Source of the DNA: Stegostoma tigrinum
Lineage: Eukaryota
Direction: 5' to 3'
Assembly: GCF_030684315.1 (NCBI RefSeq)
Contig: NC_081362.1
Coordinates: 64,522,586 to 64,586,585 of the forward strand
Length of the DNA stretch: 64,000 nucleotides
This document shows positions 1 to 64,000 of this stretch, piece by piece. The position numbers and the translations under genes were made by a program. Each line of letters starts with the position of its first letter. The first letter of the stretch is position 1. Below the pieces are notes generated by a model. That model worked only from the letters and a program-made list of their open reading frames with translations, made no database searches and had not been told where the DNA came from.

Positions 1-429
1 TAATGTAAAACTTACAAGCAAGCCTGGGAATTGAGATGTTTCATTAACCAGCAAAGGGTAATCAAAAAGTTGATGAAAGAGAAAATAATATAGAATGAGA
101 GTAAACTAGCTAGGAATATAAAAACAGATTGCAAAGCCTTTTACAAGTGTATAATGTTTAACAGACTGACATCTATATTTTGAATTAAGCAGTGGATGGC
201 TGTCAGAGATTACAAGAGATTTTTTTGAAAATCTATGGTTTAGCACAAAGACCAAATCTGACCTTTCCCTTTAAGATGCCATGGCCAGAAATTAATTGCC
301 TACTGGGAAAGAATCCAGTGCTCTTTTTCTTTGAAAAGCCACACCAAACCACCTAAGTAAACAGATCACCAGGACTGCCAACTGGGGTAGTGAGACTGTA
401 ACAAAAATGAAGGAAGAGGTAAAGGAAGA

Positions 430-1300
430 TATATGGGTATAATAAGAGGGAGGGGCCTAATTAAAATGAGGCTGGAAGGGACAAAGAATCTAGGTATAGT
501 TTTTAATAGATCAAGCCACTCACATAATCAGTTGGACAATAAAATGAACAAATGCTGCCCATCAGGTGCAATGGAACAGTAGTGCAAAGTAGGGGCGGGC
601 AGGAAGAAATGGAGGTGATTGAACTAAAAAGGGAGTTGGAGGGGAGAATAATGCATGCCAGTCCCAACAGTGCCATAGGATCCAGATTTATTTTATTACG
701 CCACTACCATTTCACCCATGTCTCTCATTAAATATTTAGAAATTGCCAGCATTTCCCATCGGGGTAGTGCAACAAGAAAAAAAAAGGGGAGAAGAAGGAG
801 ATTAAATTAAAATGGAGTTGGAAGGCGATAAAATGCACTTCAGCTGTTGCAGCGTATACCTCCCTCTAAATAGAATCTTAAAACATCTACCACCAAATTA
901 CCTATTTGACAATTGAGACAATTAAAAATTAACCAGCATAGCCACCAGGGACAGTGTAGCAAGAGCACAAAATGGGGGAGGGTGGGAAGAGAGGGGGGGG
1001 ACTAAATTAAAATGGAGTTGGAGGGGGATATAATGCATACTCATCTCTACAGTTCCGTAGAAAATAGGTCCTTTTCTATAATTAAACACCACCAAGAGAC
1101 CTGTGTCACTAACTAAATTAATGGATTACAAACACTGCCTATCAGTGACAGTGAAACAATAACAAAAGGGAAGGGGAGGGAAACGGGGAGAACATTAAAT
1201 TAAAATGGAGTTGGAGGGAGAAAAGAAGATCTCCAAACCCCACTTTAGAACCCAGGTCCTTTTTAAAAATAAAAAGCATCAATTGACCTGCATTTCTAGC
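430..1300. repeat. Diverged tandem array, about 5 units of ~160-200 bp
   Basis: Recurrent aattaaaatggagttggaggg at ~459, ~620, ~801, ~1001, ~1195, each preceded by a purine tract. Confidence 0.75.
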
Positions 1301-2583
1301 ACTGACACATAAAAGGGTAGACAGCAGCTAAAATAAACTTTTCTATCTTTAAAGTAGAAGGCAGCAAATATCATACCAAGAACAGAGGGTAATCTAAGGT
1401 TTAAAAATTGTAAGAAAATTATAAGAAAATGTCGAGAGAAAACATACTGGAGGATTTAAATCGTGCAGATATCGATGATTTGATGGACTGTATCTTTGAG
1501 TTCTAAAAGAGACAGCTAAAGAGTTAGTGGGTGCACTTTTATGATATTATCCCAGAATTTCCTAGGTTCCCTAGTAAATTAGAAGTTAACAAATGTTCCA
1601 CCTATGTTCAAGAGAAAAGGGAGAGAGTAACACAAAACTGTAGGCCTGTTAGCTAGACCTGTCATTGTGTAGGTTCTTGGATCTGTTGTCAAAGTCTCAG
1701 GGAATGCATTTAGAAAATTCTTGCCTGACCAAACAAAGTCAACATTCCTTTACAAAGGAAAATCATGTTGGACAAACCATTGGAGTCTTTTAGAGGGTAT
1801 ATCTAGTAGGTAGATAAAGACATAATATACTTAGATTTCCAAAAGTGCTTGATCAGGTGTCATGGGAAATGTTAATAAGCAAGTTAAGGGCTCCTGCAGT
1901 TGGAGCTATATATATATTAGCATAAACAGATGATTTATTAATTGGTAGAAAGCAAAGAGTCAGGATCCATAGGACACTTTCAAGTTGGTAGATGACTTTC
2001 AAGAATCAGGAGGTAAACTGCACGCTTCCTATCTTCTGACTTGCTCTTGTAGACACAGTATTTATATAGCCATTCCATTTCAGTTTCTAGTTAATGGTAA
2101 TCCCCAGGATGTTGATTCAGAGATGGTAATGCCATTGAAAATTGAGGAGTGATAGATTCTCTCTTGTCAGGGATGGTCATTGCCTGGCTCTCGTGTGGCA
2201 TAAATGTTACTTGCCATTTGTAAGCCCAAACTTGGATAGTGTCCAGGTTTTGCTGCATTTGGACATCAATTGCTTCAGTATCAAGTTTTAACCTTGGAAT
2301 GGGTATTATGATGGAGGCTGAGTAAGTTGGGTTAATATCCTAGCAAATTTGAAAGAATAAAAGGCGATCTCATTGCATGTTTCAATGTTTTGAAGGTGTT
2401 CGATGGACAGATGCTACAAGATTGTTTCCACTGACTGGGCAATCTTAAACTTGGGATACACTCGCAGAATAAAGAGTCTATCATTTGATGAGCTAAGAAG
2501 AGGAGAAAAAAATCATAACAAGGGTTGTGAATTGTTGGAAATTTGCACTTTAGAGAAATTCGACATACCATCATTGAATACAT

Positions 2584-2659
2584 TGGCCTGCTGTGTTCAT
2601 ACAGCTCTACACCTTGTTATCTCAGATTCTCCAGCATCTGCAGTTCCTGCTATCTCTGA
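2584..2659 (+). mobile_element. PLE 3'-terminal scrap inserted in a CR1 fragment
   Basis: tggcctgctgtgttcat...gcatctgcagttcctgctatctctga; flanked by tgaatacatt / tgaatatatt. Confidence 0.75.
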
Positions 2660-2924
2660 ATATATTTAAACCTGTTATAGACAGATTTTGGTCTCATAGG
2701 AAAACAAGAGATTTAGGGAGTGGATGAGAAAGTGAAGTTGAAGCCCAAAGTCAACCATAATCATATAGATTACTGAAATCAGCGCAACATATTCACTCCT
2801 ACACGGACTTCTTCTGCTCTCTGACCTCTTAGGCATCCTGAGTTTTAATTTGCTGCATCATTGGTGGCTGTGCCTTCAGCTGCATATGCCCTGAGATCTC
2901 GGATTCCCTCCCAAATCTCTGTAT

Positions 2925-3368
2925 CATTAGAGACAGAATTCTACAGCTTGGGAACAGACTCTTGTCCAACTTGTCCATGCAGACCAGATATCCTAAATTA
3001 ACCTAGTCCCATTTGCCAGCATTTGGCTTATATCCCTCTAAACCCTTCCTATTCATATACCTATCCTGGTGCCTTTTAAATGTTGTAATTGTACCAGCCT
3101 CCACCACTTCTTCTGGCAGCTCATTCCATACAAGCACCACCCTCTGTATGAAAAGATTGCCCCTTAGGTCCCCTTTAAATCTTTCCCTTCTCACCTTAGA
3201 CCTATGCCCTCTATTTTTGGACTCCCCTACTCTGGGGAAAAGACCTTGACGATTCACCTTATCCATGCACCTCCTGATTCTATAAACCTCTACATGGTCA
3301 CCCCTTAGCCTCTGGTGCTCCAGAGAAAACAGCAAAGTCTATTCAGCCTCTCCCTATAGTTCAAACCC
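2925..3368 (-). mobile_element. CR1 LINE 3' end
   Basis: ORF 3003-3335 LFSLEHQRLRGD...RVVLVWNELPEEVVEA. Confidence 0.88.
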
Positions 3369-3469
3369 TTTTCTATTTCTCCTTCTTCCCTTGATGACTC
3401 TGCTTTGAATAATCTTTAGCCATTTGCTGCAATATTGTCTAATATGGTTTGGTATCTAATTATGTGATT

Positions 3470-3785
3470 AACACTCCTGCCTCACAGCGTCAAGGACCCA
3501 AATTTGATTCCAGCCTCTGGTGATTTACTGTGTGGAGTTTGCATGTTCTCCAGTGTTTGTATGGGTTTCCTACAGGTGCTTCAGTTTCTTCCCACAGGCC
3601 AAAGACATGCAAGTTAGTGGATTGGCCATGCTAAATTACCCATACTGTTCAGGGATGTGTAGATTAAGTGCGTTAGTCATGGGAATATAGGGTAGGGGGA
3701 TGGGATCTGGGTGGGATGCTCTTCAGTGTATTGGTGTGGACTTGTTGGGCTGAATGGTCCATTTCCATGCTGTGGGGATTCTATT
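3470..3785 (+). mobile_element. HE1/V-type SINE
   Basis: Same core and tail as 11724-12076. Confidence 0.82.
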
Positions 3786-3936
3786 TTTTAAGAAGTGTCT
3801 AAATATAGGACCGATGAAGAGCTTTAGGATACTTAATTACATCAAAAATGCTTTTTAAATGTAAGTTGTTGCATGTATTACAAAGAGGGGATGGCTAAAC
3901 CCTTCTAATGGTTAAATGAAAAAACAAGCCCCAATC

Positions 3937-4729
3937 TGCTATGATGGAATTAGAGGGTCCGCTCTAATAATTACCCACGAAATACCCAGAGAAGCTTGTC
4001 TTTCTCCTCGTAATCTATTAAAAGAGTGGTCAAAAGAAAGAAAATCCCTGATCTTCACTTTACAAGTAACAAGAAGCAAGTTATTTATTTAACACAACAA
4101 TGAACAAATGACAGAATTACTAACAAACTGACAATGCCCCCTTAGACTACTAACTACTTCCTAATTAGCCTAAATTCTACTGGAATACTGTACAAATAAA
4201 CACAAGTCCCACTCTATTAATAAGAAAACAATAAATTAAAACTTAATCTCTCCAATTCGCACTTGGAATGTTCTGTTTTCTCCAGTCTCTTCAAATGCCT
4301 TTCTGCTAATCCTTCTGCCAGGGATGTTTTTTAATTCAATGATGACTTTGAGCTAAAATACCATGGTACCTTTGATTAATTAGATGGACTTTCTCTGAGA
4401 GCTAAATGGTGCTAACTCTTGGCAGGTGGCAGATGACTCTCCCCGATTTTCCAAATGCCATCGTCTTACGTACCCATAATGACAGAATCAAATTGTTATA
4501 ATACGATTGATTTCAGGTTGTCAATTCAATCGAATTTAAATTTGATTTGCTTTCTTGGTTTAAATGATGCTTGAGTTAAATTAACTGGCCAAATTCAAAC
4601 TGGTTGTCTTGGTAAAAATGCTGCTTGGCTGTTCTGTACAAGCTGTTTCCATTGAGGCACTCTGTGTGCATCTGCAATTATAAACTTCCAAGAACAGACA
4701 AAGTACAAGCTCTTAAAGGGACCATGGCA
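3937..4729. mobile_element. Possible solo LTR
   Basis: TG...CA ends with imperfect inverted termini tgctatg / catggca; no TSD found. Confidence 0.3.
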
Positions 4730-5629
4730 CTCTTTATCCCACAATCATTTTTATCAACAAATTCTAAGCTCCTGTCTTCTAATTTGCGAATATGCTATCC
4801 AACTTTGTAACGCATGTTTTATGTATTGTTCTATCATTTGGTGGTACATAAAATCTAATGTACTTAAGGTGCCCATATTTACATTGTGTAATCTAATATT
4901 GCTATGGAACTGAAGACAGATCATGTCAGTGAAAGGCCTTTTGAGTCACTTTGGTTCAGCCCAGCTGAGCAAGATCTTGAGTAGGAAACAAAGCTTTTGA
5001 CATTTACCAGAAATTAAATATCAAAGTGCTGAACTAGAAAGGTCCTGCACACAGATAACATTCACATTATCAGACATGCTTCCAGGAAAATTAGACATTT
5101 TTGCATCCAAAATACACTCACAACTCATTAGTCTTACCTTGATTCAACAACTAAGGTAATTCAGAATTTCAAGCAATGACCAGTCCGGTTAAAGGTTAAA
5201 TTGAGTTCGAACACACTCTGAGAAATGCTGAGCATCCACTCCAATTTAATCCAGTTTTGACTGATTGAGGAAAAACATGCAACGCACCACTTTTCCTTCG
5301 TCCGGATTTTGATGCCTACTTTAACACACAAACATCCTTTATTTATACAGGTCCAGAAATTCATGCAAAGTCACTGAATAACGATGCACTAAAATGGAGT
5401 TGAGGCATTTATTTCAGGGGAGATTTGAATATAGTCTAAATTTGCCAATTTTAAACTGAGAGCGCATCATTAACCTTCTGAAATGTGTCTGCCAGAAGCC
5501 TCCACTGTTCATTTACACACATGCATCCCCATGTAAGCAATCAGTTTGCAAGGGATTCATGGATTGTCAGTAAGGTTGGGAATAGGTAGAGTGTAATTTA
5601 AAAATCCTGTTCTCAGAATGAACTTTCAG

Positions 5630-5870
5630 ATCTCAATGCCATTGGGACTGATTGTGTGGTGTTTGCATATTTTCTGCATGTCTGCATGAGTTTCTTTCAG
5701 GTGCTCTGGGTTCTTCCCAGCCCAAAGATGTGCAGGCTAGGTGGATTAGCCAGAGGAGATGCAGGCGTACAGAGACTGGGTTGGGGGTGTTGGGTCTGGG
5801 TGGGATGCTCTTCAGCAGATCACTTGATGGGCCAAACGGACCGCTTCCAACCTGTACGGATTCTATGATT
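5630..5870 (+). mobile_element. HE1/V-type SINE, degenerate
   Basis: tgtgtggtgtttgcat...ccaaagatgtgcaggctaggtggattagcca...ggattctatgatt. Confidence 0.75.
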
Positions 5871-6315
5871 GCATGCTCCAATTCTCAAAATGAGCGAGGG
5901 AAGCGGAGGGGGAGTCAAGAATTCACTGGCCTCCAACTAGCAGTCTGTTATCATAGGAATTTGTCAAACTGACCCAGGACGAGCTGTTCCTCTGCAGGTA
6001 TATCACTGGTAGGCTCACAGCCCAAAAACGTCCGGGTCATTGTGTACCAGGAGAAGAATAATCCAAATTGAATGCAAATTAGGGATCATTGAATCATGCG
6101 GTTGGACACCTGAGCGGTGCTTCAGCCAATGCCAGCATGAAAACAGCAGTGTGCAGAAATCACTCCAAATTTTTATTTTTAATTTTTGGAAAATTGACCC
6201 ATGGCTGCTGTATCTAAATTAATCCTATTTTATTTCAATAAATATTTACCCTTTAATGTATTCATTGGTTCACCCATTCTACCGAGGCAAATTTACAAAC
6301 ACTAAGGTTTTAGAG

Positions 6316-7088
6316 TAGATTCGTAGCTCGGATTGTGGATGTTGTGGTTGGTTGGCTCACCGAGCTGTTAATTGTTCTGCAGACGTTCCCTTACCCTGCT
6401 GGGTAACATCATCAGTGCAGCCTCCGATGAAATGCTGTTGTGCTTTCCTGCCTGTTATTTAACGACTTCAGGAAGATGCTGCATGCCCCAACACACACAT
6501 CACGCTACCTTACATCAGGAACACTTGTGAGCTGACCACAAGACTCCGATGACCACTGGGCCTCAGAGTAGCACAAAAACGCACATCAACCCGATGCTAA
6601 TTGTTCACCCAAACTGAAGACTCACTATCAATTATGGACAGAACCAATGTCATTGACAAGATCCCCTGCAGAGACTGCGACAAACATTACCTTGGACAAT
6701 TAAACACAAGAGTACATGAACATTAACTAGCAACAAAAAGACATGACCAATACTCATTCATCTCCATCCATATGGATAAGGAAAACCACCAATTCGATTG
6801 GGACAACAACAGGATCCTGAGACAGGCGAAGCAGGGACAAGCACAGGAAGACCTAGAAGACCCCTAAGAAAGCCATCAGTAAACACATAGAGCTAGACCC
6901 CATATATACTCCATTGCTAAAGTAAACAGGAAGTGAGGTAATTCAGCTTAATGGACACCAGAGTTTAAATGACAGGTGGGAAAACACAACAACACCTCAT
7001 TGGAGGCTGCACTGATGATGTTATCCAGCAGGGTAATGAAACGTCTGCGGAACAACAAACCAGCTCGGCGAGCTAAACAACCACAAAA
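6316..7088 (+). mobile_element. Degenerate Poseidon/Penelope-type PLE with inverted terminal repeat
   Basis: Remnant TLPYIRNTCELTTRL...NVIDKIPCRDCDKHYLGQ...TRVHEH...HQFDWDN; 6342-6462 is an inverted copy of ~6965-7087; flanking tttagag at 6309-6315 and 7089-7095. Confidence 0.82.
7007..7050 (+). ncRNA. Minimal type I hammerhead ribozyme motif (Poseidon-type PLE); inverted sister copy at 6377-6420
   Basis: ctgca-CTGATGA-t-gttatcc-agca-gggtaat-GAAA-CGTC-tgcgg: 5-bp stem I, 6-7-bp stem II, ACGT palindrome in place of stem III. Confidence 0.8.
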
Positions 7089-9710
7089 TTTAGAGAGAGC
7101 TTCTTCAACATTGATTCCAATTCACCTCAAATATTGCGGATCTTTTGGCCAGTTCAGTCAATGCCAACAGGTAGCTCTTTGAGGGCTTCCTGATTGAGAT
7201 ATACAGCTTTTTTGTATTCTATCCAGGTGATAACTGTCTTGTCCATAGGTTTGAGAGCCTCCTGTCCGATGCTTTGGGGCAGGCCATCCCTGGGATCAAG
7301 AATCAACAACCAGGAATTCTGTCTCCAAGAGCTACCAATCAATCAGAGGCCAGCACTCCAGTAGGGAGTGCCACTGGAAGGGTGTGGCAGCTGCTGGCCA
7401 CAAGCCCAGCAGAGATCCAGGGTCAAAAACAGAACTGAGACCAGAGTTAAGGGAAAACTGGAAATTGAATAGAAGATGGTGTTGGCCAGGGGATACAGGG
7501 GTGTTTGACTCTCGGAGAAACTCCTCGTCAGCCCTTGAACAATGGATCCTCCCTGGGAGCAAGCAAGTAATCCTCAGGCTCCCCTTGGGCTAGCTGTCCC
7601 ACATTCATTAGTTACATATCAGCCCCACTGGCCTCAATAGGCATTAATCAGCCACTTAGGGGCCTCAATCAGCACCAGAACACATAATCATTCATAAGCT
7701 TTCTTGCCCGCACTCAAACAGGGCTGGGGTAGGCAAGTAGAATGGTCCCCAAGTGCACCCTTCCATTTTAATAGATATCTCTAAATATGAGTTAAAGTAG
7801 GGCATTAAATTATGGCTTTATGCTATCACATCACAAGTATTCATTTAATGAAGTGATCTCACATAATGGCATCAGGGAATTCAATATAGTATCCGAAGGG
7901 CTGCAATCCCTTCATCACTGCACTACAATTATCTTCATGGCCTCACATTTGTTGCCTGTACTTTTACAAAACTACGATCATAACCTACAATTAAAACACT
8001 ATGAAGATAGCTGAAGGTGAAATCAACTTGTAAGTTACAATAATTAGGATCTTGGAAGTCTTAACTTCTGCAAATTCCCAAATTTTGTGAGGTTCCCTCC
8101 AAAACTGGCCTGGAGTCTCAAAGGAATTAAAGATATGCTTGAATGTATAGACATCTCTACAGGTTGATCTGCACTAGTTTGACCACATGGCTGTAATACT
8201 TCAATGATGGATAGCTATCAAGACAAGCAAACAGAACACTCCTCAGGATTCTTCGTTGATGTGGCTTTTTGTTAAAAGTTAATTTTGGATTTGTTGAAGA
8301 TATGCCTGGGCCTGAGGTTTGTTAAGTTTATAAAAAAATTCTACTCTGCAGACTTTTATGTCCTGTTATCAGAATTATTGGTTTTCCAGACTGCAATAAA
8401 ATGTTGGAGAATATCTTTACGAGGGATGATATGCACTGTTCCTTTCAAATCCTTATTTATGCTTTTGACAAGACTATGACACTAATAAAGTAATGTAACA
8501 TGAAGTTTATACTAAATAGCAGAACACTTCAAGGGTCACAAATTCAACCCAAACTATCTCATAACTCATGGCTGGTTATCATCTTTTGATGTATTATCAA
8601 TTGATCTACAAAGTACCGAGGAAGGGCCAGGGTTTAGTCCAGAGCCTGAGTGCCCTGGGATCTGACCTTCTCAAACTATGTTTAAGGGCCATCTTTGTGC
8701 CAAACCCTCAGCACCTCCTCCCACCAACAATGCTGTGTATTAGAGAAGGAGTGTGAAAGTTTAGGGCTTTCCTTAGCTTGCAAGTAAATATCAGCTTGTC
8801 AGCCAGGTCAACTAAAGTCCGCTGAGTGTGTTAGCTGAACAAAAGCTGGAAAATAGCATTAGACCAGTCAGCTATTTTACATAAGAACATAGCACAAGTG
8901 GGCCATTCAGCCCATCAAGGCTGCTCCACCATTCACTTAGGTCATGGCAGTTCATCAATCTCAATACCTGCATGTCTTTGAAGGCTGCATTTTTTACAAC
9001 TCCTTCGTCCAAGTCCTTGACACACATGGCAACATCTCAATGTGGTAGCCACCACCTTTCCTCTCCACCCTCATTTAAGGCAATGGCAGTGAGGCCTGTG
9101 AAAGCCGTTCCACTCCACCTCCAGTCTTTTTTATTAGTTTGTTGGGTGTGGGTGTCATTGGCTGGACCAGCATTTATTGTCCATCCCTCACTGCCCTTGC
9201 GAAGGTAGTGGTGAGCTGTCTTCTTGAACCACTGCAGTCCTCATGATGTAGGTGGATCCACATTGCTGTTAGCGACGGAATTCCAGGATTTTGACTATGC
9301 AACAATGAAGGAATGCTGATATAATTCTGAGTCAGGATGGTCAGTGGTTTGGAGGGGAACTTGTGGGTGGTGATGTTCTAAAAAAGTCTTTAAGTTCCCA
9401 ACTGAAATACAGCTAAAAGCCTCATTCCACTGCCTCTGGTATTAACCAGTTGCAGACAGGGCCTCACAGTGTGAGGTGCACAGTAACTAAACTCTGGCAC
9501 CACTGAAAGAGAGCTCTTGCTTTTGCTGCTGACCCCCACCCCATACTCCATAACCCCTGTATCTTGGCTATCCCTTCTGCCATCATTCATTGTGCCTGCG
9601 TATCTCTGTGATCTGAGGCCTCTGATGGGTGTAGTACCAGTTGCAGCCATTATCTCTACACTGGCAGTCTTGAGAAAAGATGAACTGAGAACACCTGATA
9701 AACTAGTATC

Positions 9711-10170
9711 AGAGATAATGGGAACTGCAGATGCTGGAGAATTCCAAGATAATAAAATGTGAGGCTGGATGAACACAGCAGGCCAAGCAGCATCTCAGGA
9801 GCACAAAAGCTGACGTTTCGGGCCTAGACCCTTCATCAGAGAGGGGGATGGGGAGAGGGAACTGGAATAAATAGGGAGAGAGGGGGAGGCGGACCGAAGA
9901 TGGAGAGTAAAGAAGATAGGTGGAGAGAGTGTAGGTGGGGAGGTAGGGAGGGGATAGGTCAGTCCAGGGAAGACGGACAGGTCAAGGAGGTGGGATGAGG
10001 TTAGTAGGTAGATGGGGGTGCGGCTTGGGGTGGGAGGAAGGGATGGGTGAGAGGAAGAACCGGTTAGGGAGGCAGAGACAGGTTGGACTGGTTTTGGGAT
10101 GCAGTGGGTTGGGGGGAAGAGCTGGGCTGGTTGTGTGGTGCAGTGGGGGGAGGGGACGAACTGGGCCGGT
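9711..10170 (-). mobile_element. 3' end fragment of the young Neptune-type PLE with full tail
   Basis: Near-identical to 17004-17425 and to the palindrome arms; hammerhead core at 9812-9839. Confidence 0.9.
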
Positions 10171-10339
10171 AAACTGGCAGCTTTTGGCAAGAAGGAGTTT
10201 GAGGGAGGTTTGATCCCAAAGAAAATTTCTTCATTGGCTTGTAAAATACCTGAGTGGAGCAAGATTTCAATGGCCTTCTTAAAAAGAGGCAACTCTCCAG
10301 ATGACAACCATTACCCCACAATATTCCATTCACAGTCTA

Positions 10340-10765
10340 ATGTCTCGGCTGGACATGTAAGATCCCATGGCGCTATTTTGAAGAAGAGTAATGGTAATTG
10401 TTCTCGTGTCCTGAGCAATATTTACCCCTTGATTAACATCAGAAGAAATTGATTCTTTGTTGTTAACACATTGCTATTTGCAATCGCATTTTGGGAGTTT
10501 GCTGTGTGCAATTTGGCTGCTATGCTCCCTATATTGCAACACAACTATCTTTCAAAAGTATCAGAGATAATGGGAACTGCAGATGCTGGAGAATTCCAAG
10601 ATAATAAAATGTGAGGCTGGATGAACACAGCAGGCCAAGCAGCATCTCAGGAGCACAAAAGCTGACGTTTCGGGCCTAGACCCTTCATCTTTCAAAAGTA
10701 CTTCATTGTTTGCAATGTATTCTGGGGTGTCCTGTGGCCATCACAGGGTGCGGAATAAATGCAGC
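10340..10765 (+). mobile_element. Deu-domain SINE (SacSINE1/AmnSINE-like); more decayed copy at ~61160-61500
   Basis: agatcccatggcgctattttgaagaagag...gggagtttgctgtgtgcaatttggctgct...ttcaaaagtacttcattg resembles the Deu domain as recalled, not searched. Confidence 0.65.
10561..10689 (-). mobile_element. ~129-bp PLE 3'-terminal mini-insertion inside a Deu-domain SINE
   Basis: Matches 9709-9837; 14-bp TSD atctttcaaaagta at 10547-10560 and 10687-10700. Confidence 0.9.
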
Positions 10766-11723
10766 AGCCTTTTTAACCATGGTGGTGTCCAAGGTTATTT
10801 GATCCAGCCCTTACATGACACATATTGGATGGTGGTATTTGCTATCCTGCCATCTGAAGAGTCAAGAAATGCACCTTTAGCAATCATGGCACTCCACAGC
10901 CATCTTATGCCCCATGAAGTGTTAATTGACTGGAGATGAGACTTCTGTTCCTCACACAGGCAAAAAAAACTGAGAAAACTGTTAGCCAACCTAATTTTGT
11001 GGGAGATTTTCAGACCCTGCAACATAAATGAAAACAGCCAGGCAAACTGGGATTGCAATCCGTCCCCAGATTCAACGTCCTGAAGTCCATTACAGGGGTC
11101 TCAAAATGGGAAGGAGGTGAGGCATGAAGCAAGGTGGTTCTGAAGAGAAGGTGAGAGTATTAATGTAGAGATGGAAATGACAGAACACCCACAAGGGCCA
11201 GGCCCTGCAGGGAGGAGTCACCCAATGTGGAAAAGGGGGACTTGGGGAAGGTAACCCTAATGGACAGTAAGAGTAAAATTTAGCCCATGGACATCCATGC
11301 AAAAATTGTTCATGAAGGAACAATGACAGAAAAGCTATTGGTCCCCTTTACACTCCAAGGGCATCAGAGTCAACTGTGCCATGAGAAGTGCCTCTCCTGA
11401 GATTAACAAATGCAGCACTGACAAGCAATCAAACAATGTTCCTCGGCTGTATGAGATGGCAACTCACTTCATTAACCAACCTACACAGTCATTCACCACT
11501 GTTACATTTGCAATCGCTGTCTCAGATTTTCCTTTCTTGTGAAAAAGAGGAAAGTTTGGATTAATTTAAAACCCGCTGTTATATTCTGTTGCTACTGCTA
11601 TATTCTCTAATGGCTCGAGAGCAGTGCTTGATTAATGCTTTCTTAGAAGAGGTCTCTCACAGCTTGTGTCCAGATTCGAATAAGTTTCTCATGATATTGT
11701 AAAGTTACAACAGCTAAAAATTA

Positions 11724-12076
11724 TAGTCATAGGTCATAGAAACCCTACAGTGTGGAAACAGGCCATTCGACCCAACAGGTCCAAACCACCCCTCCGAAGA
11801 GCATCTCACCCAGACCTAACCCCCTATCCCTGCATTTCCTATGTCTAACCCACCTAAACTAAATATCCATGGGCTCTATGGGCAATCTAGCATGGCCAAT
11901 CCACCTAACCTGCATATCTTTGGACCGTGGGAGGAAACCGGAGCACCCGAAGGAAACCCACGCAGACACGGGGAGAATGTGCAAACTCCACACAGACAGT
12001 CGCCCGAGGCTGGAATTGAACCCGGGTCCCTGGTGCTGTGAAGCAGCAGTGCTAACCACTGAGCCACCGTGCTACC
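11724..12076 (-). mobile_element. tRNA-derived HE1/V-type SINE, well preserved
   Basis: A box TGGCTCAGTGG, B box GGTTCAATTCC, core ctgtgtggagtttgcacattctccccgtg...ggattggccatgcta, CR1-like tail. Confidence 0.88.
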
Positions 12077-12724
12077 AATGTTTCTTTTAATCACCTGACA
12101 GATCTGTTGATGTTTGGGTTATTAGAATGATTTGTATAAAATGTAGGAACATATATCATTGGCATTCCAATGAGCACATCTCTGTTAGTGAACCCACCAA
12201 TAAAATGCCTCAATAAGTTATTCCTTTCACTTGCTACGTAAACCCATAATTCTTGTGTTTATCAACTTATTATATCTTTTACAATTCATTTGTTTATATA
12301 TGTGTCATTGTAGGATTATTAAGTATTTCTGTGAAGAGAAGCAAATGATATACCAAGTTTGTACGTGATCTGTATCATAGCAAAAGTAAAGGTAAAACCA
12401 CCATAGTCCTACTGGACTTTAGGACTGTTCTCTCATTAGAGAGAGATGATGGTGGTGGTTTAAACTGAAGGTGACATTACATCTTGCAAGGAAAGACATT
12501 GAGAAGGAGAGTCCCCATATTACTTGTATGAAGCTTTTTTTCCAAATCCAGCTAGTGTGCTGAATGACACAGTTAACGAAATTGACCCTTGGGCTCCATT
12601 TACTCAGGAAAATGATCCACTTTGCTTATTTTTGGAGTGGAACCACCAATTATTAATGCACTGAAGCTCTTGATAATCACCAATATTACTGTGTGGCCTC
12701 AGAGACAACAAATCTTTTAGCCTG

Positions 12725-12862
12725 TCCCGAAGAAAAGTCATACTGTTTTCGAAATGCTAACTCTGTTACTCTCTCCTCAGATGTTACCAGTCCTGCTGAG
12801 TTTCTCCACTACTCTGTATATCTGTTTCAGATTTCCAGCAAATGCAGTACTTTGCCTTTAAT
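12725..12862 (+). mobile_element. Decayed 3' end of another PLE-like family (related scraps at ~43580-43640, ~48160-48262(+), ~48355-48431(-))
   Basis: Shared pattern cygaaga...gtcayt...cgaaa..taactctg..tctctccacagatgctg..agacctgctga; decayed hammerhead-like core. Confidence 0.5.
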
Positions 12863-13102
12863 CATTTAGTCTTAGTTCTTTATGTACCATATCAATGGCT
12901 TTCCACTTTACACATATTTCCACATGAGAAAATCCTTAAAATGCCATGTTTTGCCTTAAAGAGAATATGCATTTGTTTGAAATCTTTATGGTCTGGAATT
13001 TGGAAAACTTTACTGACAGTCACAGTCTTTGTTTAAATCACAAAAACATTGTTCTCACATTGATTTTATTTCATTCTGAAATCTGTTATGACCCATGTGG
13101 GG

Positions 13103-13425
13103 TGGGGAGGCAATGGCCGAGTGGTATTATTGCTGGACTGTTCATCTAGAGATCCAGATAACATTCTGGGGACCCCAGGCTCAAATCCCCTCACAGCAAA
13201 TGGTAGAATCTGAATTCAATAAAAATCTGGAATTAAGAGTCCAATGATGACTATGAATCCATTGTCAATTGTTGAGGAAAAACCCATCTGGTCTGGCCTA
13301 CCTGTGGCTCCAGACACACAGCAATGTGGTTGACTCTGAACTACCCGCTAGGCAATTAGGGATGGACAATAATTGCTGTCTAGCCACTGATGTCCTCATC
13401 CCATTAACAAATAAAGGAAAAAAAA
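13103..13425 (+). mobile_element. tRNA-derived SINE sharing its 3' tail with the 32290-33130 LINE family (related copies ~48525-48850, ~52480-52820)
   Basis: tggccgagtgg A-box-like and gctcaaatcc B-box-like motifs, aaaacccatctggt core; tail ggcaattagggatggacaataattgct matches ggcaactaggaatgggcaagaaatgct at ~33058. Confidence 0.7.
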
Positions 13426-13499
13426 TGCATATTCAGATTCTGACTCAATCTATGTTAAAGCTATAATATGGTATTTTACTTTAAGCCTAAGCATGGTTA

Positions 13500-14950
13500 C
13501 TTCTGCAACAAACAGGAGCCAAAGTGAGCCATTCACCCCATCAAGCCTGCCCTGCCATTCAGCAAGATCCTGGTGATCTGCCCAGGCCTCTGCTTTACTT
13601 TAGCCTAGCTCAGCATAGCTGTCAACTTGCTACTCTTCCAAAAAATTATCTTCTTCTCTTTAAATACTTCCAAGTGATCTAACCTCTACAATCTCTTGAG
13701 TAGAAAATTCCAGACATTTGCTACCCTATAGAATGCCTACAGTGTGGAAGTAGGCTGAGTTCACATTGACCCTCCAAAGAGCATACCACCCAGATCCACC
13801 CCCTATCTCTGTAACCCTGCAAGCCAACAGGTCCTGGTGACTCACCTGCCTTTAGTCTCACAAATTTGTCAAATACTATGTCCCTTATGACAGAAACTGC
13901 AATAAGATCTTTTCTCCCATTAGCATTTGTCTTATCTGATATCTTCGCAATGTTTACAATGTCCTCCATTATGAAGACCAATGCAAAATGTTGATTTTAA
14001 TTACCTGCCATTTCCTTATTACCCAATATCAATTTCCCAGTTGCATCCTTGCCAGGTCCTATACTTATTTTAGCTGCTCTCTGCTCTCTTTCTTTATCTG
14101 TATCTTCAGAAGCTCTTGCTGTTTGCTTTTTTATTTTCTGTAAATTTACTTTCAGACCAATTTTCTCCCTCTTTATTAGCTTTTTAGTCATCTGCTGCTA
14201 GTTCCTAACAAGTTCCCAATTCTCTGGTCTGCCACTAGTTTTCACTGTTTCACATGCCTAAGAGTTTGAGTGGAGGATACTCTCCTTCACAGCCTTTGTT
14301 AACCTTGAGAGATGCACCCTTCAATTGACTTGTTTTAACCAGAATAAATTTTTCCTGAATATTCCAAAATATTTGCGAAAATTAAATGTCTTTTGCCGCT
14401 TATCCACAGCTTTTTCCTTCTGTCTATTTTCCAAGCCTGCTTTAGAGAATACTTTCTTCATAACCCTGCAACTGTCCTTATTTTAGTTGAGGACACTGGT
14501 TTCAAATCTTGGTTGCTCTTCTTCAAACTGCATTTGAAATTCCACCATTTTGTGATTGCTATCCCCCCATGAGGATCTTTTGATTATGAGATCTACCTCA
14601 TTGCACATTACTAGATCTAAAACAGTTTTTACCTGAGTGTGTAATATACTTCTGGTAGAAGCAGCTCCTCGATGCACTCTACAAACTCATCATCCATGTC
14701 AGCCTTGCCCCATTGATTGATTCAGTCAATATGTTACTTAAAATCACTTATGACAGTTGCAGTGCCCTCGTTATGCTCATCCATCATTTCCTGACTTCTG
14801 TGCTACAGTAAGATAATTCTCTGAGGCCTACAGAAAACTCCTACCGTGACATTTTTCCTTGCTATTCCTTATTTTCACCCAGACTAATTCCATGTTATGA
14901 TCTATTATACTTATACCACTATCTACCACCAGCACGGATATCTTCCCTTA
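13500..14950 (-). mobile_element. Old CR1 fragment with nested SINE scrap (~13720-13820)
   Basis: LDLVMCNE, DSNHKMVEF, KAGESPGPVG remnants in minus-strand ORFs; CR1-like 3' UTR at ~13510-13700. Confidence 0.7.
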
Positions 14951-17003
14951 TTAACCAAGCAATATACTTCCTTTTCCTTTTGGCCTATTCTTCTGGAATG
15001 TTTGAATACCTTTAAATACTGAGATCCCAGTTCTGGTCACACTGTAGTCACATTGCTGTAATAGCTTTCAATCCATATTCATTTCTTTAACTATTTGTGC
15101 CAGGCTTATATCTAGACTAATGCTGAAAAGTGGAAATAACATTTGCACCGCACAAAATACCAAGCAATGACCATCTCTAGTAAGAGAGGTTTCAACTGTT
15201 GTCCCATGACATTTGATGGCACTACTACCACTATATCCCACACAATAAACATTCTGGGGTTTATCATTCACCAGAAACTGAACTGGTCCAGCTATACAAG
15301 TGCAATGGCTACATGTTAGGAATCTTGCAGGACCATGACCAACAAAATTCTACATCAATGCCATTGTATTGGGGAGCCAATCTTTCAATTCTTTGACAGC
15401 AAGGAACTGGCATTTATATCCATGCTTGCTGCTGTAGTGTTTCTTTATATTATTGAAGTATGCTCTGTATTTGTAGGTCTTTTTTGTGGTAGCACAGGTC
15501 ACTTCTGAGAACCATATCACTTCCCTGAATGCAAGGTCATTCTGAAAGTTGAAATGATTATTTGATGGTTGCTTTTTGTCATATATTTGTTTGAAAACTT
15601 ACCCAGCTGTGGATAAACTGTGGACAGACAAATCAATGACCTTCCTCCCATTACAGAATTGGCATGTGCATCACTTCACTGTCACCAGCTCAATGTTCTG
15701 AAATTCTGACACCATTGTGGACCGCACTGTCATGAAAGAACTGCAATATTTTTAGAAGGATGTCCACCAACATCCCCAGGGCAAGTCGTGATGGACCATA
15801 AATTTACTCCTGCAAGTATTATCAACGTACTTCAACTAAATTCAAAAAAGATACAGACAGGCATATGGGACATTTTCCTTTAACAATATGATATGAATGA
15901 CGATAATGATGAAAACTAATTTTTAAAAGCATTTCAAATTTCTACTGTGACCCAAAAATGCCTATTAACATTTAGTATCCTTAGTTTCTCCTTGTTTAAT
16001 TTCCTCCGTGTTTGTAGCCAAACCACACTGCATTTTTCTGGCTTCTGTAACCAGAGATAATCTTTGTGGGTTATTTTGCTATGTGCCTGACACACTCACA
16101 ATAAGCTGGGTGTATTCTCAGCGCAACACTCAGTTGATTTTCTTAAAGTTTTCCATACACCTTTGAAGTACAAGTCTGGATGTGAGTTATCTTTCTGTTC
16201 CTTCTGTCAGGTGATGATAGTTTATATAAGACATAAATGTCTTGCTCAACCTTTGAGGCAATGTCAACTTCAAACAGCAGCTGAGTGCAGAATAGCCTGT
16301 TTCTTTTTAAATTATGCAGATTCCCAGTTGAACAATCACACACAAAGTTCATGTGAAATGTGCATAAACCCAAATGACAAGAGACAGACACTGTGAGTAA
16401 GTCTTTTTTTTGTGATCAGGACACCAGTATCAACACCAGGGATCGAAATAATTTCTTTACAAGAGCTCATCTTTAGACTTTCTATAGAGCTATTTTCGAT
16501 TATCAAGAGCTCCTTTTTCATTGCCCTCACAATTATTACATGATTCAGTCACATGCCAACAATGCCTTCTGTATTTGTGGTAACTTATTGAGGGATTTGG
16601 ACTCAAACAGATGCAAAATTAGAGGGATTCATCAATAACCGTCGTTGGTTCATTTAATATTAAAGCACAACATACAAGAAAAACACTAATTTTCCTGACA
16701 CCATGCTATTTTAATTGGCACAAGACAAAAGGCATAAGTTAATAACAAGTGATACTTTAAAAAATAACACACATGCACGCACAAAATTCCAGTACCTCTG
16801 ACAAACTTCTTGCGGACTCAAAAGTCACACCTTCATGTTGTTTCTAATACTATGTCTGCCACGAAAGCATGTATGACACTTTCTATGGTGATAACTTGTA
16901 AATCAAAATCTTAGGAAAATGGATCAATATTAAATGATACAATTGATAAATTACCCGCGATAAATTTATACATTACAATTTTCCCCCAACCAGTCATTCC
17001 TGA

Positions 17004-18270
17004 ATAATAAAATGTGAGGCTGGATGAACACAGCAGGCCAAGCAGCATCTCAGGAGCACAAAAGCTGACGTTTCGGGCCTAGACCCTTCATCAGAGAGGG
17101 GGATGGGGAGAGGGAACTGGAATAAATAGGGAGAGAGGGGGAGGCGGACCGAAGATGGAGAGTAAAGAAGATAGGTGGAGAGAGTATAGGTGGGGAGGTA
17201 GGGAGGGGATAGGTCAGTCCAGGGAAGACGGACAGGTCAAGGAGGTGGGATGAGGTTAGTAGGTAGATGGGGGTGCGGCTTGGGGTGGGAGGAAGGGATG
17301 AGTGAGAGGAAGAACCGGTTAGGGAGGCAGAGACAGGTTGGACTGGTTTTGGGATGTAGTGGGTAGGGGGGAAGAGCTGGGCTGGTTGTGTGGTGCAGTG
17401 GGGGGAGGGGACGAACTGGGCTGGTTTAGGGATGCAGTAGGGGAAGGGGAGATTTTGAAACTGGTGAAGTCCACATTGATACCATATGGCTGCAGGGTTC
17501 CCAGGCGGAATATGAGTTGCTGTTCCTGCAACCTTCGGGTGGCATCATTGTGGCAGTGCAGGAGGCCCATGATGGACATGTCATCTAGAGAATGGGAGGG
17601 GGAGTGGAAATGGTTTGCGACTGGGAGGTGCAGTTGTTTGTTGCGAACTGAGCGGAGGTGTTCTGCAAAGCGGTCCCCAAGCCTCCGCTTGGTTTCCCCA
17701 ATGTAGAGGAAGCCGCACCGGGTACAGTGGATGCAGTATACCACATTGGCAGATGTGCAGGTGAACCTCTGCTTAATGTGGAATGTCATCTTGTGGCCTG
17801 GGATAGAGGTGAGGGAGGAGGTGTGGGGGCAAGTGTAGCATTTCCTGCGGTTGCAGGGGAAGGTGCCAGGTGTGGTGGGGTTGGAGGGCAGTGTGGAGCG
17901 AACAAGGGAGTCACGGAGAGAGTGGTCTCTCCGGAAAGCAGACAGGGGTGGGGATGGAAAAATGTCTTGGGTGGTGGGGTCGGATTGTAAATGGCGGAAG
18001 TGTCGGAGGTTGATGCATTGTATCCGGAGGTTAGTAGGGTGGTGTGTGAGGACGAGGGGGATCCTCTTAGGGCGGTTGTGGCGGGGGCGGGGTGTGAGGG
18101 ATGTGTTGCGGGAAATACGGGAGACGCGGTCAAGGGCGTTCTCGATCACTGTGGGGGGAAAGTTGCGGTCCTTAAAGAACTTGGACATCTGGGATGTGCA
18201 GGAGTGGAATGTCTTATCGTGGGAGCAGATGCGGCGGAGGCGGAGGAATTGGGAATGGGGGATGGAATTT
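17004..18270 (-). mobile_element. 5'-truncated Penelope-like element (Neptune-type): RT C-terminus, Cys linker, GIY-YIG endonuclease, 3' terminal repeat with hammerhead
   Basis: Open frame SIPHSQFLRLRRICS...FPCNRRKCYTC...NVVYCIHCTRCGFLYIGETKRRLGDRFAEH...LQPYGIN (ORF 17319-18188); 8-bp TSD ttcctgaa at 16997-17004 and 18270-18277. Confidence 0.92.
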
Positions 18271-19381
18271 TCCTGAACTCTGGCAGCCTTAAGGGAGAAA
18301 CTGCACAGTTATTTGAAAAGAATTAACTACCTCAGTTTTTCTGGTTCCCAATTGGCAGGGTATTCCCTTTTTGAAATGTTTAAACTGCTCTCTCCCCTTT
18401 CCACCCCTTTGCCTCTCTTTCGGATCCATCTCTTCTTTGCAGACATGCTCTCCTTTTCATAAACTATTTCTCCCTTTGCAGTTCCTCTCCCAAATTTACA
18501 GCCTTGCTTCACCTCCATCACCCATGCTTCCGACCTCACCCAAACCACACCAGCTTCATTGCCTGGCCCATGGCCTCACAATTCCACTTCCCATTTGTAC
18601 CTTCCAACAGAATTCATCCTCCCTCCTTCCCCCAGCCTTGTCCCCTCTGACCTCATCTCCTCCAGGCCACCAACGTGTTTCAACTCTCTCCCCACATCCC
18701 GTCAGCCTTGTCCCTGCTGATCCTGTTTGCCACCCTCCCCAGGACTCTTTGCTGGTTTTGGGGTTGAGTTCACCCAAAAAAACCCCTGTGTATTTTATGT
18801 GTTGAACTCCATGTCTGATCAGTCCTGAGGCTCAAGAAAATTTGTGTACATCTGGCCAACAGATGTGTTTTACTGGATGATTCATGTTGTAAGTGGTTAC
18901 CTGTGGCTGGAAGGCCTTCCAACCCGGAGTGATAGCAGCCTCTCTGTTGGAGGCAGGAACTGCTGGTGTAAGGAAGAGAGGAAGGGCACCCCAATAGGTG
19001 TTGGGGGGAAAAACACTCTGAAAGAGTTCCTTAATTTAAAGAAAAAAAAATATAGATCAGAGTTACAGACCTCCAATTTCAAGGGGAAATCCCACCATTG
19101 GGTGGCTCATAGCTATTGCTGTCCATTGGATATAGCCATTATGCAGGTTAAAAAAGGCATTTGCAATGACACTTCCCCAAGCTGCTTCACTGAGGTGGCT
19201 GGGAATCAGCTGCTGGGCCTAACTACTGCCTGGGCATTTCCCCAGTGCCCTCAATGTACAATTTAGGAGACTTCATTGGCTAGCTAGTGCTTGTGGACAG
19301 TTCACTGTCATGCCCACTGCTCCACCCTAACCATTCTCTATTTAGAAGTGTCCAGAAGCAAACAGCATACCATTCCACAGG

Positions 19382-21562
19382 AGATAACAAGATGTAGAGA
19401 TGGATGAACACAGCAGGCCAAGCATCATCAGAGGAGCAGGAAAGCTGATGTAACAGACCTAGACCCTTCTTCAGAAATGGGGGAGGGGAAGGAGGCCCTG
19501 TAATAAATAAGGAGAGAAGGGAAGGCAGATAGAAGATGGATAAAGGAGAAGATAGGTAGAGAGGAGTCAGATTGGTCAAAGAGGCGGGGGTGGATCCAGT
19601 AGAGGTGACCGTAGGTGGGGAGGTAAGGAGGATAGGTCAGTCCAGGGAGGACGGACAGGTCAAGGGGGTGGGATGAGGTTAGTAGGTAGGAGATGGAGGT
19701 GGGGCTTGAGGTGAGAGGAGGGGATAGATGGGAGGAAGGACAGGTTAGGGAGGTGGGACAAGCTGGACTGGTTTTAAGATGTGGTTGGGGGAGGGGAGAT
19801 TTTGAAGCTTGTGAAGTCCACGTCGATACCATTGGGCTGCAGGATTCCCAAGCAGAATATGAGGTGCCGTTCCTGCAACCTTCGGGTGGCATTGTTGTGG
19901 CACTGCAGGAGGCCCAGGATGGACATGTTGCCTAAGGAGTGGGCGGGGGAGTTGAAATGATTCCTGACTGGGAGGTGCAGTTCTTTGTTGAGAACTGAGC
20001 GTAGGTGTTGTACAAAGCGGTCCCTGAGCCTCTGCTTGGTTTCCTGAAGTAAAGGAGGCACATCTGGATCAGCGGATATAGTATACAATATTAACAGATG
20101 TGCAGGTGTACATGTGCTTGGTGTGGAAGGTCTTCTTGGAGCCTGTGATGGGGGTGAGGGTGGAGGTGTAGGGACAGGTGTAACACTTCCTGCGGTTGCA
20201 GGGAAAAGTGCCAGGTGTGGTGGGGCTGGAGGAGAGTATGGAGCGGACAAGGGAGTCATGGAGAGAGTGGTCCCTCCGCAAGGCAGATAAGGGTGGGGAG
20301 GGAAAGCTGTCTTTGGTGATGGGGTCGGATGGCAGATGGTGGAAGTGTCGATCTCCTCAAAAACTTCCTATTGCCCAGTCCCCAACACCTTATCTTTATC
20401 ATGGATGTCCAGTCCCTATACACTTGCACTCCCCCTGCAGATGGTCGAAAGGCCCTCTGCTTCTTCCTGTCCCGCCAGCCTGACCAGTTCCCCTCCACCG
20501 ACACCCTCATCCACTTCACTGAACTCGTCCTCACCCTTAACATATATCCAACGCATCATCCTCTGACATTTCTGCCATCTGCAATCTGACTCCACCACCA
20601 AAGACAACTTTCCCTCCTCACCCTCATCTGCCTTGTGGAGGGACCACTCTCTCCGTGACTCCCTTGTCCACTCCACACTCCCCTCCAGTCCCACCACACC
20701 AGACACTTTTCCCTGCAACCACAGGAAGTGCTACACCTGCCCCTACACCTCCCCCCTCACCCCCATCCCAGGCCCTAAGAAGGCCTTCCACACCAAGCAG
20801 ATGGTCACTTGCAGATCTGCCAATGTGGTATATTGTATCCGCTGTGCCAGATGTGTCCTCCTCCACATTGGGGAATCCAAGCGGAGGCTTGGGGACTGCT
20901 TTGCAGAACACCTATGCTCGGTTTGCAACAAACAACTATACCTCCCAGGTGGGAACCATTTCAACTCCCCCTCCCACTCCTTAGACTACACGTGCATCCT
21001 GGGCCTCCTGCAGTGCCACACGATGCTACCCAAAGGTTACAGGAACAGCACCTCATATTTCGCTTGGGAACCGTGCAGCCCAATATGGACTTCAACAGCT
21101 TCAAAATCTCCCCTCTCCCAACCGCTTCCGAAAACCAGCTCAGTTTGTCCCCGCCTCCCTAACCTTTCCTTCCTCCCACCTATCCCCTCTTCCCACCCCA
21201 TGCCCAAACCCCATCTCCTGCCTACTAGCCTCATCTTGCCCCCTTGACCTGTCCATCCTCCCTGGACTAACATATCCCCTCCCCAACTCACCACCTACAC
21301 TCACCTTTACTGGCTCCACCCCGCCTCTTTGACCTGTCTGTGTCCTCTCCACTTATCTTCTTCTTTATTCATCTTTTGTCCACCTCTCCCTCTCTCCCTA
21401 TTTATTTCATATCCCCCTTCCCCTCCGCCATTTCTGAAGAAGGGTCTAGGCCTGAAACGTCAGCTTTCCTGCTCCTGAGATGCTGCTGGGCCTGCTGTGT
21501 TCATCCAGCTCGACACCTTGTTATGTTGGATTCTCCAGCACCTGCAGTTCCTGCTGTCTCTG
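19382..21562. mobile_element. Older inverted Neptune-type PLE: minus arm ~19382-20350, plus arm ~20350-21562 with RT remnant
   Basis: GIY-YIG remnants on both strands; RT motif IFIMDVQSLYT at ~20390-20425; degenerate TSD ataccattccacagg / atgccattctacaag (19367-19381, 21563-21577). Confidence 0.88.
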
Positions 21563-22639
21563 ATGCCATTCTACAAGGCCAATTTTACATCCTAAGACTG
21601 CCACCCCACCCCCACTTCTGTTCTCCAAACAATCACCAGCACCATCAATTGTCTCCTAGGCAAATCAAAACTTTGGGCCATGCTGCTATCCCCTACATCC
21701 TCTATTTAAGTCTTTTTGTTTGGTTTTTACCTGTTGGAACCATTCCCTGTTAAGCACCGAACGAGCTTTCACTGTGCACTGTGAGTGAAACACTTGTGCT
21801 TCTGTTTCAATGAATAATTATTTCTATTTAAATTTGATTGAAGGTACCCAGGTTCTGTTCTTCAATCATCAGATTTGAAAAAATGGTATTATGCATTATT
21901 TGCACAACTGCAAGACTTGGCACATTGTTATTGACAGTGGAAAAATTGTAAATATTTATTGCAACTGCTTTGCAGTGAAGTAGAAAAATCTGATTTTTGC
22001 GACAGCTATATTAAACACAGTGTAGTGGAAACAATTTATACAGACTGTCTTGCTCATCAATAACAATCAGGTGAGCCTTTCAAATAAGACTGATACCATT
22101 GCTAATTACTCACGGTGCCATGAAACAAGCATTGACACACTTAAATGAGCTATTGTAGTCAAAGAACAGTTAAAGTTCATGGAAAGTTAAATGAAATTTT
22201 TTCATGCAAAGCCTGCAAATTTGCAAGTAGTTATAAAAATGTTCAAATAATGTATCTTTGTGAGCAAGAGCACACATAAAGAAGCAGGTCTTCCACTCAA
22301 TGGCAAGAGAATATGTCAACAGGATGCTGTGAGGTTTAACAGCATGTTGGAACCCTCTCCTAATCTGCATTTTAATTGGAATTTAACGAGTCTAGTGTAC
22401 TACTAGGTTTCAAGTGCTTCAGCCACATCTGGGTCAGATTATTATGTGCACTGTACATTTGATGTTTTGAAGACCTCAGTATCCAAAATGTAAGTCCCCA
22501 ATGCCTGATGAGCGCTACAGATTGGGAAACAGGAATTTGTATCATTCATCTCTAAATTTGTTCAGGAAGAGGTGGAGTACTTTGATGGAGACCTGTAGGT
22601 TCTCTGTGCATCAACGGGAATGTATTGAACTTCCCGTCT

Positions 22640-23450
22640 CATCCATATCTATCTTGTATCAGGATTAGTTTTCATGTGGATGCTGATGACAGCCAGCTGC
22701 TCCGCACACCGCCTGTCTCAACACCTTCACTGTTGCTAAATTTATCAAATTGCTTATCCAAACTCCAGTGCTGTATTAAATCCCCAATTAAATGTTGATT
22801 GAAGCCTCTGTCTTGGTTTCCACTCAAAACTTCATTCCCTATCTGCTAAATTTTACCTTCTTCCTGAAATTGTCTCAGACTAAATCAGATTGTTTGCGGC
22901 CTTGACAATATTATGGACCATGACAAATGCTTTCCACTACATATTTGCCTCAACTCATCTGTTTTGGAATCATGCATTGATGCATGTGTTACTTCTTGTC
23001 TTGACTACTCCAAAGCACATCTGAGTGGTTCTCTCACATTCTACTCTCCTCATGCTTTAGGTTATCCAAAATCCTACCAGGTCCTATCTCGCACCAATTC
23101 CTGTTCCACTATGCTCAAAGACCTACATGGGCTCCTGACCAAGCAATGTTTTGATTTAAAATTCTCTTCCAGTTTGTAAATTCCTTCACAGTCTTGTTCT
23201 CTCCCATTCACTGTATCTCACAATCTCTTCCAGGCCCATAACCTGCCAAAATATCTAAATGCATTGAATTCTGATTTCTTGAGCATCCCAGATTTTAACC
23301 AGTCCACCATTGGTGCCTGTGCTTTCAGGTGCCTAGGCCCCAAACTCTCAAACTGAATCCCTACGTCTCTAAGCTTCATTAATTTCCTTTCAGACATACT
23401 TCAAGACCAACCTCTTCAAACAAGCTTTTGGTAAAATGGCATAACTATTC
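22640..23450 (+). mobile_element. Old L2-like LINE 3' portion (host of the PLE palindrome)
   Basis: ADDSQL, TSCLDYSKA, LKDLHGL remnants; 3' motif ccaccattggtg.ctgtgctttcag also seen at ~2855-2880. Confidence 0.6.
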
Positions 23451-23455
23451 GTATT

Positions 23456-24880
23456 ATAAGATAATAAAATGTGAGGCTGGATGAACACAGCAGGCCAAGC
23501 AGCATCTCAGGAGCACAAAAGCTGACGTTTCGGGCCTAGACCCTTCATCAGAGAGGGGGATGGGGGGAGGGAACTGGAATAAATAGGGAGAGAGGGGGAG
23601 GCGGACCGAAGATGGAGAGCAAAGAAGATAGGTGGAGAGGGTGTAGGTGGGGAGGTAGGGAGGGGATAGGTCAGTCCAGGGAAGACGGACAGGTCAAGGA
23701 GGTGGGATGAGGTTAGTAGGTAGCTGGGGGTGCGGCTGGGGGTGGGAGGAAGGGATGGGTGAGAGGAAGAACCGGTTAGGGAGGCAGAGACAGGTTGGAC
23801 TGGTTTTGGGATGCAGTGGGTGGGGGGGAAGAGCTGGGCTGGTTGTGTGGTGCAGTGGGGGGAGGGGATGAACTGGGCTGGTTTAGGGATGCAGTGGGGG
23901 AAGGGGAGATTTTGAAACTGGTGAAGTCCACATTGATACCATATGGCTGCAGGGTTCCCAGGCGGAATATGAGTTGCTGTTCCTGCAACCTTCGGGTGGC
24001 ATCATTGTGGCAGTGCAGGAGGCCCATGATGGACATGTCATCAAGAGAATGGGAGGGGGAGTGGAAATGGTTTGCGACTGGGAGGTGCAGTTGTTTGTTG
24101 CGAACTGAGCGGAGGTGTTCTGCAAAGCGGTCCCCAAGCCTCCGCTTGGTTTCCCCAAGCGGAGGCTTGGGGACCGCTTTGCAGAACACCTCCGCTCAGT
24201 TCGCAACAAACAACTGCACCTCCCAGTCGCAAACCATTTCCACTCCCCCTCCCATTCTCTTGATGACATGTCCATCATGGGCCTCCTGCACTGCCACAAT
24301 GATGCCACCCGAAGGTTGCAGGAACAGCAACTCATATTCCGCCTGGGAACCCTGCAGCCATATGGTATCAATGTGGACTTCACCAGTTTCAAAATCTCCC
24401 CTTCCCCCACTGCATCCCTAAACCAGCCCAGTTCATCCCCTCCCCCCACTGCACCACACAACCAGCCCAGCTCTTCCCCCCCACCCACTGCATCCCAAAA
24501 CCAGTCCAACCTGTCTCTGCCTCCCTAACCGGTTCTTCCTCTCACCCATCCCTTCCTCCCACCCCCAGCCGCACCCCCAGCTACCTACTAACCTCATCCC
24601 ACCTCCTTGACCTGTCCGTCTTCCCTGGACTGACCTATCCCCTCCCTACCTCCCCACCTACACCCTCTCCACCTATCTTCTTTGCTCTCCATCTTCGGTC
24701 CGCCTCCCCCTCTCTCCCTATTTATTCCAGTTCCCTCCCCCCATCCCCCTCTCTGATGAAGGGTCTAGGCCCGAAACGTCAGCTTTTGTGCTCCTGAGAT
24801 GCTGCTTGGCCTGCTGTGTTCATCCAGCCTCACATTTTATTATCTTGGAATCTCCAGCATCTGCAGTTCCCATTATCTCT
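23456..24880. mobile_element. Palindromic insertion of the young Neptune-type PLE (two inverted 3' halves)
   Basis: Arms 23458-24149 and 24155-24846 are reverse complements; mirrored ORFs 23776-24189(-) and 24115-24528(+); TSD taactattcgtatt at 23442-23455 and 24880-24893. Confidence 0.95.
24753..24780 (+). ncRNA. Minimal hammerhead core of the young Neptune-type PLE (same core at 9812-9839-, 17067-17094-, 23524-23551-, 39974-40001-)
   Basis: CTGATGA-a-gggt-ctag-gccc-GAAA-CGTC: conserved boxes, 4-bp stem II, ACGT palindrome; local stem I only ~2 bp. Confidence 0.75.
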
Positions 24881-24940
24881 AACTATTCGTATTGTTCAGT
24901 GTCATATTTTATTTGTAATGCATAGGTGAATCACCTTGCA

Positions 24941-25018
24941 ATAACAAGGTGTGGAGCTGGATGAACACAGAAGGCCAAGCAGCATCAGAGGAGCAGGAAG
25001 GCTGATGTTTTGGGCCTA
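24941..25018 (-). mobile_element. PLE terminal-repeat scrap
   Basis: ataacaaggtgtggagctggatgaacacag...tgggccta matches the older subfamily end. Confidence 0.75.
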
Positions 25019-25809
25019 TATGTTGCATTAAGGATGCTATACAAATATTAATTGTTTTGATCATGAAATATCATTGCTTATTTGAAACAAAAAAATGTTA
25101 ACGTTAATGCAGCAATGCTGAACATCAACTCTTTCACTAATTTTCTGTGCAAAGCACTGTCATTGTCTTACCATTAAAGTGTATCAGGATGTCATTGTGT
25201 GAAATGAGTAAAGAACAACCTAAGCTGAAGACAGTTTGTGGTAAACAAGTCAGCCTCAAGGACGGTTTCTCCAATGGTTAAGTCTGAGCGCACCGGTGTT
25301 AGGTGTTTAATTATCTTTTTAAATATATTCACTCAACAAGGGGCGCACAAAGCATACACAACAAAGGCTTCCATAGATCTGATTTGCATTTCCTAATACT
25401 CTTGGCCTCTTTATTGTTAGGTCTCCACAGGTAGGATTCCCAAGGCAAAGTGAAAAATTAAATAAATCACAGGCTTCTTTTCAGTATCATTAAACATTCC
25501 ACTGTGTTTGCGCAATTAACTGATTAAGCTTCTAAAGCTTGGATGAAAAGACACAAAGTCTTGCACTGAGATCTTAATCTGCCGAAAGAAGTGACTGAAT
25601 ACTTACAGCTTGTGTACAGTTGGATGACCCTCTGCTCAGCTGCTGCTGCCCTGAAAGGGAGATAGGAGGAGGGGAGGAAAGGGAAAAAAAAACAAAAGAG
25701 GCAATTAAAAAGGCACAAAGCTGATTTTCTTTCTAATTCCCTTAAATTGGCAAATAAATGGTCTTCAGAAAAACACTACCAACCAGGCTGCTGTACTATC
25801 TGTCTCATC

Positions 25810-26760
25810 AGTGATGTGGTTGACAGGGCTCTTAGCTGAGTCTGGCGCATCTCCCTCACTTCTGCTCTCACCCCTTCCCTTCCATTCCACAACAGTGATA
25901 GGGTCACCTGGTCTCACTTACCATTCCACGAGCATCCACATGCAAAGGATCATTAGCTGCCATTTCTGTCACATTGAACAATTTGCCATGAGCAGGAACA
26001 TATTCCCCTTCTCTCCCTTGTCTGAATTCTACAGAGACTGTTCCCTCTGGGACACCCTGGATAATTGCTCCTCCATTCCCGAAAGTCCCCACACTCCCAC
26101 AGCATCTTTCCATGCGACTGGCAGTTTGCTTCCCCCTCCTCAGTATCCAAGGCCCTAGACACACCTTCTATGTAAAGCAGCCATCTATTCACACTTCATT
26201 CAATCTACTGTATTCAGTGCTCACAATGTGGTCTTCTCTTTACTGAGGAGGTAAAATGCAGACTTGGTGAGTGGTTTATGGAACACCTATGTTCTATGTG
26301 TAAAAATGGCTCTGAGCTTGCAGTTACCTCCCCACTTAAGCACACCACAGTGTTCCCATTTTTGTTGCAGGTCTGCTGCAGTGTTCCAGCGAGCATCAGC
26401 ATAAGCTTGAGGAATAATATTTCCTTTTCCACTTGGGGACCCTGCAGCCTCTAACACTCCCAACACTGAGTTCAGAAACTTTAGAGCCTGTTTCCATCCT
26501 TCCACATTTTTTTACCCTCTTTTTTCCCTCCACTCAGTTCAGTCATGCCATAGATTACTTACAGAACAGCCAGCCCATTCTCACTCAATCTCAGCTCTTA
26601 TTGTCACTTACTCAGCTTCTTATCCATCCTGGCTTACTGTCAATAGTCCCCTCATCTGCCTATACCTTTCATAGCTCTCTCTTTTTGAACTCTGTCTCCA
26701 CGTATCCATTCATCTCTCCCCTCACACTCCTTGAACCTTCCTTCAGCATAAACAAGGCTA
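25810..26760 (+). mobile_element. Highly degenerate Neptune-type PLE fragment
   Basis: Remnants HMQRIISCHFCH, PLSEFYRDCSLWDTL and YCIQCSQCGLLFTEEVKCRLGEWFMEH align by eye with the 17319-18188 ORF. Confidence 0.7.
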
Positions 26761-26939
26761 TGCCATCACACTGGCCCTCCTCTCCAACTTCCTCACTGCA
26801 ATGCTGCATGTCATTTCCCACAGATCCCCCACAGGCACAGTTCTTTCTTCAAAGCATATTAGAAAATAAGCCTTCTGTAAGCTCCAAAGACACAAAGTTC
26901 GTCTTCCATCTAGCTCCCATAGCACAACATCTCCCCTCT

Positions 26940-27182
26940 TAGAATCCCTACAGGCCCTTCAACCCAACAAATTCACACTGCCCCTCGGAGCATCCCACCC
27001 AGGCCTATCCCTAAACACACATCTTTGGACTGAGGGAGGAAATCAGAGCATCCAGAGGAAACCCACGCAGACACAGAGGAAAATGTGCCAACTCCACACA
27101 GACAGTCACCTGAGGGTGGAATCGAACCCGGGTTCCTGGCACTATGAGACAGCAGTGCTAACCTCTGAGCTACTTTGCCATC
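26940..27182 (-). mobile_element. HE1/V-type SINE with internal deletion
   Basis: B box GGTTCGATTCC on the minus strand; same core. Confidence 0.8.
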
Positions 27183-27184
27183 TC

Positions 27185-27825
27185 ATGAATTAAAATCAGC
27201 AACGAGACCCTGGAAAAGGTGGGACATTTTTCTATATTTGGAGTGTTTCTACTCAATTAAGGCAGACTGGACAACAAAATTGGATTTGCCTCTAACACGT
27301 CAGCTCAGACTTTGATCAAAAGGGAAAGACAGCATTAAACGATCAGTATCTGAAACTCAATGCTAAGATCATGGTTCACTAGGCTATAGTTACCACCGTA
27401 TTTATTAAGTGCTTATAGATGTGGACACTCTGCAGCAGGCATGTCATTGTCCTAGAGAAACACCTTCAACAGTGTCTTCAGAAGATCCTTCAAACTTGCT
27501 GGCATGAAAGAGGACTTTTTTTTAAGGCAACACCATGAACTAATTACTCAGTACCTACTCCACAGGGTAGACATATCATTCCCAAAACAACTGTTTTGTA
27601 CAAAACTCAGTTACAGCAGGAGACTCTCAGGAAAATGGCGAAAATATTTTAGGGGTGAGCTCAAGTATCCGTGAAGAAGCCAAACATGCTCACCAACTCA
27701 TAGGTGTCCCTGGCTTGTACCAAATCGATACAGAGAAGTTTCATTTAGAAAGGCACTGAACCCAAGGAGGAAAGGCAAAGGTGAAATTGACATGTCAGAG
27801 ATTGACCAAACTTTCTGGTTTGCCC
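27185..27825 (+). mobile_element. Old RTE-like LINE 3' fragment, resuming at ~32185-32290 after the CR1
   Basis: KVGHFLYLG, LEKHLQQCLQKILQTCW, IPKQLF remnants; terminal CPACVR...IALISYLSTH. Confidence 0.55.
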
Positions 27826-28238
27826 AGATTTCTGGTTGCAGCAGTGGCGTGAGCGGGAGCCTGGACCAGTGGCCTGTCGGGAAGCCGGTGAGTCACTGTT
27901 TTTGAATCTATAAAAAGCTGATCTTGAGTGTCGGTGCCTTCCATTTCTGGTTGAGCAGTGGCGCGAGCGGGAGCTTGGATCAGGGGCCTGTTGGGAAGCC
28001 GGTGAGTCACTGTTTTTGAGTCTATAAAAAGCTTACCTCGATCAGCAGCACCTCGGAGCAGAGGTTTCTGGGAAGGGAGTGACCTTTTTTTCATCCCTCA
28101 GCTATATAACTGATTGCTGTGTAAACCCGAGACCCTACCCTTGTAGGGCCTCCCAGCCATCCACCTCCTCTAAACTTATACACCAGGGACAAATCAAGGT
28201 AAGCTTTTTTTAAATTTCTGTTTAGGGGATTAGCAGGG

Positions 28239-29151
28239 ATGGCAGTGCAGGTAGAGGAATGTTCCTCCTGCACGATGTATGAGGTGAGGGACGCCATTAG
28301 TGTCCCATCCAAATACGTCTGCAGGAAGTGCACCCAACTCTTGCTCCTCCAAGGCCGCATTGGGGAACTGGACCAGGAGCTGGATGAACTTCAGACCATT
28401 CAGGAGGCAGAGTCAGTGATAGACAAGAGTTTCAGGGAAGTAGTACCTCCAAAGCGTGAAGAAAGCTGGGTAACGGTTAGAAGGGGGAAGAAGCAGTCAG
28501 TGCAGGGAGCCCCTGTGGTCGTTCCCCTGAAAAACAAGTGTACTGTTTTGGATACTGTGGGCGGGGGGGGGTGGGGGTGGGGTGCAGGCCTCTGGCACAG
28601 AGTCTGTCCCTCTTGCACAGAAGGGAAGGGGGGACAGGAAGAGAGTGATAGTCACTGGGGACTCAATAGTTAGAGAAACTGATAGAAGGTTTGCCGGGAA
28701 CGAAAGAGACTCACGGTCGGTGTGTTGCCTCCCAGGTGCCAGGGTCCATGATGTCTCGGATCGTGTCTTTGGGGTCCTGAGGGGAGAGGGTGACCAGCCC
28801 CAAGTCGTGGTCCACGTAGGAACCAACAACATAGGTAGTAAGAGGGATAGGGATGTCAGGCAGGATTTCAGGGAGCCAGGGTGGAAGTTGAGAGCTAGAA
28901 TAAACAGAGTGGTTATCTCTGGTTTGTTACTCGTGCCACGTGATAGCGAGGCAAAGAACAGGAAGAGATTTCAGCTGAACACACGGCTGCAGGGATGGTG
29001 CAGGAGGGAGGGCTTTAGGTACATGGACAATTGGGGCTCATTCTGGGGAAGGTGGGTCCTCTACAAACAGGACGGTCTCCACTTGAACCAGAGGGGCACT
29101 AAGATCCTGGGAGGGAAATTCACTAGTGCTATTCGGGTGGATTTAAACTAG
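28239..29151 (+). pseudogene. CR1 ORF1 (CxxC...CxxC zinc finger, coiled coil, SGNH esterase), frameshifted at a G-run near 28560-28585
   Basis: CSSCTMY...CRKCTQLLLLQGRIGELDQEL; VTGDSIVR, CCLPGA, HVGTNNIG, DGLHLN blocks split over ORFs 28239-28673 and 28582-29151. Confidence 0.88.
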
Positions 29152-29216
29152 CTCAGAAGTGGGATGGGAAACTGAGGTGTAGTCCTAGTACACAGGAGAA
29201 TGAGCGTAGGGAGAAC

Positions 29217-32084
29217 ATGGTCAGGACCTCACTGTCGCAGGAGTGTGCTGGCAGACAGCAAGCTGGATTGAAGTGTGTCTACTTTAATGCCAGGAGTATC
29301 TGGAATAAGGTAGGTGAGCTTGCAGCTTGGATAGGTACCTGGGACTTCGATGTTGTGGCCATTTCGGAGACATGGATAGAGCAGGGTCAGGAATGGATGT
29401 TGCAGGTTCCAGAGTTTAGATCTTTCATTAAGGTCAGGGAAGGTGGGAAAAGAGGGGGAGGTGTGGCTTTGTTGGTCAAGGACAGTATAACGGTGGCTGA
29501 AAGAACCTTTGATGAGGACTAGTCTACTGAGGTGGCATGGGCTGAGGTTGCTGAGGGAGGTTTGTCGACTGAGTCAGTATGGGTGGAAGTTAGGAACAGC
29601 AAGGGAGTAGTCACCTCACTGGGGGTTTTCTACAGACCCCCAAATAGCAGTAGGGAGATCGAAGAACTCATTGGCCGGCAAATTGTTGAAAAGTGCAAAC
29701 ATAGCAGGGTTGTTGTTATGGGTGACTTCAACTTTCGCAGTGAAGACTGGAACCTCCTTCGTGCAGATGGTTTGGATGGAGCCGTTTTTGTCAGGTGTGT
29801 TCAGGAGGGTTTCCTTACTCAGTATGTGGACAGGCCGACGAGGGGAAGGGGGCATTTTGGATTTGGTGCTCGGCAATGAGCCAGGACAGGTGTCATATTT
29901 CGTGGTGGGAGAACACTTTGGCGACAGTGACCACAACAGCCTCATATTTACCATAGCCATGGAAAGGGAAAGGAGCAGTTACCAGGGGAAGATATTTCAC
30001 TGGGGTAAAGGAAACTATGATGCTATCAAACAGGAGTTGGAAAGTACAGATTGGGAGCAATTGTTCCACAGAAAGGGCACAGCAGACATGTGGAGGCTGT
30101 TTAAGGAGCAGTTGTTGCGAGTGATGTATAAATTTGTTCCTCTGAGACAGGTAAGAAGGGGTAAGATTAAGGAGCCTTGGATGACGGGTACAGAGGTGTT
30201 TCTTGTCAAAAAGAAAAAGACAGCGTACGTAAGGTGGAGGAAGCAAGGGTCTAGCACAGCTTTTGAGGATTACAGGCTTGCTCAGAAGGAGCTCAAAAGT
30301 GGAATGAGGAGGGCCAGGAGGGGGCACGAAAAAGGCTTGGCAGGAAGGATTAGGGAGAACCCGAAGGCATTTTACTCATACGTGAGGAATAAGGGAATGA
30401 TCAGGGAGAAGGTAGGGCCGATCAGGGATAGCATAGGGAACTTCTGCGTGGAGTCTGAACAGATAGGGGAAGCCCTAAATGAGTTTTTTGCTTCGGTTTT
30501 CACTAAGGAAAGGGACCTTGTTGTGAATGAGAACTTTGAGGAGCAGGAAAACAGGCATTAACAGATCAAGATTGAGGAAGTTGATGTGCTGGAAATTTTG
30601 GCAAACATTAAGATTGATAAGTCCCCAGGGCCAGACCAGATTTATCCTAGGTTGCTCCGGGAAGTGAGAAAGGAGGTTGCTAAGCCGCTGGCGAAGATCT
30701 TTGCTTCCTCACTCTCCACGGGAGTCGTACCGGAAGATTGGAGGGAGGCAAATGTTGTTCCTCTTTTCAAGAAAGGGAATAGAGAAATCCCTGGAAATTA
30801 CAGACCAGTCAGTCTTATGTCTGTGGTCAGCAAGGTTTTGGAAAGAATTCTGAGGGTTAGGATTTATGACTATTTGGAAAAGCATGGAGTGATTAAAGGG
30901 AGTCAGCATGGCTTTGTGAGGGGCAGGTCATGCCTTACAAATCTTACTGAGTTCTTTGAGGAAGTCACGAGACAGGTTGATGAGGGTCGAGCAGTGGATG
31001 TGGTGTACATGGACTTCAGCAAGGCATTTGATAAGGTTCCCCACGGCAGGCTCATTCATAAAGTCAGGAAGTATGGGATACAGGGTGATTTAGCTGTCTG
31101 GATTCAGAATTGGTTGGCTGACAGGAGGCAGAGAGTGGTTGTGGATGGTAAGTATTCTGCCTGGAGATCAGTGCTGAGTGGTGTCCCGCAGGGCTCTGTT
31201 TTGGGCCTCTGCTCTTTGTAGTTTTTATAAATGACTTCGATGAGGAGGTTGAGGGGTGGGTTAGTATGTTCGCTGATGACACAAAGGTTGGAGGTGCCGT
31301 TGATAGTATCGAGGGCTATTGCAGGCTTCACTGAGAAACTGACAGAATGCAGATTTGGGCTGAGAAATGGCAGATGGAGTTCAACCTGGATAAATGCGAA
31401 GTGATGCATTTTGGAAGGTCGAACTTAAATGCTGAATATAGGATTAAAGGCCGGATTCTCGGCAGTGTGGAGGAACAGCGGGATCTTGGTGTTCAAGTGC
31501 ATAGCTCCCTCAAAGTTGCCACCCAAGTGGATAAGGTTGTTAAGAAAGCATATGGTGTTTTGGCTTTCATTAACAGGGGGATTGAGTTTAAGAGCCGTGA
31601 GGTTATGCTGCAGCTCTACAAAACTCTGGTGAGACCACACTTGGAATATTGTGTCCAGTTCTGGTTGCCCTATTACAGGAAAGATGTGGAGGCTTTGGAG
31701 AGGGTGCAAAGGAGGTTTGCCAGGATGCTGCCTGGACTGGAGGGCTTGTCTTACGAGGAGAGGTTGACTGAGCTCGGACTTTTCTCTCTGGAGAGAAGGA
31801 GGAAGACAGGTGACCTGATCGAGGTGTACAAGGTAATGAGAGGCATTGATAGAGTCGATAGCCAGAGACTTTTCCCCAGGGCAGGATTGACTGCCACGAG
31901 GGGTCATAGTTTTAAGGAGTTAGGAGGAAGGTATACAGGAGACGTCAGAGGGAGGTTCTTCACCCAGAGAGTTGTGAGCGCATGGAATAGTTTACCAGTG
32001 GTAGTCGGGGAAACTGAGTCATTAGTGACATTTAAGCGACTGCTGGACATGTACATGGACAGCAGTGAATTGAGGGGAATGTAG
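29217..32084 (+). pseudogene. CR1 ORF2 (AP endonuclease plus reverse transcriptase) with stops and frameshifts
   Basis: YFNARSI, ISETW, FYRPP, MGDFN, SDHN; KSPGPD, NYRPVSL, QHGF, DFSKAFDKV, GVPQGSVLG, FADD; stops at 29520-29522, 30559-30561 and ~31333 plus frameshifts. Confidence 0.92.
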
Positions 32085-32380
32085 GTTAGGTTATTTTATT
32101 TTTGGATTAGGATTATTCCGTGGCAGAACATCATGGGCCGAAGGGCCTGTACTGTGCTGTACTTTTCTATGTTCTATGTTCTAACTTCCATAAAACTCAT
32201 CTGCCAGACCCTCTAGCATGAAATGCCCTGCTTGTGTCAGAGTTCGAAAATTGCCCATTGCACTTATCAGCTATCTAAGTACACACCAAACCAGAGTGGA
32301 AGTAAGTCTTCCTCAATTCCAAGGAACCAGAAGCTGGGAATACTGCGGGGAGTAATTCACCTCCTGACTCCTCAAAGCCT

Positions 32381-32602
32381 GTAAGACAAGCCCTCCAGTC
32401 CAGGCAGCATCCTGGTAAACCTCCATTGTACCCTCTCCAAAGCCTCCACATCTTTCCTGTAATAGGGCAACCAGGACTGGACACAATATTCCAAGTGTGG
32501 TCTCACCAGGGTTTTGTAGAGCTGCAGCATAACCTTGTGGCTCTTAAACTCGATCCCCCTGTTAATGAACGCCAAAACACCATATGCTTTCTTAACAACC
32601 TT
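32381..32602 (-). mobile_element. Tail-less internal CR1 fragment, inverted copy of 31533-31754
   Basis: KVVKKAYGVLAFINRG...LPGLEGLSY; 222 bp, about 10 substitutions by eye and no indels. Confidence 0.9.
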
Positions 32603-33496
32603 GTGCCATCTACAAGGCACAAGTCAGGTGTGATGGAATGCTCCCCACTTGCCTGGATGAGTGTAACCCCAACAACACAGAAGACGCTTGACAGAATCCA
32701 GGACAAAGCAGCCCAGTTGATTGGCACCACATCCACGAACATTCACTCCTTCCAGCAACGACATACAGTAGCAGCAGTGAGTACTATCTACAAGATGCAC
32801 TGCAGAAATTCACCAAAGATCCCCAGACAGCACCTTCCAAACCCTCAAACACTTCCATCTAGAAGGACTAGGACAGCAGATATATGTGAACACCACCACC
32901 TCCAAATCACTCACCATCCTGACTTGGAAATATATCGCTATTCCTTTGCTGTCGCTGGGTCAAAATTCTGGAATTCCCTCCCTAAAGCATTGTGGGTCAA
33001 CCCACAGCAGGAGGACTGCAGCAGTTCAAGGAGGCAGCTCACCACCACCTTCTGAAGGGCAACTAGGAATGGGCAAGAAATGCTGGCCAGCCAGTGATGC
33101 CCACATCCCACAACTGAATAGAAAAAAAAACTGCCTTCGAAAGAAAACGAATATCTCTAAATACCTCCAATCAAGTATTTACTTTAGCCACATGCATTCT
33201 TGGCAAATACCTTGTATTGTATTGCTTGTGCCTCTCTTCCAGCACATAACTCACATTATCATTACACTTTTGTTTTCTCTACAATATATCAATCACCTTT
33301 GCTCACATTTTATCTCAGATTTTTTGCCTTTCTTTTTCTTATCATTTAGTTACATTGCTCAGTTGATAAAAGTTAATTTTCTCTTCCTTCTTTTAACCTT
33401 CACCACTCTTCGTCTCCAATCTTTTTGCCTTTTAAAATAAATTGCAATAAGATTTTCTACTTTGCTTTGAATAATAAAATGGCATTAAGATAAGTA

Positions 33497-34572
33497 TAAC
33501 GTGGAGGTGCTGGTGTTGGACTGGGATAGACAAAGTCAGAAGTCACTTGACACCAGTTATAGTTTAACAGGTTTATTTACAGTCACAACCTTTCCATGCA
33601 TTACTCCTGCATTGGGCGAAGTGGAGAGGGGCATTCAGGTGCAGAATATATAGCGGAGAGAGAAATACTCATGCTATTTGTACTTATCTGTTGACACACG
33701 TAATGACCTGTAATCATCTTATTATCTCTCTGCCTATATATTCTGTGCCTGTGTGCCCCTCTCCAGCTCAACTGACAAAGGAGCAATGCTATGAAAGCTT
33801 GGGTTGGGCAATAACCTGGTGTCAGATGCTGGAGAATCCGAGATAACAAAGTTTTAGAGCTGGATGAACACAGCAGGCCAAGCAGCATCTCAGGAGCACA
33901 AAAGCTGACGTTTCGGGCTTAGACCCTTCATCAGAAAAGGAGGATGGGGAGAGGGCTCTGAAATAAATAGGGAGAGAGTGGGAGGCGGATCGAAGATGGA
34001 TAGAGGAGAAGATAAGTGGAGAGGAGACAGACAGGTCAAAGAGGCAGGGATGGAGCCAGTAGAGGTGAGTATAGGTGGGGAGGTGGGGAGGGATAATGGG
34101 AGCTGCAGATGCTGGGGAATCCGAGATAACAAAGTGTGGAGCTGGATGAACACAGCAGGCCAAGCAGCATCTTAGGAGCACAAAAGCTGACGTTTTGGGC
34201 CAAGACCCTTCATCAGAAAAGCTAGGGGCTGCACCCCCATTTTCTTCCTACTAACCTCATCCCGCCCCCTTGACCTGTCTGTCCTCCCCGGACTGACCTA
34301 TCTCCTCCCTACCTCCCCACCTACAGTCACCTGTACAGGCTCCATCCCTGCCTCTTTGACCTGTCTGTCTCCTCTCCACCTATCTTCTCCTCTGTTCACT
34401 TTCGATCCGCCTACTCCTCTCTCCCTGTTTACTTCAGAACCCTCTTCCCGTCCCCCATTTCTGATGAAGGGTTTAGGCCTGAAACTTCAGCTTTCCTGCT
34501 CCTAAGATGCTGCTGGGCCTGCTGTGTTCGTCCAGCTCAACACTTTGTTAACCTGGTGTCATGTGACTTCTG
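33497..34572. mobile_element. Older inverted element of a different, probably PLE family, hosting the 33825-34548 insertion
   Basis: Inverted ends tcagaagtcacttgacaccagttat / ataacctggtgtcatgtgacttctga; decayed hammerhead-like ctgacaaaggagcaatgctatgaaagctt at ~33772-33800; 13-bp TSD attaagataagta at 33484-33496 and 34573-34585. Confidence 0.7.
33825..34548. mobile_element. Compound PLE terminal-repeat insertion (two tandem minus copies, one plus copy)
   Basis: Hammerhead-like cores at 33907-33934(-), ~34188-34216(-), 34461-34488(+); 13-bp TSD taacctggtgtca at 33812-33824 and 34549-34561. Confidence 0.88.
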
Positions 34573-36069
34573 ATTAAGATAAGTAAAGAAAGTGTGACAT
34601 TTTGTATGGCATTTTGGCCATACACTAGGGTTGAACAACCTTTTACTCTCTGATGTAGATTGTATTGTTATAACATCTCACTATACTTGATTATTTTATA
34701 TATGCCAAACATTGTTGTAATATTCAAAAATGTGTTTTAGTTTTAACAACAAGTTCTTAAATTTTTAAAGTTTTAAAAATTGAATTAATGAAACTGACAT
34801 AATTGAAATTTGTAATTTTCGGAGGAGACTGGGCTGGGTGAATGTCAATACCATCTTGGGGTATCAATGTAAAACTAGGGGTCATAGTTTCAAAATAAAT
34901 GATGGCCATGTAAAAAAGAAATGAGTTTTTATTAACTCAGATGATTGTGAATTTTCAGAATTCCCCACTTTAAAAAGCAGTGATGCAGAATCTTTAAGTA
35001 TTTTTAAGGCAGAGGCAGATAGATTCTTGTTTACCAAGGGGGTGAAAGATTGTTGGGGATGTGCAAGGATGTATAGTGAGGATCAAATCAGAACAGCCGT
35101 GATCTTTTCGAATGGCAGAGCAGGCTGGAAAGACTGAGCAGTTTATTCCTGCTCCTTGTTCATATATTCTGTTCAAAAATGTAATGAAATATATTTACAT
35201 ATCTATTTACATAACATTAATTACATTTCTGTTTTAGCAGTGAGTTCAGTTATTTCCTTAAGAGCTGTACTAAGTTTCTCTGAGATCACTTCCCTTTTAC
35301 ATTTGTTGTACTGGTTGGCCTTAGCTAACTGATATCTTTTGAGTGAAGACTGGTTTTGTTCTATTTTTGTTCTCTGGAAACTTTCACAATTATCCATATT
35401 AGGCTAATTGGTTCAGAGTTGCCTGGTTTAACTTTACCTCCCTCAATGAACAAAGGTGTGATATTTTACTCTTCCAGTACTCAAACATAACTTCCATTTC
35501 CAGAGATGATTGAAAGATTGTGGTCAAATTCTTTGCTATTTCCTGTCTTACTTCCATTAATATTCAATGATGCTTTCCATCTGTATGTGGCACCGATTCT
35601 CTTTGATATTCAACAACCTTTTCACAAGTTTTTTTTAATCTATAGTAACCCTATTTCATTTATGTATCCTCTTGTCTTTTAAATCAGGAAATGGAAAGGA
35701 AAGGGGACCTTAAGAAAATGACATGGCACTGACAAGCCTCTGCACCCTGACGGATTTCATACTATGGTCTTCAGGAGTGGTTCATGAGATTTTGAAGCAT
35801 TGGTTCACATTTTCCAAAATTCCTTTGAATCAGAGTAGGTTTTAAACAATTTAAAAATACCTAATGTAATTCCTTCAATCAAAAGGGAGGGACAAGGAAG
35901 GCAACAACATTAACTTAACATCTGTCATAGGCAGAAGCTATTGCTAAAGATGTTATAACTGCGCAATTAGATAAATTAAAGGTCATCAGACAGAGTCAAC
36001 GTTATTTGGAGGTTTTGGGATTCTTTGAAGAATTAACACATGCTTACAAAAGAGAACCAGTGGATGTAG

Positions 36070-38640
36070 AATTTATCTACTGCCCTTGTCCATCCAGATG
36101 GAAGTGGTCGTGGATTTGGAAGGAACTGTCAAAAGAATCTGGCAAATTTCTGAAGGGCATCTTGTAGATAATACATACTAATGCCACTGAGAATCAGTGG
36201 TGTATAGAGATTTTGTTTGTGGACTTGGTGCCAGTCAAGCAGGCTGCTTTTTCACAGATGGTGTCAAGCTTCTTGAGTGTTCTTAAAGCTGGACTCAACC
36301 AGGCAAGTTGGGAGTATTCCACCACACTTCTGACTAGTGCCTTGTAGACAATAGACAGGCTTTGGGAATCATGAGGTGAATTACTTGCTGCAGTATTCCA
36401 AGCTACTGACCTGTCCTTGTTTTTATATGGCAAGTCTATTTGAATTTTTCATCAATTGTGATCTCCAGCACGTCAATAGTGGGTGATTCACTGATGGTAA
36501 TACCATTGAATGTCAAGAGGCGCTGGGAGATTGTCTTTTATTGAAGATGTCATTGCCTGACAATTGTGCAAAGTGTGGTGCAAATGTTATTTGCCACTTG
36601 TAGCCCAAGCCTGGAGATTGTCCAGATCTTGTTGCATTTGGACACAGGCTGTTTCTGTACCTAAGGAATCACGAATGGTGCTGAACATTGTGCAATCATC
36701 GGTGATCTTCCTCACTTCTTACATTATCATGGAGGGAAGGTCATTGATGAAGCAGCTGAAGGCGGTTCAGTTGAGAACACTACCCTGAAAAACTCCTGCA
36801 GAGGTGTCCTGGAGCTGAGATGATTGACCTCAAACAACCACAACATCCCCCTATGTGTCAAGCATGGCTTCAACTAGTGGAGAGTTTACCCTTTGATACC
36901 CATTGATTTCAGTTTTTCTGGGGCTCCTTGATGCCACACCCAGTTGAATGCAGCCTTGGTATCAAAGGCTGTCACTCCCACTTCACCTCTGGAATCCAGC
37001 TCTTTTGTCCAAGTTTGATCCCAGGCTGTAATGAGGTCAGGAGCTGAGTTTCCTGATAGAACCCAATTTTGCATCACTGAGCAGGTTATTATGAGCAAGT
37101 GTTGCTTGATAGCATTATTGAGGACACCTTCTATCATTTTACTAATGATTGAGAGTAGACTGATGGGACGATAATTGGCTAGGTTTGATTTGTCCTGCTG
37201 TTCAGATACAGGACACACCTGGGCAATTTTCCACATTGTCAGGTAAATGCCAGGCTTCTAACTATACTGGGAGAGCTTAGCTAGGTGAGCAACAAGTTCT
37301 CGAACACATGTCTTCTGTACTATTGACAGAATTTTGTCAAGATAATAAGCTTTGTAGTATCCAGTGTCTCCAGTCACTTCTTGACATCACTTCTACTGAA
37401 TTGAATGGAATGAAGACTGGTATCTGTAATATTGGGGACCACTGGAGGAAGCCAAAATGGATCATTCACTCAGCACTTCTGGCTGAAGAACGCTATAAAT
37501 GCTTCAGTCTTATCTTCTGCTCTAATGTATTGAGCTCACCTATCATTGATGATGAAGTTATTTGTGGAGCCTCCTCCTCCAGTGAGTTGTTTAATTGTCC
37601 ACCACCATTCATGACTGGATGTGGCCAGACTCCAGAGGTTATATCTGATCCATTGGTTGTGTGATCACTTATCTCTACCTATAACTTGCTGCTTATGCTG
37701 TTGGCATGCAAGTTGTCATCTTTTTCTTAGGTTGACACCTCATCTTCAGGTGTGTCCTGGTGCTGCTCCTGGCATGCCCTCCTGTACACTTCGTTAATGA
37801 GCATTGATCCACTGGCTTGATGGCAATAATTGAATGGGTAATATGCCAGGCCATGAGGTTGCAGATTGTGTTAGAATATGATTATATTACTGTTGATGGC
37901 CCACAGCATCTTCTAGATGTCCAGTGAAGTTGCTAAGTCTGTTCAAAGCCTGTCCTATTTAGCACAGTGATACTGCCATGCAACATGATGGAGGATATTC
38001 TCAATGTTAAGGTGGGACTCTGTCTCTTCAAGGATTGTGCAGTGGTCACTCTTACCAATAATCTTATTTTCATGGACAAACATATCTGCACCGGTAGATT
38101 GATTAGAATGTGTTCAAGTATGTTTTTCCCTCCAGTTGTTTTCCTCACCACCTGTTGCAGATTCAGTCGAGCAGCAATGTTCTTTAGAAGCTGACCAGTT
38201 CAAACGGGACTGCTGCTACAAACCAACCTTGTGTACATTTTGTGCCTTTGCCACCTCTGCTTCCTTCAAGTGTTATTCAATGTGGATGGGGTCTGATTGG
38301 AGGGAGGATGGCACATGGTACATTATAACTTGAAGCTCTGAGACATGGGGTCCAACACTGGGGTCTCTCAGGGCAACTTCATGCCAACCACATGGCTCAA
38401 CGTGCCACTACCTGTGTTCTGCTGGTGTGACAGAATATATCCGGAGATGACAATGCTGGTGTCTGGGATGTTGCCTTAAGATATGAATCCGTAAGTATGA
38501 CTATGTCAGGCTGATGCTTGACTAGTCTGTGAGACAGCTCTCCAAGTTTTGCCACTGGCCTCAAATGTTGGTAAGGTTGACAGAATTGTTTTTGCAGTTT
38601 CAGGTGCTCAGGTCCATCCCGTTTCATTTCTTTGTTGAGG
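36070..38640 (-). mobile_element. Degenerate APE-RT LINE of a second CR1/L2-superclade family (related pieces ~2010-2280, ~9125-9380, ~15100-15330, ~32290-33130)
   Basis: KLGELSHRLVKHQPDIVILTDS; WKIAQVCPV...NYRPISLLSIISK; AFDTKAAFNWVWHQG; YKALVRSVVEYSQLAW. Confidence 0.8.
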
Positions 38641-39876
38641 CTGTTTAACGATTTGCTACAACTGAGGTATTTCAGAGATGAGGATGGCAGATTTCTTTCC
38701 CTAAGTGAACCAGCTGGGTTTTCCCCCTGATATTCAGTAATGGTTTTGCCAATCATTAGACTCTTTATTCCAGAAATTTGTACTGAATTCAAATTCCACA
38801 GTATCTGAGAATCTGGATTAACAATAGCGATAATACCATTGCCTCCCATAATGTTGAGCTTCGTGCAATTATCGGGGAACATCCCCAGGTCTGACCTTAT
38901 GATGGAGGGAAGGTGGTGAATAAGGGGCCTGATCTTTAATCAGCCCTGATATTTGTGTCGTTGTAAGACTTGCCACACCTTTTTCTTGCAGTGCATCCTT
39001 TCCACTTCCTCACTGAAATGATAAACATCTTTTCGCTGACGGTCAAATGTCTGCTTCTCACGAGGGCCTGTCTGCTTGCCTCGAGTTTTAATCTTTTTGC
39101 TTTGCATTTGACTTGGGATCTGTTACTTTAAGTAGTATTCTCCTGCAACGTTATATAGACCTTGGAGTTAAATCTCCATATCATCCATCCCCACCATCTT
39201 TCTGAGGCCACACATACAAACCCCAGCTTTCCCAACCAGCAGGCCAATGTGCTGAGCATTTTCAGCATTGTTTACTGTTTGGCGTTTCAGATTGTCTAGG
39301 TCTGCAGCGTTTTTGTTTTGCAACTGTATGTGAATGTTCCCTCACTGCAGAAATCGTAACGAAAGCTGCAAACGTGTCTAAACAGAGTCAATTGGTATTT
39401 GCCCACTGTTTGGAAACCAGTAACCCAACCGACGGGACTGGCCAATCTTAGGAAACTCCCCTGAGCAAAGACCTTCCAGTGATTTTCAATCCATTGCCAC
39501 ACAGGAAGGGTGTGAGGAATGGTTTCGAAGGGACAGGCCAACAGATTGGTGAAATACCACAGGGATCTTCAGATCTCCGATTATCCATGAAGAACCGGCT
39601 GCTCGTATAAATTATTTGGGGTCGGATATATTTTGTACCCTAACCTCAGGCAGAAATATTTTTTAAAAATCCTGCACACAGTATTGTACAAAGCGACACT
39701 TGTGAAAAATGTAAGGCTAGGGCAAATCCTAATCGAGCTACAGAGTGCTAATGGGATTAGGGCTGGAGCACAGGAAAAAATTGCACACGCACAGTTGATG
39801 GCTTCAAACACAATCCACAAGGCTGCGGATGGAAAAACTGAAAAGCGATGAAAAACATGAGTATTATGAGAATAGT

Positions 39877-40108
39877 GATAATGGGAACTGCAGATGCTGG
39901 AGAATCCAAGATAACAAAGTGTGAAGCTGGATGAACACAGCAGGCCCAGCAGCATCTCAGGAGCACAAAAGCTGACGTTTCGGGCCTAGACCCTTCATCA
40001 GAGAGGGGGATGAGGAGAGGGTTCTGGAATAAATAGGGAGAGAGGGGGAGGCGGACCGAAGATGGAGAGAAAACAAGATAGGTGGAGAGGAGAGTATAGG
40101 TGGGGAGG
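39877..40108 (-). mobile_element. PLE 3' end fragment
   Basis: Same terminal repeat family; hammerhead core at 39974-40001. Confidence 0.88.
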
Positions 40109-43100
40109 ATACTTTATTTCCCAATTATACGAGATAACTAGCCAAACAAATTTGTTGGCCGTTTCTCGATACTGCATCAAGGTCTGGTGCCCTTCCCGTT
40201 TATATAATGCCGTGCAATTGCTCTTTCATTTCGACTTGAAATAATAAATATCAGATAAAGGCGGGGCAGACACAATTTTAATCAGGGCATGAAAAAGGAC
40301 CACACTTCAAGTCACTACCTTGGAAATTAAATGATGTGATGTGATCATTGTGTTTATTTGACAAATACTGCACTGGCTACAAAATTCTGTTTTACTGAAC
40401 GAGTCAACAAATTTGTGTTCAAACAAAGATTAAAACAATCGTGTCCCTCAAACTGTGTTTTTACAACATGCTTCGAAGGTTCAACATGACAATTGGGAGA
40501 TGTGGTGTTAAAGGAACTCCGCTTCATCTTACCTCATTTTCTCCTCCCAGACTGTAACATGAAATCGCTTCCTAAAATCTCTGTGATATTTTGCAAAACG
40601 GACGTCGCAATGTCAGGAATTTTAACCGCAGTTTTATCCTGCAGTACATTAGCTTTTCGCTTGTATCTCTCACAATAACAATTTTCAATCACTGCTCCCT
40701 CATCAGATTGGTGTGGACGGCGTAACCGAATATATCTGAACCAATATTTCGAATATTTCGATGGAAACGTAAAGGCAGTCAATGTAATAGCTGGGTCTTC
40801 AGCCCTCGGACCTCGATACTGCCGCTTTTTGGCTCTAATATAATCGTCTTTAATCATTGAAAAAAAACTAATTATTTCATGCAATTATTCAGAATCGTTT
40901 TTCTCACCGAAGCCTAAAAAGAACGGGTGTGTCTTTTTGTGTTTGTCCAAGTTATGTTAACGCGTTATGTTAACGACAATTAATTAATGTGTACGTATTA
41001 AAGTTGACAAAAATAAGGTTTCGGGTGAGAAGTGGAACAATTTGCACATTATTTCACATCCTTTTTCTCTTTCACTGAATAAAGCGCTGTACGCTTGTCA
41101 GAACATTAAAACAATCTTCATTTGGGGATTCTTAATGTCCTAATATTAATTGGATGGGGACATGTGGCTATTTTAACGTGTGATGGCAGTGTAAATTTTG
41201 TTTATTTGGAATGATGCCCCTCATTTTCTCACTTGGTGGTTAGAACTATTTCCCTGTTTCGGGAAGGGAAGCAGCGGTATCGTTTTAGAATTTAGCTCTA
41301 GTCCTAGCGTGGAGACCTTCAAATGATCAGCATTCAACCGTACCTGAAATTCCAAACCAGAAATTGTTCTTCACAAGGTAAAGCATCTGCATCGCCTGAC
41401 CTCAACCGCTTTCCTACAGGCGCTTGAAAGTGTATTTTTTTTGTAATGTGTAATGGATAATGAATATTTAACATAAAAGTTCTCGGAATCAAATTTAATA
41501 GTCATAACATTGAAGTATTCTTAGTTTGAAACTTGCTCTCTGGTAACACGAGTCAGTAAATTGACCTTTCTTATTGTAATTGTAACGAGGAACTTGCTCT
41601 TTAAGCGTCGACGTTTACAATCAAGCTATCACTCTGTAAAGTTGCTGAGAATGTACAATCTAACAATTTCACGCTATCGCCTTTAATGATAAACTGCGTT
41701 TGGTGACATTTAGCAAGTCCAGTTGCTTTTAAGAAACGGGAGAGCCGAGTCTCCCACTTGAAGATCTCTGGCATTAGGAGTGAAATGTGTTTATAGTCAC
41801 ATGTACGACCCATCTACGTTGGTCTATTAATACCCGGCAGATTAAAGACTGAAACCCAATCCAATGCTAAATTTGGTTCATTCGTAAACTGCTGTCACGC
41901 CCCATTCGTCCAATAACTCTCCGTTCTCGAGCTACCCACCGGGATACGGTTGCTTCGCACCGGTTCCACTGTCTATATGCAGAACCCAGATTACGAATCA
42001 CGTTAATTCATGTTTGAAATTCGTCACATTCGGGTCCTTAGATGTGTGTGTGTTTCAGAGAGGGCTGCGTCTCGGCAAATTCCTGGAATGTTAGAAGGGA
42101 GGGTTTGTGCTGGTGTTGGAATAACACAGGCAGTCCGCTCAGGCAGGCCAGAGCGTCACCTCCGAAATGAATCATGTGAAAAATAAATCTTTGCAATTAG
42201 TCCTGAGGTGGAGGAAACATTTCAGCGAGAAAGATATAAACAAACGAAAGGGAAGTTGAGTTGGAGAATGGCTTTCCCGCCTCAGCAAAATCCCTGGAAA
42301 CAATATCCACAGCGACTGATTGCAAAGCAACAAGATTAAGGCTAACCATGTTATATTCTGACACTTCAAAGCACACCGGCTTTAATATATCCCCGGTCAT
42401 GTGGTTCACTGAGATCATACCCTCTGCCTCCTCCTCACCCACAGAAATTAAATTTTCCAACTGCCATGTTCATATTCGGTTTTTGTTTACTCGTTATAAA
42501 GGAATTTAAATCACGATTCTTGAACCTTTATTTCTAAAACAGTTGCTGGGAACGGGTGTGTCTTTTTGTATTTGTCCAAGTTGAACGGGGGCGCTTCAGG
42601 GGCATGTATTAAAATGAACACTTTCCTTGTCGGTCTGGGCTACAGTCCACGAGATGGTGTATATGAATTGGATTTAGTGCAAGGGTGAGAATGGTGTGGT
42701 TCGCTGGTACCACACCGCTGTGTTTTATTGCAAACGTGACCAGTGGAGGCTGACTCGGTTATATTGTAGAGAACATTGGCGCAATTTGTCTACACGACAG
42801 TTGTCTGCTGTGGGTAATTGAGCAGTGGGAATAGTTTCGCTCTGAAACGAGCTGGATTTATTACTTTCAGTGCTCTTGTCAGTATCTCAGGTCACAACGT
42901 GAAACAGTAGATGGCGTATTTCTTAATTGCCAAAGATCATTTCTGCACTTTCGGTCACCACAATGTGTTTCTTGTTCCGACAGTACCACACCAACCACAG
43001 CAAAGCAAAATGTACCATCAAAGTCGACCTATCCTCAGTAAACCGCAAACTTAAAAAGAAGGCAAGACTTCTTTTGTTTAAAATAGAAATCGCCTTAAAG

Positions 43101-43847
43101 CAATTTATGAATGAATAAAAATTCCATATAAATTAACAGGAAGGCCTCAAGTTTCAGACTCACAAAGGAACTGCGAGAAATATATTGTACAATGATTTGG
43201 GACTTTTGTAGCCGATATGATTCAAGCAAAAAGATTTGGAATCATGCAAGGGTTGAAGCCTAGTGAACACGCAAACTAAAACAGAGGCAGCAAACACCAG
43301 AAACTGGCAGAAAAAGAAACAGTCTGGGTGTTTGAAATGTGGACGCTTCACCAGTGTTCTTCAGCCTCCTTTACAAGATGTATCAGCGTTCATTCAACTT
43401 ATTTCACACGCCCCTTTTCCACGAGGCAATGTTAGTTTTTTTCCGAAAAAAAATGGCAAATTCATATGTAGGATGCAACGGGTGTTCATTGGAATTCTGC
43501 TGTTTGGTGACGGTGAAGTCTTCCTTTAACCGCCTCCTTTAACAATCTATAATCGCCCACTTCAGATAATCAAAACACTCTTCCGAAGAAGGATCATACT
43601 GGACTCGAAAATTTCTGTTTCTTTCTCCACAAACCTGCTTAGTTTAACACTTCTCGCGTTTACTTCACCTCACGTATTTTGCAGAAAAAAGTCCTGTTAG
43701 GTTTCTCTATAAATGTTATATACTATCCACTTGTTAAACTGGGAGATGCAGGAAGGACTGCACAACGCAACATTGCGAATAGCCGTGGAGGGTTTAAAAA
43801 CGCCCTATTTAAAACCAGCTTCATAACAAAATAAGTTGGTTTTAATT

Positions 43848-43944
43848 CCTCTCTGATGAAGGGTCTAGGCCCGAAACGTCAGCTTTTGTGCTCCTGAGAT
43901 GCTGCTTGGCCTGCTGTGTTCATCCAGCCTCACATTTTATTATC
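43848..43944 (+). mobile_element. ~100-bp PLE mini-insertion (hammerhead plus short 3' flank)
   Basis: Matches 24748-24844; 12-bp TSD ttggttttaatt at 43836-43847 and 43945-43956. Confidence 0.92.
43853..43880 (+). ncRNA. Minimal hammerhead core upstream of PKDCC
   Basis: CTGATGAAGGGTCTAGGCCCGAAACGTC, same as the young family core. Confidence 0.75.
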
Positions 43945-44519
43945 TTGGTTTTAATTTATTTGGCGCTCTTCATTTCTAATGTCTCAGATTTGAGGAAGTG
44001 CGCATTATAAAATAGCATGAAAAAAAGCATCACACACTCCTTTTGCATCTTTGCTGGTTTGATTCTCAATGCACGGCGATTCTTGCTTTCCCTTTTCCTA
44101 AAACGCTATTACTTCGAGCTTCCAATAATAGCATCGACGCTCCTTCGGAGAGAAAAAAAACTCGAACAGGATTCAGCGATGGTTGCACAAGCCAAACCTT
44201 GCAGATCGCACGGTGGGCTACAAATGTTGCCGACTGGATAGGGTTTGCATGTGGTAAGTTATCCCGCATGACCCATTGACTTTAAACAGACGTTTCAGCA
44301 AGTAAACTGTAACATTTGCTGACAACACTAATGAATAACCTGGATGAAAAGCTGCCTTATGATGTCCAGGTTTGTGCGCCCTTCGTTTATTACCAGTCAT
44401 CAATTATCGCACTAATCAAAACATTTGTTATGTTTTGCCTCTTTCCGGCTCCTCCAGAATTTGAAACATGATTGCATTTGTTAATTAGTCGCTAATAGCG
44501 AGGTAATGTGCGCTTGATG

Positions 44520-45000
44520 GATAACCGTGTCATTGCCAATCACAACGCCCATTCATATTCCCAGCGGCGTGAGGCGGGGTCTGTGTTCGTGTTGTCACGT
44601 GTGCAAGCAGACGGGGCGGGGCGAGGAGGCACCGCCTGGTCACCGCTAAATGATTGACATGGGGGATAGCCCATAAACGTGGGACATGGGCGGCGTATGC
44701 GCTTTGAATGGTTGAGATCGGCGTTGTTGGCGGGCGTACCAATCGCACGCGTCCCCTGGGCCACGAGCAGGAGCATGGCGTCGCTATGTACTTCGGGATC
44801 TGCAGTCCCGAGCAGCCTGGGCCTTCACTTGACTGAGTGAAAGGACTACAACCCCCAAGATGCCATGCTGGGGCCACACCGCCTGGCTCTTCTAAGCCTG
44901 TCAATCAGCACGCGTCATGCAGCTTTGCTTATCAAGGTTTGGTGGGTGGGGGGGCGGGTGGAATGGGGGGAACCGAAGGGGGAGCAGCCAATGTGAAGAA
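44520..45000 (+). promoter_or_regulatory. CpG-rich putative PKDCC promoter
   Basis: Dense CpG; CCAAT boxes (~44536, ~44739, ~44989); GC boxes (gaggcgggg ~44571, ggggcggggcg ~44613); E-box CACGTG ~44597; directly upstream of exon 1. TSS not determinable. Confidence 0.7.
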
Positions 45001-45146
45001 TAGATCAGGAAAGGGAAAAAAAATCCCTCAAGTGTTATCTTGCCTGCAGGGTAGAAATTTTACTGTACAATGTGAAAACTCCAGTTTCAAACAGCCGCTT
45101 TGCATAAGGGCTTCGCACAAAGTTCTTTCTCAGATTCAGCAACGAA

Positions 45147-45854
45147 ATGAAACGCAGAAAGATTGCCATCGCCGCTGGGTTTTGCTGTTCATTCTTCCTG
45201 GGCACTTTATTGAATTTGTTATTTATCCCTGGATTTGACCATCACCATCATCAGCAGCAGCAGCGTTTTGAGGGACCAGGGCAAGATCACCTCAGCATCG
45301 TCCCATCCACGTATTTCAATCGGGGGACCGACCAAGACCTGTTGAAGCAACTGAAAGAAAGGTACCAGGAGGTTGTCCGCTATCGGCAGCAGCCTGGCTC
45401 CACAGCGGCTGCAGGGAGGCTCGCTAGACCGCTAGAGAGGCGCCTGATGGACCTAGCACAGAACAGTTCCCCCGACCAACTGCAACCCCAGCATCAGCCG
45501 CAACCACAGAGCCACACCGGTTTCCAGAAGAACCGGCTACTGACTGCGCCCGGGGAAAGTGCCTTCGCCTCGAGCAGTCCGATTCGGTTCCATTCGCTTC
45601 CCCTGGGCTGTCGGGATATTAATAACGCGAGCAGTGTCCATTATTTAGGCTCTGGCTACACAAAGGCGGTGTACAAAGCAGTTCTGAATGAAACGCTGGC
45701 GGTGGCCTTAAAGTCGGTGGACTTTGGAGGACATGACATGGAAAACTGTGTCAAGCAGTACGGGGCACTGGAAGATTGCTACAGACTAGCATCGTACAAA
45801 CTTGTCAAAGAGATGACACTATTACAACGGCTCCAGCACTCAAACATTCTAAAG
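45147..45854 (+). CDS. PKDCC: PKDCC/VLK coding exon 1 (236 codons): signal/anchor peptide, His/Gln/Pro-rich stem, kinase N-lobe
   Basis: ATG at 45147; MKRRKIAIAAGFCCSFFLGTLLNLLFIPG resembles the vertebrate PKDCC N-terminus; Gly-loop YLGSGYTKAVY, VALK lysine, CYRLASYKLVKEM; phase-0 donor AAG|gtaagt after 45854. Confidence 0.96.
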
Positions 45855-48800
45855 GTAAGTGGCAGCACTGTCCATCAGTAACCTGTTGGAGCCATTTCTT
45901 ACTGGGAGGACTGAAAAGATTCGGTTTATTTGGGGATTGATTTCTTTGCTCAGTGAGTCATTTTTGAAAAGCCATCCATCTGTCGGATCTGTGTTGGAAA
46001 ATATGCAGAGGACTTCATGACAACGTTGTTAACCTGACATTCTCTTCAGTCATTCACGACTGATGTGAAAGCACAAACATTTCAGTTCATTAAATATATT
46101 TATCTCATGTCCGTGTGTCACTGGGTTGGCTTTTTCACGGTATTTGAGCTGATTCAATATTAAGACCGATCATTCGGCATCATTTCAGATGGTAATGTGA
46201 CTGTGGAATTAGGTGGCAGGATTAACATGGATTCTCAACAGGAATTCACTTTTTAATTTTGCGCTGAAATTTCATTCTTTGCATGTAAATTTAAGTTTTT
46301 ATAATTAAATTGAGCTATGACGTGGTTGCATTTCTTTCTGCTGTCCGGAATTTATATTGTATTATAACCTGACCTTTAGGAAATAATTCCTTCTGGAGTT
46401 TTGTAATGGCTGAGACTGAGGGGGTGGGTTTGGAATGGAGAAGAAGGAAGAGGTAAGGGCGGCAGCCTCTTACGGATGAACTACCCGGGGAGATGGGCTG
46501 AATGTTTTCCTTCCAGTTGCAGTCTGCTTGCCTCCTTTTGCTTTTAGGGTTCCTGCCCAGCACCGGAGATTGACTCCGCGTTGAAGCGCACTTTGGCTGA
46601 TAATGTGGGCTGCATTGCCAGCGCTGTGTGCGGAACCCTCTTCTTTGAACCGGCTGAGTTTAAAGCGGCCGCAGTGTGGCTCAGACGGTCGCTGCCTGGA
46701 TTGGGGTCGATTTTGTTTCAATCACCGCTGGTTGAAACGGCGCATCAGCTGAGCTGCAGAGGTTATTTCTCTGCCAGTGGAAATCAGTAAATCATTTGCT
46801 GCGGCATTACCCGCAGCGGGCTGCAATGCAATTGACGCTGGCTGTCTCGGCAGTACTTTAAAATAAAAATCACGCTGCATTTAGAACATCGGTCTGTTTA
46901 TAAAGCCAAGCACTTCACTCAACACCACGTAGCCCATGACAGTTTTTAGAAGCACACAGACATTACGCAAATATATCCGTTCAATTTTTAATGAATTTGT
47001 CAGATTACCTGTTGTATATCCAATGCCCCTGACCAGCATATAGGATCTCCCTCCCCCGTCTCTCGGGGCTAAATTCACTTTCACACATTTGTAAAACAAA
47101 CTTGCGTCCATTCAGCCCTTTTAATTCAATCCGTCGTTTCCCGCATGCTTTCAGTCAGCAGCACGGGGTTGATCTGTACCATTTTCTTCCCACGTTACTT
47201 GAATGGGGTGGGTTTCTCCAGACGTTCGTACATAGAAGGAGGACCGTACATGCAATCGGATGACAAAAAGGAGGACAGAATATTCGTACACATATACTCA
47301 AGAACTTTTTTGTGTGTGTATATGTGGGGTTGGGGGTTGAGGCAGATGTATTTGTATTCCCACTAATAAGAAGTGTCAAGTGCTGTTGATCCAGTTTCTA
47401 TAGTAACCGTCTTTCCGTTCTTTATTACGGAGAGGGATTTCACGGGATGCCCAGTTTAAAGTGTAATGTGCAAGAGAATGGGGAAGTTCTGTATTGTTCA
47501 GAGCAGATCTATCCCTTAAGCCTTGTACAATCCACCCAGTGCTGAAGCCGACTTCAAATAGAAATGTGTCCCATCATCAGCAAGAAGGTTTAATCTCGAG
47601 AGGAAAGCGGGCTTTTCTGGGCAAAGCTGCTTTTACAATTGCAATTGCTCAGGGCAATAATCCATTATTTGTGTGTTTGTATGGATAGATGTTGTAATTT
47701 AAAATATACCAGCAAAATGTCCTCTAGGGCTATAACAAATCCAGTTTCCATCCCCGCTGTTCGAGGGATTGGCGAGATTATATTTAAAATGCAAATCAGG
47801 CCGAATTCTAACACCCAGTAAAACGTTGCACTCGCCCGACTCTCCAGTTCTGCCCGCCACTCCCAGATTAAGAACAGCACCAAATGTGCCCATGTGAAGG
47901 CTATCCAGCAGCCGCAGGGCTGTGAGGGTTGTCAGTCAGTTGAATTGAAAGTGGGCTTTCAAGGAAAAAAACGACCCTCAGTGAGCCAATATTTGTATTT
48001 TATTTCGGGTGAAATTACGTCCGATTATCAGATAGGTCTCAGAGTGGAGGCAAAACCTGCGAAAAACCATTCCTAAAGCTAGGTAGAAACGGATAGACTG
48101 CATTACTGGTGCAAGCCTGAGAATAGTGAAAAGGCGCGCCCCACAATATTACTAAATCATATTCTGAAGCAGCGTCACTAGAGGCGATACGTTTAACTCT
48201 GCTTTCTCTCCACAGATGCTGTCGGACCTGCTGAATTTATCCAGCAAGTTCCATTTTGTTTTAGCACTAGGTGACAGCTCCTCGTTGCTGTTAAAAATAA
48301 ACCAGCCTTAGTAGCCTACGAACTACCCTTGTTTATTAGGCGAAGACTGAATTGTACAGAAATTGCCGGGAAACCTCAGCAGCAGGTGGGGAGAAAGCAG
48401 AGTTAAGTCCTGGGTGACCCGTCTTCAGAACATAGTATCACAGTGCTGTTGCGACCCATCCACCACTCTCAGGCTTGTTGTGCTGTTTGTACACTAGTAA
48501 CGCAGCCCATGTTTTATTCTGTCTGGATTGTTGTGGTAAAGTCACTGGACTAGTAATCTAGACTTTGAGATTAATGTTTTGGGAAAATGAGCTCGAATCC
48601 CATTAGTACAGTTGATGAAATTTGAACTCGTTATAATAATGGAATAAAAGAACTTGTCTCATGGCGATTGTGTTGTCATAAAAAGAAATCCATCTGGTTC
48701 ACTGATGCCCTTTGGGGAGGGAAATGTACTGTCCTGCTTTCATTCGGGCCTACACGTGAGTCTGGACCTGCCGCAGTGTGGTTGACTCTTAACGTCCTTC

Positions 48801-50249
48801 AATGGTGGCCGAATCAGTGACACCCGTGAATGAATACAATAAAACAAAACAAAATCGAGCCGATTGCATTTTGTTAAATTTCCCCTGGCGAAAAAGGCCA
48901 ACACAAAACTAAACCGACAGATCAGAAACCTCAGACATGATACCGTAAATTAGTTCCAATTTGTACTTTGCCTTGACTTTTTTTTCAAAGTGTTTGTCTT
49001 TATTGAAGTACATTAGGTGGGTCGTGAAGATTGAACTGCATCTGGTTCGCTGCCCAGTGGTACGTTCATGTGCCTGATGGTCTCCCAGAAGACACTGGAG
49101 GGATCCTTTAAAACAGTCAGCGCCTGAAGTTTTGATATAGTGGATGGTGACGATATTAAACGACTGTTATTGCAAATAAACCGCAAACTTATTTATTTGG
49201 GAGGGAGGATGACGGTCCGTTCCTAAATCGTTGATTTGTTCTCACGCCCGTTCAGTAAACTAAGGAGATTTCCTTGGAAAGCAGCGGTCAGGAATGTGCA
49301 TGAACTGCTGCCGTTTGGTGAAGCTGCTTCATGTTCTCTCACACTATGACCCAGGTGGCCATTTGGGAAGAAAGCTGTCCAGAAATCAGACTTACTCATA
49401 GGAGGGAAATGTCAGTTTCCCGCGAGGTGGGCTGAATTAAAAAAAAGGTTCGGGTTGAAACTGGACAGAGCGCGCTCGATGTGGCTCACTGATTTATGGT
49501 TAGACCTTTAACCAGTACAAATTACACCGGCTGTAGCACTTAAAAAGAGAATGTCCCCTGGCCTCGCAGCTTTTATCTCTCGTAATCATTAACCTCCCGT
49601 CATTCCAACTTTTGCACCTTGTCTTGGCTTGTTTTTACCCGGTAAATTAACTCCTTCATTACAACATTTTTTTTAGAAAATGCACCAATCCTGGAACTCC
49701 AAAATTCTCAGTGTCTAGACTCCCACACACCGAAGAATGCGTAATTTCCCCGTTAGTGACCTAATCTGAGGCATTTGAAGGAATGTGAAGAAGTGCAGTA
49801 ACCTATTATTACATCTTACTGTTAAGTAGGGCATCGTGGAGTAATATTTCAAGAATGCAGAAAAGTAAAAAAAAATTCATTACGTTTCTGCGTGTTCGAT
49901 ATATGTGCCTGCACTTTTGGTTTTCAAGAAATCGAGATTTTTTTGTGTCTAACCTACCCCCTATCCAATTAAAGCAGATGTTAATCCGCTCCTGACATCC
50001 GAAGCGTGTTCATTCCTGTATTTATTGACCAGAATTTACCTCTCAGAGCTGGCAGTCTGCAATGGATGGATGAGCTGAATCGACAAACCAATTCGTGGTT
50101 GACGCCCGGCTCCCTGAGTTCGCCGACGTTACTGTGTGGAAAGTGGTATTTTAGTGAAAGATGTTATTAATGCAATCAGATCCCATCCTGTGTTATTCCT
50201 GCTGCAAGCTGCGGTACAGATGAAGCAAGCCGGTCAGATACTGAATCAG

Positions 50250-50409
50250 AGACAGTAGGAACTGCAGATGCTGGAGAATCCGAGATAACAAAGTGTGGAG
50301 CTGGATGAATACAGCAGGCCAAGCAGCATCTTGGGAGCAGGAAGGCTGACGTTTCGGGCGAAGACCCTGCTTGGCCTGCTGTGTTCATCCAGCTCCATAC
50401 CTTGTTATC
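50250..50409. mobile_element. Miniature inverted PLE-end insertion in PKDCC intron 1
   Basis: Minus-strand tail plus terminal repeat, then an inverted ~45-bp copy; 16-bp TSD tcagatactgaatcag at 50234-50249 and 50410-50425. Confidence 0.9.
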
Positions 50410-51324
50410 TCAGATACTGAATCAGCACGGTCTGTACAAATAGCTGATCGTTAGCAGAAATACCTTCAGACTTATAGGATGAGGGGAGAGAGACGACACA
50501 TCTCGAGCACCATACAAGTTTCCCTCTGTATTTGGAATCGATATTGTTTTGATTAAGGCACAAATCTCATTTTTAACGGACTCTTTTTGGAAATGTGTTG
50601 TGACGTTATAACATGAAAACAATGTTAGAAGCAGAAATACAAAGAAAGAGAATGGGACTCGCTCTTTGCGATAACAATGCTCCTTAACCGTACTGTTTTC
50701 CATTTTGATCCTGCTATTGATTATACGGCTCACCAACTACTGAAGGTGATCACTGTCCCCGCACAGTTTTGGGAGGAGGGATTGTGGCTGGTTTGTGAAA
50801 CTTAACCCTCTTCCACCCTTGGTGGGGATGAGCAGGATGCTTCATGTTGAGGCCATTCGGCCCTAAAGGCGTTGCTTTTTTAATCCATCGGCGGCGTGAC
50901 GAGTGTCAAGCTTCGGTCATTTCCCCACCGTCACCGTCAGTCCCTTTCTAACGTTTGGAAAAGTTATAATGCTTTCTGCAATGCTGAACGACGGTATTCA
51001 ATTCCCGAAGAATATCTGTCTGCGACCCTGAAATACAATGCCGTACAGTAGCCCTCCCGCCCAGGCCATGTGACAGGAGCATAACAGGTCGCTTGAAAAT
51101 CCCCGCAGAATGAAGGCGTTGTACACAGTTCCACTCTCTTCCGCTGATCTAATGGCTAATCATTAACTTGTGATAACCCAGAGACCCAGACGAACTACAT
51201 TTGCTGCCCGTGACATGTATTACAAGCTTACGTGAGCTTAATTCTAATTCTGTTTTGGTGCAGGCTCATTCATTCTGATAGGAAAGGGGAAAGCGCAGGG
51301 CGCGCCTATAATGGAACGACAGGG

Positions 51325-51362
<38 letters not shown>
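51325..51362. repeat. Compound microsatellite (GT)8(GA)11
   Basis: Read directly. Confidence 0.95.
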
Positions 51363-51364
<2 letters not shown>

Positions 51365-53549
51365 GTGATATGGAAATAGGTGAGGCAATTCAACTCCGAA
51401 GGACGCACTCAGTGGCCACCTTAGATAAGCTGAATCCAGTCAACCAATCAATAACTAACGATTTCCCTCTCAAACATTGAAAACAAAATTGATTAATCGC
51501 ATGTGGTTAGATTTTGTGGGTTTGGTGCCGGAAGAGGATAAACTCACGAGGTCACATAAAGATAGTGAAGATGCTGGCTGGCTCAGAGAATTTTTGTTCG
51601 CGATGTTTTGTTTTCCGTATGAGTGAGAGGGGAAGGTAGGTGGAAATCGAAATGAGAGCTAGAAATTCAACATGCTCCTGAATGGATAAAACAGATATTG
51701 CTGAAACTTAAATTCATCTGGCAGCATGCAGCGATGCTAAGTGGTTGCGCATGTCAGCAATGCCAGCCCCTCCAATTACTGCGTCCAATTAAATTATACG
51801 ATGCGGGATCCACTCCGGCGAGGCTACCTCGTCTCATCTTTACTAGCCCAAATTTAGACGGGTGCTGTTAGATTCCGCAACACTCCAGAGCAAACCTGGT
51901 GTCAGCATTTATGTTGTTAAGGTAGTGTGCTTGCTCCGACACCACAGAAAGACAAAAAGCGTTGGGCCCACCAGGATTATTTAGTAGAGCCGATGAACCT
52001 GAAACTTGGTCTCCTGAATCCTGCAATGAACTGGAATTTTTTCCCCCCTAGGATCTCTTCCAATTTATTTAAAATTACAAACAACACGGAAAAGGTTGTT
52101 GTGCATTCAGTGCTACCTTGAATTTATTTTTAGGGAAAATGCACAAAATGCTGGACGATGACAGGAGAAAGCATCGAAACAATGTTTTACATTTTAGATG
52201 CAAAATGAGTGTGAAAGAAAATGACAATTAAGTCATGCCTTTGTTTCTAAAGGACCTGGAGAATAGTGAACATCAGAGTGGAACTTACTCTGCACCCTAT
52301 AGAATCAATTCAGAGGGTGAGCATTTTGTTCAAAGTCAGGCTTGGGGTTAATAATTTGACCAATCATATGGGGGAATTGTATGAAAGACGAATTGCTCCA
52401 GAGTATGTAATAGTTAATGGAGGTATGTATCACTGCCATTGATCAGAAGCACAGAAGATTTTGGATTTCACCGAAGTAGTTTAAGAATTTGATTTCAATT
52501 ACAAATATCTGGAATTAGGTTAAAATATCTGTTCTCGGTATCGGTGATCATGAAATAGTTTATCGTTTAAAAACCCAACTGGTCCAACAAAATTCTTTAT
52601 GGAAAGATACTTGTTGCCTTCACTTGGTCCAACCTGAATAGGTCCAGTCATACACAAACTAATTTCCCTTTGAAGTGACTTATGAAACTATTCTGTAGTA
52701 CCTAACTGCTGTAAAGAATAGATCGTAGTAGTTCACGAGGCTCACCCTCAATATTTGAGGCCAAGCACAAAGGACAAGGAGAGTCAGTGTTCCTTGTGGT
52801 GTCCACATCTTGAAAATGATATGCTGAAGCCAGGGAATATGATTCATGGCTGTTGATATTCAAGGTGGTTGACATACGTGAGTCTTGTTAAAGTGCAATA
52901 TCTGAGGAGGCTCAGGCTAATTAGGAATGATTGCAATTCAGATGTTTGCTGGTCCTAACAGATCTTCAAAGATGTCAACCATTTGCAGTGCACTAACAGT
53001 GTCAATGGAAGGCACTACTGTTCTTAGATCTCATCTGATGCTATGTACTACCTCCACAATAACAACCTGCTTTTCAATCTCTGTATCTGTTTGCCCAATT
53101 TCTTGTCTCCCCTGTTAAAGGTTCAGACACATGTTTAGTTTAGGAAATATTGTTGATTCCCCTGCAACACACCCTCATGATGACTCTGCAAGTGTAAGCC
53201 TAGACACAGAGTGTCAGCAGGCTACTTGACAACAGAAAGCATCATGATCAGGCTTGATGCCTTGACACTTGCTTTTGTAAAATACTCTGACTAGAAACTA
53301 AGAGAAGAAATCCTGGTTGGCTTTCTGTCTATCCAACCAAGTGATGTAAGGGCCATTGGTGAGATCTCACTGGCAGAGATCACATAACTCATGGAGTGAA
53401 CTTACACTAGTTCTGCTTTATATTATGCTGGATTGTTCACTTCTGAAGGGGAAATGAAAGATTACCAGGACAATCAATTCTCATTTCTTCCCTCATTGGT
53501 GCATCTTCACATAATGCCTTCTGTAAGTATTATTGACATGGGGAAAGAA

Positions 53550-54382
53550 AGAGTTGGGCAGATAAATGGCAGATGGAGTTCAATCCGGGCAAATGCGAGG
53601 TGATGCAATTTGGAAGATCAAATTCAAGGGCGAACTAAATGGAAAAGTCTGAGGGGAAAATTGATGAACAGAGAGATCTGGGTGTTCAGATCCATTGTTC
53701 CCTGATGGTGACAACGCAGGTCAATAGGGTGGTCAAGAAGGCATATGGCATGCTTTCCTTCATTGGGCGGGGTATTGAGTACAAGAGTTGGCAGGTCATG
53801 TTGCAGTTGTATAGGACTTTGGTTCAGCCACATTTGGAGTACTGTGTACAGTTCTGGTCGCCACATTACCAAAAGGATGTGGATGCTTTGGAGAGGATGC
53901 AGAGGAGGTTCACCAGGATGTTGCCTGGTATGGAGGGTGCTAACTATGAAGAGAGGTTGAGTAGATTAGGATTATTTTCATTAGAAAGATGGAGATTGAG
54001 GGGGGACCTGATTGAGGTCTACAAAATCATGAGGGGTATAGACAGGGTGGATAGCAAAAAGCTTTTTCCCAGAGTGGGGGCCTCAATTACTAGGGGTCAT
54101 GAGTTCAAGGTGAGAGGAGGAAAGTTTAATGGAGATATGAGTGGAAAGCTCTTTACGCAGGGTGGTGGGTGCCTGGAATGTGTTGCCAGCGGAGATGGTA
54201 GACGCAGACACGTTAGCGTCTTTTAAGATATATTTGGACAGGTACATGGATGGGCAGGGAGCAAATGGACACAGACCCTTAGAAAATAGATGACAGGTTA
54301 GACAGAGGATCTTGATCGGTGCAGGCTTGGAGGGCTGAAGGGCCTGTTCCTGTGCTGTAGGTTTCTTTGTTCTTTGTTCTTT
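53550..54382 (+). mobile_element. 5'-truncated CR1 LINE 3' end in PKDCC intron 1
   Basis: WQMEFN, HLEYCVQFWSPHY, RLRGDLIEVYK; (ttctttg)n tail. Confidence 0.9.
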
Positions 54383-57314
54383 GAAGCACACATCCTGTGA
54401 CCAATCTCAGAAAATCTGTGGATTAATCTTATCCAAATTAGCAACGATTGTTCCAACGTTCTTCACCAACAAGAAATTTTCATGGACCGTAGCATTTTCA
54501 TTCCTACCACCTCCATGAAGAACCTGCTACATAGGATCAGTCCCTTTTCAGCCATCTAATCTGACATCTTGTCTTCATATTTTCTAGGCAGGCTCCTTAG
54601 TTCTATCCCAATCTATTTTGACCATTTTACCTTGATCTACTCATATCCTATTCCATTATAACTTTTAAAAGCTAGATTCCCTCCTCAGTATAAAAGATTT
54701 AAAGTTTGTTCTTGTTGCTCTCCTCTGTACCTCCTATGGACCAATATGTATCATAAGATAAATAAAATTAACAGTAACAGCATAAAATTATAACCACTAG
54801 CTTTGTTATTTATAGGCTAAAGTATTTTTAAAGCTGCCTTGTCCATTATTACCAAACCCCATTTTTATCCAGTGTACATTTTTCAGGATAAAATGTTCCT
54901 GTTCACGAACATTCAGGAAGGTGACTCTACCGAGAGCAATTATGCGGAACGCTCACTCTTGCATTAAAACCTTGATAGAGACTGGCACAAGACAGCTTTG
55001 AATTGTTCAGAAGTTCTCTCCCCAGTGATTCGGTTTGTTATTCACTTCACACAACAAAACAAGCCCATTTTTCTTGCATATTCATTCATGAAGCGATGGC
55101 GCATACTTGCTGTTAACTTACTGATGACAGCTTAATAAGGTCCTCTCTTTGTGTTCCTTCCCAATGAGCTTGTCAAGCTTTGTGCGTCAGGCTAACCTTT
55201 CTCTTTTTTTCCCTCTGGGGAAGGGGCAGTTGTGTCACTATTATTTAGAAGAATTAACGACTTTTAAGAGACCGGGCTGTGACAGATTGCATTGAGTTTG
55301 TCACATATATAAAAACTTACAAGATTTGGGTTTTCATTATTTAAACCTTTGGTAAACAATTTAGCCTCGAGTTATAAAGAAAAATTGCATTAAAGATATT
55401 TTGTAGTTAGCAAAATGCAATTTGCAAATTTCAAAGTTTTGATTTAATAGGTCAAATATTCAAATCAATGGACTGTTTTCGGAAATGAACAGAAAGGTAC
55501 AGATTTATCTTTTTTAAAAGTACTGTCTGAAAAATGTAATTTTCATTGTTATCTTTGAAAATCACAAAAATACTGAACTAATTAAAGAAAATAAATTGGT
55601 TTTAAAATGATTAGCTAAAAGCAGCAAGCAATTTCCAATTTGTAATCCCAGTAGTCAGACTGAAAATAATTTGTATAGAAAGTGTCACTTTCTCTTTCAA
55701 TAGTAATGGTTATACGACACAGTGTTGTACAGAAGGTCACAAGCATGTCTAAAGTTGGGGGTAAGTTAAACTGTTGTTGATAAATAAGTGATTTTGAAAT
55801 GTTGGGTAAAGTAATTTCCTCAAATTGAATTTTTATTTAATAATTTGAGGCAATGTTATTAGATTGAAATCTTACTTTATGTATGCAATATAGGCAGTTC
55901 AAGAATCCCTCCTGTTCTCACTGTATCTTTTTAAACTGTTCACTTGTATTTGGTTCTGACAAGTTTGTATATTGATGCTGATGCACTATTTTTGAAGCAA
56001 ACTTGAAACATTTGATTAAAATGGATCTTTCCACAAGCCATCAAAGGTCTTGTGTAAAATTTACTGTAAATCTGAGCATTTAGAAGCACGGAGATAAATT
56101 GTGTACAAATCTAGTATAATAGTCCCAGATTGCACTCCACTTTGTACAAGGATAAACTTTCGGAAATGGTAATGATAGGGGGTTGGGTGGTGAACTTGCT
56201 GTGAGTGCAAAGCACAAATTACCCATAATTTATCTAACCATCAGGCTGTCAATTTAGTATCTCAAGATCCTGCAAGAAAACTGGTGTTGATAATTGAAAT
56301 GTCACACTGATGAAGCCAGCAGTTCTGAGATTGGGATTAAGGCACATGTTGGGGTTGAGAAAAGGAAGTTTTAATCAATATGTAACTTCTGTAATAACTG
56401 CCTTCATTCTTAAGTCTTGTAATGGGCGTAAACAGTGGGGGAAAATACTGTCATCCCTCAATTTGACAAAATTAAAAGTGACCATCCCTCAAAATAATTT
56501 GTTTGAGATTGTTTATATTCCTAATTCTTCAATGGAGCAACTAAATTCATGAAACAATAAAGACCAAAATCACAATTATATGAGGTCAGGTTTAACTGTT
56601 GCCATCTATTTTATAACTTATCTGATTTTCTTTTACACTGACAGCCACTGCCCCTTTTCTGCTAGTGTTAACAGTCAAGTTCACCCCTTGTGTTTTGGAA
56701 GTGAAAAATCCTTTGACCTGATTATTTTTCTACCATTAAACGTTTTACTGCAAAAGTAACCAGGCATGCCATTTGTGAAAATCATCTTTGTCATAAGACT
56801 ATACAAAGACGCTGTAATTCCAAGAAATGCAGTCCTACTGCTTTGATTTAATGAAAATGTTTGGGTTCATTTAGATTTATTTTTACTGGAGTGAAAAATG
56901 TTCACATTTATCAACATTTCATAATAGAAACATGTTGACAGACAGGTTTCTGTCTCCCCAGCTAGTGGTTACAATGTGGAATTCACTCCCATAAAGCTTG
57001 GTTGAAGCAAATAGCATTGCTTTTAATAGTTGAGGGAGATAATAGCAGAGATTAGATAAAGGAAGGAGAGAACTGGCTCATGGAGCATAAACAATGGCAC
57101 GTGGACAAAATGGTCTGTTTCGTGCTGTAAATTTGGTCAAATACAATATAAAAGATCCCAGGTATCATGCTTATAATGTTTTGCTAACTCATTAGTTACT
57201 TTGCAGTAATATTAGATGTAGACTGTTCTCCTGTATACATTCATTTTTTTCCGATTAAACATGCTGCTATTCTTATGTTTTCTTTCTTCCTTTGTACTTA
57301 ATTCTTTTCTACAG

Positions 57315-57437
57315 CTATATGGTTACTGTTACCAGGACAGCAATGACATTGCAGACACATTGACCACTATCACAGAGCTTGGGTCTCCATTGGAGATGAT
57401 TCAGCTTCTACAAACTTCATGGGAGGAAAGGTTCCGA
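57315..57437 (+). CDS. PKDCC: PKDCC coding exon 2 (123 bp)
   Basis: Acceptor ttcttttctacag|; [41 protein letters not shown]; donor CGA|gtaagt; phase 0/0, in frame with exon 1. Confidence 0.96.
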
Positions 57438-57809
57438 GTAAGTAATGAGAGTCTCTGGAGCTTTGAGTGGGAAGCTGGTTGGGGGTGGAAGGAAAAAATG
57501 CTGGGAAACATGGAAAGAAAATACCTCGGCTGCAAAAGAATTTAATTTCAAGAACAGTTTTTGTTCCCTGGGATTAATGGTTGCTTGATAAACATGGTAG
57601 CCTTTTTAAATCTTTCTAATTAGTCAGGAATGTGTTAGCTAAACCTAACTATCTTCATCTGGCTGAGCGTAATGAGGTAATTTCTCCTGCGTTTTGTTTA
57701 GGATCTGGGACTTAACATTCCAGTTGCTTCAACATTTAAAAATAAAATAATGCCTTTCTGTACGTTTCCCATGTTCCTCATGAAGCATCAGAATATATGT
57801 TCAAACAAA

Positions 57810-58560
57810 AGAATGTACAAATTGGCTGCAGAAAATGGCCACTTGGCCCTTTGAGCTTGCTCTGTCATTTAATAGGGTCACGTCTGTTCTGATTACTCTA
57901 CATTCCTACCCAGCCCGATAATATTTCACCCCCTGTTCCTTAGAAATATTTGAAGATTCTGCTTCCACTGTCCTTTGAAGAAAAGAGTTCCCAGTTCACG
58001 ATGCCCTGTGAGGAATATAAAAATCTAACTTAAATGGAAGACCCCTTTTTAACTAGTGATGCCTTGTTCTAGACTCTTCCACACGAGAAGCTTTTTTTCC
58101 ACATCCATCTCATCAAGATCTCTCAACATTTTGCATACTTCAATTAAGGTACCTCTGAATTCCAGTGGATACAATCTTACCGGTCCAAATCTTTCTCCCA
58201 TTGATGTCAGTGTATTTACATCCTTCCATAAATAAGGAGGCAACACTGCACAGAGTACTTTAAATATTTCAACAATTTCCTATATAACTGAAGCGTAATC
58301 TTGCTAAATTTATATTCAGTTCTCCACAAAATGATAACATTCTAATAACTTAAATAATTACTTATATCTGCATAATATTAGGATACTCAGGTTCCCCTCT
58401 GCAATTTCTCACCATTTTGTTAATATGCTTCATTCCCATTCTTACTGTCAAAATGGACAATTTAGCATTTCCTGATATTGTACTCCATGTGCCAGAACTT
58501 TGCCGTTTACTTATCCCTTTGTGGCCTTCTAATGTCCTTGTCGCAACTTACTTTCCTACC
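57810..58560 (-). mobile_element. Old CR1 3' fragment in PKDCC intron 2
   Basis: PYLWKDVN, YPLEFRG.LIEVCKML remnants; CR1-type 3' UTR. Confidence 0.65.
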
Positions 58561-60032
58561 TCTCTTCGTGCCATCGTGCGATTGAACTTCCTTGGTAGCT
58601 CAAGTCCTCGAATGTTATATAAAATCACCCTGAAAGAGACAAGTCTCAAACACAGCAAGCTGCTTGGCAAGAGAGATGTGCTTTGTATTTTCCATGAATA
58701 ATGCCTATTAAATTTAATTCTTCACTCTATGACCCTAATATGATTCTTTCTCAACCGAGTTCTTGCAATTTTCAGGGCAAGAGAAAAACACACAAAGATA
58801 AGTTTCATTTGTTTTCTTATTTTTTAAAAAAACTATTCTTTAATTTCCTTTTAACGTTCTCCCCACGATAAGCCTCCTGTATTTTCAGTCAGGATGGCAA
58901 GCCTATCCAGTGAACAGACATTGCCATTGATACTGTCAGTGGTACTCTTCAGATCTCTTATGGATCGAACTATTCACTGGTTCAAGAAGCCTCAGCTGGG
59001 GAGAGATAGAGGGTTTTCTTTTTCTTTGGCATCCCAAGAAAGGTCCTTTCTATGAAACTAGATTTCCAAAAGCAAATGTTAGTTGTCTGGTTCAGTGAGC
59101 CAGTGCTTTGATGTTATTGAGTACAGACTACCCTGAATTCTCCATTCATTTATTAGTATTACTAACAACTTTGAAGAGCTGTCACTTCCTAGGACTCTGT
59201 GGATTTTCCATGTTTCTTATGTGAAGTAGGTAAATGTAAAACTCTACAGTGGTTTGTTTTCTTGTTACTTCTTCCACAGCGTATTATTTTTTCCCCAAAA
59301 CTTATAAATTAACTTGAATTGCAATGAACAAATCAAAGGGCTCAGACACATGAAATTACACCACTTCTTAGATTCATTAAATGTGTCTGTTCTTTTGTGC
59401 AATGTAAATATAGTGAACCTTCCTCTGTTGTGCTGCTATACTATGCTTCATATTTAAAGGTGAGAAATGATGTAGAAAAGTGATATAAAAACACACCTTG
59501 AGGTTGTCCTCTTAACTGAGCAATATGTGTCAAGTCTAATTTTCAGCCTGTGCTAAAGTAACCAGTCTTAGCCAGAACATCACTTTAATCACACCCTAAT
59601 GTAGCTAAATATGTTGCAAGTGAGGACAGAAGTCGACTCAGCTGTATGTAGCAGAATAACCTGTTGATGTTTGTATTCAAATAGTGGCTACTTGGGTGGG
59701 ATGCAGACTGGTTCCGCGAAAATGCCATTTTCTGGACTCTGTATCCATTGTGCAGTGACATTGAAGGAACGGGATTGCAGCAAGAAAAATTGTTTGTAGC
59801 AACAGAGAGAAACCAAAACTGAGCATCTAGGCATGTGAAGGCATGTAAAGTCTAAGTAAAATCAGTCATGTTGACCAGCTAGTCTTTATATGTAACTCAT
59901 TTCCATTGAACTTTCTCCTTATACATAATTGTTAAAGGGAGAGCAAGTGAGAGTATGTTTTACAGAGCTCTGTCTTTTTTGATCTTTTTAAAACTGAAAC
60001 TAATTGAATGAAGTATGCTATTTTCATTGCAG

Positions 60033-60304
60033 ATATGTTTGAGTTTGATACGCTTACTACACTATTTGGCCCATTCACCTCTTGGCTCAGTGACTTTGTT
60101 GGACTTTCGCCCTCGACAATTTGTCATTGTTGATGGTGAACTAAAAGTGACGGATTTGGATGATGCCAGTATCAGTGAAACACCCTGCTTAAGCAATAGT
60201 GACTGTTTTATGGAATTCCCAGCCCGAAATTTCACTTTAATATGTTCCTTGGAGGGCAGATGTCAAAGCATGAACGAGAAACGGAATCTCTACAACGCAT
60301 ATAG
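60033..60304 (+). CDS. PKDCC: PKDCC coding exon 3 (272 bp), catalytic segment
   Basis: Acceptor ttttcattgcag|; [45 protein letters not shown]...[10 protein letters not shown]; DFRPRQF and DLDD are the VLK-type replacements of the HRD and DFG segments; phase-2 donor AG|gtaatt. Confidence 0.96.
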
Positions 60305-62161
60305 GTAATTGCTTCTTTCACTGCTGAACGTGTCAGCAGAGCTCAGATTGCAACCACTGCTATTGTCTGAAACTGCCTGTCAGTTTCATCACAATGCAAA
60401 ATTGCTTTGCAACTACATTCCACTTTGTGAAGAACATGTGTAATTGACTTCGTTCTCTGGATCTCAGAAGGGATAATATGTCCAAACGTAATGCAGTCTG
60501 ATATGGGCTTAGTGTTTATTATGACAAGAGAAGAAAAGCAATAAATAGTGAGAGAGTTTGCAATGATCCCAATGTTTTTATACAGTTCAGTCATAATCTT
60601 GACAAAATCAAAAAAAAGTGTTAAATCACCAAGTCATGCTAATCTTTGCAGATAGGTACAGTTTGCCCTACTCAGCACCTTTCAGAAACATACAAGCTAC
60701 ACAAAGCATCACTTAGCCACTAACACGAGCATTGCTGTGAGAATGTTACAGATATTTCAGGACAGAAACCTGACCTGACAAGATGTTGTCGGGTCAATAC
60801 GTTGATTAGTACCATGCACAATATTGTTGAATTCACGTGGTACGTAAAACGTAGGCATGCACGTTCAATAACTAGAAACTACTATAGCAATTGCTGCTAA
60901 ATATTCTGACTTCTTGAATTACCACATAACTGCTGTGGAAATGTCAAAAGGTGATTTTGAAGGGGGAATTGTGTCTGGAGTTGAAAATAATACTGATCAA
61001 AAGCCATATTACCTGGAGCATAATTCTTGAATATTTTGCGGGGATTAAAAATAAATTCAATGCTAATTTACCTAGTACTGAACTGAAGATACAATCAAAC
61101 TGTAATAAATGGCTATAAGTGATTTGCTGTTGTCCCTAGTCTCTTTCATTAACAGGAAACAGTGTCATAGACTTGAGCACATAATCTTAAATTGACACTT
61201 TATTGAAGTGAGGGTGTTTCAATGGTGGAGTTGCCGACATGTTGAAACTGAAGATTGATGTAACTATGTGATTCAAGGAAGAACAGAAGTGTTCTCACAG
61301 CATCCTGTTCAACACCTTTCCCTTAACCTACACCTAAGGCAGATTATGAGTTTAATTCATCACTGTTTGTTGGAACTTATTTTCTCCAAATCTGTTGCTG
61401 TGTTACCTATGTTAAAGCAATTCTAAATTATTTACAAGGTTGATTGTACTAGTAATCTGGAATTCCCTGAGATCATGAAGGAACTGTCATTTTCTTTTGC
61501 AATTCTTCTATGAAAATCCTTGCATGGTGGTATAGTATATACTTAGTCCAAAGCAAATTGAATGTTCTGAAGCCCAATTTAAAGGCTAATGATTGTTACT
61601 GTGGTGTCGACAATTTGGTTATTCTTTCTACAAAATGTATCATATCATCATGGGTCCAATGTTCACTTCCCAACCATCTGCCCATTTCACAAGAAAAACA
61701 AGAGGATAATTGGAAATTGGAATAATGCCTTTAGCAGATACCACTTTTAGATTGAAAGTGAGCAAGCAGTTTAGCTGTCTAACCAGGTGATGACTCAGAA
61801 ATTAGCTTAGGAAACTTATAATTTGGGCCAAGTGGAACAAAGTGTTTTCTAGGCCCAAAAGGAAGCTATGGTGGGCTGCCCTTAAAATTGACTGTGTGGT
61901 TTGACAGCCTGCTTTTGATTTGATTTTATTTTGTTTCCATTGATTTTAATGGAAATTGAAACTGAATTATTTTTATTGCAGTAGCTGAATCACAAAGCCA
62001 GTTTGCACCAGGTTGGCAGGCTAAACATCTACATTCGTGTTTTTACCCTGTTATATGCTCTTATGAAACATATGAGGAAAATGATACTAAAACAAAACAA
62101 AAAAAAACTGTGGATGTTGAAATAAAACTCTAAGCTATAGTAACTTGCTTTTCAATTTCAT

Positions 62162-62195
62162 AAAACACAAAATAACTGAAAACACAAAATAACTG
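62162..62195. repeat. 17-bp tandem duplication aaaacacaaaataactg x2
   Basis: Read directly. Confidence 0.9.
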
Positions 62196-62765
62196 AAAAC
62201 AAAAATAAGATTGGGCAATTTGTAATAACAGACTGCTAATTTGTTACTGTCTTTTTGTAGTTTCACCTAAGCTTGCTCTTAACTCCACTTATTTCTTATA
62301 TATTAACAAGGTAATTTCTGAGTAAGGTTTATGGAACTGATCTGTAAAATAATAAAAGTAAATCTTAACTTTGTAGAGGAACTAAATGGGCCACTGTAGA
62401 TCGGTTATTTGTTCTACACATTACACAATTTCCCTTTCCACTAACATAATTCCATCAATTGAGCACTTCTGCAAACATTCAATTTTACTTCCATTGACTC
62501 CAATCTCATATTTGCAAATGAGCATAAATCCTAGCTTTTAAACTAAAATTGATAATCTGTTAAGAGGATGTAAGAATTATTGGTAACAAATGCTGATTCA
62601 TAGCACATGTCATTGGCAGATGTTTAGATGCAAATTGGCTGATTGGCCTTCAGACTAGAGATTCCAGGAATGGCAAGATCAGAAGTGTGCAGAGGACTAA
62701 AATGATTAAATCTCTTCTCCATTAAGGAGGACTCTAACACAGCTCAATATCTACTTACATTGCAG

Positions 62766-62845
62766 GTTTTTTTTTACCTACCTCTTGCCGCATAGTGCCC
62801 CATCAAGTCTGCGGTCACTGCTGGATACTGTAGTGAATGCCACAG
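62766..62845 (+). CDS. PKDCC: PKDCC coding exon 4 (80 bp; absent from the ORF track)
   Basis: Acceptor cattgcag|G completes the Arg codon split at exon 3; reads (R)[26 protein letters not shown](G); donor G|gtatga. Later exons were not found in the window. Confidence 0.93.
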
Positions 62846-64000
62846 GTATGAAATAGTAATATTCATTACACTGGCTTTATTCTGTTTGAAGGTTTCAGTT
62901 TACATAATAAAGGTTTAGAAATGGTTTGGATAAGTGTGGTTGCAAAATTCTGTAATTACAATGGATCAGGACAGAAGATATAAGTAACTGGAAAGATAAA
63001 AATAAAGCAATTTGGCTTTATAATCTTGATGAAGCATTCAAGTTTATAAATAAAGCGTTATGATTTATACGTTTTATGATCATATAAACCCTTTATTTAT
63101 TAAATATACTTCTATGCACAGAACAAAGCACTTCCAGCCATGAATGTTGTTTTGTTTGCTTTCCAGCTGCTCCTTTGTATTTTATCTAATTTGATCCCCT
63201 GATTTAGCTTGCGCAATTTAGCAACAGCATGCAATGCCACTGATAACATACCTTTATTTATCTGCTGTCAGTTCAGAAAAAAAACTGTGTTTTACAGAAG
63301 ACTAGGAGAAAACTAAGCAATAAGCCAATGGAGAAATTATGAAACATGACGAAAATATTTGGGCAAAGACATGCATTATAAGGAGAGTTTTAAAGAAGGC
63401 GAGATTAATGCTGGGACAAAGGTGATAAAGGTGCAGTTACATTGTGTGAGATCCAGTCTACTGCAGGCATGGTTGCTAGGAACATAATCAGACTATCATA
63501 AATCAAAGGTTACTATTGGCTAAGACCAGTACAGTTAATGATTTCTGCTCTGATAGTCACACTTGTTTTGGTCTTTTTTACAATTTACGCCAAATGAAAT
63601 AATTTGTCTGCCCATTCAGTCAGTTTGTCTAAATTGACCGTCATCATTATGTTGTTGTATCATGGATTGTTCATTAATAAGTTTGAATATTAGTTTGGTA
63701 CTGTGGGTAGGAGGTCCAGCGCATTGCATAGTATGGCTTGATATTACAAATCCATTTCTCAACCCGGTGCAGTTCGAGGTGGAGGCGTGGGATGGTGGGG
63801 TTTGTGTGGGTATTGAAATCAGGGTGAGCTACCATCTATTGTTGAGTCACATACAAAAGGTTCAGCAGCCAGAGTTATTGAATAAAACGTCCTTTTCTTG
63901 CACTCTCAGAATGGTATATCCTTATGTTATTCAGGTGTGAAAGAAAGGGAGGACTCAAGGGGCTGAGGTAGAGATTTAAGCAAAGAACTTGGAGAAGGGG

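Follow-up and report, generated by a model that had tools for sequence, protein, structure and literature searches.

Inverted Penelope-like element insertions in Stegostoma tigrinum pair a tailed with a tail-less arm and may record twin priming on one RNA

Results

The window, a 64,000-nt stretch of Stegostoma tigrinum contig NC_081362.1, holds copies of three families of Penelope-like elements (PLEs), of which families N and H are Neptune-type and family P is Poseidon-type. We analysed it together with a blind, coordinate-sampled 1.36 Mb. The main family, N, is very young and very abundant (70,649 exact matches, tens of thousands of young copies), and the question of mechanism thus becomes one of counts.

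L181 (G000:C37), a natural copy of family N, carries an open frame of 1112 codons with matches to RVT_1 (E 8.5e-5) and GIY-YIG (E 0.004), both below the Pfam cut-offs. This single ORF, with an RT followed by a C-terminal GIY-YIG endonuclease, is that of an endonuclease-bearing PLE. An ORF fragment in the window also matches GIY-YIG (E 8e-4), and tblastn connects L181 with family P (L064, E 6e-9) and with family H (E 1e-5), the protein of which was seen on L094. The CCHH motif, with its two cysteines between GIY and YIG, reads VYCIHCTRCGFLYIG in L181, with two histidines further on; L064 has CCHH as well, its two-cysteine GIY-to-YIG stretch being IYKIPCKNCDKHYVG. L181 is built from an inverted tailed arm, a partial tandem, the ORF and a tail-less end within a 16-nt TSD, and thus has the PLE combination of a pseudo-LTR from a partial tandem, an inverted 5' copy, a tail of 30-40 nt and a TSD. 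Its RT and endonuclease are joined by a C-x4-C-x2-C linker, of which L094 has a decayed equivalent. In the accessible part of PMC8557442, the Neptune clade is defined by a CX2-5CxxC linker separating the two domains. Judged by these residues, families N and H appear to carry the Neptune linker, which is also found in Nematis and does not separate the two. L064 has no cysteine in the 55 residues ahead of its GIY-YIG motif, which fits the Penelope/Poseidon clade, and is tied to the family P copy of the window by a common end sequence at about 71% identity.

All six inverted insertions listed in a preliminary description of the window are present, with arms head-to-head, 3' ends pointing outward and additional 3' sequence on a single arm. 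The TSDs ascribed to them are exact over 13-16 nt in four and decayed in two (19382-21562 and 6302-7085). The young family N insertion at 23456..24879 joins a tail-less left arm of 699 nt to a right arm of 690 nt plus tail; the arms are identical across 697 nt and overlap by 4 nt at the centre, and the exact TSD is 14 nt long (23442-23455/24880-24893). A short family N insertion (50250..50409) has a tailed left arm of 85 nt plus tail and a tail-less right arm of 43 nt between exact 16-nt repeats (50234-50249/50410-50425). In family H, the second Neptune-type family, the insertion at 33497..34572 (exact 13-nt TSD, 33484-33496/34573-34585) has a tailed left arm on the minus strand and a tail-less right arm, the latter broken by a nested family N insertion at 33825..34548 (exact 13-nt TSD, 33812-33824/34549-34561). 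This nested copy does show the claimed partial tail outside, on its left, with a tail-less right arm, but its structure is more complex than described, since a second, fully tailed tandem copy lies inside (34089-34217, starting at -93, counted from the tail-less site). The arms of the older family N insertion at 19382..21562, tail-less left (-) and tailed right (+), are 84-87% alike, and its TSD is a 6-nt exact match within a decayed repeat of about 15 nt (by eye). The family P insertion had been placed at 6316-7088 with a 26-nt tail. Its left end is corrected to about 6302 and its tail to about 38 nt, giving 6302..7085 with a tailed left arm on the minus strand (6302-6462) and a tail-less right arm on the plus strand that holds a decayed GIY-YIG fragment. 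The 7-nt repeat at 6309-6315, formerly read as a TSD, is element tail, because other copies of family P carry the same continuation; the TSD is a decayed 13-mer (6289-6301/7086-7098; 7 exact bases, 10/13 by eye).

Single copies bear either end. Tail-less family N copies lie at 17004..18271 (-), which includes the GIY-YIG end of the ORF and the C-x4-C-x2-C linker, and at 43848..43944 (+), which starts at -97. The claim that tail-less ends occur alone with their own TSD stands for 43944 (12 nt) and is weaker for 17004 (8 nt only). Single tailed copies are found at 10561..10689 (-; start about -90, 14-nt TSD 10547-10560/10687-10700), at 9711..10170 (-; without a convincing TSD) and at 39874..40108 (-), a copy missing from the earlier list at which a TSD was looked for and none found. 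A short tailed copy at 2583..2659 (+), with a 6-nt exact repeat only, belongs to an older subfamily, as does a short tail-less one at 24941..25018 (-), where a search for a TSD found none.

When mapped to one reference point, the listed tail-less ends fall at -1..+7 and the listed tailed ends at +36..+52, in line with the two classes proposed; alignment ends overshoot through microhomology, and the tail-less end 34548 lies 4 nt short, judged by its TSD. The family N tail between them (24845..24880, +) comprises 36 nt, from the tail-less end (site A, 24844) to the tailed end (site B), and runs on into the ORF start in long copies. Junctions of events were mapped onto one natural long copy; short inverted copies match each other across both arms. 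In the 1.36 Mb, the 3' ends form the expected two peaks, about 36 nt apart, which hold 43 and 45 of 92 young ends (88/92, with 1 between) and 133 and 137 of all 341 ends (26 between). The proposal that reverse transcription starts at two sites is therefore supported, with the spacing of about 34 nt revised to about 36 nt in family N, but it is already known. According to the accessible part of PMC11167929, two start sites were seen in vitro for an Anolis Poseidon element, the tail being the stretch between them. Earlier papers (PMC3846280, PMC8557442, both as far as accessible) had described inverted repeats of which one bears a tail, and the statement that the phenomenon is known for Penelope agrees with published PLE descriptions.

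An inverted copy was counted as TSD-bounded when an opposite-strand pair of ends reached a TSD score cut-off. Such pairing exceeds chance, the cut-off being reached by 63/189 candidate pairs versus 2/593 unrelated end pairs. Two full tails or two tail-less ends, which if common would have refuted the preliminary description, occur in none of the 63: 55 pair a tailed with a tail-less end, 4 a tailed with a shorter end, 3 a tail-less end with a partial tail and 1 a tailed end with a partial tail. The pairing rule is kept in 17/17 long events and in 7/7 TSD-bounded events of families P and H. Of the 34 neighbouring opposite-strand pairs that lack a TSD, 4 combine two tail-less ends and another 2 a tail-less with a shorter end; in addition, a Poseidon-type pair (L118), also lacking a TSD, carries two tails. 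These pairs may be separate insertions. The apparent two-tailed pairs L191-L194 proved to be internal tandems, their outer ends being one tailed and one tail-less, with TSDs of 11-18 nt. Of 101 unpaired ends, the TSD-bearing singles are 13 tailed and 12 tail-less, and 38 of the 63 lone ends with plain flanks, whether tailed or tail-less, lack a TSD at the cut-off.

Microhomology of 1-5 nt is present at both types of 3' junction, with means of 1.5 (43/63 scorable) and 1.6 (40/63) at the two end types versus 0.37; the target microhomology attributed to tail-less ends is thus real but not special to them. Minority alleles are common to both arms 58 times, against a shuffled mean of 11 and a maximum of 35. 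Because either arm can be longer, neither is always a subset of the other: in 62 events the tail-less arm is longer in 24 (by up to 840 nt) and the tailed arm in 20, and the two are within 3 nt in 18. Arm lengths are in this respect independent within an event, which argues for two cDNAs. As to length class, 13 events are long/long, 47 short/short and 2 mixed (n=62, Fisher p 1e-11), and 58/124 arm 5' ends lie 80-99 nt upstream, with 4/124 at 100-179. A single short inverted master element was ruled out, because centres vary from event to event.

The 5' ends of short arms pile up in a wall at about -96 relative to the tail-less site, with a scatter from roughly -85 to -101. In the window the wall falls at 24749..24752 (+; -96 of family N is 24749), a candidate capped transcription start which the copy 23456..24879 itself reads through. 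Among the matches listed, the base before -96 is G:A 68:6 in the young subfamily and 89:11 at sites whose two upstream bases match neither the element nor the mirror arm, against controls of 29:29 and 63:37 at -97 and 19:18 at -60; with a G background of 0.565, p is 2e-12 at -96 and 0.11 at -97. These tallies were made by hand on the first 100 matches listed, nearly all from the first contigs and from the young subfamily. The blind sample, in small numbers, has G in 5/8 cases at -96 and 0/5 at -97, and 8-10 of 23 cases lie at inverted junctions, at which the mirror arm could supply the base. Upstream of the G the sequence varies from locus to locus; a splice acceptor as its source was rejected on this variability and on the lack of an AG before -96 in the genomic sequence. 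In the accessible part of PMC3287187, an untemplated 5' G is an accepted cap signature of full-length L1/SVA insertions, and the G before -96 is probably cap-derived, marking a capped RNA start. The young-subfamily wall reads CCCTCTCT, one mismatch from the YYCTTTYY within which TCT-type polypyrimidine initiators start on C (PMC4102762), a consensus that any pyrimidine tract resembles.

A motif scan placed a minimal hammerhead-like motif (CTGATGA ... GAAACGTC) at 24753..24780 (+), with a predicted cut after 24780 (-64), and further ones at 7012, 21434, 34461 and 43853 (+) and at 9839, 17094, 23551, 33934 and 40001 (-). By pattern, copies of families N and P and a subset of those of H contain the core; helix I has only 2 bp in N, and an Rfam search gave no match at gathering score. 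The motif folds to a hairpin with its 5' foot at -92, and family H arms too end near theirs. A type III hammerhead cutting upstream of the core was rejected, as the pyrimidine tract cannot form the helix I hairpin.

Discussion

We consider it fairly probable that these insertions arise through twin priming on one RNA by a dimer, with the wall marking a capped transcription start. For PAc, published work (PMC11167929, accessible part) already provides the two start sites, the cleavage and extension of both strands and a predicted dimer. The element protein, probably as a dimer, would nick the two target strands with an offset of about 14 nt. Reverse transcription would then begin from each exposed DNA end at one of the fixed sites, with 0-5 nt of chance pairing to the RNA. 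The two cDNAs would stop independently and then join at the centre, often via a few-base overlap or filler, with gap filling creating the TSD; loss of one cDNA would leave a solitary copy, tailed or tail-less with about equal frequency. Most insertions would be short in both arms because most templates start at the capped site at -96, immediately ahead of the hammerhead motif, and long arms would come from RNA reading through from further upstream. Against this reading, some of the variants common to both arms might stem from gene conversion, and the 1-5 nt matches differ from initiation of PAc in vitro, which is reported to occur without homology to the cut DNA. A stricter version is plausible, though we rate it a little short of probable. 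Double priming of one RNA would be obligatory, the dimer using each site once and on opposite strands; most copies would be full-length short-leader cDNAs, their capped polypyrimidine start lying immediately 5' of the hammerhead motif, and a minor class would stem from the ribozyme cut. If so, the genome would record the promoter of the element and possibly its ribozyme activity.

Twin priming might also operate with a wall of another kind, namely an RT stop, at the hammerhead hairpin or where the C-rich tract begins, or the boundary of short non-autonomous master copies. The hairpin foot at -92, the scatter of wall ends and the ending of family H arms near their motif all suit a stop. However, a stall predicts no G confined to one position, so tight a coupling of arm lengths is not expected from two independent stalls, and a short master is at odds with upstream sequences that vary between loci; we regard this origin of the wall as unlikely. 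Slightly more doubtful is a scheme with two RNA molecules of common source, in which each subunit of an asymmetric dimer takes one and the two are primed at different sites. One polymerase would then not have to displace the cDNA of the other, a dimer is predicted in the accessible part of PMC11167929, and the pairing, shared variants and length coupling fit if both RNAs come from one locus. Such a route would nevertheless need a built-in asymmetry that forbids like pairs (0/63) and near-absolute same-locus pairing despite the 70,649 exact matches.

Endonuclease-mediated resolution or self-priming has been suggested for PLEs (accessible parts of PMC8557442 and PMC3846280). In such a scheme the tailed cDNA would fold back and copy itself as a hairpin, and the endonuclease would trim the copy 36 nt short. 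Variants common to both arms, near-equal arms in 18/62 events and centres that are in some cases small palindromes fit this route, yet a copy cannot outreach its template at the 5' side, and here the tail-less arm is longer in 24/62 events and the tailed in 20/62. Lone tail-less ends with a TSD (12 cases) also speak against it. Fold-back as the sole route is already contradicted, and we hold any larger part for it to be very improbable. The counts argue against simple fold-back, favour two cDNAs from one source and yield a base-level prediction of the transcription start. What is new is that both arms likely derive from one RNA, with a probable capped start flagged by the extra G.

In L1 twin priming, an inversion results when the second target strand also primes on the RNA already in use; the second priming site is variable and internal, and the two parts do not overlap. 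In contrast, both sites are fixed here and the arms duplicate the same sequence. How PLEs come to have tandem and inverted structures is still described as unsettled (PMC8557442, PMC11167929, accessible parts), and a literature search covering few subscription papers found no study on PLE arm-pairing counts, twin priming or cap-derived G.

The closest likeness is to PAc of Anolis carolinensis (Frangieh et al. 2024, PMC11167929), for which the accessible text reports two internal start sites that flank a tail of 30-40 nt and match genomic copy ends, both strands cut and extended, a pseudo-LTR hammerhead motif and a predicted dimer. That text is silent on inverted insertions, TSDs, arm pairing and transcription starts, and its three text supplements mention neither tails nor inverted copies nor Neptune; the paper reports no homology at the start sites, whereas 1-5 nt matches are seen here. 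PAc is a Poseidon element, whereas our main family is Neptune-type. The canonical endonuclease-bearing PLE unit (Craig et al. 2021, PMC8557442; Arkhipova et al. 2013, PMC3846280; accessible parts) shares the inverted 5'-truncated copy at the 5' end, partial tandems, the TSD and a tail often at one end only. There, structures were described case by case and credited to endonuclease resolution or self-priming, whereas here they were counted, and the arm lengths argue against one arm copying the other. Penelope of Drosophila virilis has, in the accessible part of Schostak et al. 2008 (PMC2377424), its start and an internal promoter inside the pseudo-LTR, upstream of a 34-37 bp repeat. Its start was mapped by RACE, whereas in Stegostoma tigrinum the 5' wall and the extra G point to the putative start.

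Results

All six inverted insertions named in the preliminary description are present in the window (G000:C11:64522586-64586585 of the 3.2 Gb assembly), and the observation is confirmed with one correction. Exact target-site duplications (TSDs) of 13-16 nt flank four of the six; the TSD of 19382-21562 is decayed, and 33825-34548 contains an additional internal tailed copy. At 6316-7088 the insertion stands but its boundary does not: since other copies of the family (loci L012, L048 and L110) have the supposed TSD bases following their tails as well, the element reaches about 6302, with a tail of about 38 nt and a decayed 13-mer as TSD. The repeats of the window appear shark-like in content. 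Elsewhere in the window, a 257-codon open frame at 45108-45881 (+) begins with a signal-anchor-like segment and ends in one resembling a kinase N-lobe; we take it to resemble exon 1 of a PKDCC-like secreted kinase, and a Pfam search of this frame gave no match. A decayed LINE at 28203-32084 (+), presumably CR1-like, carries a GDSL/SGNH esterase ORF1 and a reverse transcriptase (RT).

As judged from motifs rather than phylogeny, family N is Neptune-type by the definitions in the accessible part of PMC8557442. A window fragment matches GIY-YIG, and in the near-complete natural copy L181 a frame of 1112 codons gives RT and GIY-YIG matches and includes both a C-x4-C-x2-C linker and a CCHH pattern. 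This long ORF includes an in-frame tandem repeat (L181:4234-4418, ADGTPPTVD-like units), the copy number of which differs among young copies. Family H (33497) has a linker similar to that of family N, seen in L094, whereas family P (6302) is without it in L064, as is Poseidon. A motif scan located hammerhead core motifs within the end repeats, which an Rfam search left unscored, and in long copies the tail runs on into the ORF start. One 30-nt stretch of the young family N subfamily has 70,649 exact matches in the genome.

The 3' ends were counted in 1.364 Mb, comprising the window and 130 stretches of 10 kb chosen by coordinate, of which 20 lie next to the window and 110 come from seven contigs. 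Site A, the final base of ...TTATTATC (position 24844 of the window, + arm), serves as the origin for family N positions, and negative values lie upstream. After exclusion of 6 ends at locus edges from the 347 found, the remaining 341 comprised 133 at -8 to +7 (tail-less), 137 at +28 to +47 (tailed), 26 between, 33 shorter and 12 longer; the 92 ends of at least 95% identity fell into the same classes as 43, 45, 1, 2 and 1. The two discrete end classes that had been expected are thus borne out, with 88 of these 92 ends in two peaks. At a TSD score cut-off that unrelated ends pass in 2 of 593 trials, 63 of 189 opposite-strand end pairs of family N shared a TSD, 11-17 nt long with a mode of 14-15. 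These 63 events paired tailed with tail-less (55), tailed with shorter (4), tail-less with partial (3) and tailed with partial (1). Like pairs, with both arms fully tailed or both tail-less, were absent from these 63 TSD-bounded inverted copies of the 1.364 Mb, in agreement with the proposed tail on one arm. Contrary data come from 34 adjacent pairs without a TSD, 4 of them tail-less/tail-less.

The pattern extends over several families, as had been claimed. Family P ends (n = 27) lie at or below +2 (16) or at +30 to +39 (11), and family H ends (n = 23) at or below +9 (12) or at +36 to +41 (11); all seven well-supported TSD-bounded events of these families are mixed, and three family P pairs without a TSD are not. 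Among 101 unpaired family N ends of at least 88% identity, single copies with their own TSD were tailed in 13 cases (one a tandem junction) and tail-less in 12, in agreement with the report of solitary tail-less ends. Target microhomology at tail-less ends was real (mean 1.49 nt, 43 of 63 scorable, against 0.37 in shuffles) but not particular to them, as tailed ends gave 1.58 nt (40 of 63). At L045:5794-6334, two short same-strand family N copies, one tailed and one tail-less, have mutually reverse complementary flanks and may represent an inverted event that underwent a local inversion. Family N copies also lie inside other Penelope-like elements (window 33812-33824; L013:1958-1971; L083:475; L016:2313-2327), several in or near end repeats.

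Arm lengths were mapped for 62 of the 63 family N events. An arm made by fold-back on the other could extend no further 5' than that template, yet the longer arm was tail-less in 24 events and tailed in 20, the two being within 3 nt in 18; because either arm may be longer, two cDNAs are called for. In 17 long events (14 retrieved for their endonuclease region, the other 3 belonging to the window and sample), arms differed by 2.2 bases per 500 within events against 8.3 between events, and shared 58 minority alleles against 11 (maximum 35) on re-pairing. In 31 of 39 events with both arms of at least 80 nt, the partner arm ranked within the top quarter among all arms, and the lengths of the two arms went together (long/long in 13 events, short/short in 47, mixed in 2; n = 62). 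On these counts the mechanism is confined to two cDNAs that share a source. The absence of like pairs would be most simply accounted for by a single RNA on which priming takes place once per site; two RNAs of one locus on an asymmetric dimer are a less likely possibility, and gene conversion could have added to the sharing between arms. At the centre of one inverted structure, L181:2339-2457 holds about 120 nt of filler, of which 65 nt are a sense-strand fragment of the endonuclease region, suggesting template jumps during joining.

Short family N arms stop near -96, directly 5' of the hammerhead core (-92): of 124 arms, 58 terminate at 80-99 nt upstream from site A and 4 within the range 100-179. 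Single copies have the same stopping place, the centres of inverted copies vary from event to event, and the total length of short events limits arm lengths without recourse to a reference. Genome-wide, 9,178 matches begin at -96 behind a non-template base; hand counts among the matches listed gave G 68, A 6 and T 26 for the first 100, and G:A ratios of 42:7 at -94, 29:29 at the control -97 (4,227 matches) and 19:18 at the control -60 (2,898 matches). Because the mirror arm could provide the G in 8-10 of 23 cases, a stricter set required two upstream bases matching neither element nor mirror arm. Among the matches listed, hand counts of G:A were then 89:11 at -96 (692 matches) and 63:37 at -97 (133 matches), with p values of 2e-12 and 0.11 against a background of 0.565. 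The blind 1.364 Mb sample agreed in small numbers (G in 5 of 8 at -96 versus 0 of 5 at -97). These added counts point to a specific transcription start, and we infer from the junctions a capped start at -96 and a second at -94. At L239, L241 and L264, tandem junctions consist of a truncated sense copy, then G, then a new copy from -96 or -94, i.e. partial tandems made from the short leader.

At the predicted ribozyme cut site, -64, 4,653 matches begin behind a non-template base, compared with 2,898 at -60; the first 100 listed had A 58, G 19 and T 23, and 28 of the 58 A rows represented 14 symmetric junctions located at a natural palindrome. Given a single control position and this palindrome, the modest excess, without G bias, is no more than a hint, compatible with some cleaved templates.

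Discussion

In the proposed mechanism, nicks in the two target strands, spaced by about 14 nt, would each prime antisense synthesis and yield head-to-head arms with a TSD, one RNA presumably being primed once per site. A capped start at -96 would account for the predominance of short copies. Because the 3' end of L181 is tail-less, RNA transcribed from the internal start of this copy would carry priming sites near its own 5' end only.

The phenomenon first noticed in the window is a known one, its elements having been described before. The interpretation as two start sites is supported here, yet the accessible portion of PMC11167929 already reports two internal start sites in vitro, with the tail as the stretch between them, both strands cut and extended, and a predicted dimer. 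The available text of PMC3846280 and PMC8557442 reports inverted repeats of which one carries the tail, with self-priming or endonuclease resolution as suggested explanations, and that of PMC4209133 describes minimal hammerheads and also motifs paired on opposite strands at distances of 100-700 bp. For two cDNAs from one source, or for the specific transcription start, no paper was found in the literature searched, key older reviews lying outside its coverage. The candidate start site resembles the TCT initiator as presented in PMC4102762 and PMC8461331, a weak point, as any pyrimidine tract does too. In the accessible sections of PMC3287187, the cap is held responsible for the untemplated G found at the 5' junctions of full-length L1 and SVA copies, and, in those of PMC2377424, transcription of Penelope in D. 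virilis starts within the pseudo-LTR.

Follow-up and report, generated by a model that had tools for sequence, protein, structure and literature searches.

How two long and identical retroelement arms came to be joined head to head with almost nothing between them is the question raised by positions 23442..24893 of the analyzed window, by which we mean the whole 64-kb stretch of Stegostoma tigrinum DNA. Features of this palindrome are given on the plus strand unless stated otherwise. Alignment of the left arm (23458..24149, minus strand) with the right arm (24155..24846) revealed 0 mismatches in 692 positions, and the preliminary description of mismatch-free 692-bp arms around a 5-nt spacer (TTTCC, 24150..24154) is thereby borne out over the full arm length, the right arm being the exact reverse complement of the left. 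The perfect inverted symmetry ends exactly at 23458/24846, and the second-longest perfect inverted repeat in the window (spacer of at most 50 nt) measures 16 bp. The left arm corresponds to the 3' 692 nt of the element without its tail and begins at an internal start site; its sense lies on the minus strand, with the 3' end facing outward. Both arms point outward in this way, and the join consists of two 5'-truncated ends meeting at the YIG codons.

The two outer ends of the palindrome are not equivalent. As had been claimed, the final 34 nt of the element (24847..24880), the tail between the two reverse-transcription start sites, are present on the right arm only; this tail can fold as a weak stem-loop (RNA fold z -0.48; DNA fold z -2.72), and the RNA value does not support a strong RNA stem-loop. 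The 14-mer TAACTATTCGTATT occurs exactly twice in the window, in direct orientation, at 23442..23455 and 24880..24893. It brackets the whole insertion, as described earlier, and the target-site duplication is refined in length from 14 to 13-14 bp, because base 24880 is also the last element base in sibling copies. The flanks outside the duplication differ, that is, they are not mirrored. The bases AT (23456..23457), which separate the left duplication from the left arm, match neither template nor target, the siblings having CC immediately before the first base of the arm, and we infer an untemplated addition at priming. The heptamer AGATAAT (cDNA strand) begins both start sites, 33-34 nt apart and flanking the tail (24847-24880 and 23458), and is possibly a common start signal.

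In agreement with the preliminary description of a single Penelope-like insertion, one duplication brackets both arms, a sibling contains a GIY-YIG frame and the tail is one-sided; the palindrome is best explained as one recent insertion of a Neptune-type Penelope-like element (PLE), truncated at the 5' end and arranged head to head. The most informative relative is an unrearranged 5'-truncated sibling on the minus strand (17005..18269; the 17-kb copy), which has an 8-bp duplication. It contains a 329-aa minus-strand frame with GIY-YIG and a C-X4-C-X2-C linker zinc finger, and its translation has cysteines between the GIY- and YIG-equivalent motifs as well; the Pfam GIY-YIG match (E 7.7e-4, 20.1 bits) falls under the curated cut-off of 22.6, and the frame aligns at 41-47% with the C-termini of RT-bearing proteins of 798-907 aa. 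EN+ PLEs are defined by a C-terminal GIY-YIG, with a CX2-5CxxC linker that is described as absent in Penelope and Poseidon (PMC8557442), and vertebrate PLEs are reported as Neptune or Poseidon (bioRxiv 2026.07.22.740005). Since the linker excludes Penelope and Poseidon, and vertebrate PLEs belong to Neptune or Poseidon, the family is putatively assigned as Neptune-type, by its linker rather than by an RT tree. The palindrome itself retains only the post-YIG part of the endonuclease, namely the last 123 codons and the stop (24157..24528, by translation), which start just past the YIG motif and are mirrored in the left arm; it has no RT, and this copy is non-autonomous and dead. A 63-aa RT-motif fragment in an older sibling shares 63% identity with a Chiloscyllium RT protein that itself matches the 17-kb frame, and neither a full-length element copy nor a full RT was found in the 64-kb window.

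In addition, a motif scan based on features used to recognize the minimal hammerhead motif in PLEs (PMC4209133) identified a predicted ribozyme core in each arm, at 23524..23551 (minus strand) and 24753..24780. The right-arm core consists of CUGAUGA, an unpaired A, a 4-bp helix II and GAAACGUC; it has an unpaired base after A9, a G10.1-C11.1 pair and a palindromic ACGU, with a helix I of just 2 bp. The Rfam hammerhead models gave no match in 9000-26000 at E of at most 1, where the 8 matches obtained are all sub-gathering miRNA/sRNA models responding to hairpins. An older short copy (24941-25018) lies 60 bp to the right of the palindrome, inverted relative to the end of the right arm, and the two make a second, imperfect hairpin, which accounts for the sub-threshold miRNA-like matches. 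The hammerhead-core pattern was also observed at 7012-7045 and 22505-22533, outside the studied family, and these matches may be due to chance or to other Penelope-like families.

Comparison with sibling copies bears on whether the two arms had one source. Although there are 0 differences between the arms themselves, 12 positions distinguish them from the 17-kb copy, and 8 from the 9.7-kb copy within the ~425 bp that it covers. Six variants are common to both arms and present in neither of these copies, and all three of the variants previously proposed as private to the arms (gagagcaaag, gtagctggggg and gcggctggg) are among them. Because the arms are identical and carry the same private variants, a single source for both is indicated. 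The computed probability of finding 0 mismatches between independent copies at 1.4-1.9% divergence is 2e-6 to 5e-5, a figure tempered by the existence of very close siblings, since two short copies are identical to the arms over 92/92 and 101/101 bases. Two further young siblings, at 9705-10170 and 10557-10689, lie 850 bp apart and are identical over 133 bases, including ~5 bases past the usual tail end and a 1-base tail insertion that is absent from the palindrome; the latter sibling has a 14-bp duplication, and the two are possibly local copies of one another or derived from a common source.

The same comparison gives an indication of age. The lack of arm differences sets an upper bound of 0.42% on their divergence (95%), which at the pedigree mutation rate of the epaulette shark, 7e-10 per generation (PMC10587355), corresponds to an age of up to 3 million generations. 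Absolute dating was rejected, since for the old sibling at 19-21 kb the same rate would imply 1e8 generations, which is implausible, and only relative age was used because the pedigree rate miscalibrates these repeats. On the relative scale, arm divergence is less than 3% of that of the old sibling, and the palindrome is probably young.

The one-sided tail proved to be a regular feature of the family. An anchor search for family ends gave 19 rows, 3 of which were dropped as non-family; among the 16 ends retained, the full tail is present on 8, including one at an internal tandem junction, another 7 fall no more than ~5 nt from the internal site, and the last is intermediate, a bimodal distribution in which 15/16 ends fall at one of two sites. 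We counted 11 Penelope-family insertions in the window, 4 of which are head-to-head inverted (19.4-21.6, 23.4-24.9, 33.8-34.5 and 50.2-50.4 kb). Each of these four is bracketed by one duplication, degenerate (11/13) for the oldest; apart from the palindrome, exact duplications of 8-16 bp were found at 5 of the remaining 10 insertions, and they are degenerate or unclear at the other 5. Exactly one outer end is tail-less in 4/4 inverted insertions, which by simple arithmetic would be expected about 1 time in 16 were the ends chosen independently. A diverged repeat at 12760-12830, the end of which resembles the Penelope tail region, is probably an older related family.

Arms in the other three inverted insertions are 11-15% diverged and do not end together, and their centres are larger or filled. 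The old head-to-head insertion at 19381..21564, which lies 2 kb from the palindrome, belongs to a related subfamily and is its natural aged counterpart, with a tail on the right only, arms that are 15% diverged (145 mismatches in 955 aligned bases) and a central RT-motif fragment of 195 nt. Part of its centre has been deleted, with a short stretch of direct similarity where the ends meet, and protein alignment revealed an internal deletion of roughly 630 nt in its right arm, on account of which its near-equal arm ends were rejected as a sign of coupled termination. The tandem and inverted insertion at 33823..34549 has a 13-bp duplication, a tail-less right end and ~8 nt of filler at the inversion junction, and the small inverted insertion at 50245..50410 has a tail on the left only, a ~40-nt spacer, a 2-nt junction microhomology and a 12-16-bp duplication.

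In the unrearranged 17-kb copy, positions 17689-17701 read TTGG-TTTCC-CCAA, and the left arm together with the spacer and CCAA is colinear with this copy (23461-24158 gapless against 17004-17701); the earlier proposal that the fold point is a pre-existing TTGG/CCAA microhomology is therefore upheld. In the palindrome, the TTGG half occupies 24146..24149, the spacer is continuous with the template when read in the direction of the tail-less left arm, and the CCAA half (24155..24158) could belong to either arm. Only 16/1213 possible cDNA ends offer a stem of at least 4 bp with a loop of at most 5 nt, which argues that the junction was microhomology-guided. For two cDNAs with independent ends, no more than 94/2207 (4.3%) of the microhomology pairs fall within 15 nt, so that either a coupling step is needed or the palindrome is a selected rarity. 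Two predicted 6-bp RNA hairpins lie on either side of the junction (z -2.5, for a window chosen post hoc), a possible pause site for reverse transcription. The pairing probability of the TTGG/CCAA stem is 0.43-0.67 when only the last 22 nt are free and 0.01-0.06 with 40-100 nt free, the low values arising because TTGG is held by a stronger 6-bp hairpin, which was not used at the junction. The centre is GC-rich (67% over 21 nt), and no second copy of the junction was found in the 64-kb window.

We propose that the palindrome arose by double target-primed reverse transcription. Both target strands were evidently cut, 13-14 nt apart. Judging from the anatomy of the insertion and published biochemistry, each 3' end would then have primed a cDNA on element RNA, the bottom strand at the start site at the tail end and the top strand, after two untemplated bases, at the internal site, 34 nt deeper into the RNA, and both arms evidently had one source. 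Both cDNAs would have stopped ~700 nt in, at the YIG-coding region, where TTGG of the bottom cDNA would have paired with the terminal CCAA of the top cDNA and each would have been extended on the other. We are fairly confident of the earlier part of this account, namely the two-strand cut, the two primed cDNAs and the single source. The whole chain, in which both nicks are primed, the cDNAs start 34 nt apart on the RNA and they are joined at the microhomology, is put forward tentatively, with somewhat less than even confidence.

Several observations are in favour of double priming. The duplication is a direct repeat with differing flanks. A purified anole PLE protein has been reported to nick and extend both strands, with two start sites bounding the tail, to prefer ATT and to be modelled as a dimer (PMC11167929); the top-strand primer at the palindrome ends in ATT. 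Moreover, one mechanism would cover all four inverted junctions, because the other three (a 2-nt microhomology with a 40-nt spacer, a filler and a long asymmetric centre) require the joining of two cDNAs. On the other side, the low frequency of suitably spaced microhomology pairs weighs against the full chain, as does the uneven ending of the arms in the other three inverted insertions, and start-site use in vitro is reported to be the same on both strands, with no strand bias, for a protein of the Poseidon rather than the Neptune clade (PMC11167929). The earlier claim that two cDNAs were made stands for priming at both nicks, given the anole precedent (PMC11167929) and the single tail-less end in 4/4 inverted insertions; the joining of two long cDNAs at the centre is one possible route. 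As for the 9-nt offset, one may speculate that both active sites worked on one RNA and that the tail-primed one, running behind, caught up with the cDNA ahead of it, displaced this strand and took it as its template; such a catch-up would yield arms without differences, a tail at one end only, a slight offset and a spacer in line with the tail-less arm. A general version, in which shark Neptune elements integrate as a dimer that copies a single RNA two times, with starts 34 nt apart, and strand switching by the trailing enzyme makes near-spacerless perfect palindromes frequent in shark germlines, seems unlikely to us. Were it true, shark germlines would carry many perfect palindromes of several hundred bp that are absent from human, and such palindromes would act as fragile sites or as sources of hairpin RNA.

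The joining step could also be achieved by folding of one strand. Both nicks would again be primed, and the top-strand (tail-less) cDNA would fold at TTGG-TTTCC-CCAA, copy itself and anneal near the right end, so that the bottom-strand cDNA would need just the tail and a short overlap. The preliminary description argued against simple snap-back of the top strand, which holds for pure snap-back, but snap-back combined with a short tail-bearing cDNA gives an identical sequence. The orientation of the spacer shows the top strand running through the loop, the tiny spacer is explained without coincidence, and the stem pairs appreciably if only the last 22 nt are free; a 4-bp stem with a 5-nt loop is also typical fold-back geometry, yeast fold-backs having 5-9-bp repeats and 3-12-nt spacers (PMC7999016) and small hairpins being described at L1-associated inverted duplications (bioRxiv 2024.12.14.628481). 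However, the stem is seldom formed with 40-100 nt free, the stronger 6-bp hairpin went unused, and the other three junctions are left unexplained, requiring a second mechanism; we regard this route as a possible but rather unlikely one. It is improbable that the template was already palindromic, through self-priming on antisense RNA or a palindromic master transcript, and was then integrated once. Such a template explains the identical arms, and self-priming on an antisense template has been proposed for frequent palindromic head-to-head junctions of rotifer Penelopes (PMC3846280), but the left end coincides exactly with the family's internal start site and carries two additional bases, resembling independent priming, and the window holds no second copy of the junction; a protein search with the junction-spanning frame likewise gave 0 hits among 1838 candidates, a weak negative, as such frames are rarely annotated.

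Still less probable is later remodelling: a break in an ordinary inverted insertion whose spacer was longer would have been mended through fold-back at the hairpin, or conversion would have kept the arms identical. Inverted repeats do break and repair in this manner (PMC7999016, PMC8053094), and the central deletion in the 19-21-kb insertion, with its short direct similarity, is in keeping with it; against this, the duplication copies are identical (14/14) and the youngest siblings are less than 2% distant from the arms, pointing to a short elapsed time, and the arms of old siblings have diverged by 11-15% rather than being homogenised. Two independent insertions abutting head to head are conceivable in a family this dense (11 in 64 kb) with very close siblings, but a single duplication brackets both arms, none is found at the centre, and both insertions would have to truncate within 9 nt of each other and share the 6 private variants; we consider this hardly credible. 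Palindromes are difficult to sequence and polish, and a fold-back chimera, or polishing that erased arm differences, has to be weighed as well, at about the same low probability as remodelling. Inverted PLE units are known to trouble assemblies (PMC8557442), and perfect arms this long are rare in vertebrates, to judge by the human maximum of 140 bp (PMC13155455). Nevertheless, a chimera would mirror the flanks, which are unmirrored here, the duplication is direct, the tail asymmetry fits the family and the centre is colinear with the template; polishing might alter the zero count but not the structure. Finally, a MITE or foldback DNA transposon was rejected, as the right end is 34 nt longer and the arms are truncated retroelement 3' ends whose length varies among siblings.

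With regard to its setting, the palindrome lies ~20 kb upstream of PKDCC, measured to its first coding exon (45147-45857), the frame of which is 100% identical to Stegostoma tigrinum PKDCC over its length and shares 93% identity with Chiloscyllium punctatum PKDCC. There are 77 frames of at least 100 aa, and the 35 scanned against Pfam contain LINE-type domains and a weak GIY-YIG only; no host coding exon near the palindrome was detected among the scanned frames, a method that short exons and non-coding transcripts escape. A near full-length but frameshifted CR1-like LINE (28200-32100) contains an esterase-type ORF1 and endonuclease and RT domains, and 222 bp of it are found again in inverted orientation at 32381-32602, with 95.5% identity. 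A hypothetical transcript through the palindrome would fold into 692 pairs by computation; sense transcription from the arms would run outward, and dsRNA from this locus is hypothetical.

By fair extrapolation from yeast, the palindrome is plausibly fragile and prone to breakage. Extrusion should be slower at its GC-rich centre than at AT-rich palindromes. Inverted Alu pairs in yeast are reported to break nearly as often when separated by 5-6 bp as when spacerless, and spacers below 9 bp block forks (PMC8053094); a 692-bp arm with a 5-nt spacer is within the range that blocks forks and breaks chromosomes there. In a complete-genome survey, the longest perfect human arm with a spacer of at most 8 nt was 140 bp (PMC13155455), about one-fifth of the length found here. 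Provided that the palindrome is real and fixed, one would have to account for its persistence in the germline of a vertebrate.

A single locus alone changes no model. For the joining step of Penelope-like integration, one published account argues for self-priming on antisense RNA (PMC3846280) and another demonstrates two-strand priming in vitro, short of the final join (PMC11167929), and an unmutated copy in which every junction base can be read is a good test case for integration models; young shark copies should give enough junctions to choose between them. Our search of the open-licence literature found neither a shark Penelope palindrome nor a genome-wide survey of fold points, a weak negative given that early Drosophila Penelope work was outside its scope.

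The head-to-head layout is already known and routine in the family, and what is unusual here is the youth of the copy and its near-zero spacer. Head-to-head Penelope insertions with palindromic junctions have been described as abundant in rotifer (PMC3846280), and the inverted insertions of EN+ PLEs such as Adineta Pen2/Pen2a share with the shark palindrome an inverted 5'-truncated copy at the 5' end, a 30-40-nt tail at one end, a duplication of ~9-14 bp and a palindromic or overlapping inverted junction (PMC8557442, PMC3846280). Their junction palindromes are reported as 18-38 bp long, usually with a long ORF-bearing arm (PMC8557442, PMC3846280), whereas the shark arms are ~700 nt, near-equal and perfect around a unique 5-nt centre. 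Similarly, the Anolis Poseidon element (PAc) resembles the shark family in nicking and extension of both strands, in two start sites bounding the tail and in the ATT preference (PMC11167929). The hammerhead lies 66 and 100 nt upstream of the start sites in shark and 85-92 nt upstream of the main site in PAc (PMC11167929). PAc differs in belonging to the Poseidon clade and lacking the linker zinc finger, and in the published account that we draw on, the joining of two cDNAs is not among the steps demonstrated (PMC11167929).

The proposed double priming also resembles L1 twin priming, in that both nicks prime cDNA on one RNA and microhomology is found at the inversion junction. In L1 twin priming, the two cDNAs are copied from adjacent, non-overlapping RNA segments, one of them with poly(A), and an inversion results, whereas the shark cDNAs would copy the same 692 nt and give a palindrome. 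A 5' inversion of the L1 type was rejected for this locus, since the arms overlap over their whole length and poly(A) is absent; the working is similar, but the product is not an L1 inversion. An intermediate of L1 twin priming has been described (bioRxiv 2024.12.14.628481). Fold-back inverted duplications of yeast and cancer are likewise long palindromes centred on a short inverted microhomology with a short loop (PMC7999016). The 4-bp stem and 5-nt loop are present in the shark template, but symmetric copying into the flanks is absent, and the shark palindrome is confined to the new insert, bounded by a duplication and asymmetric in its tail. Fragile quasi-palindromes, represented by inverted Alu pairs in yeast and by human PATRRs (PMC8053094), have the same long identical arms with spacers below 9 nt, and human PATRRs differ from the shark palindrome in being AT-rich, in contrast to its GC-rich centre.
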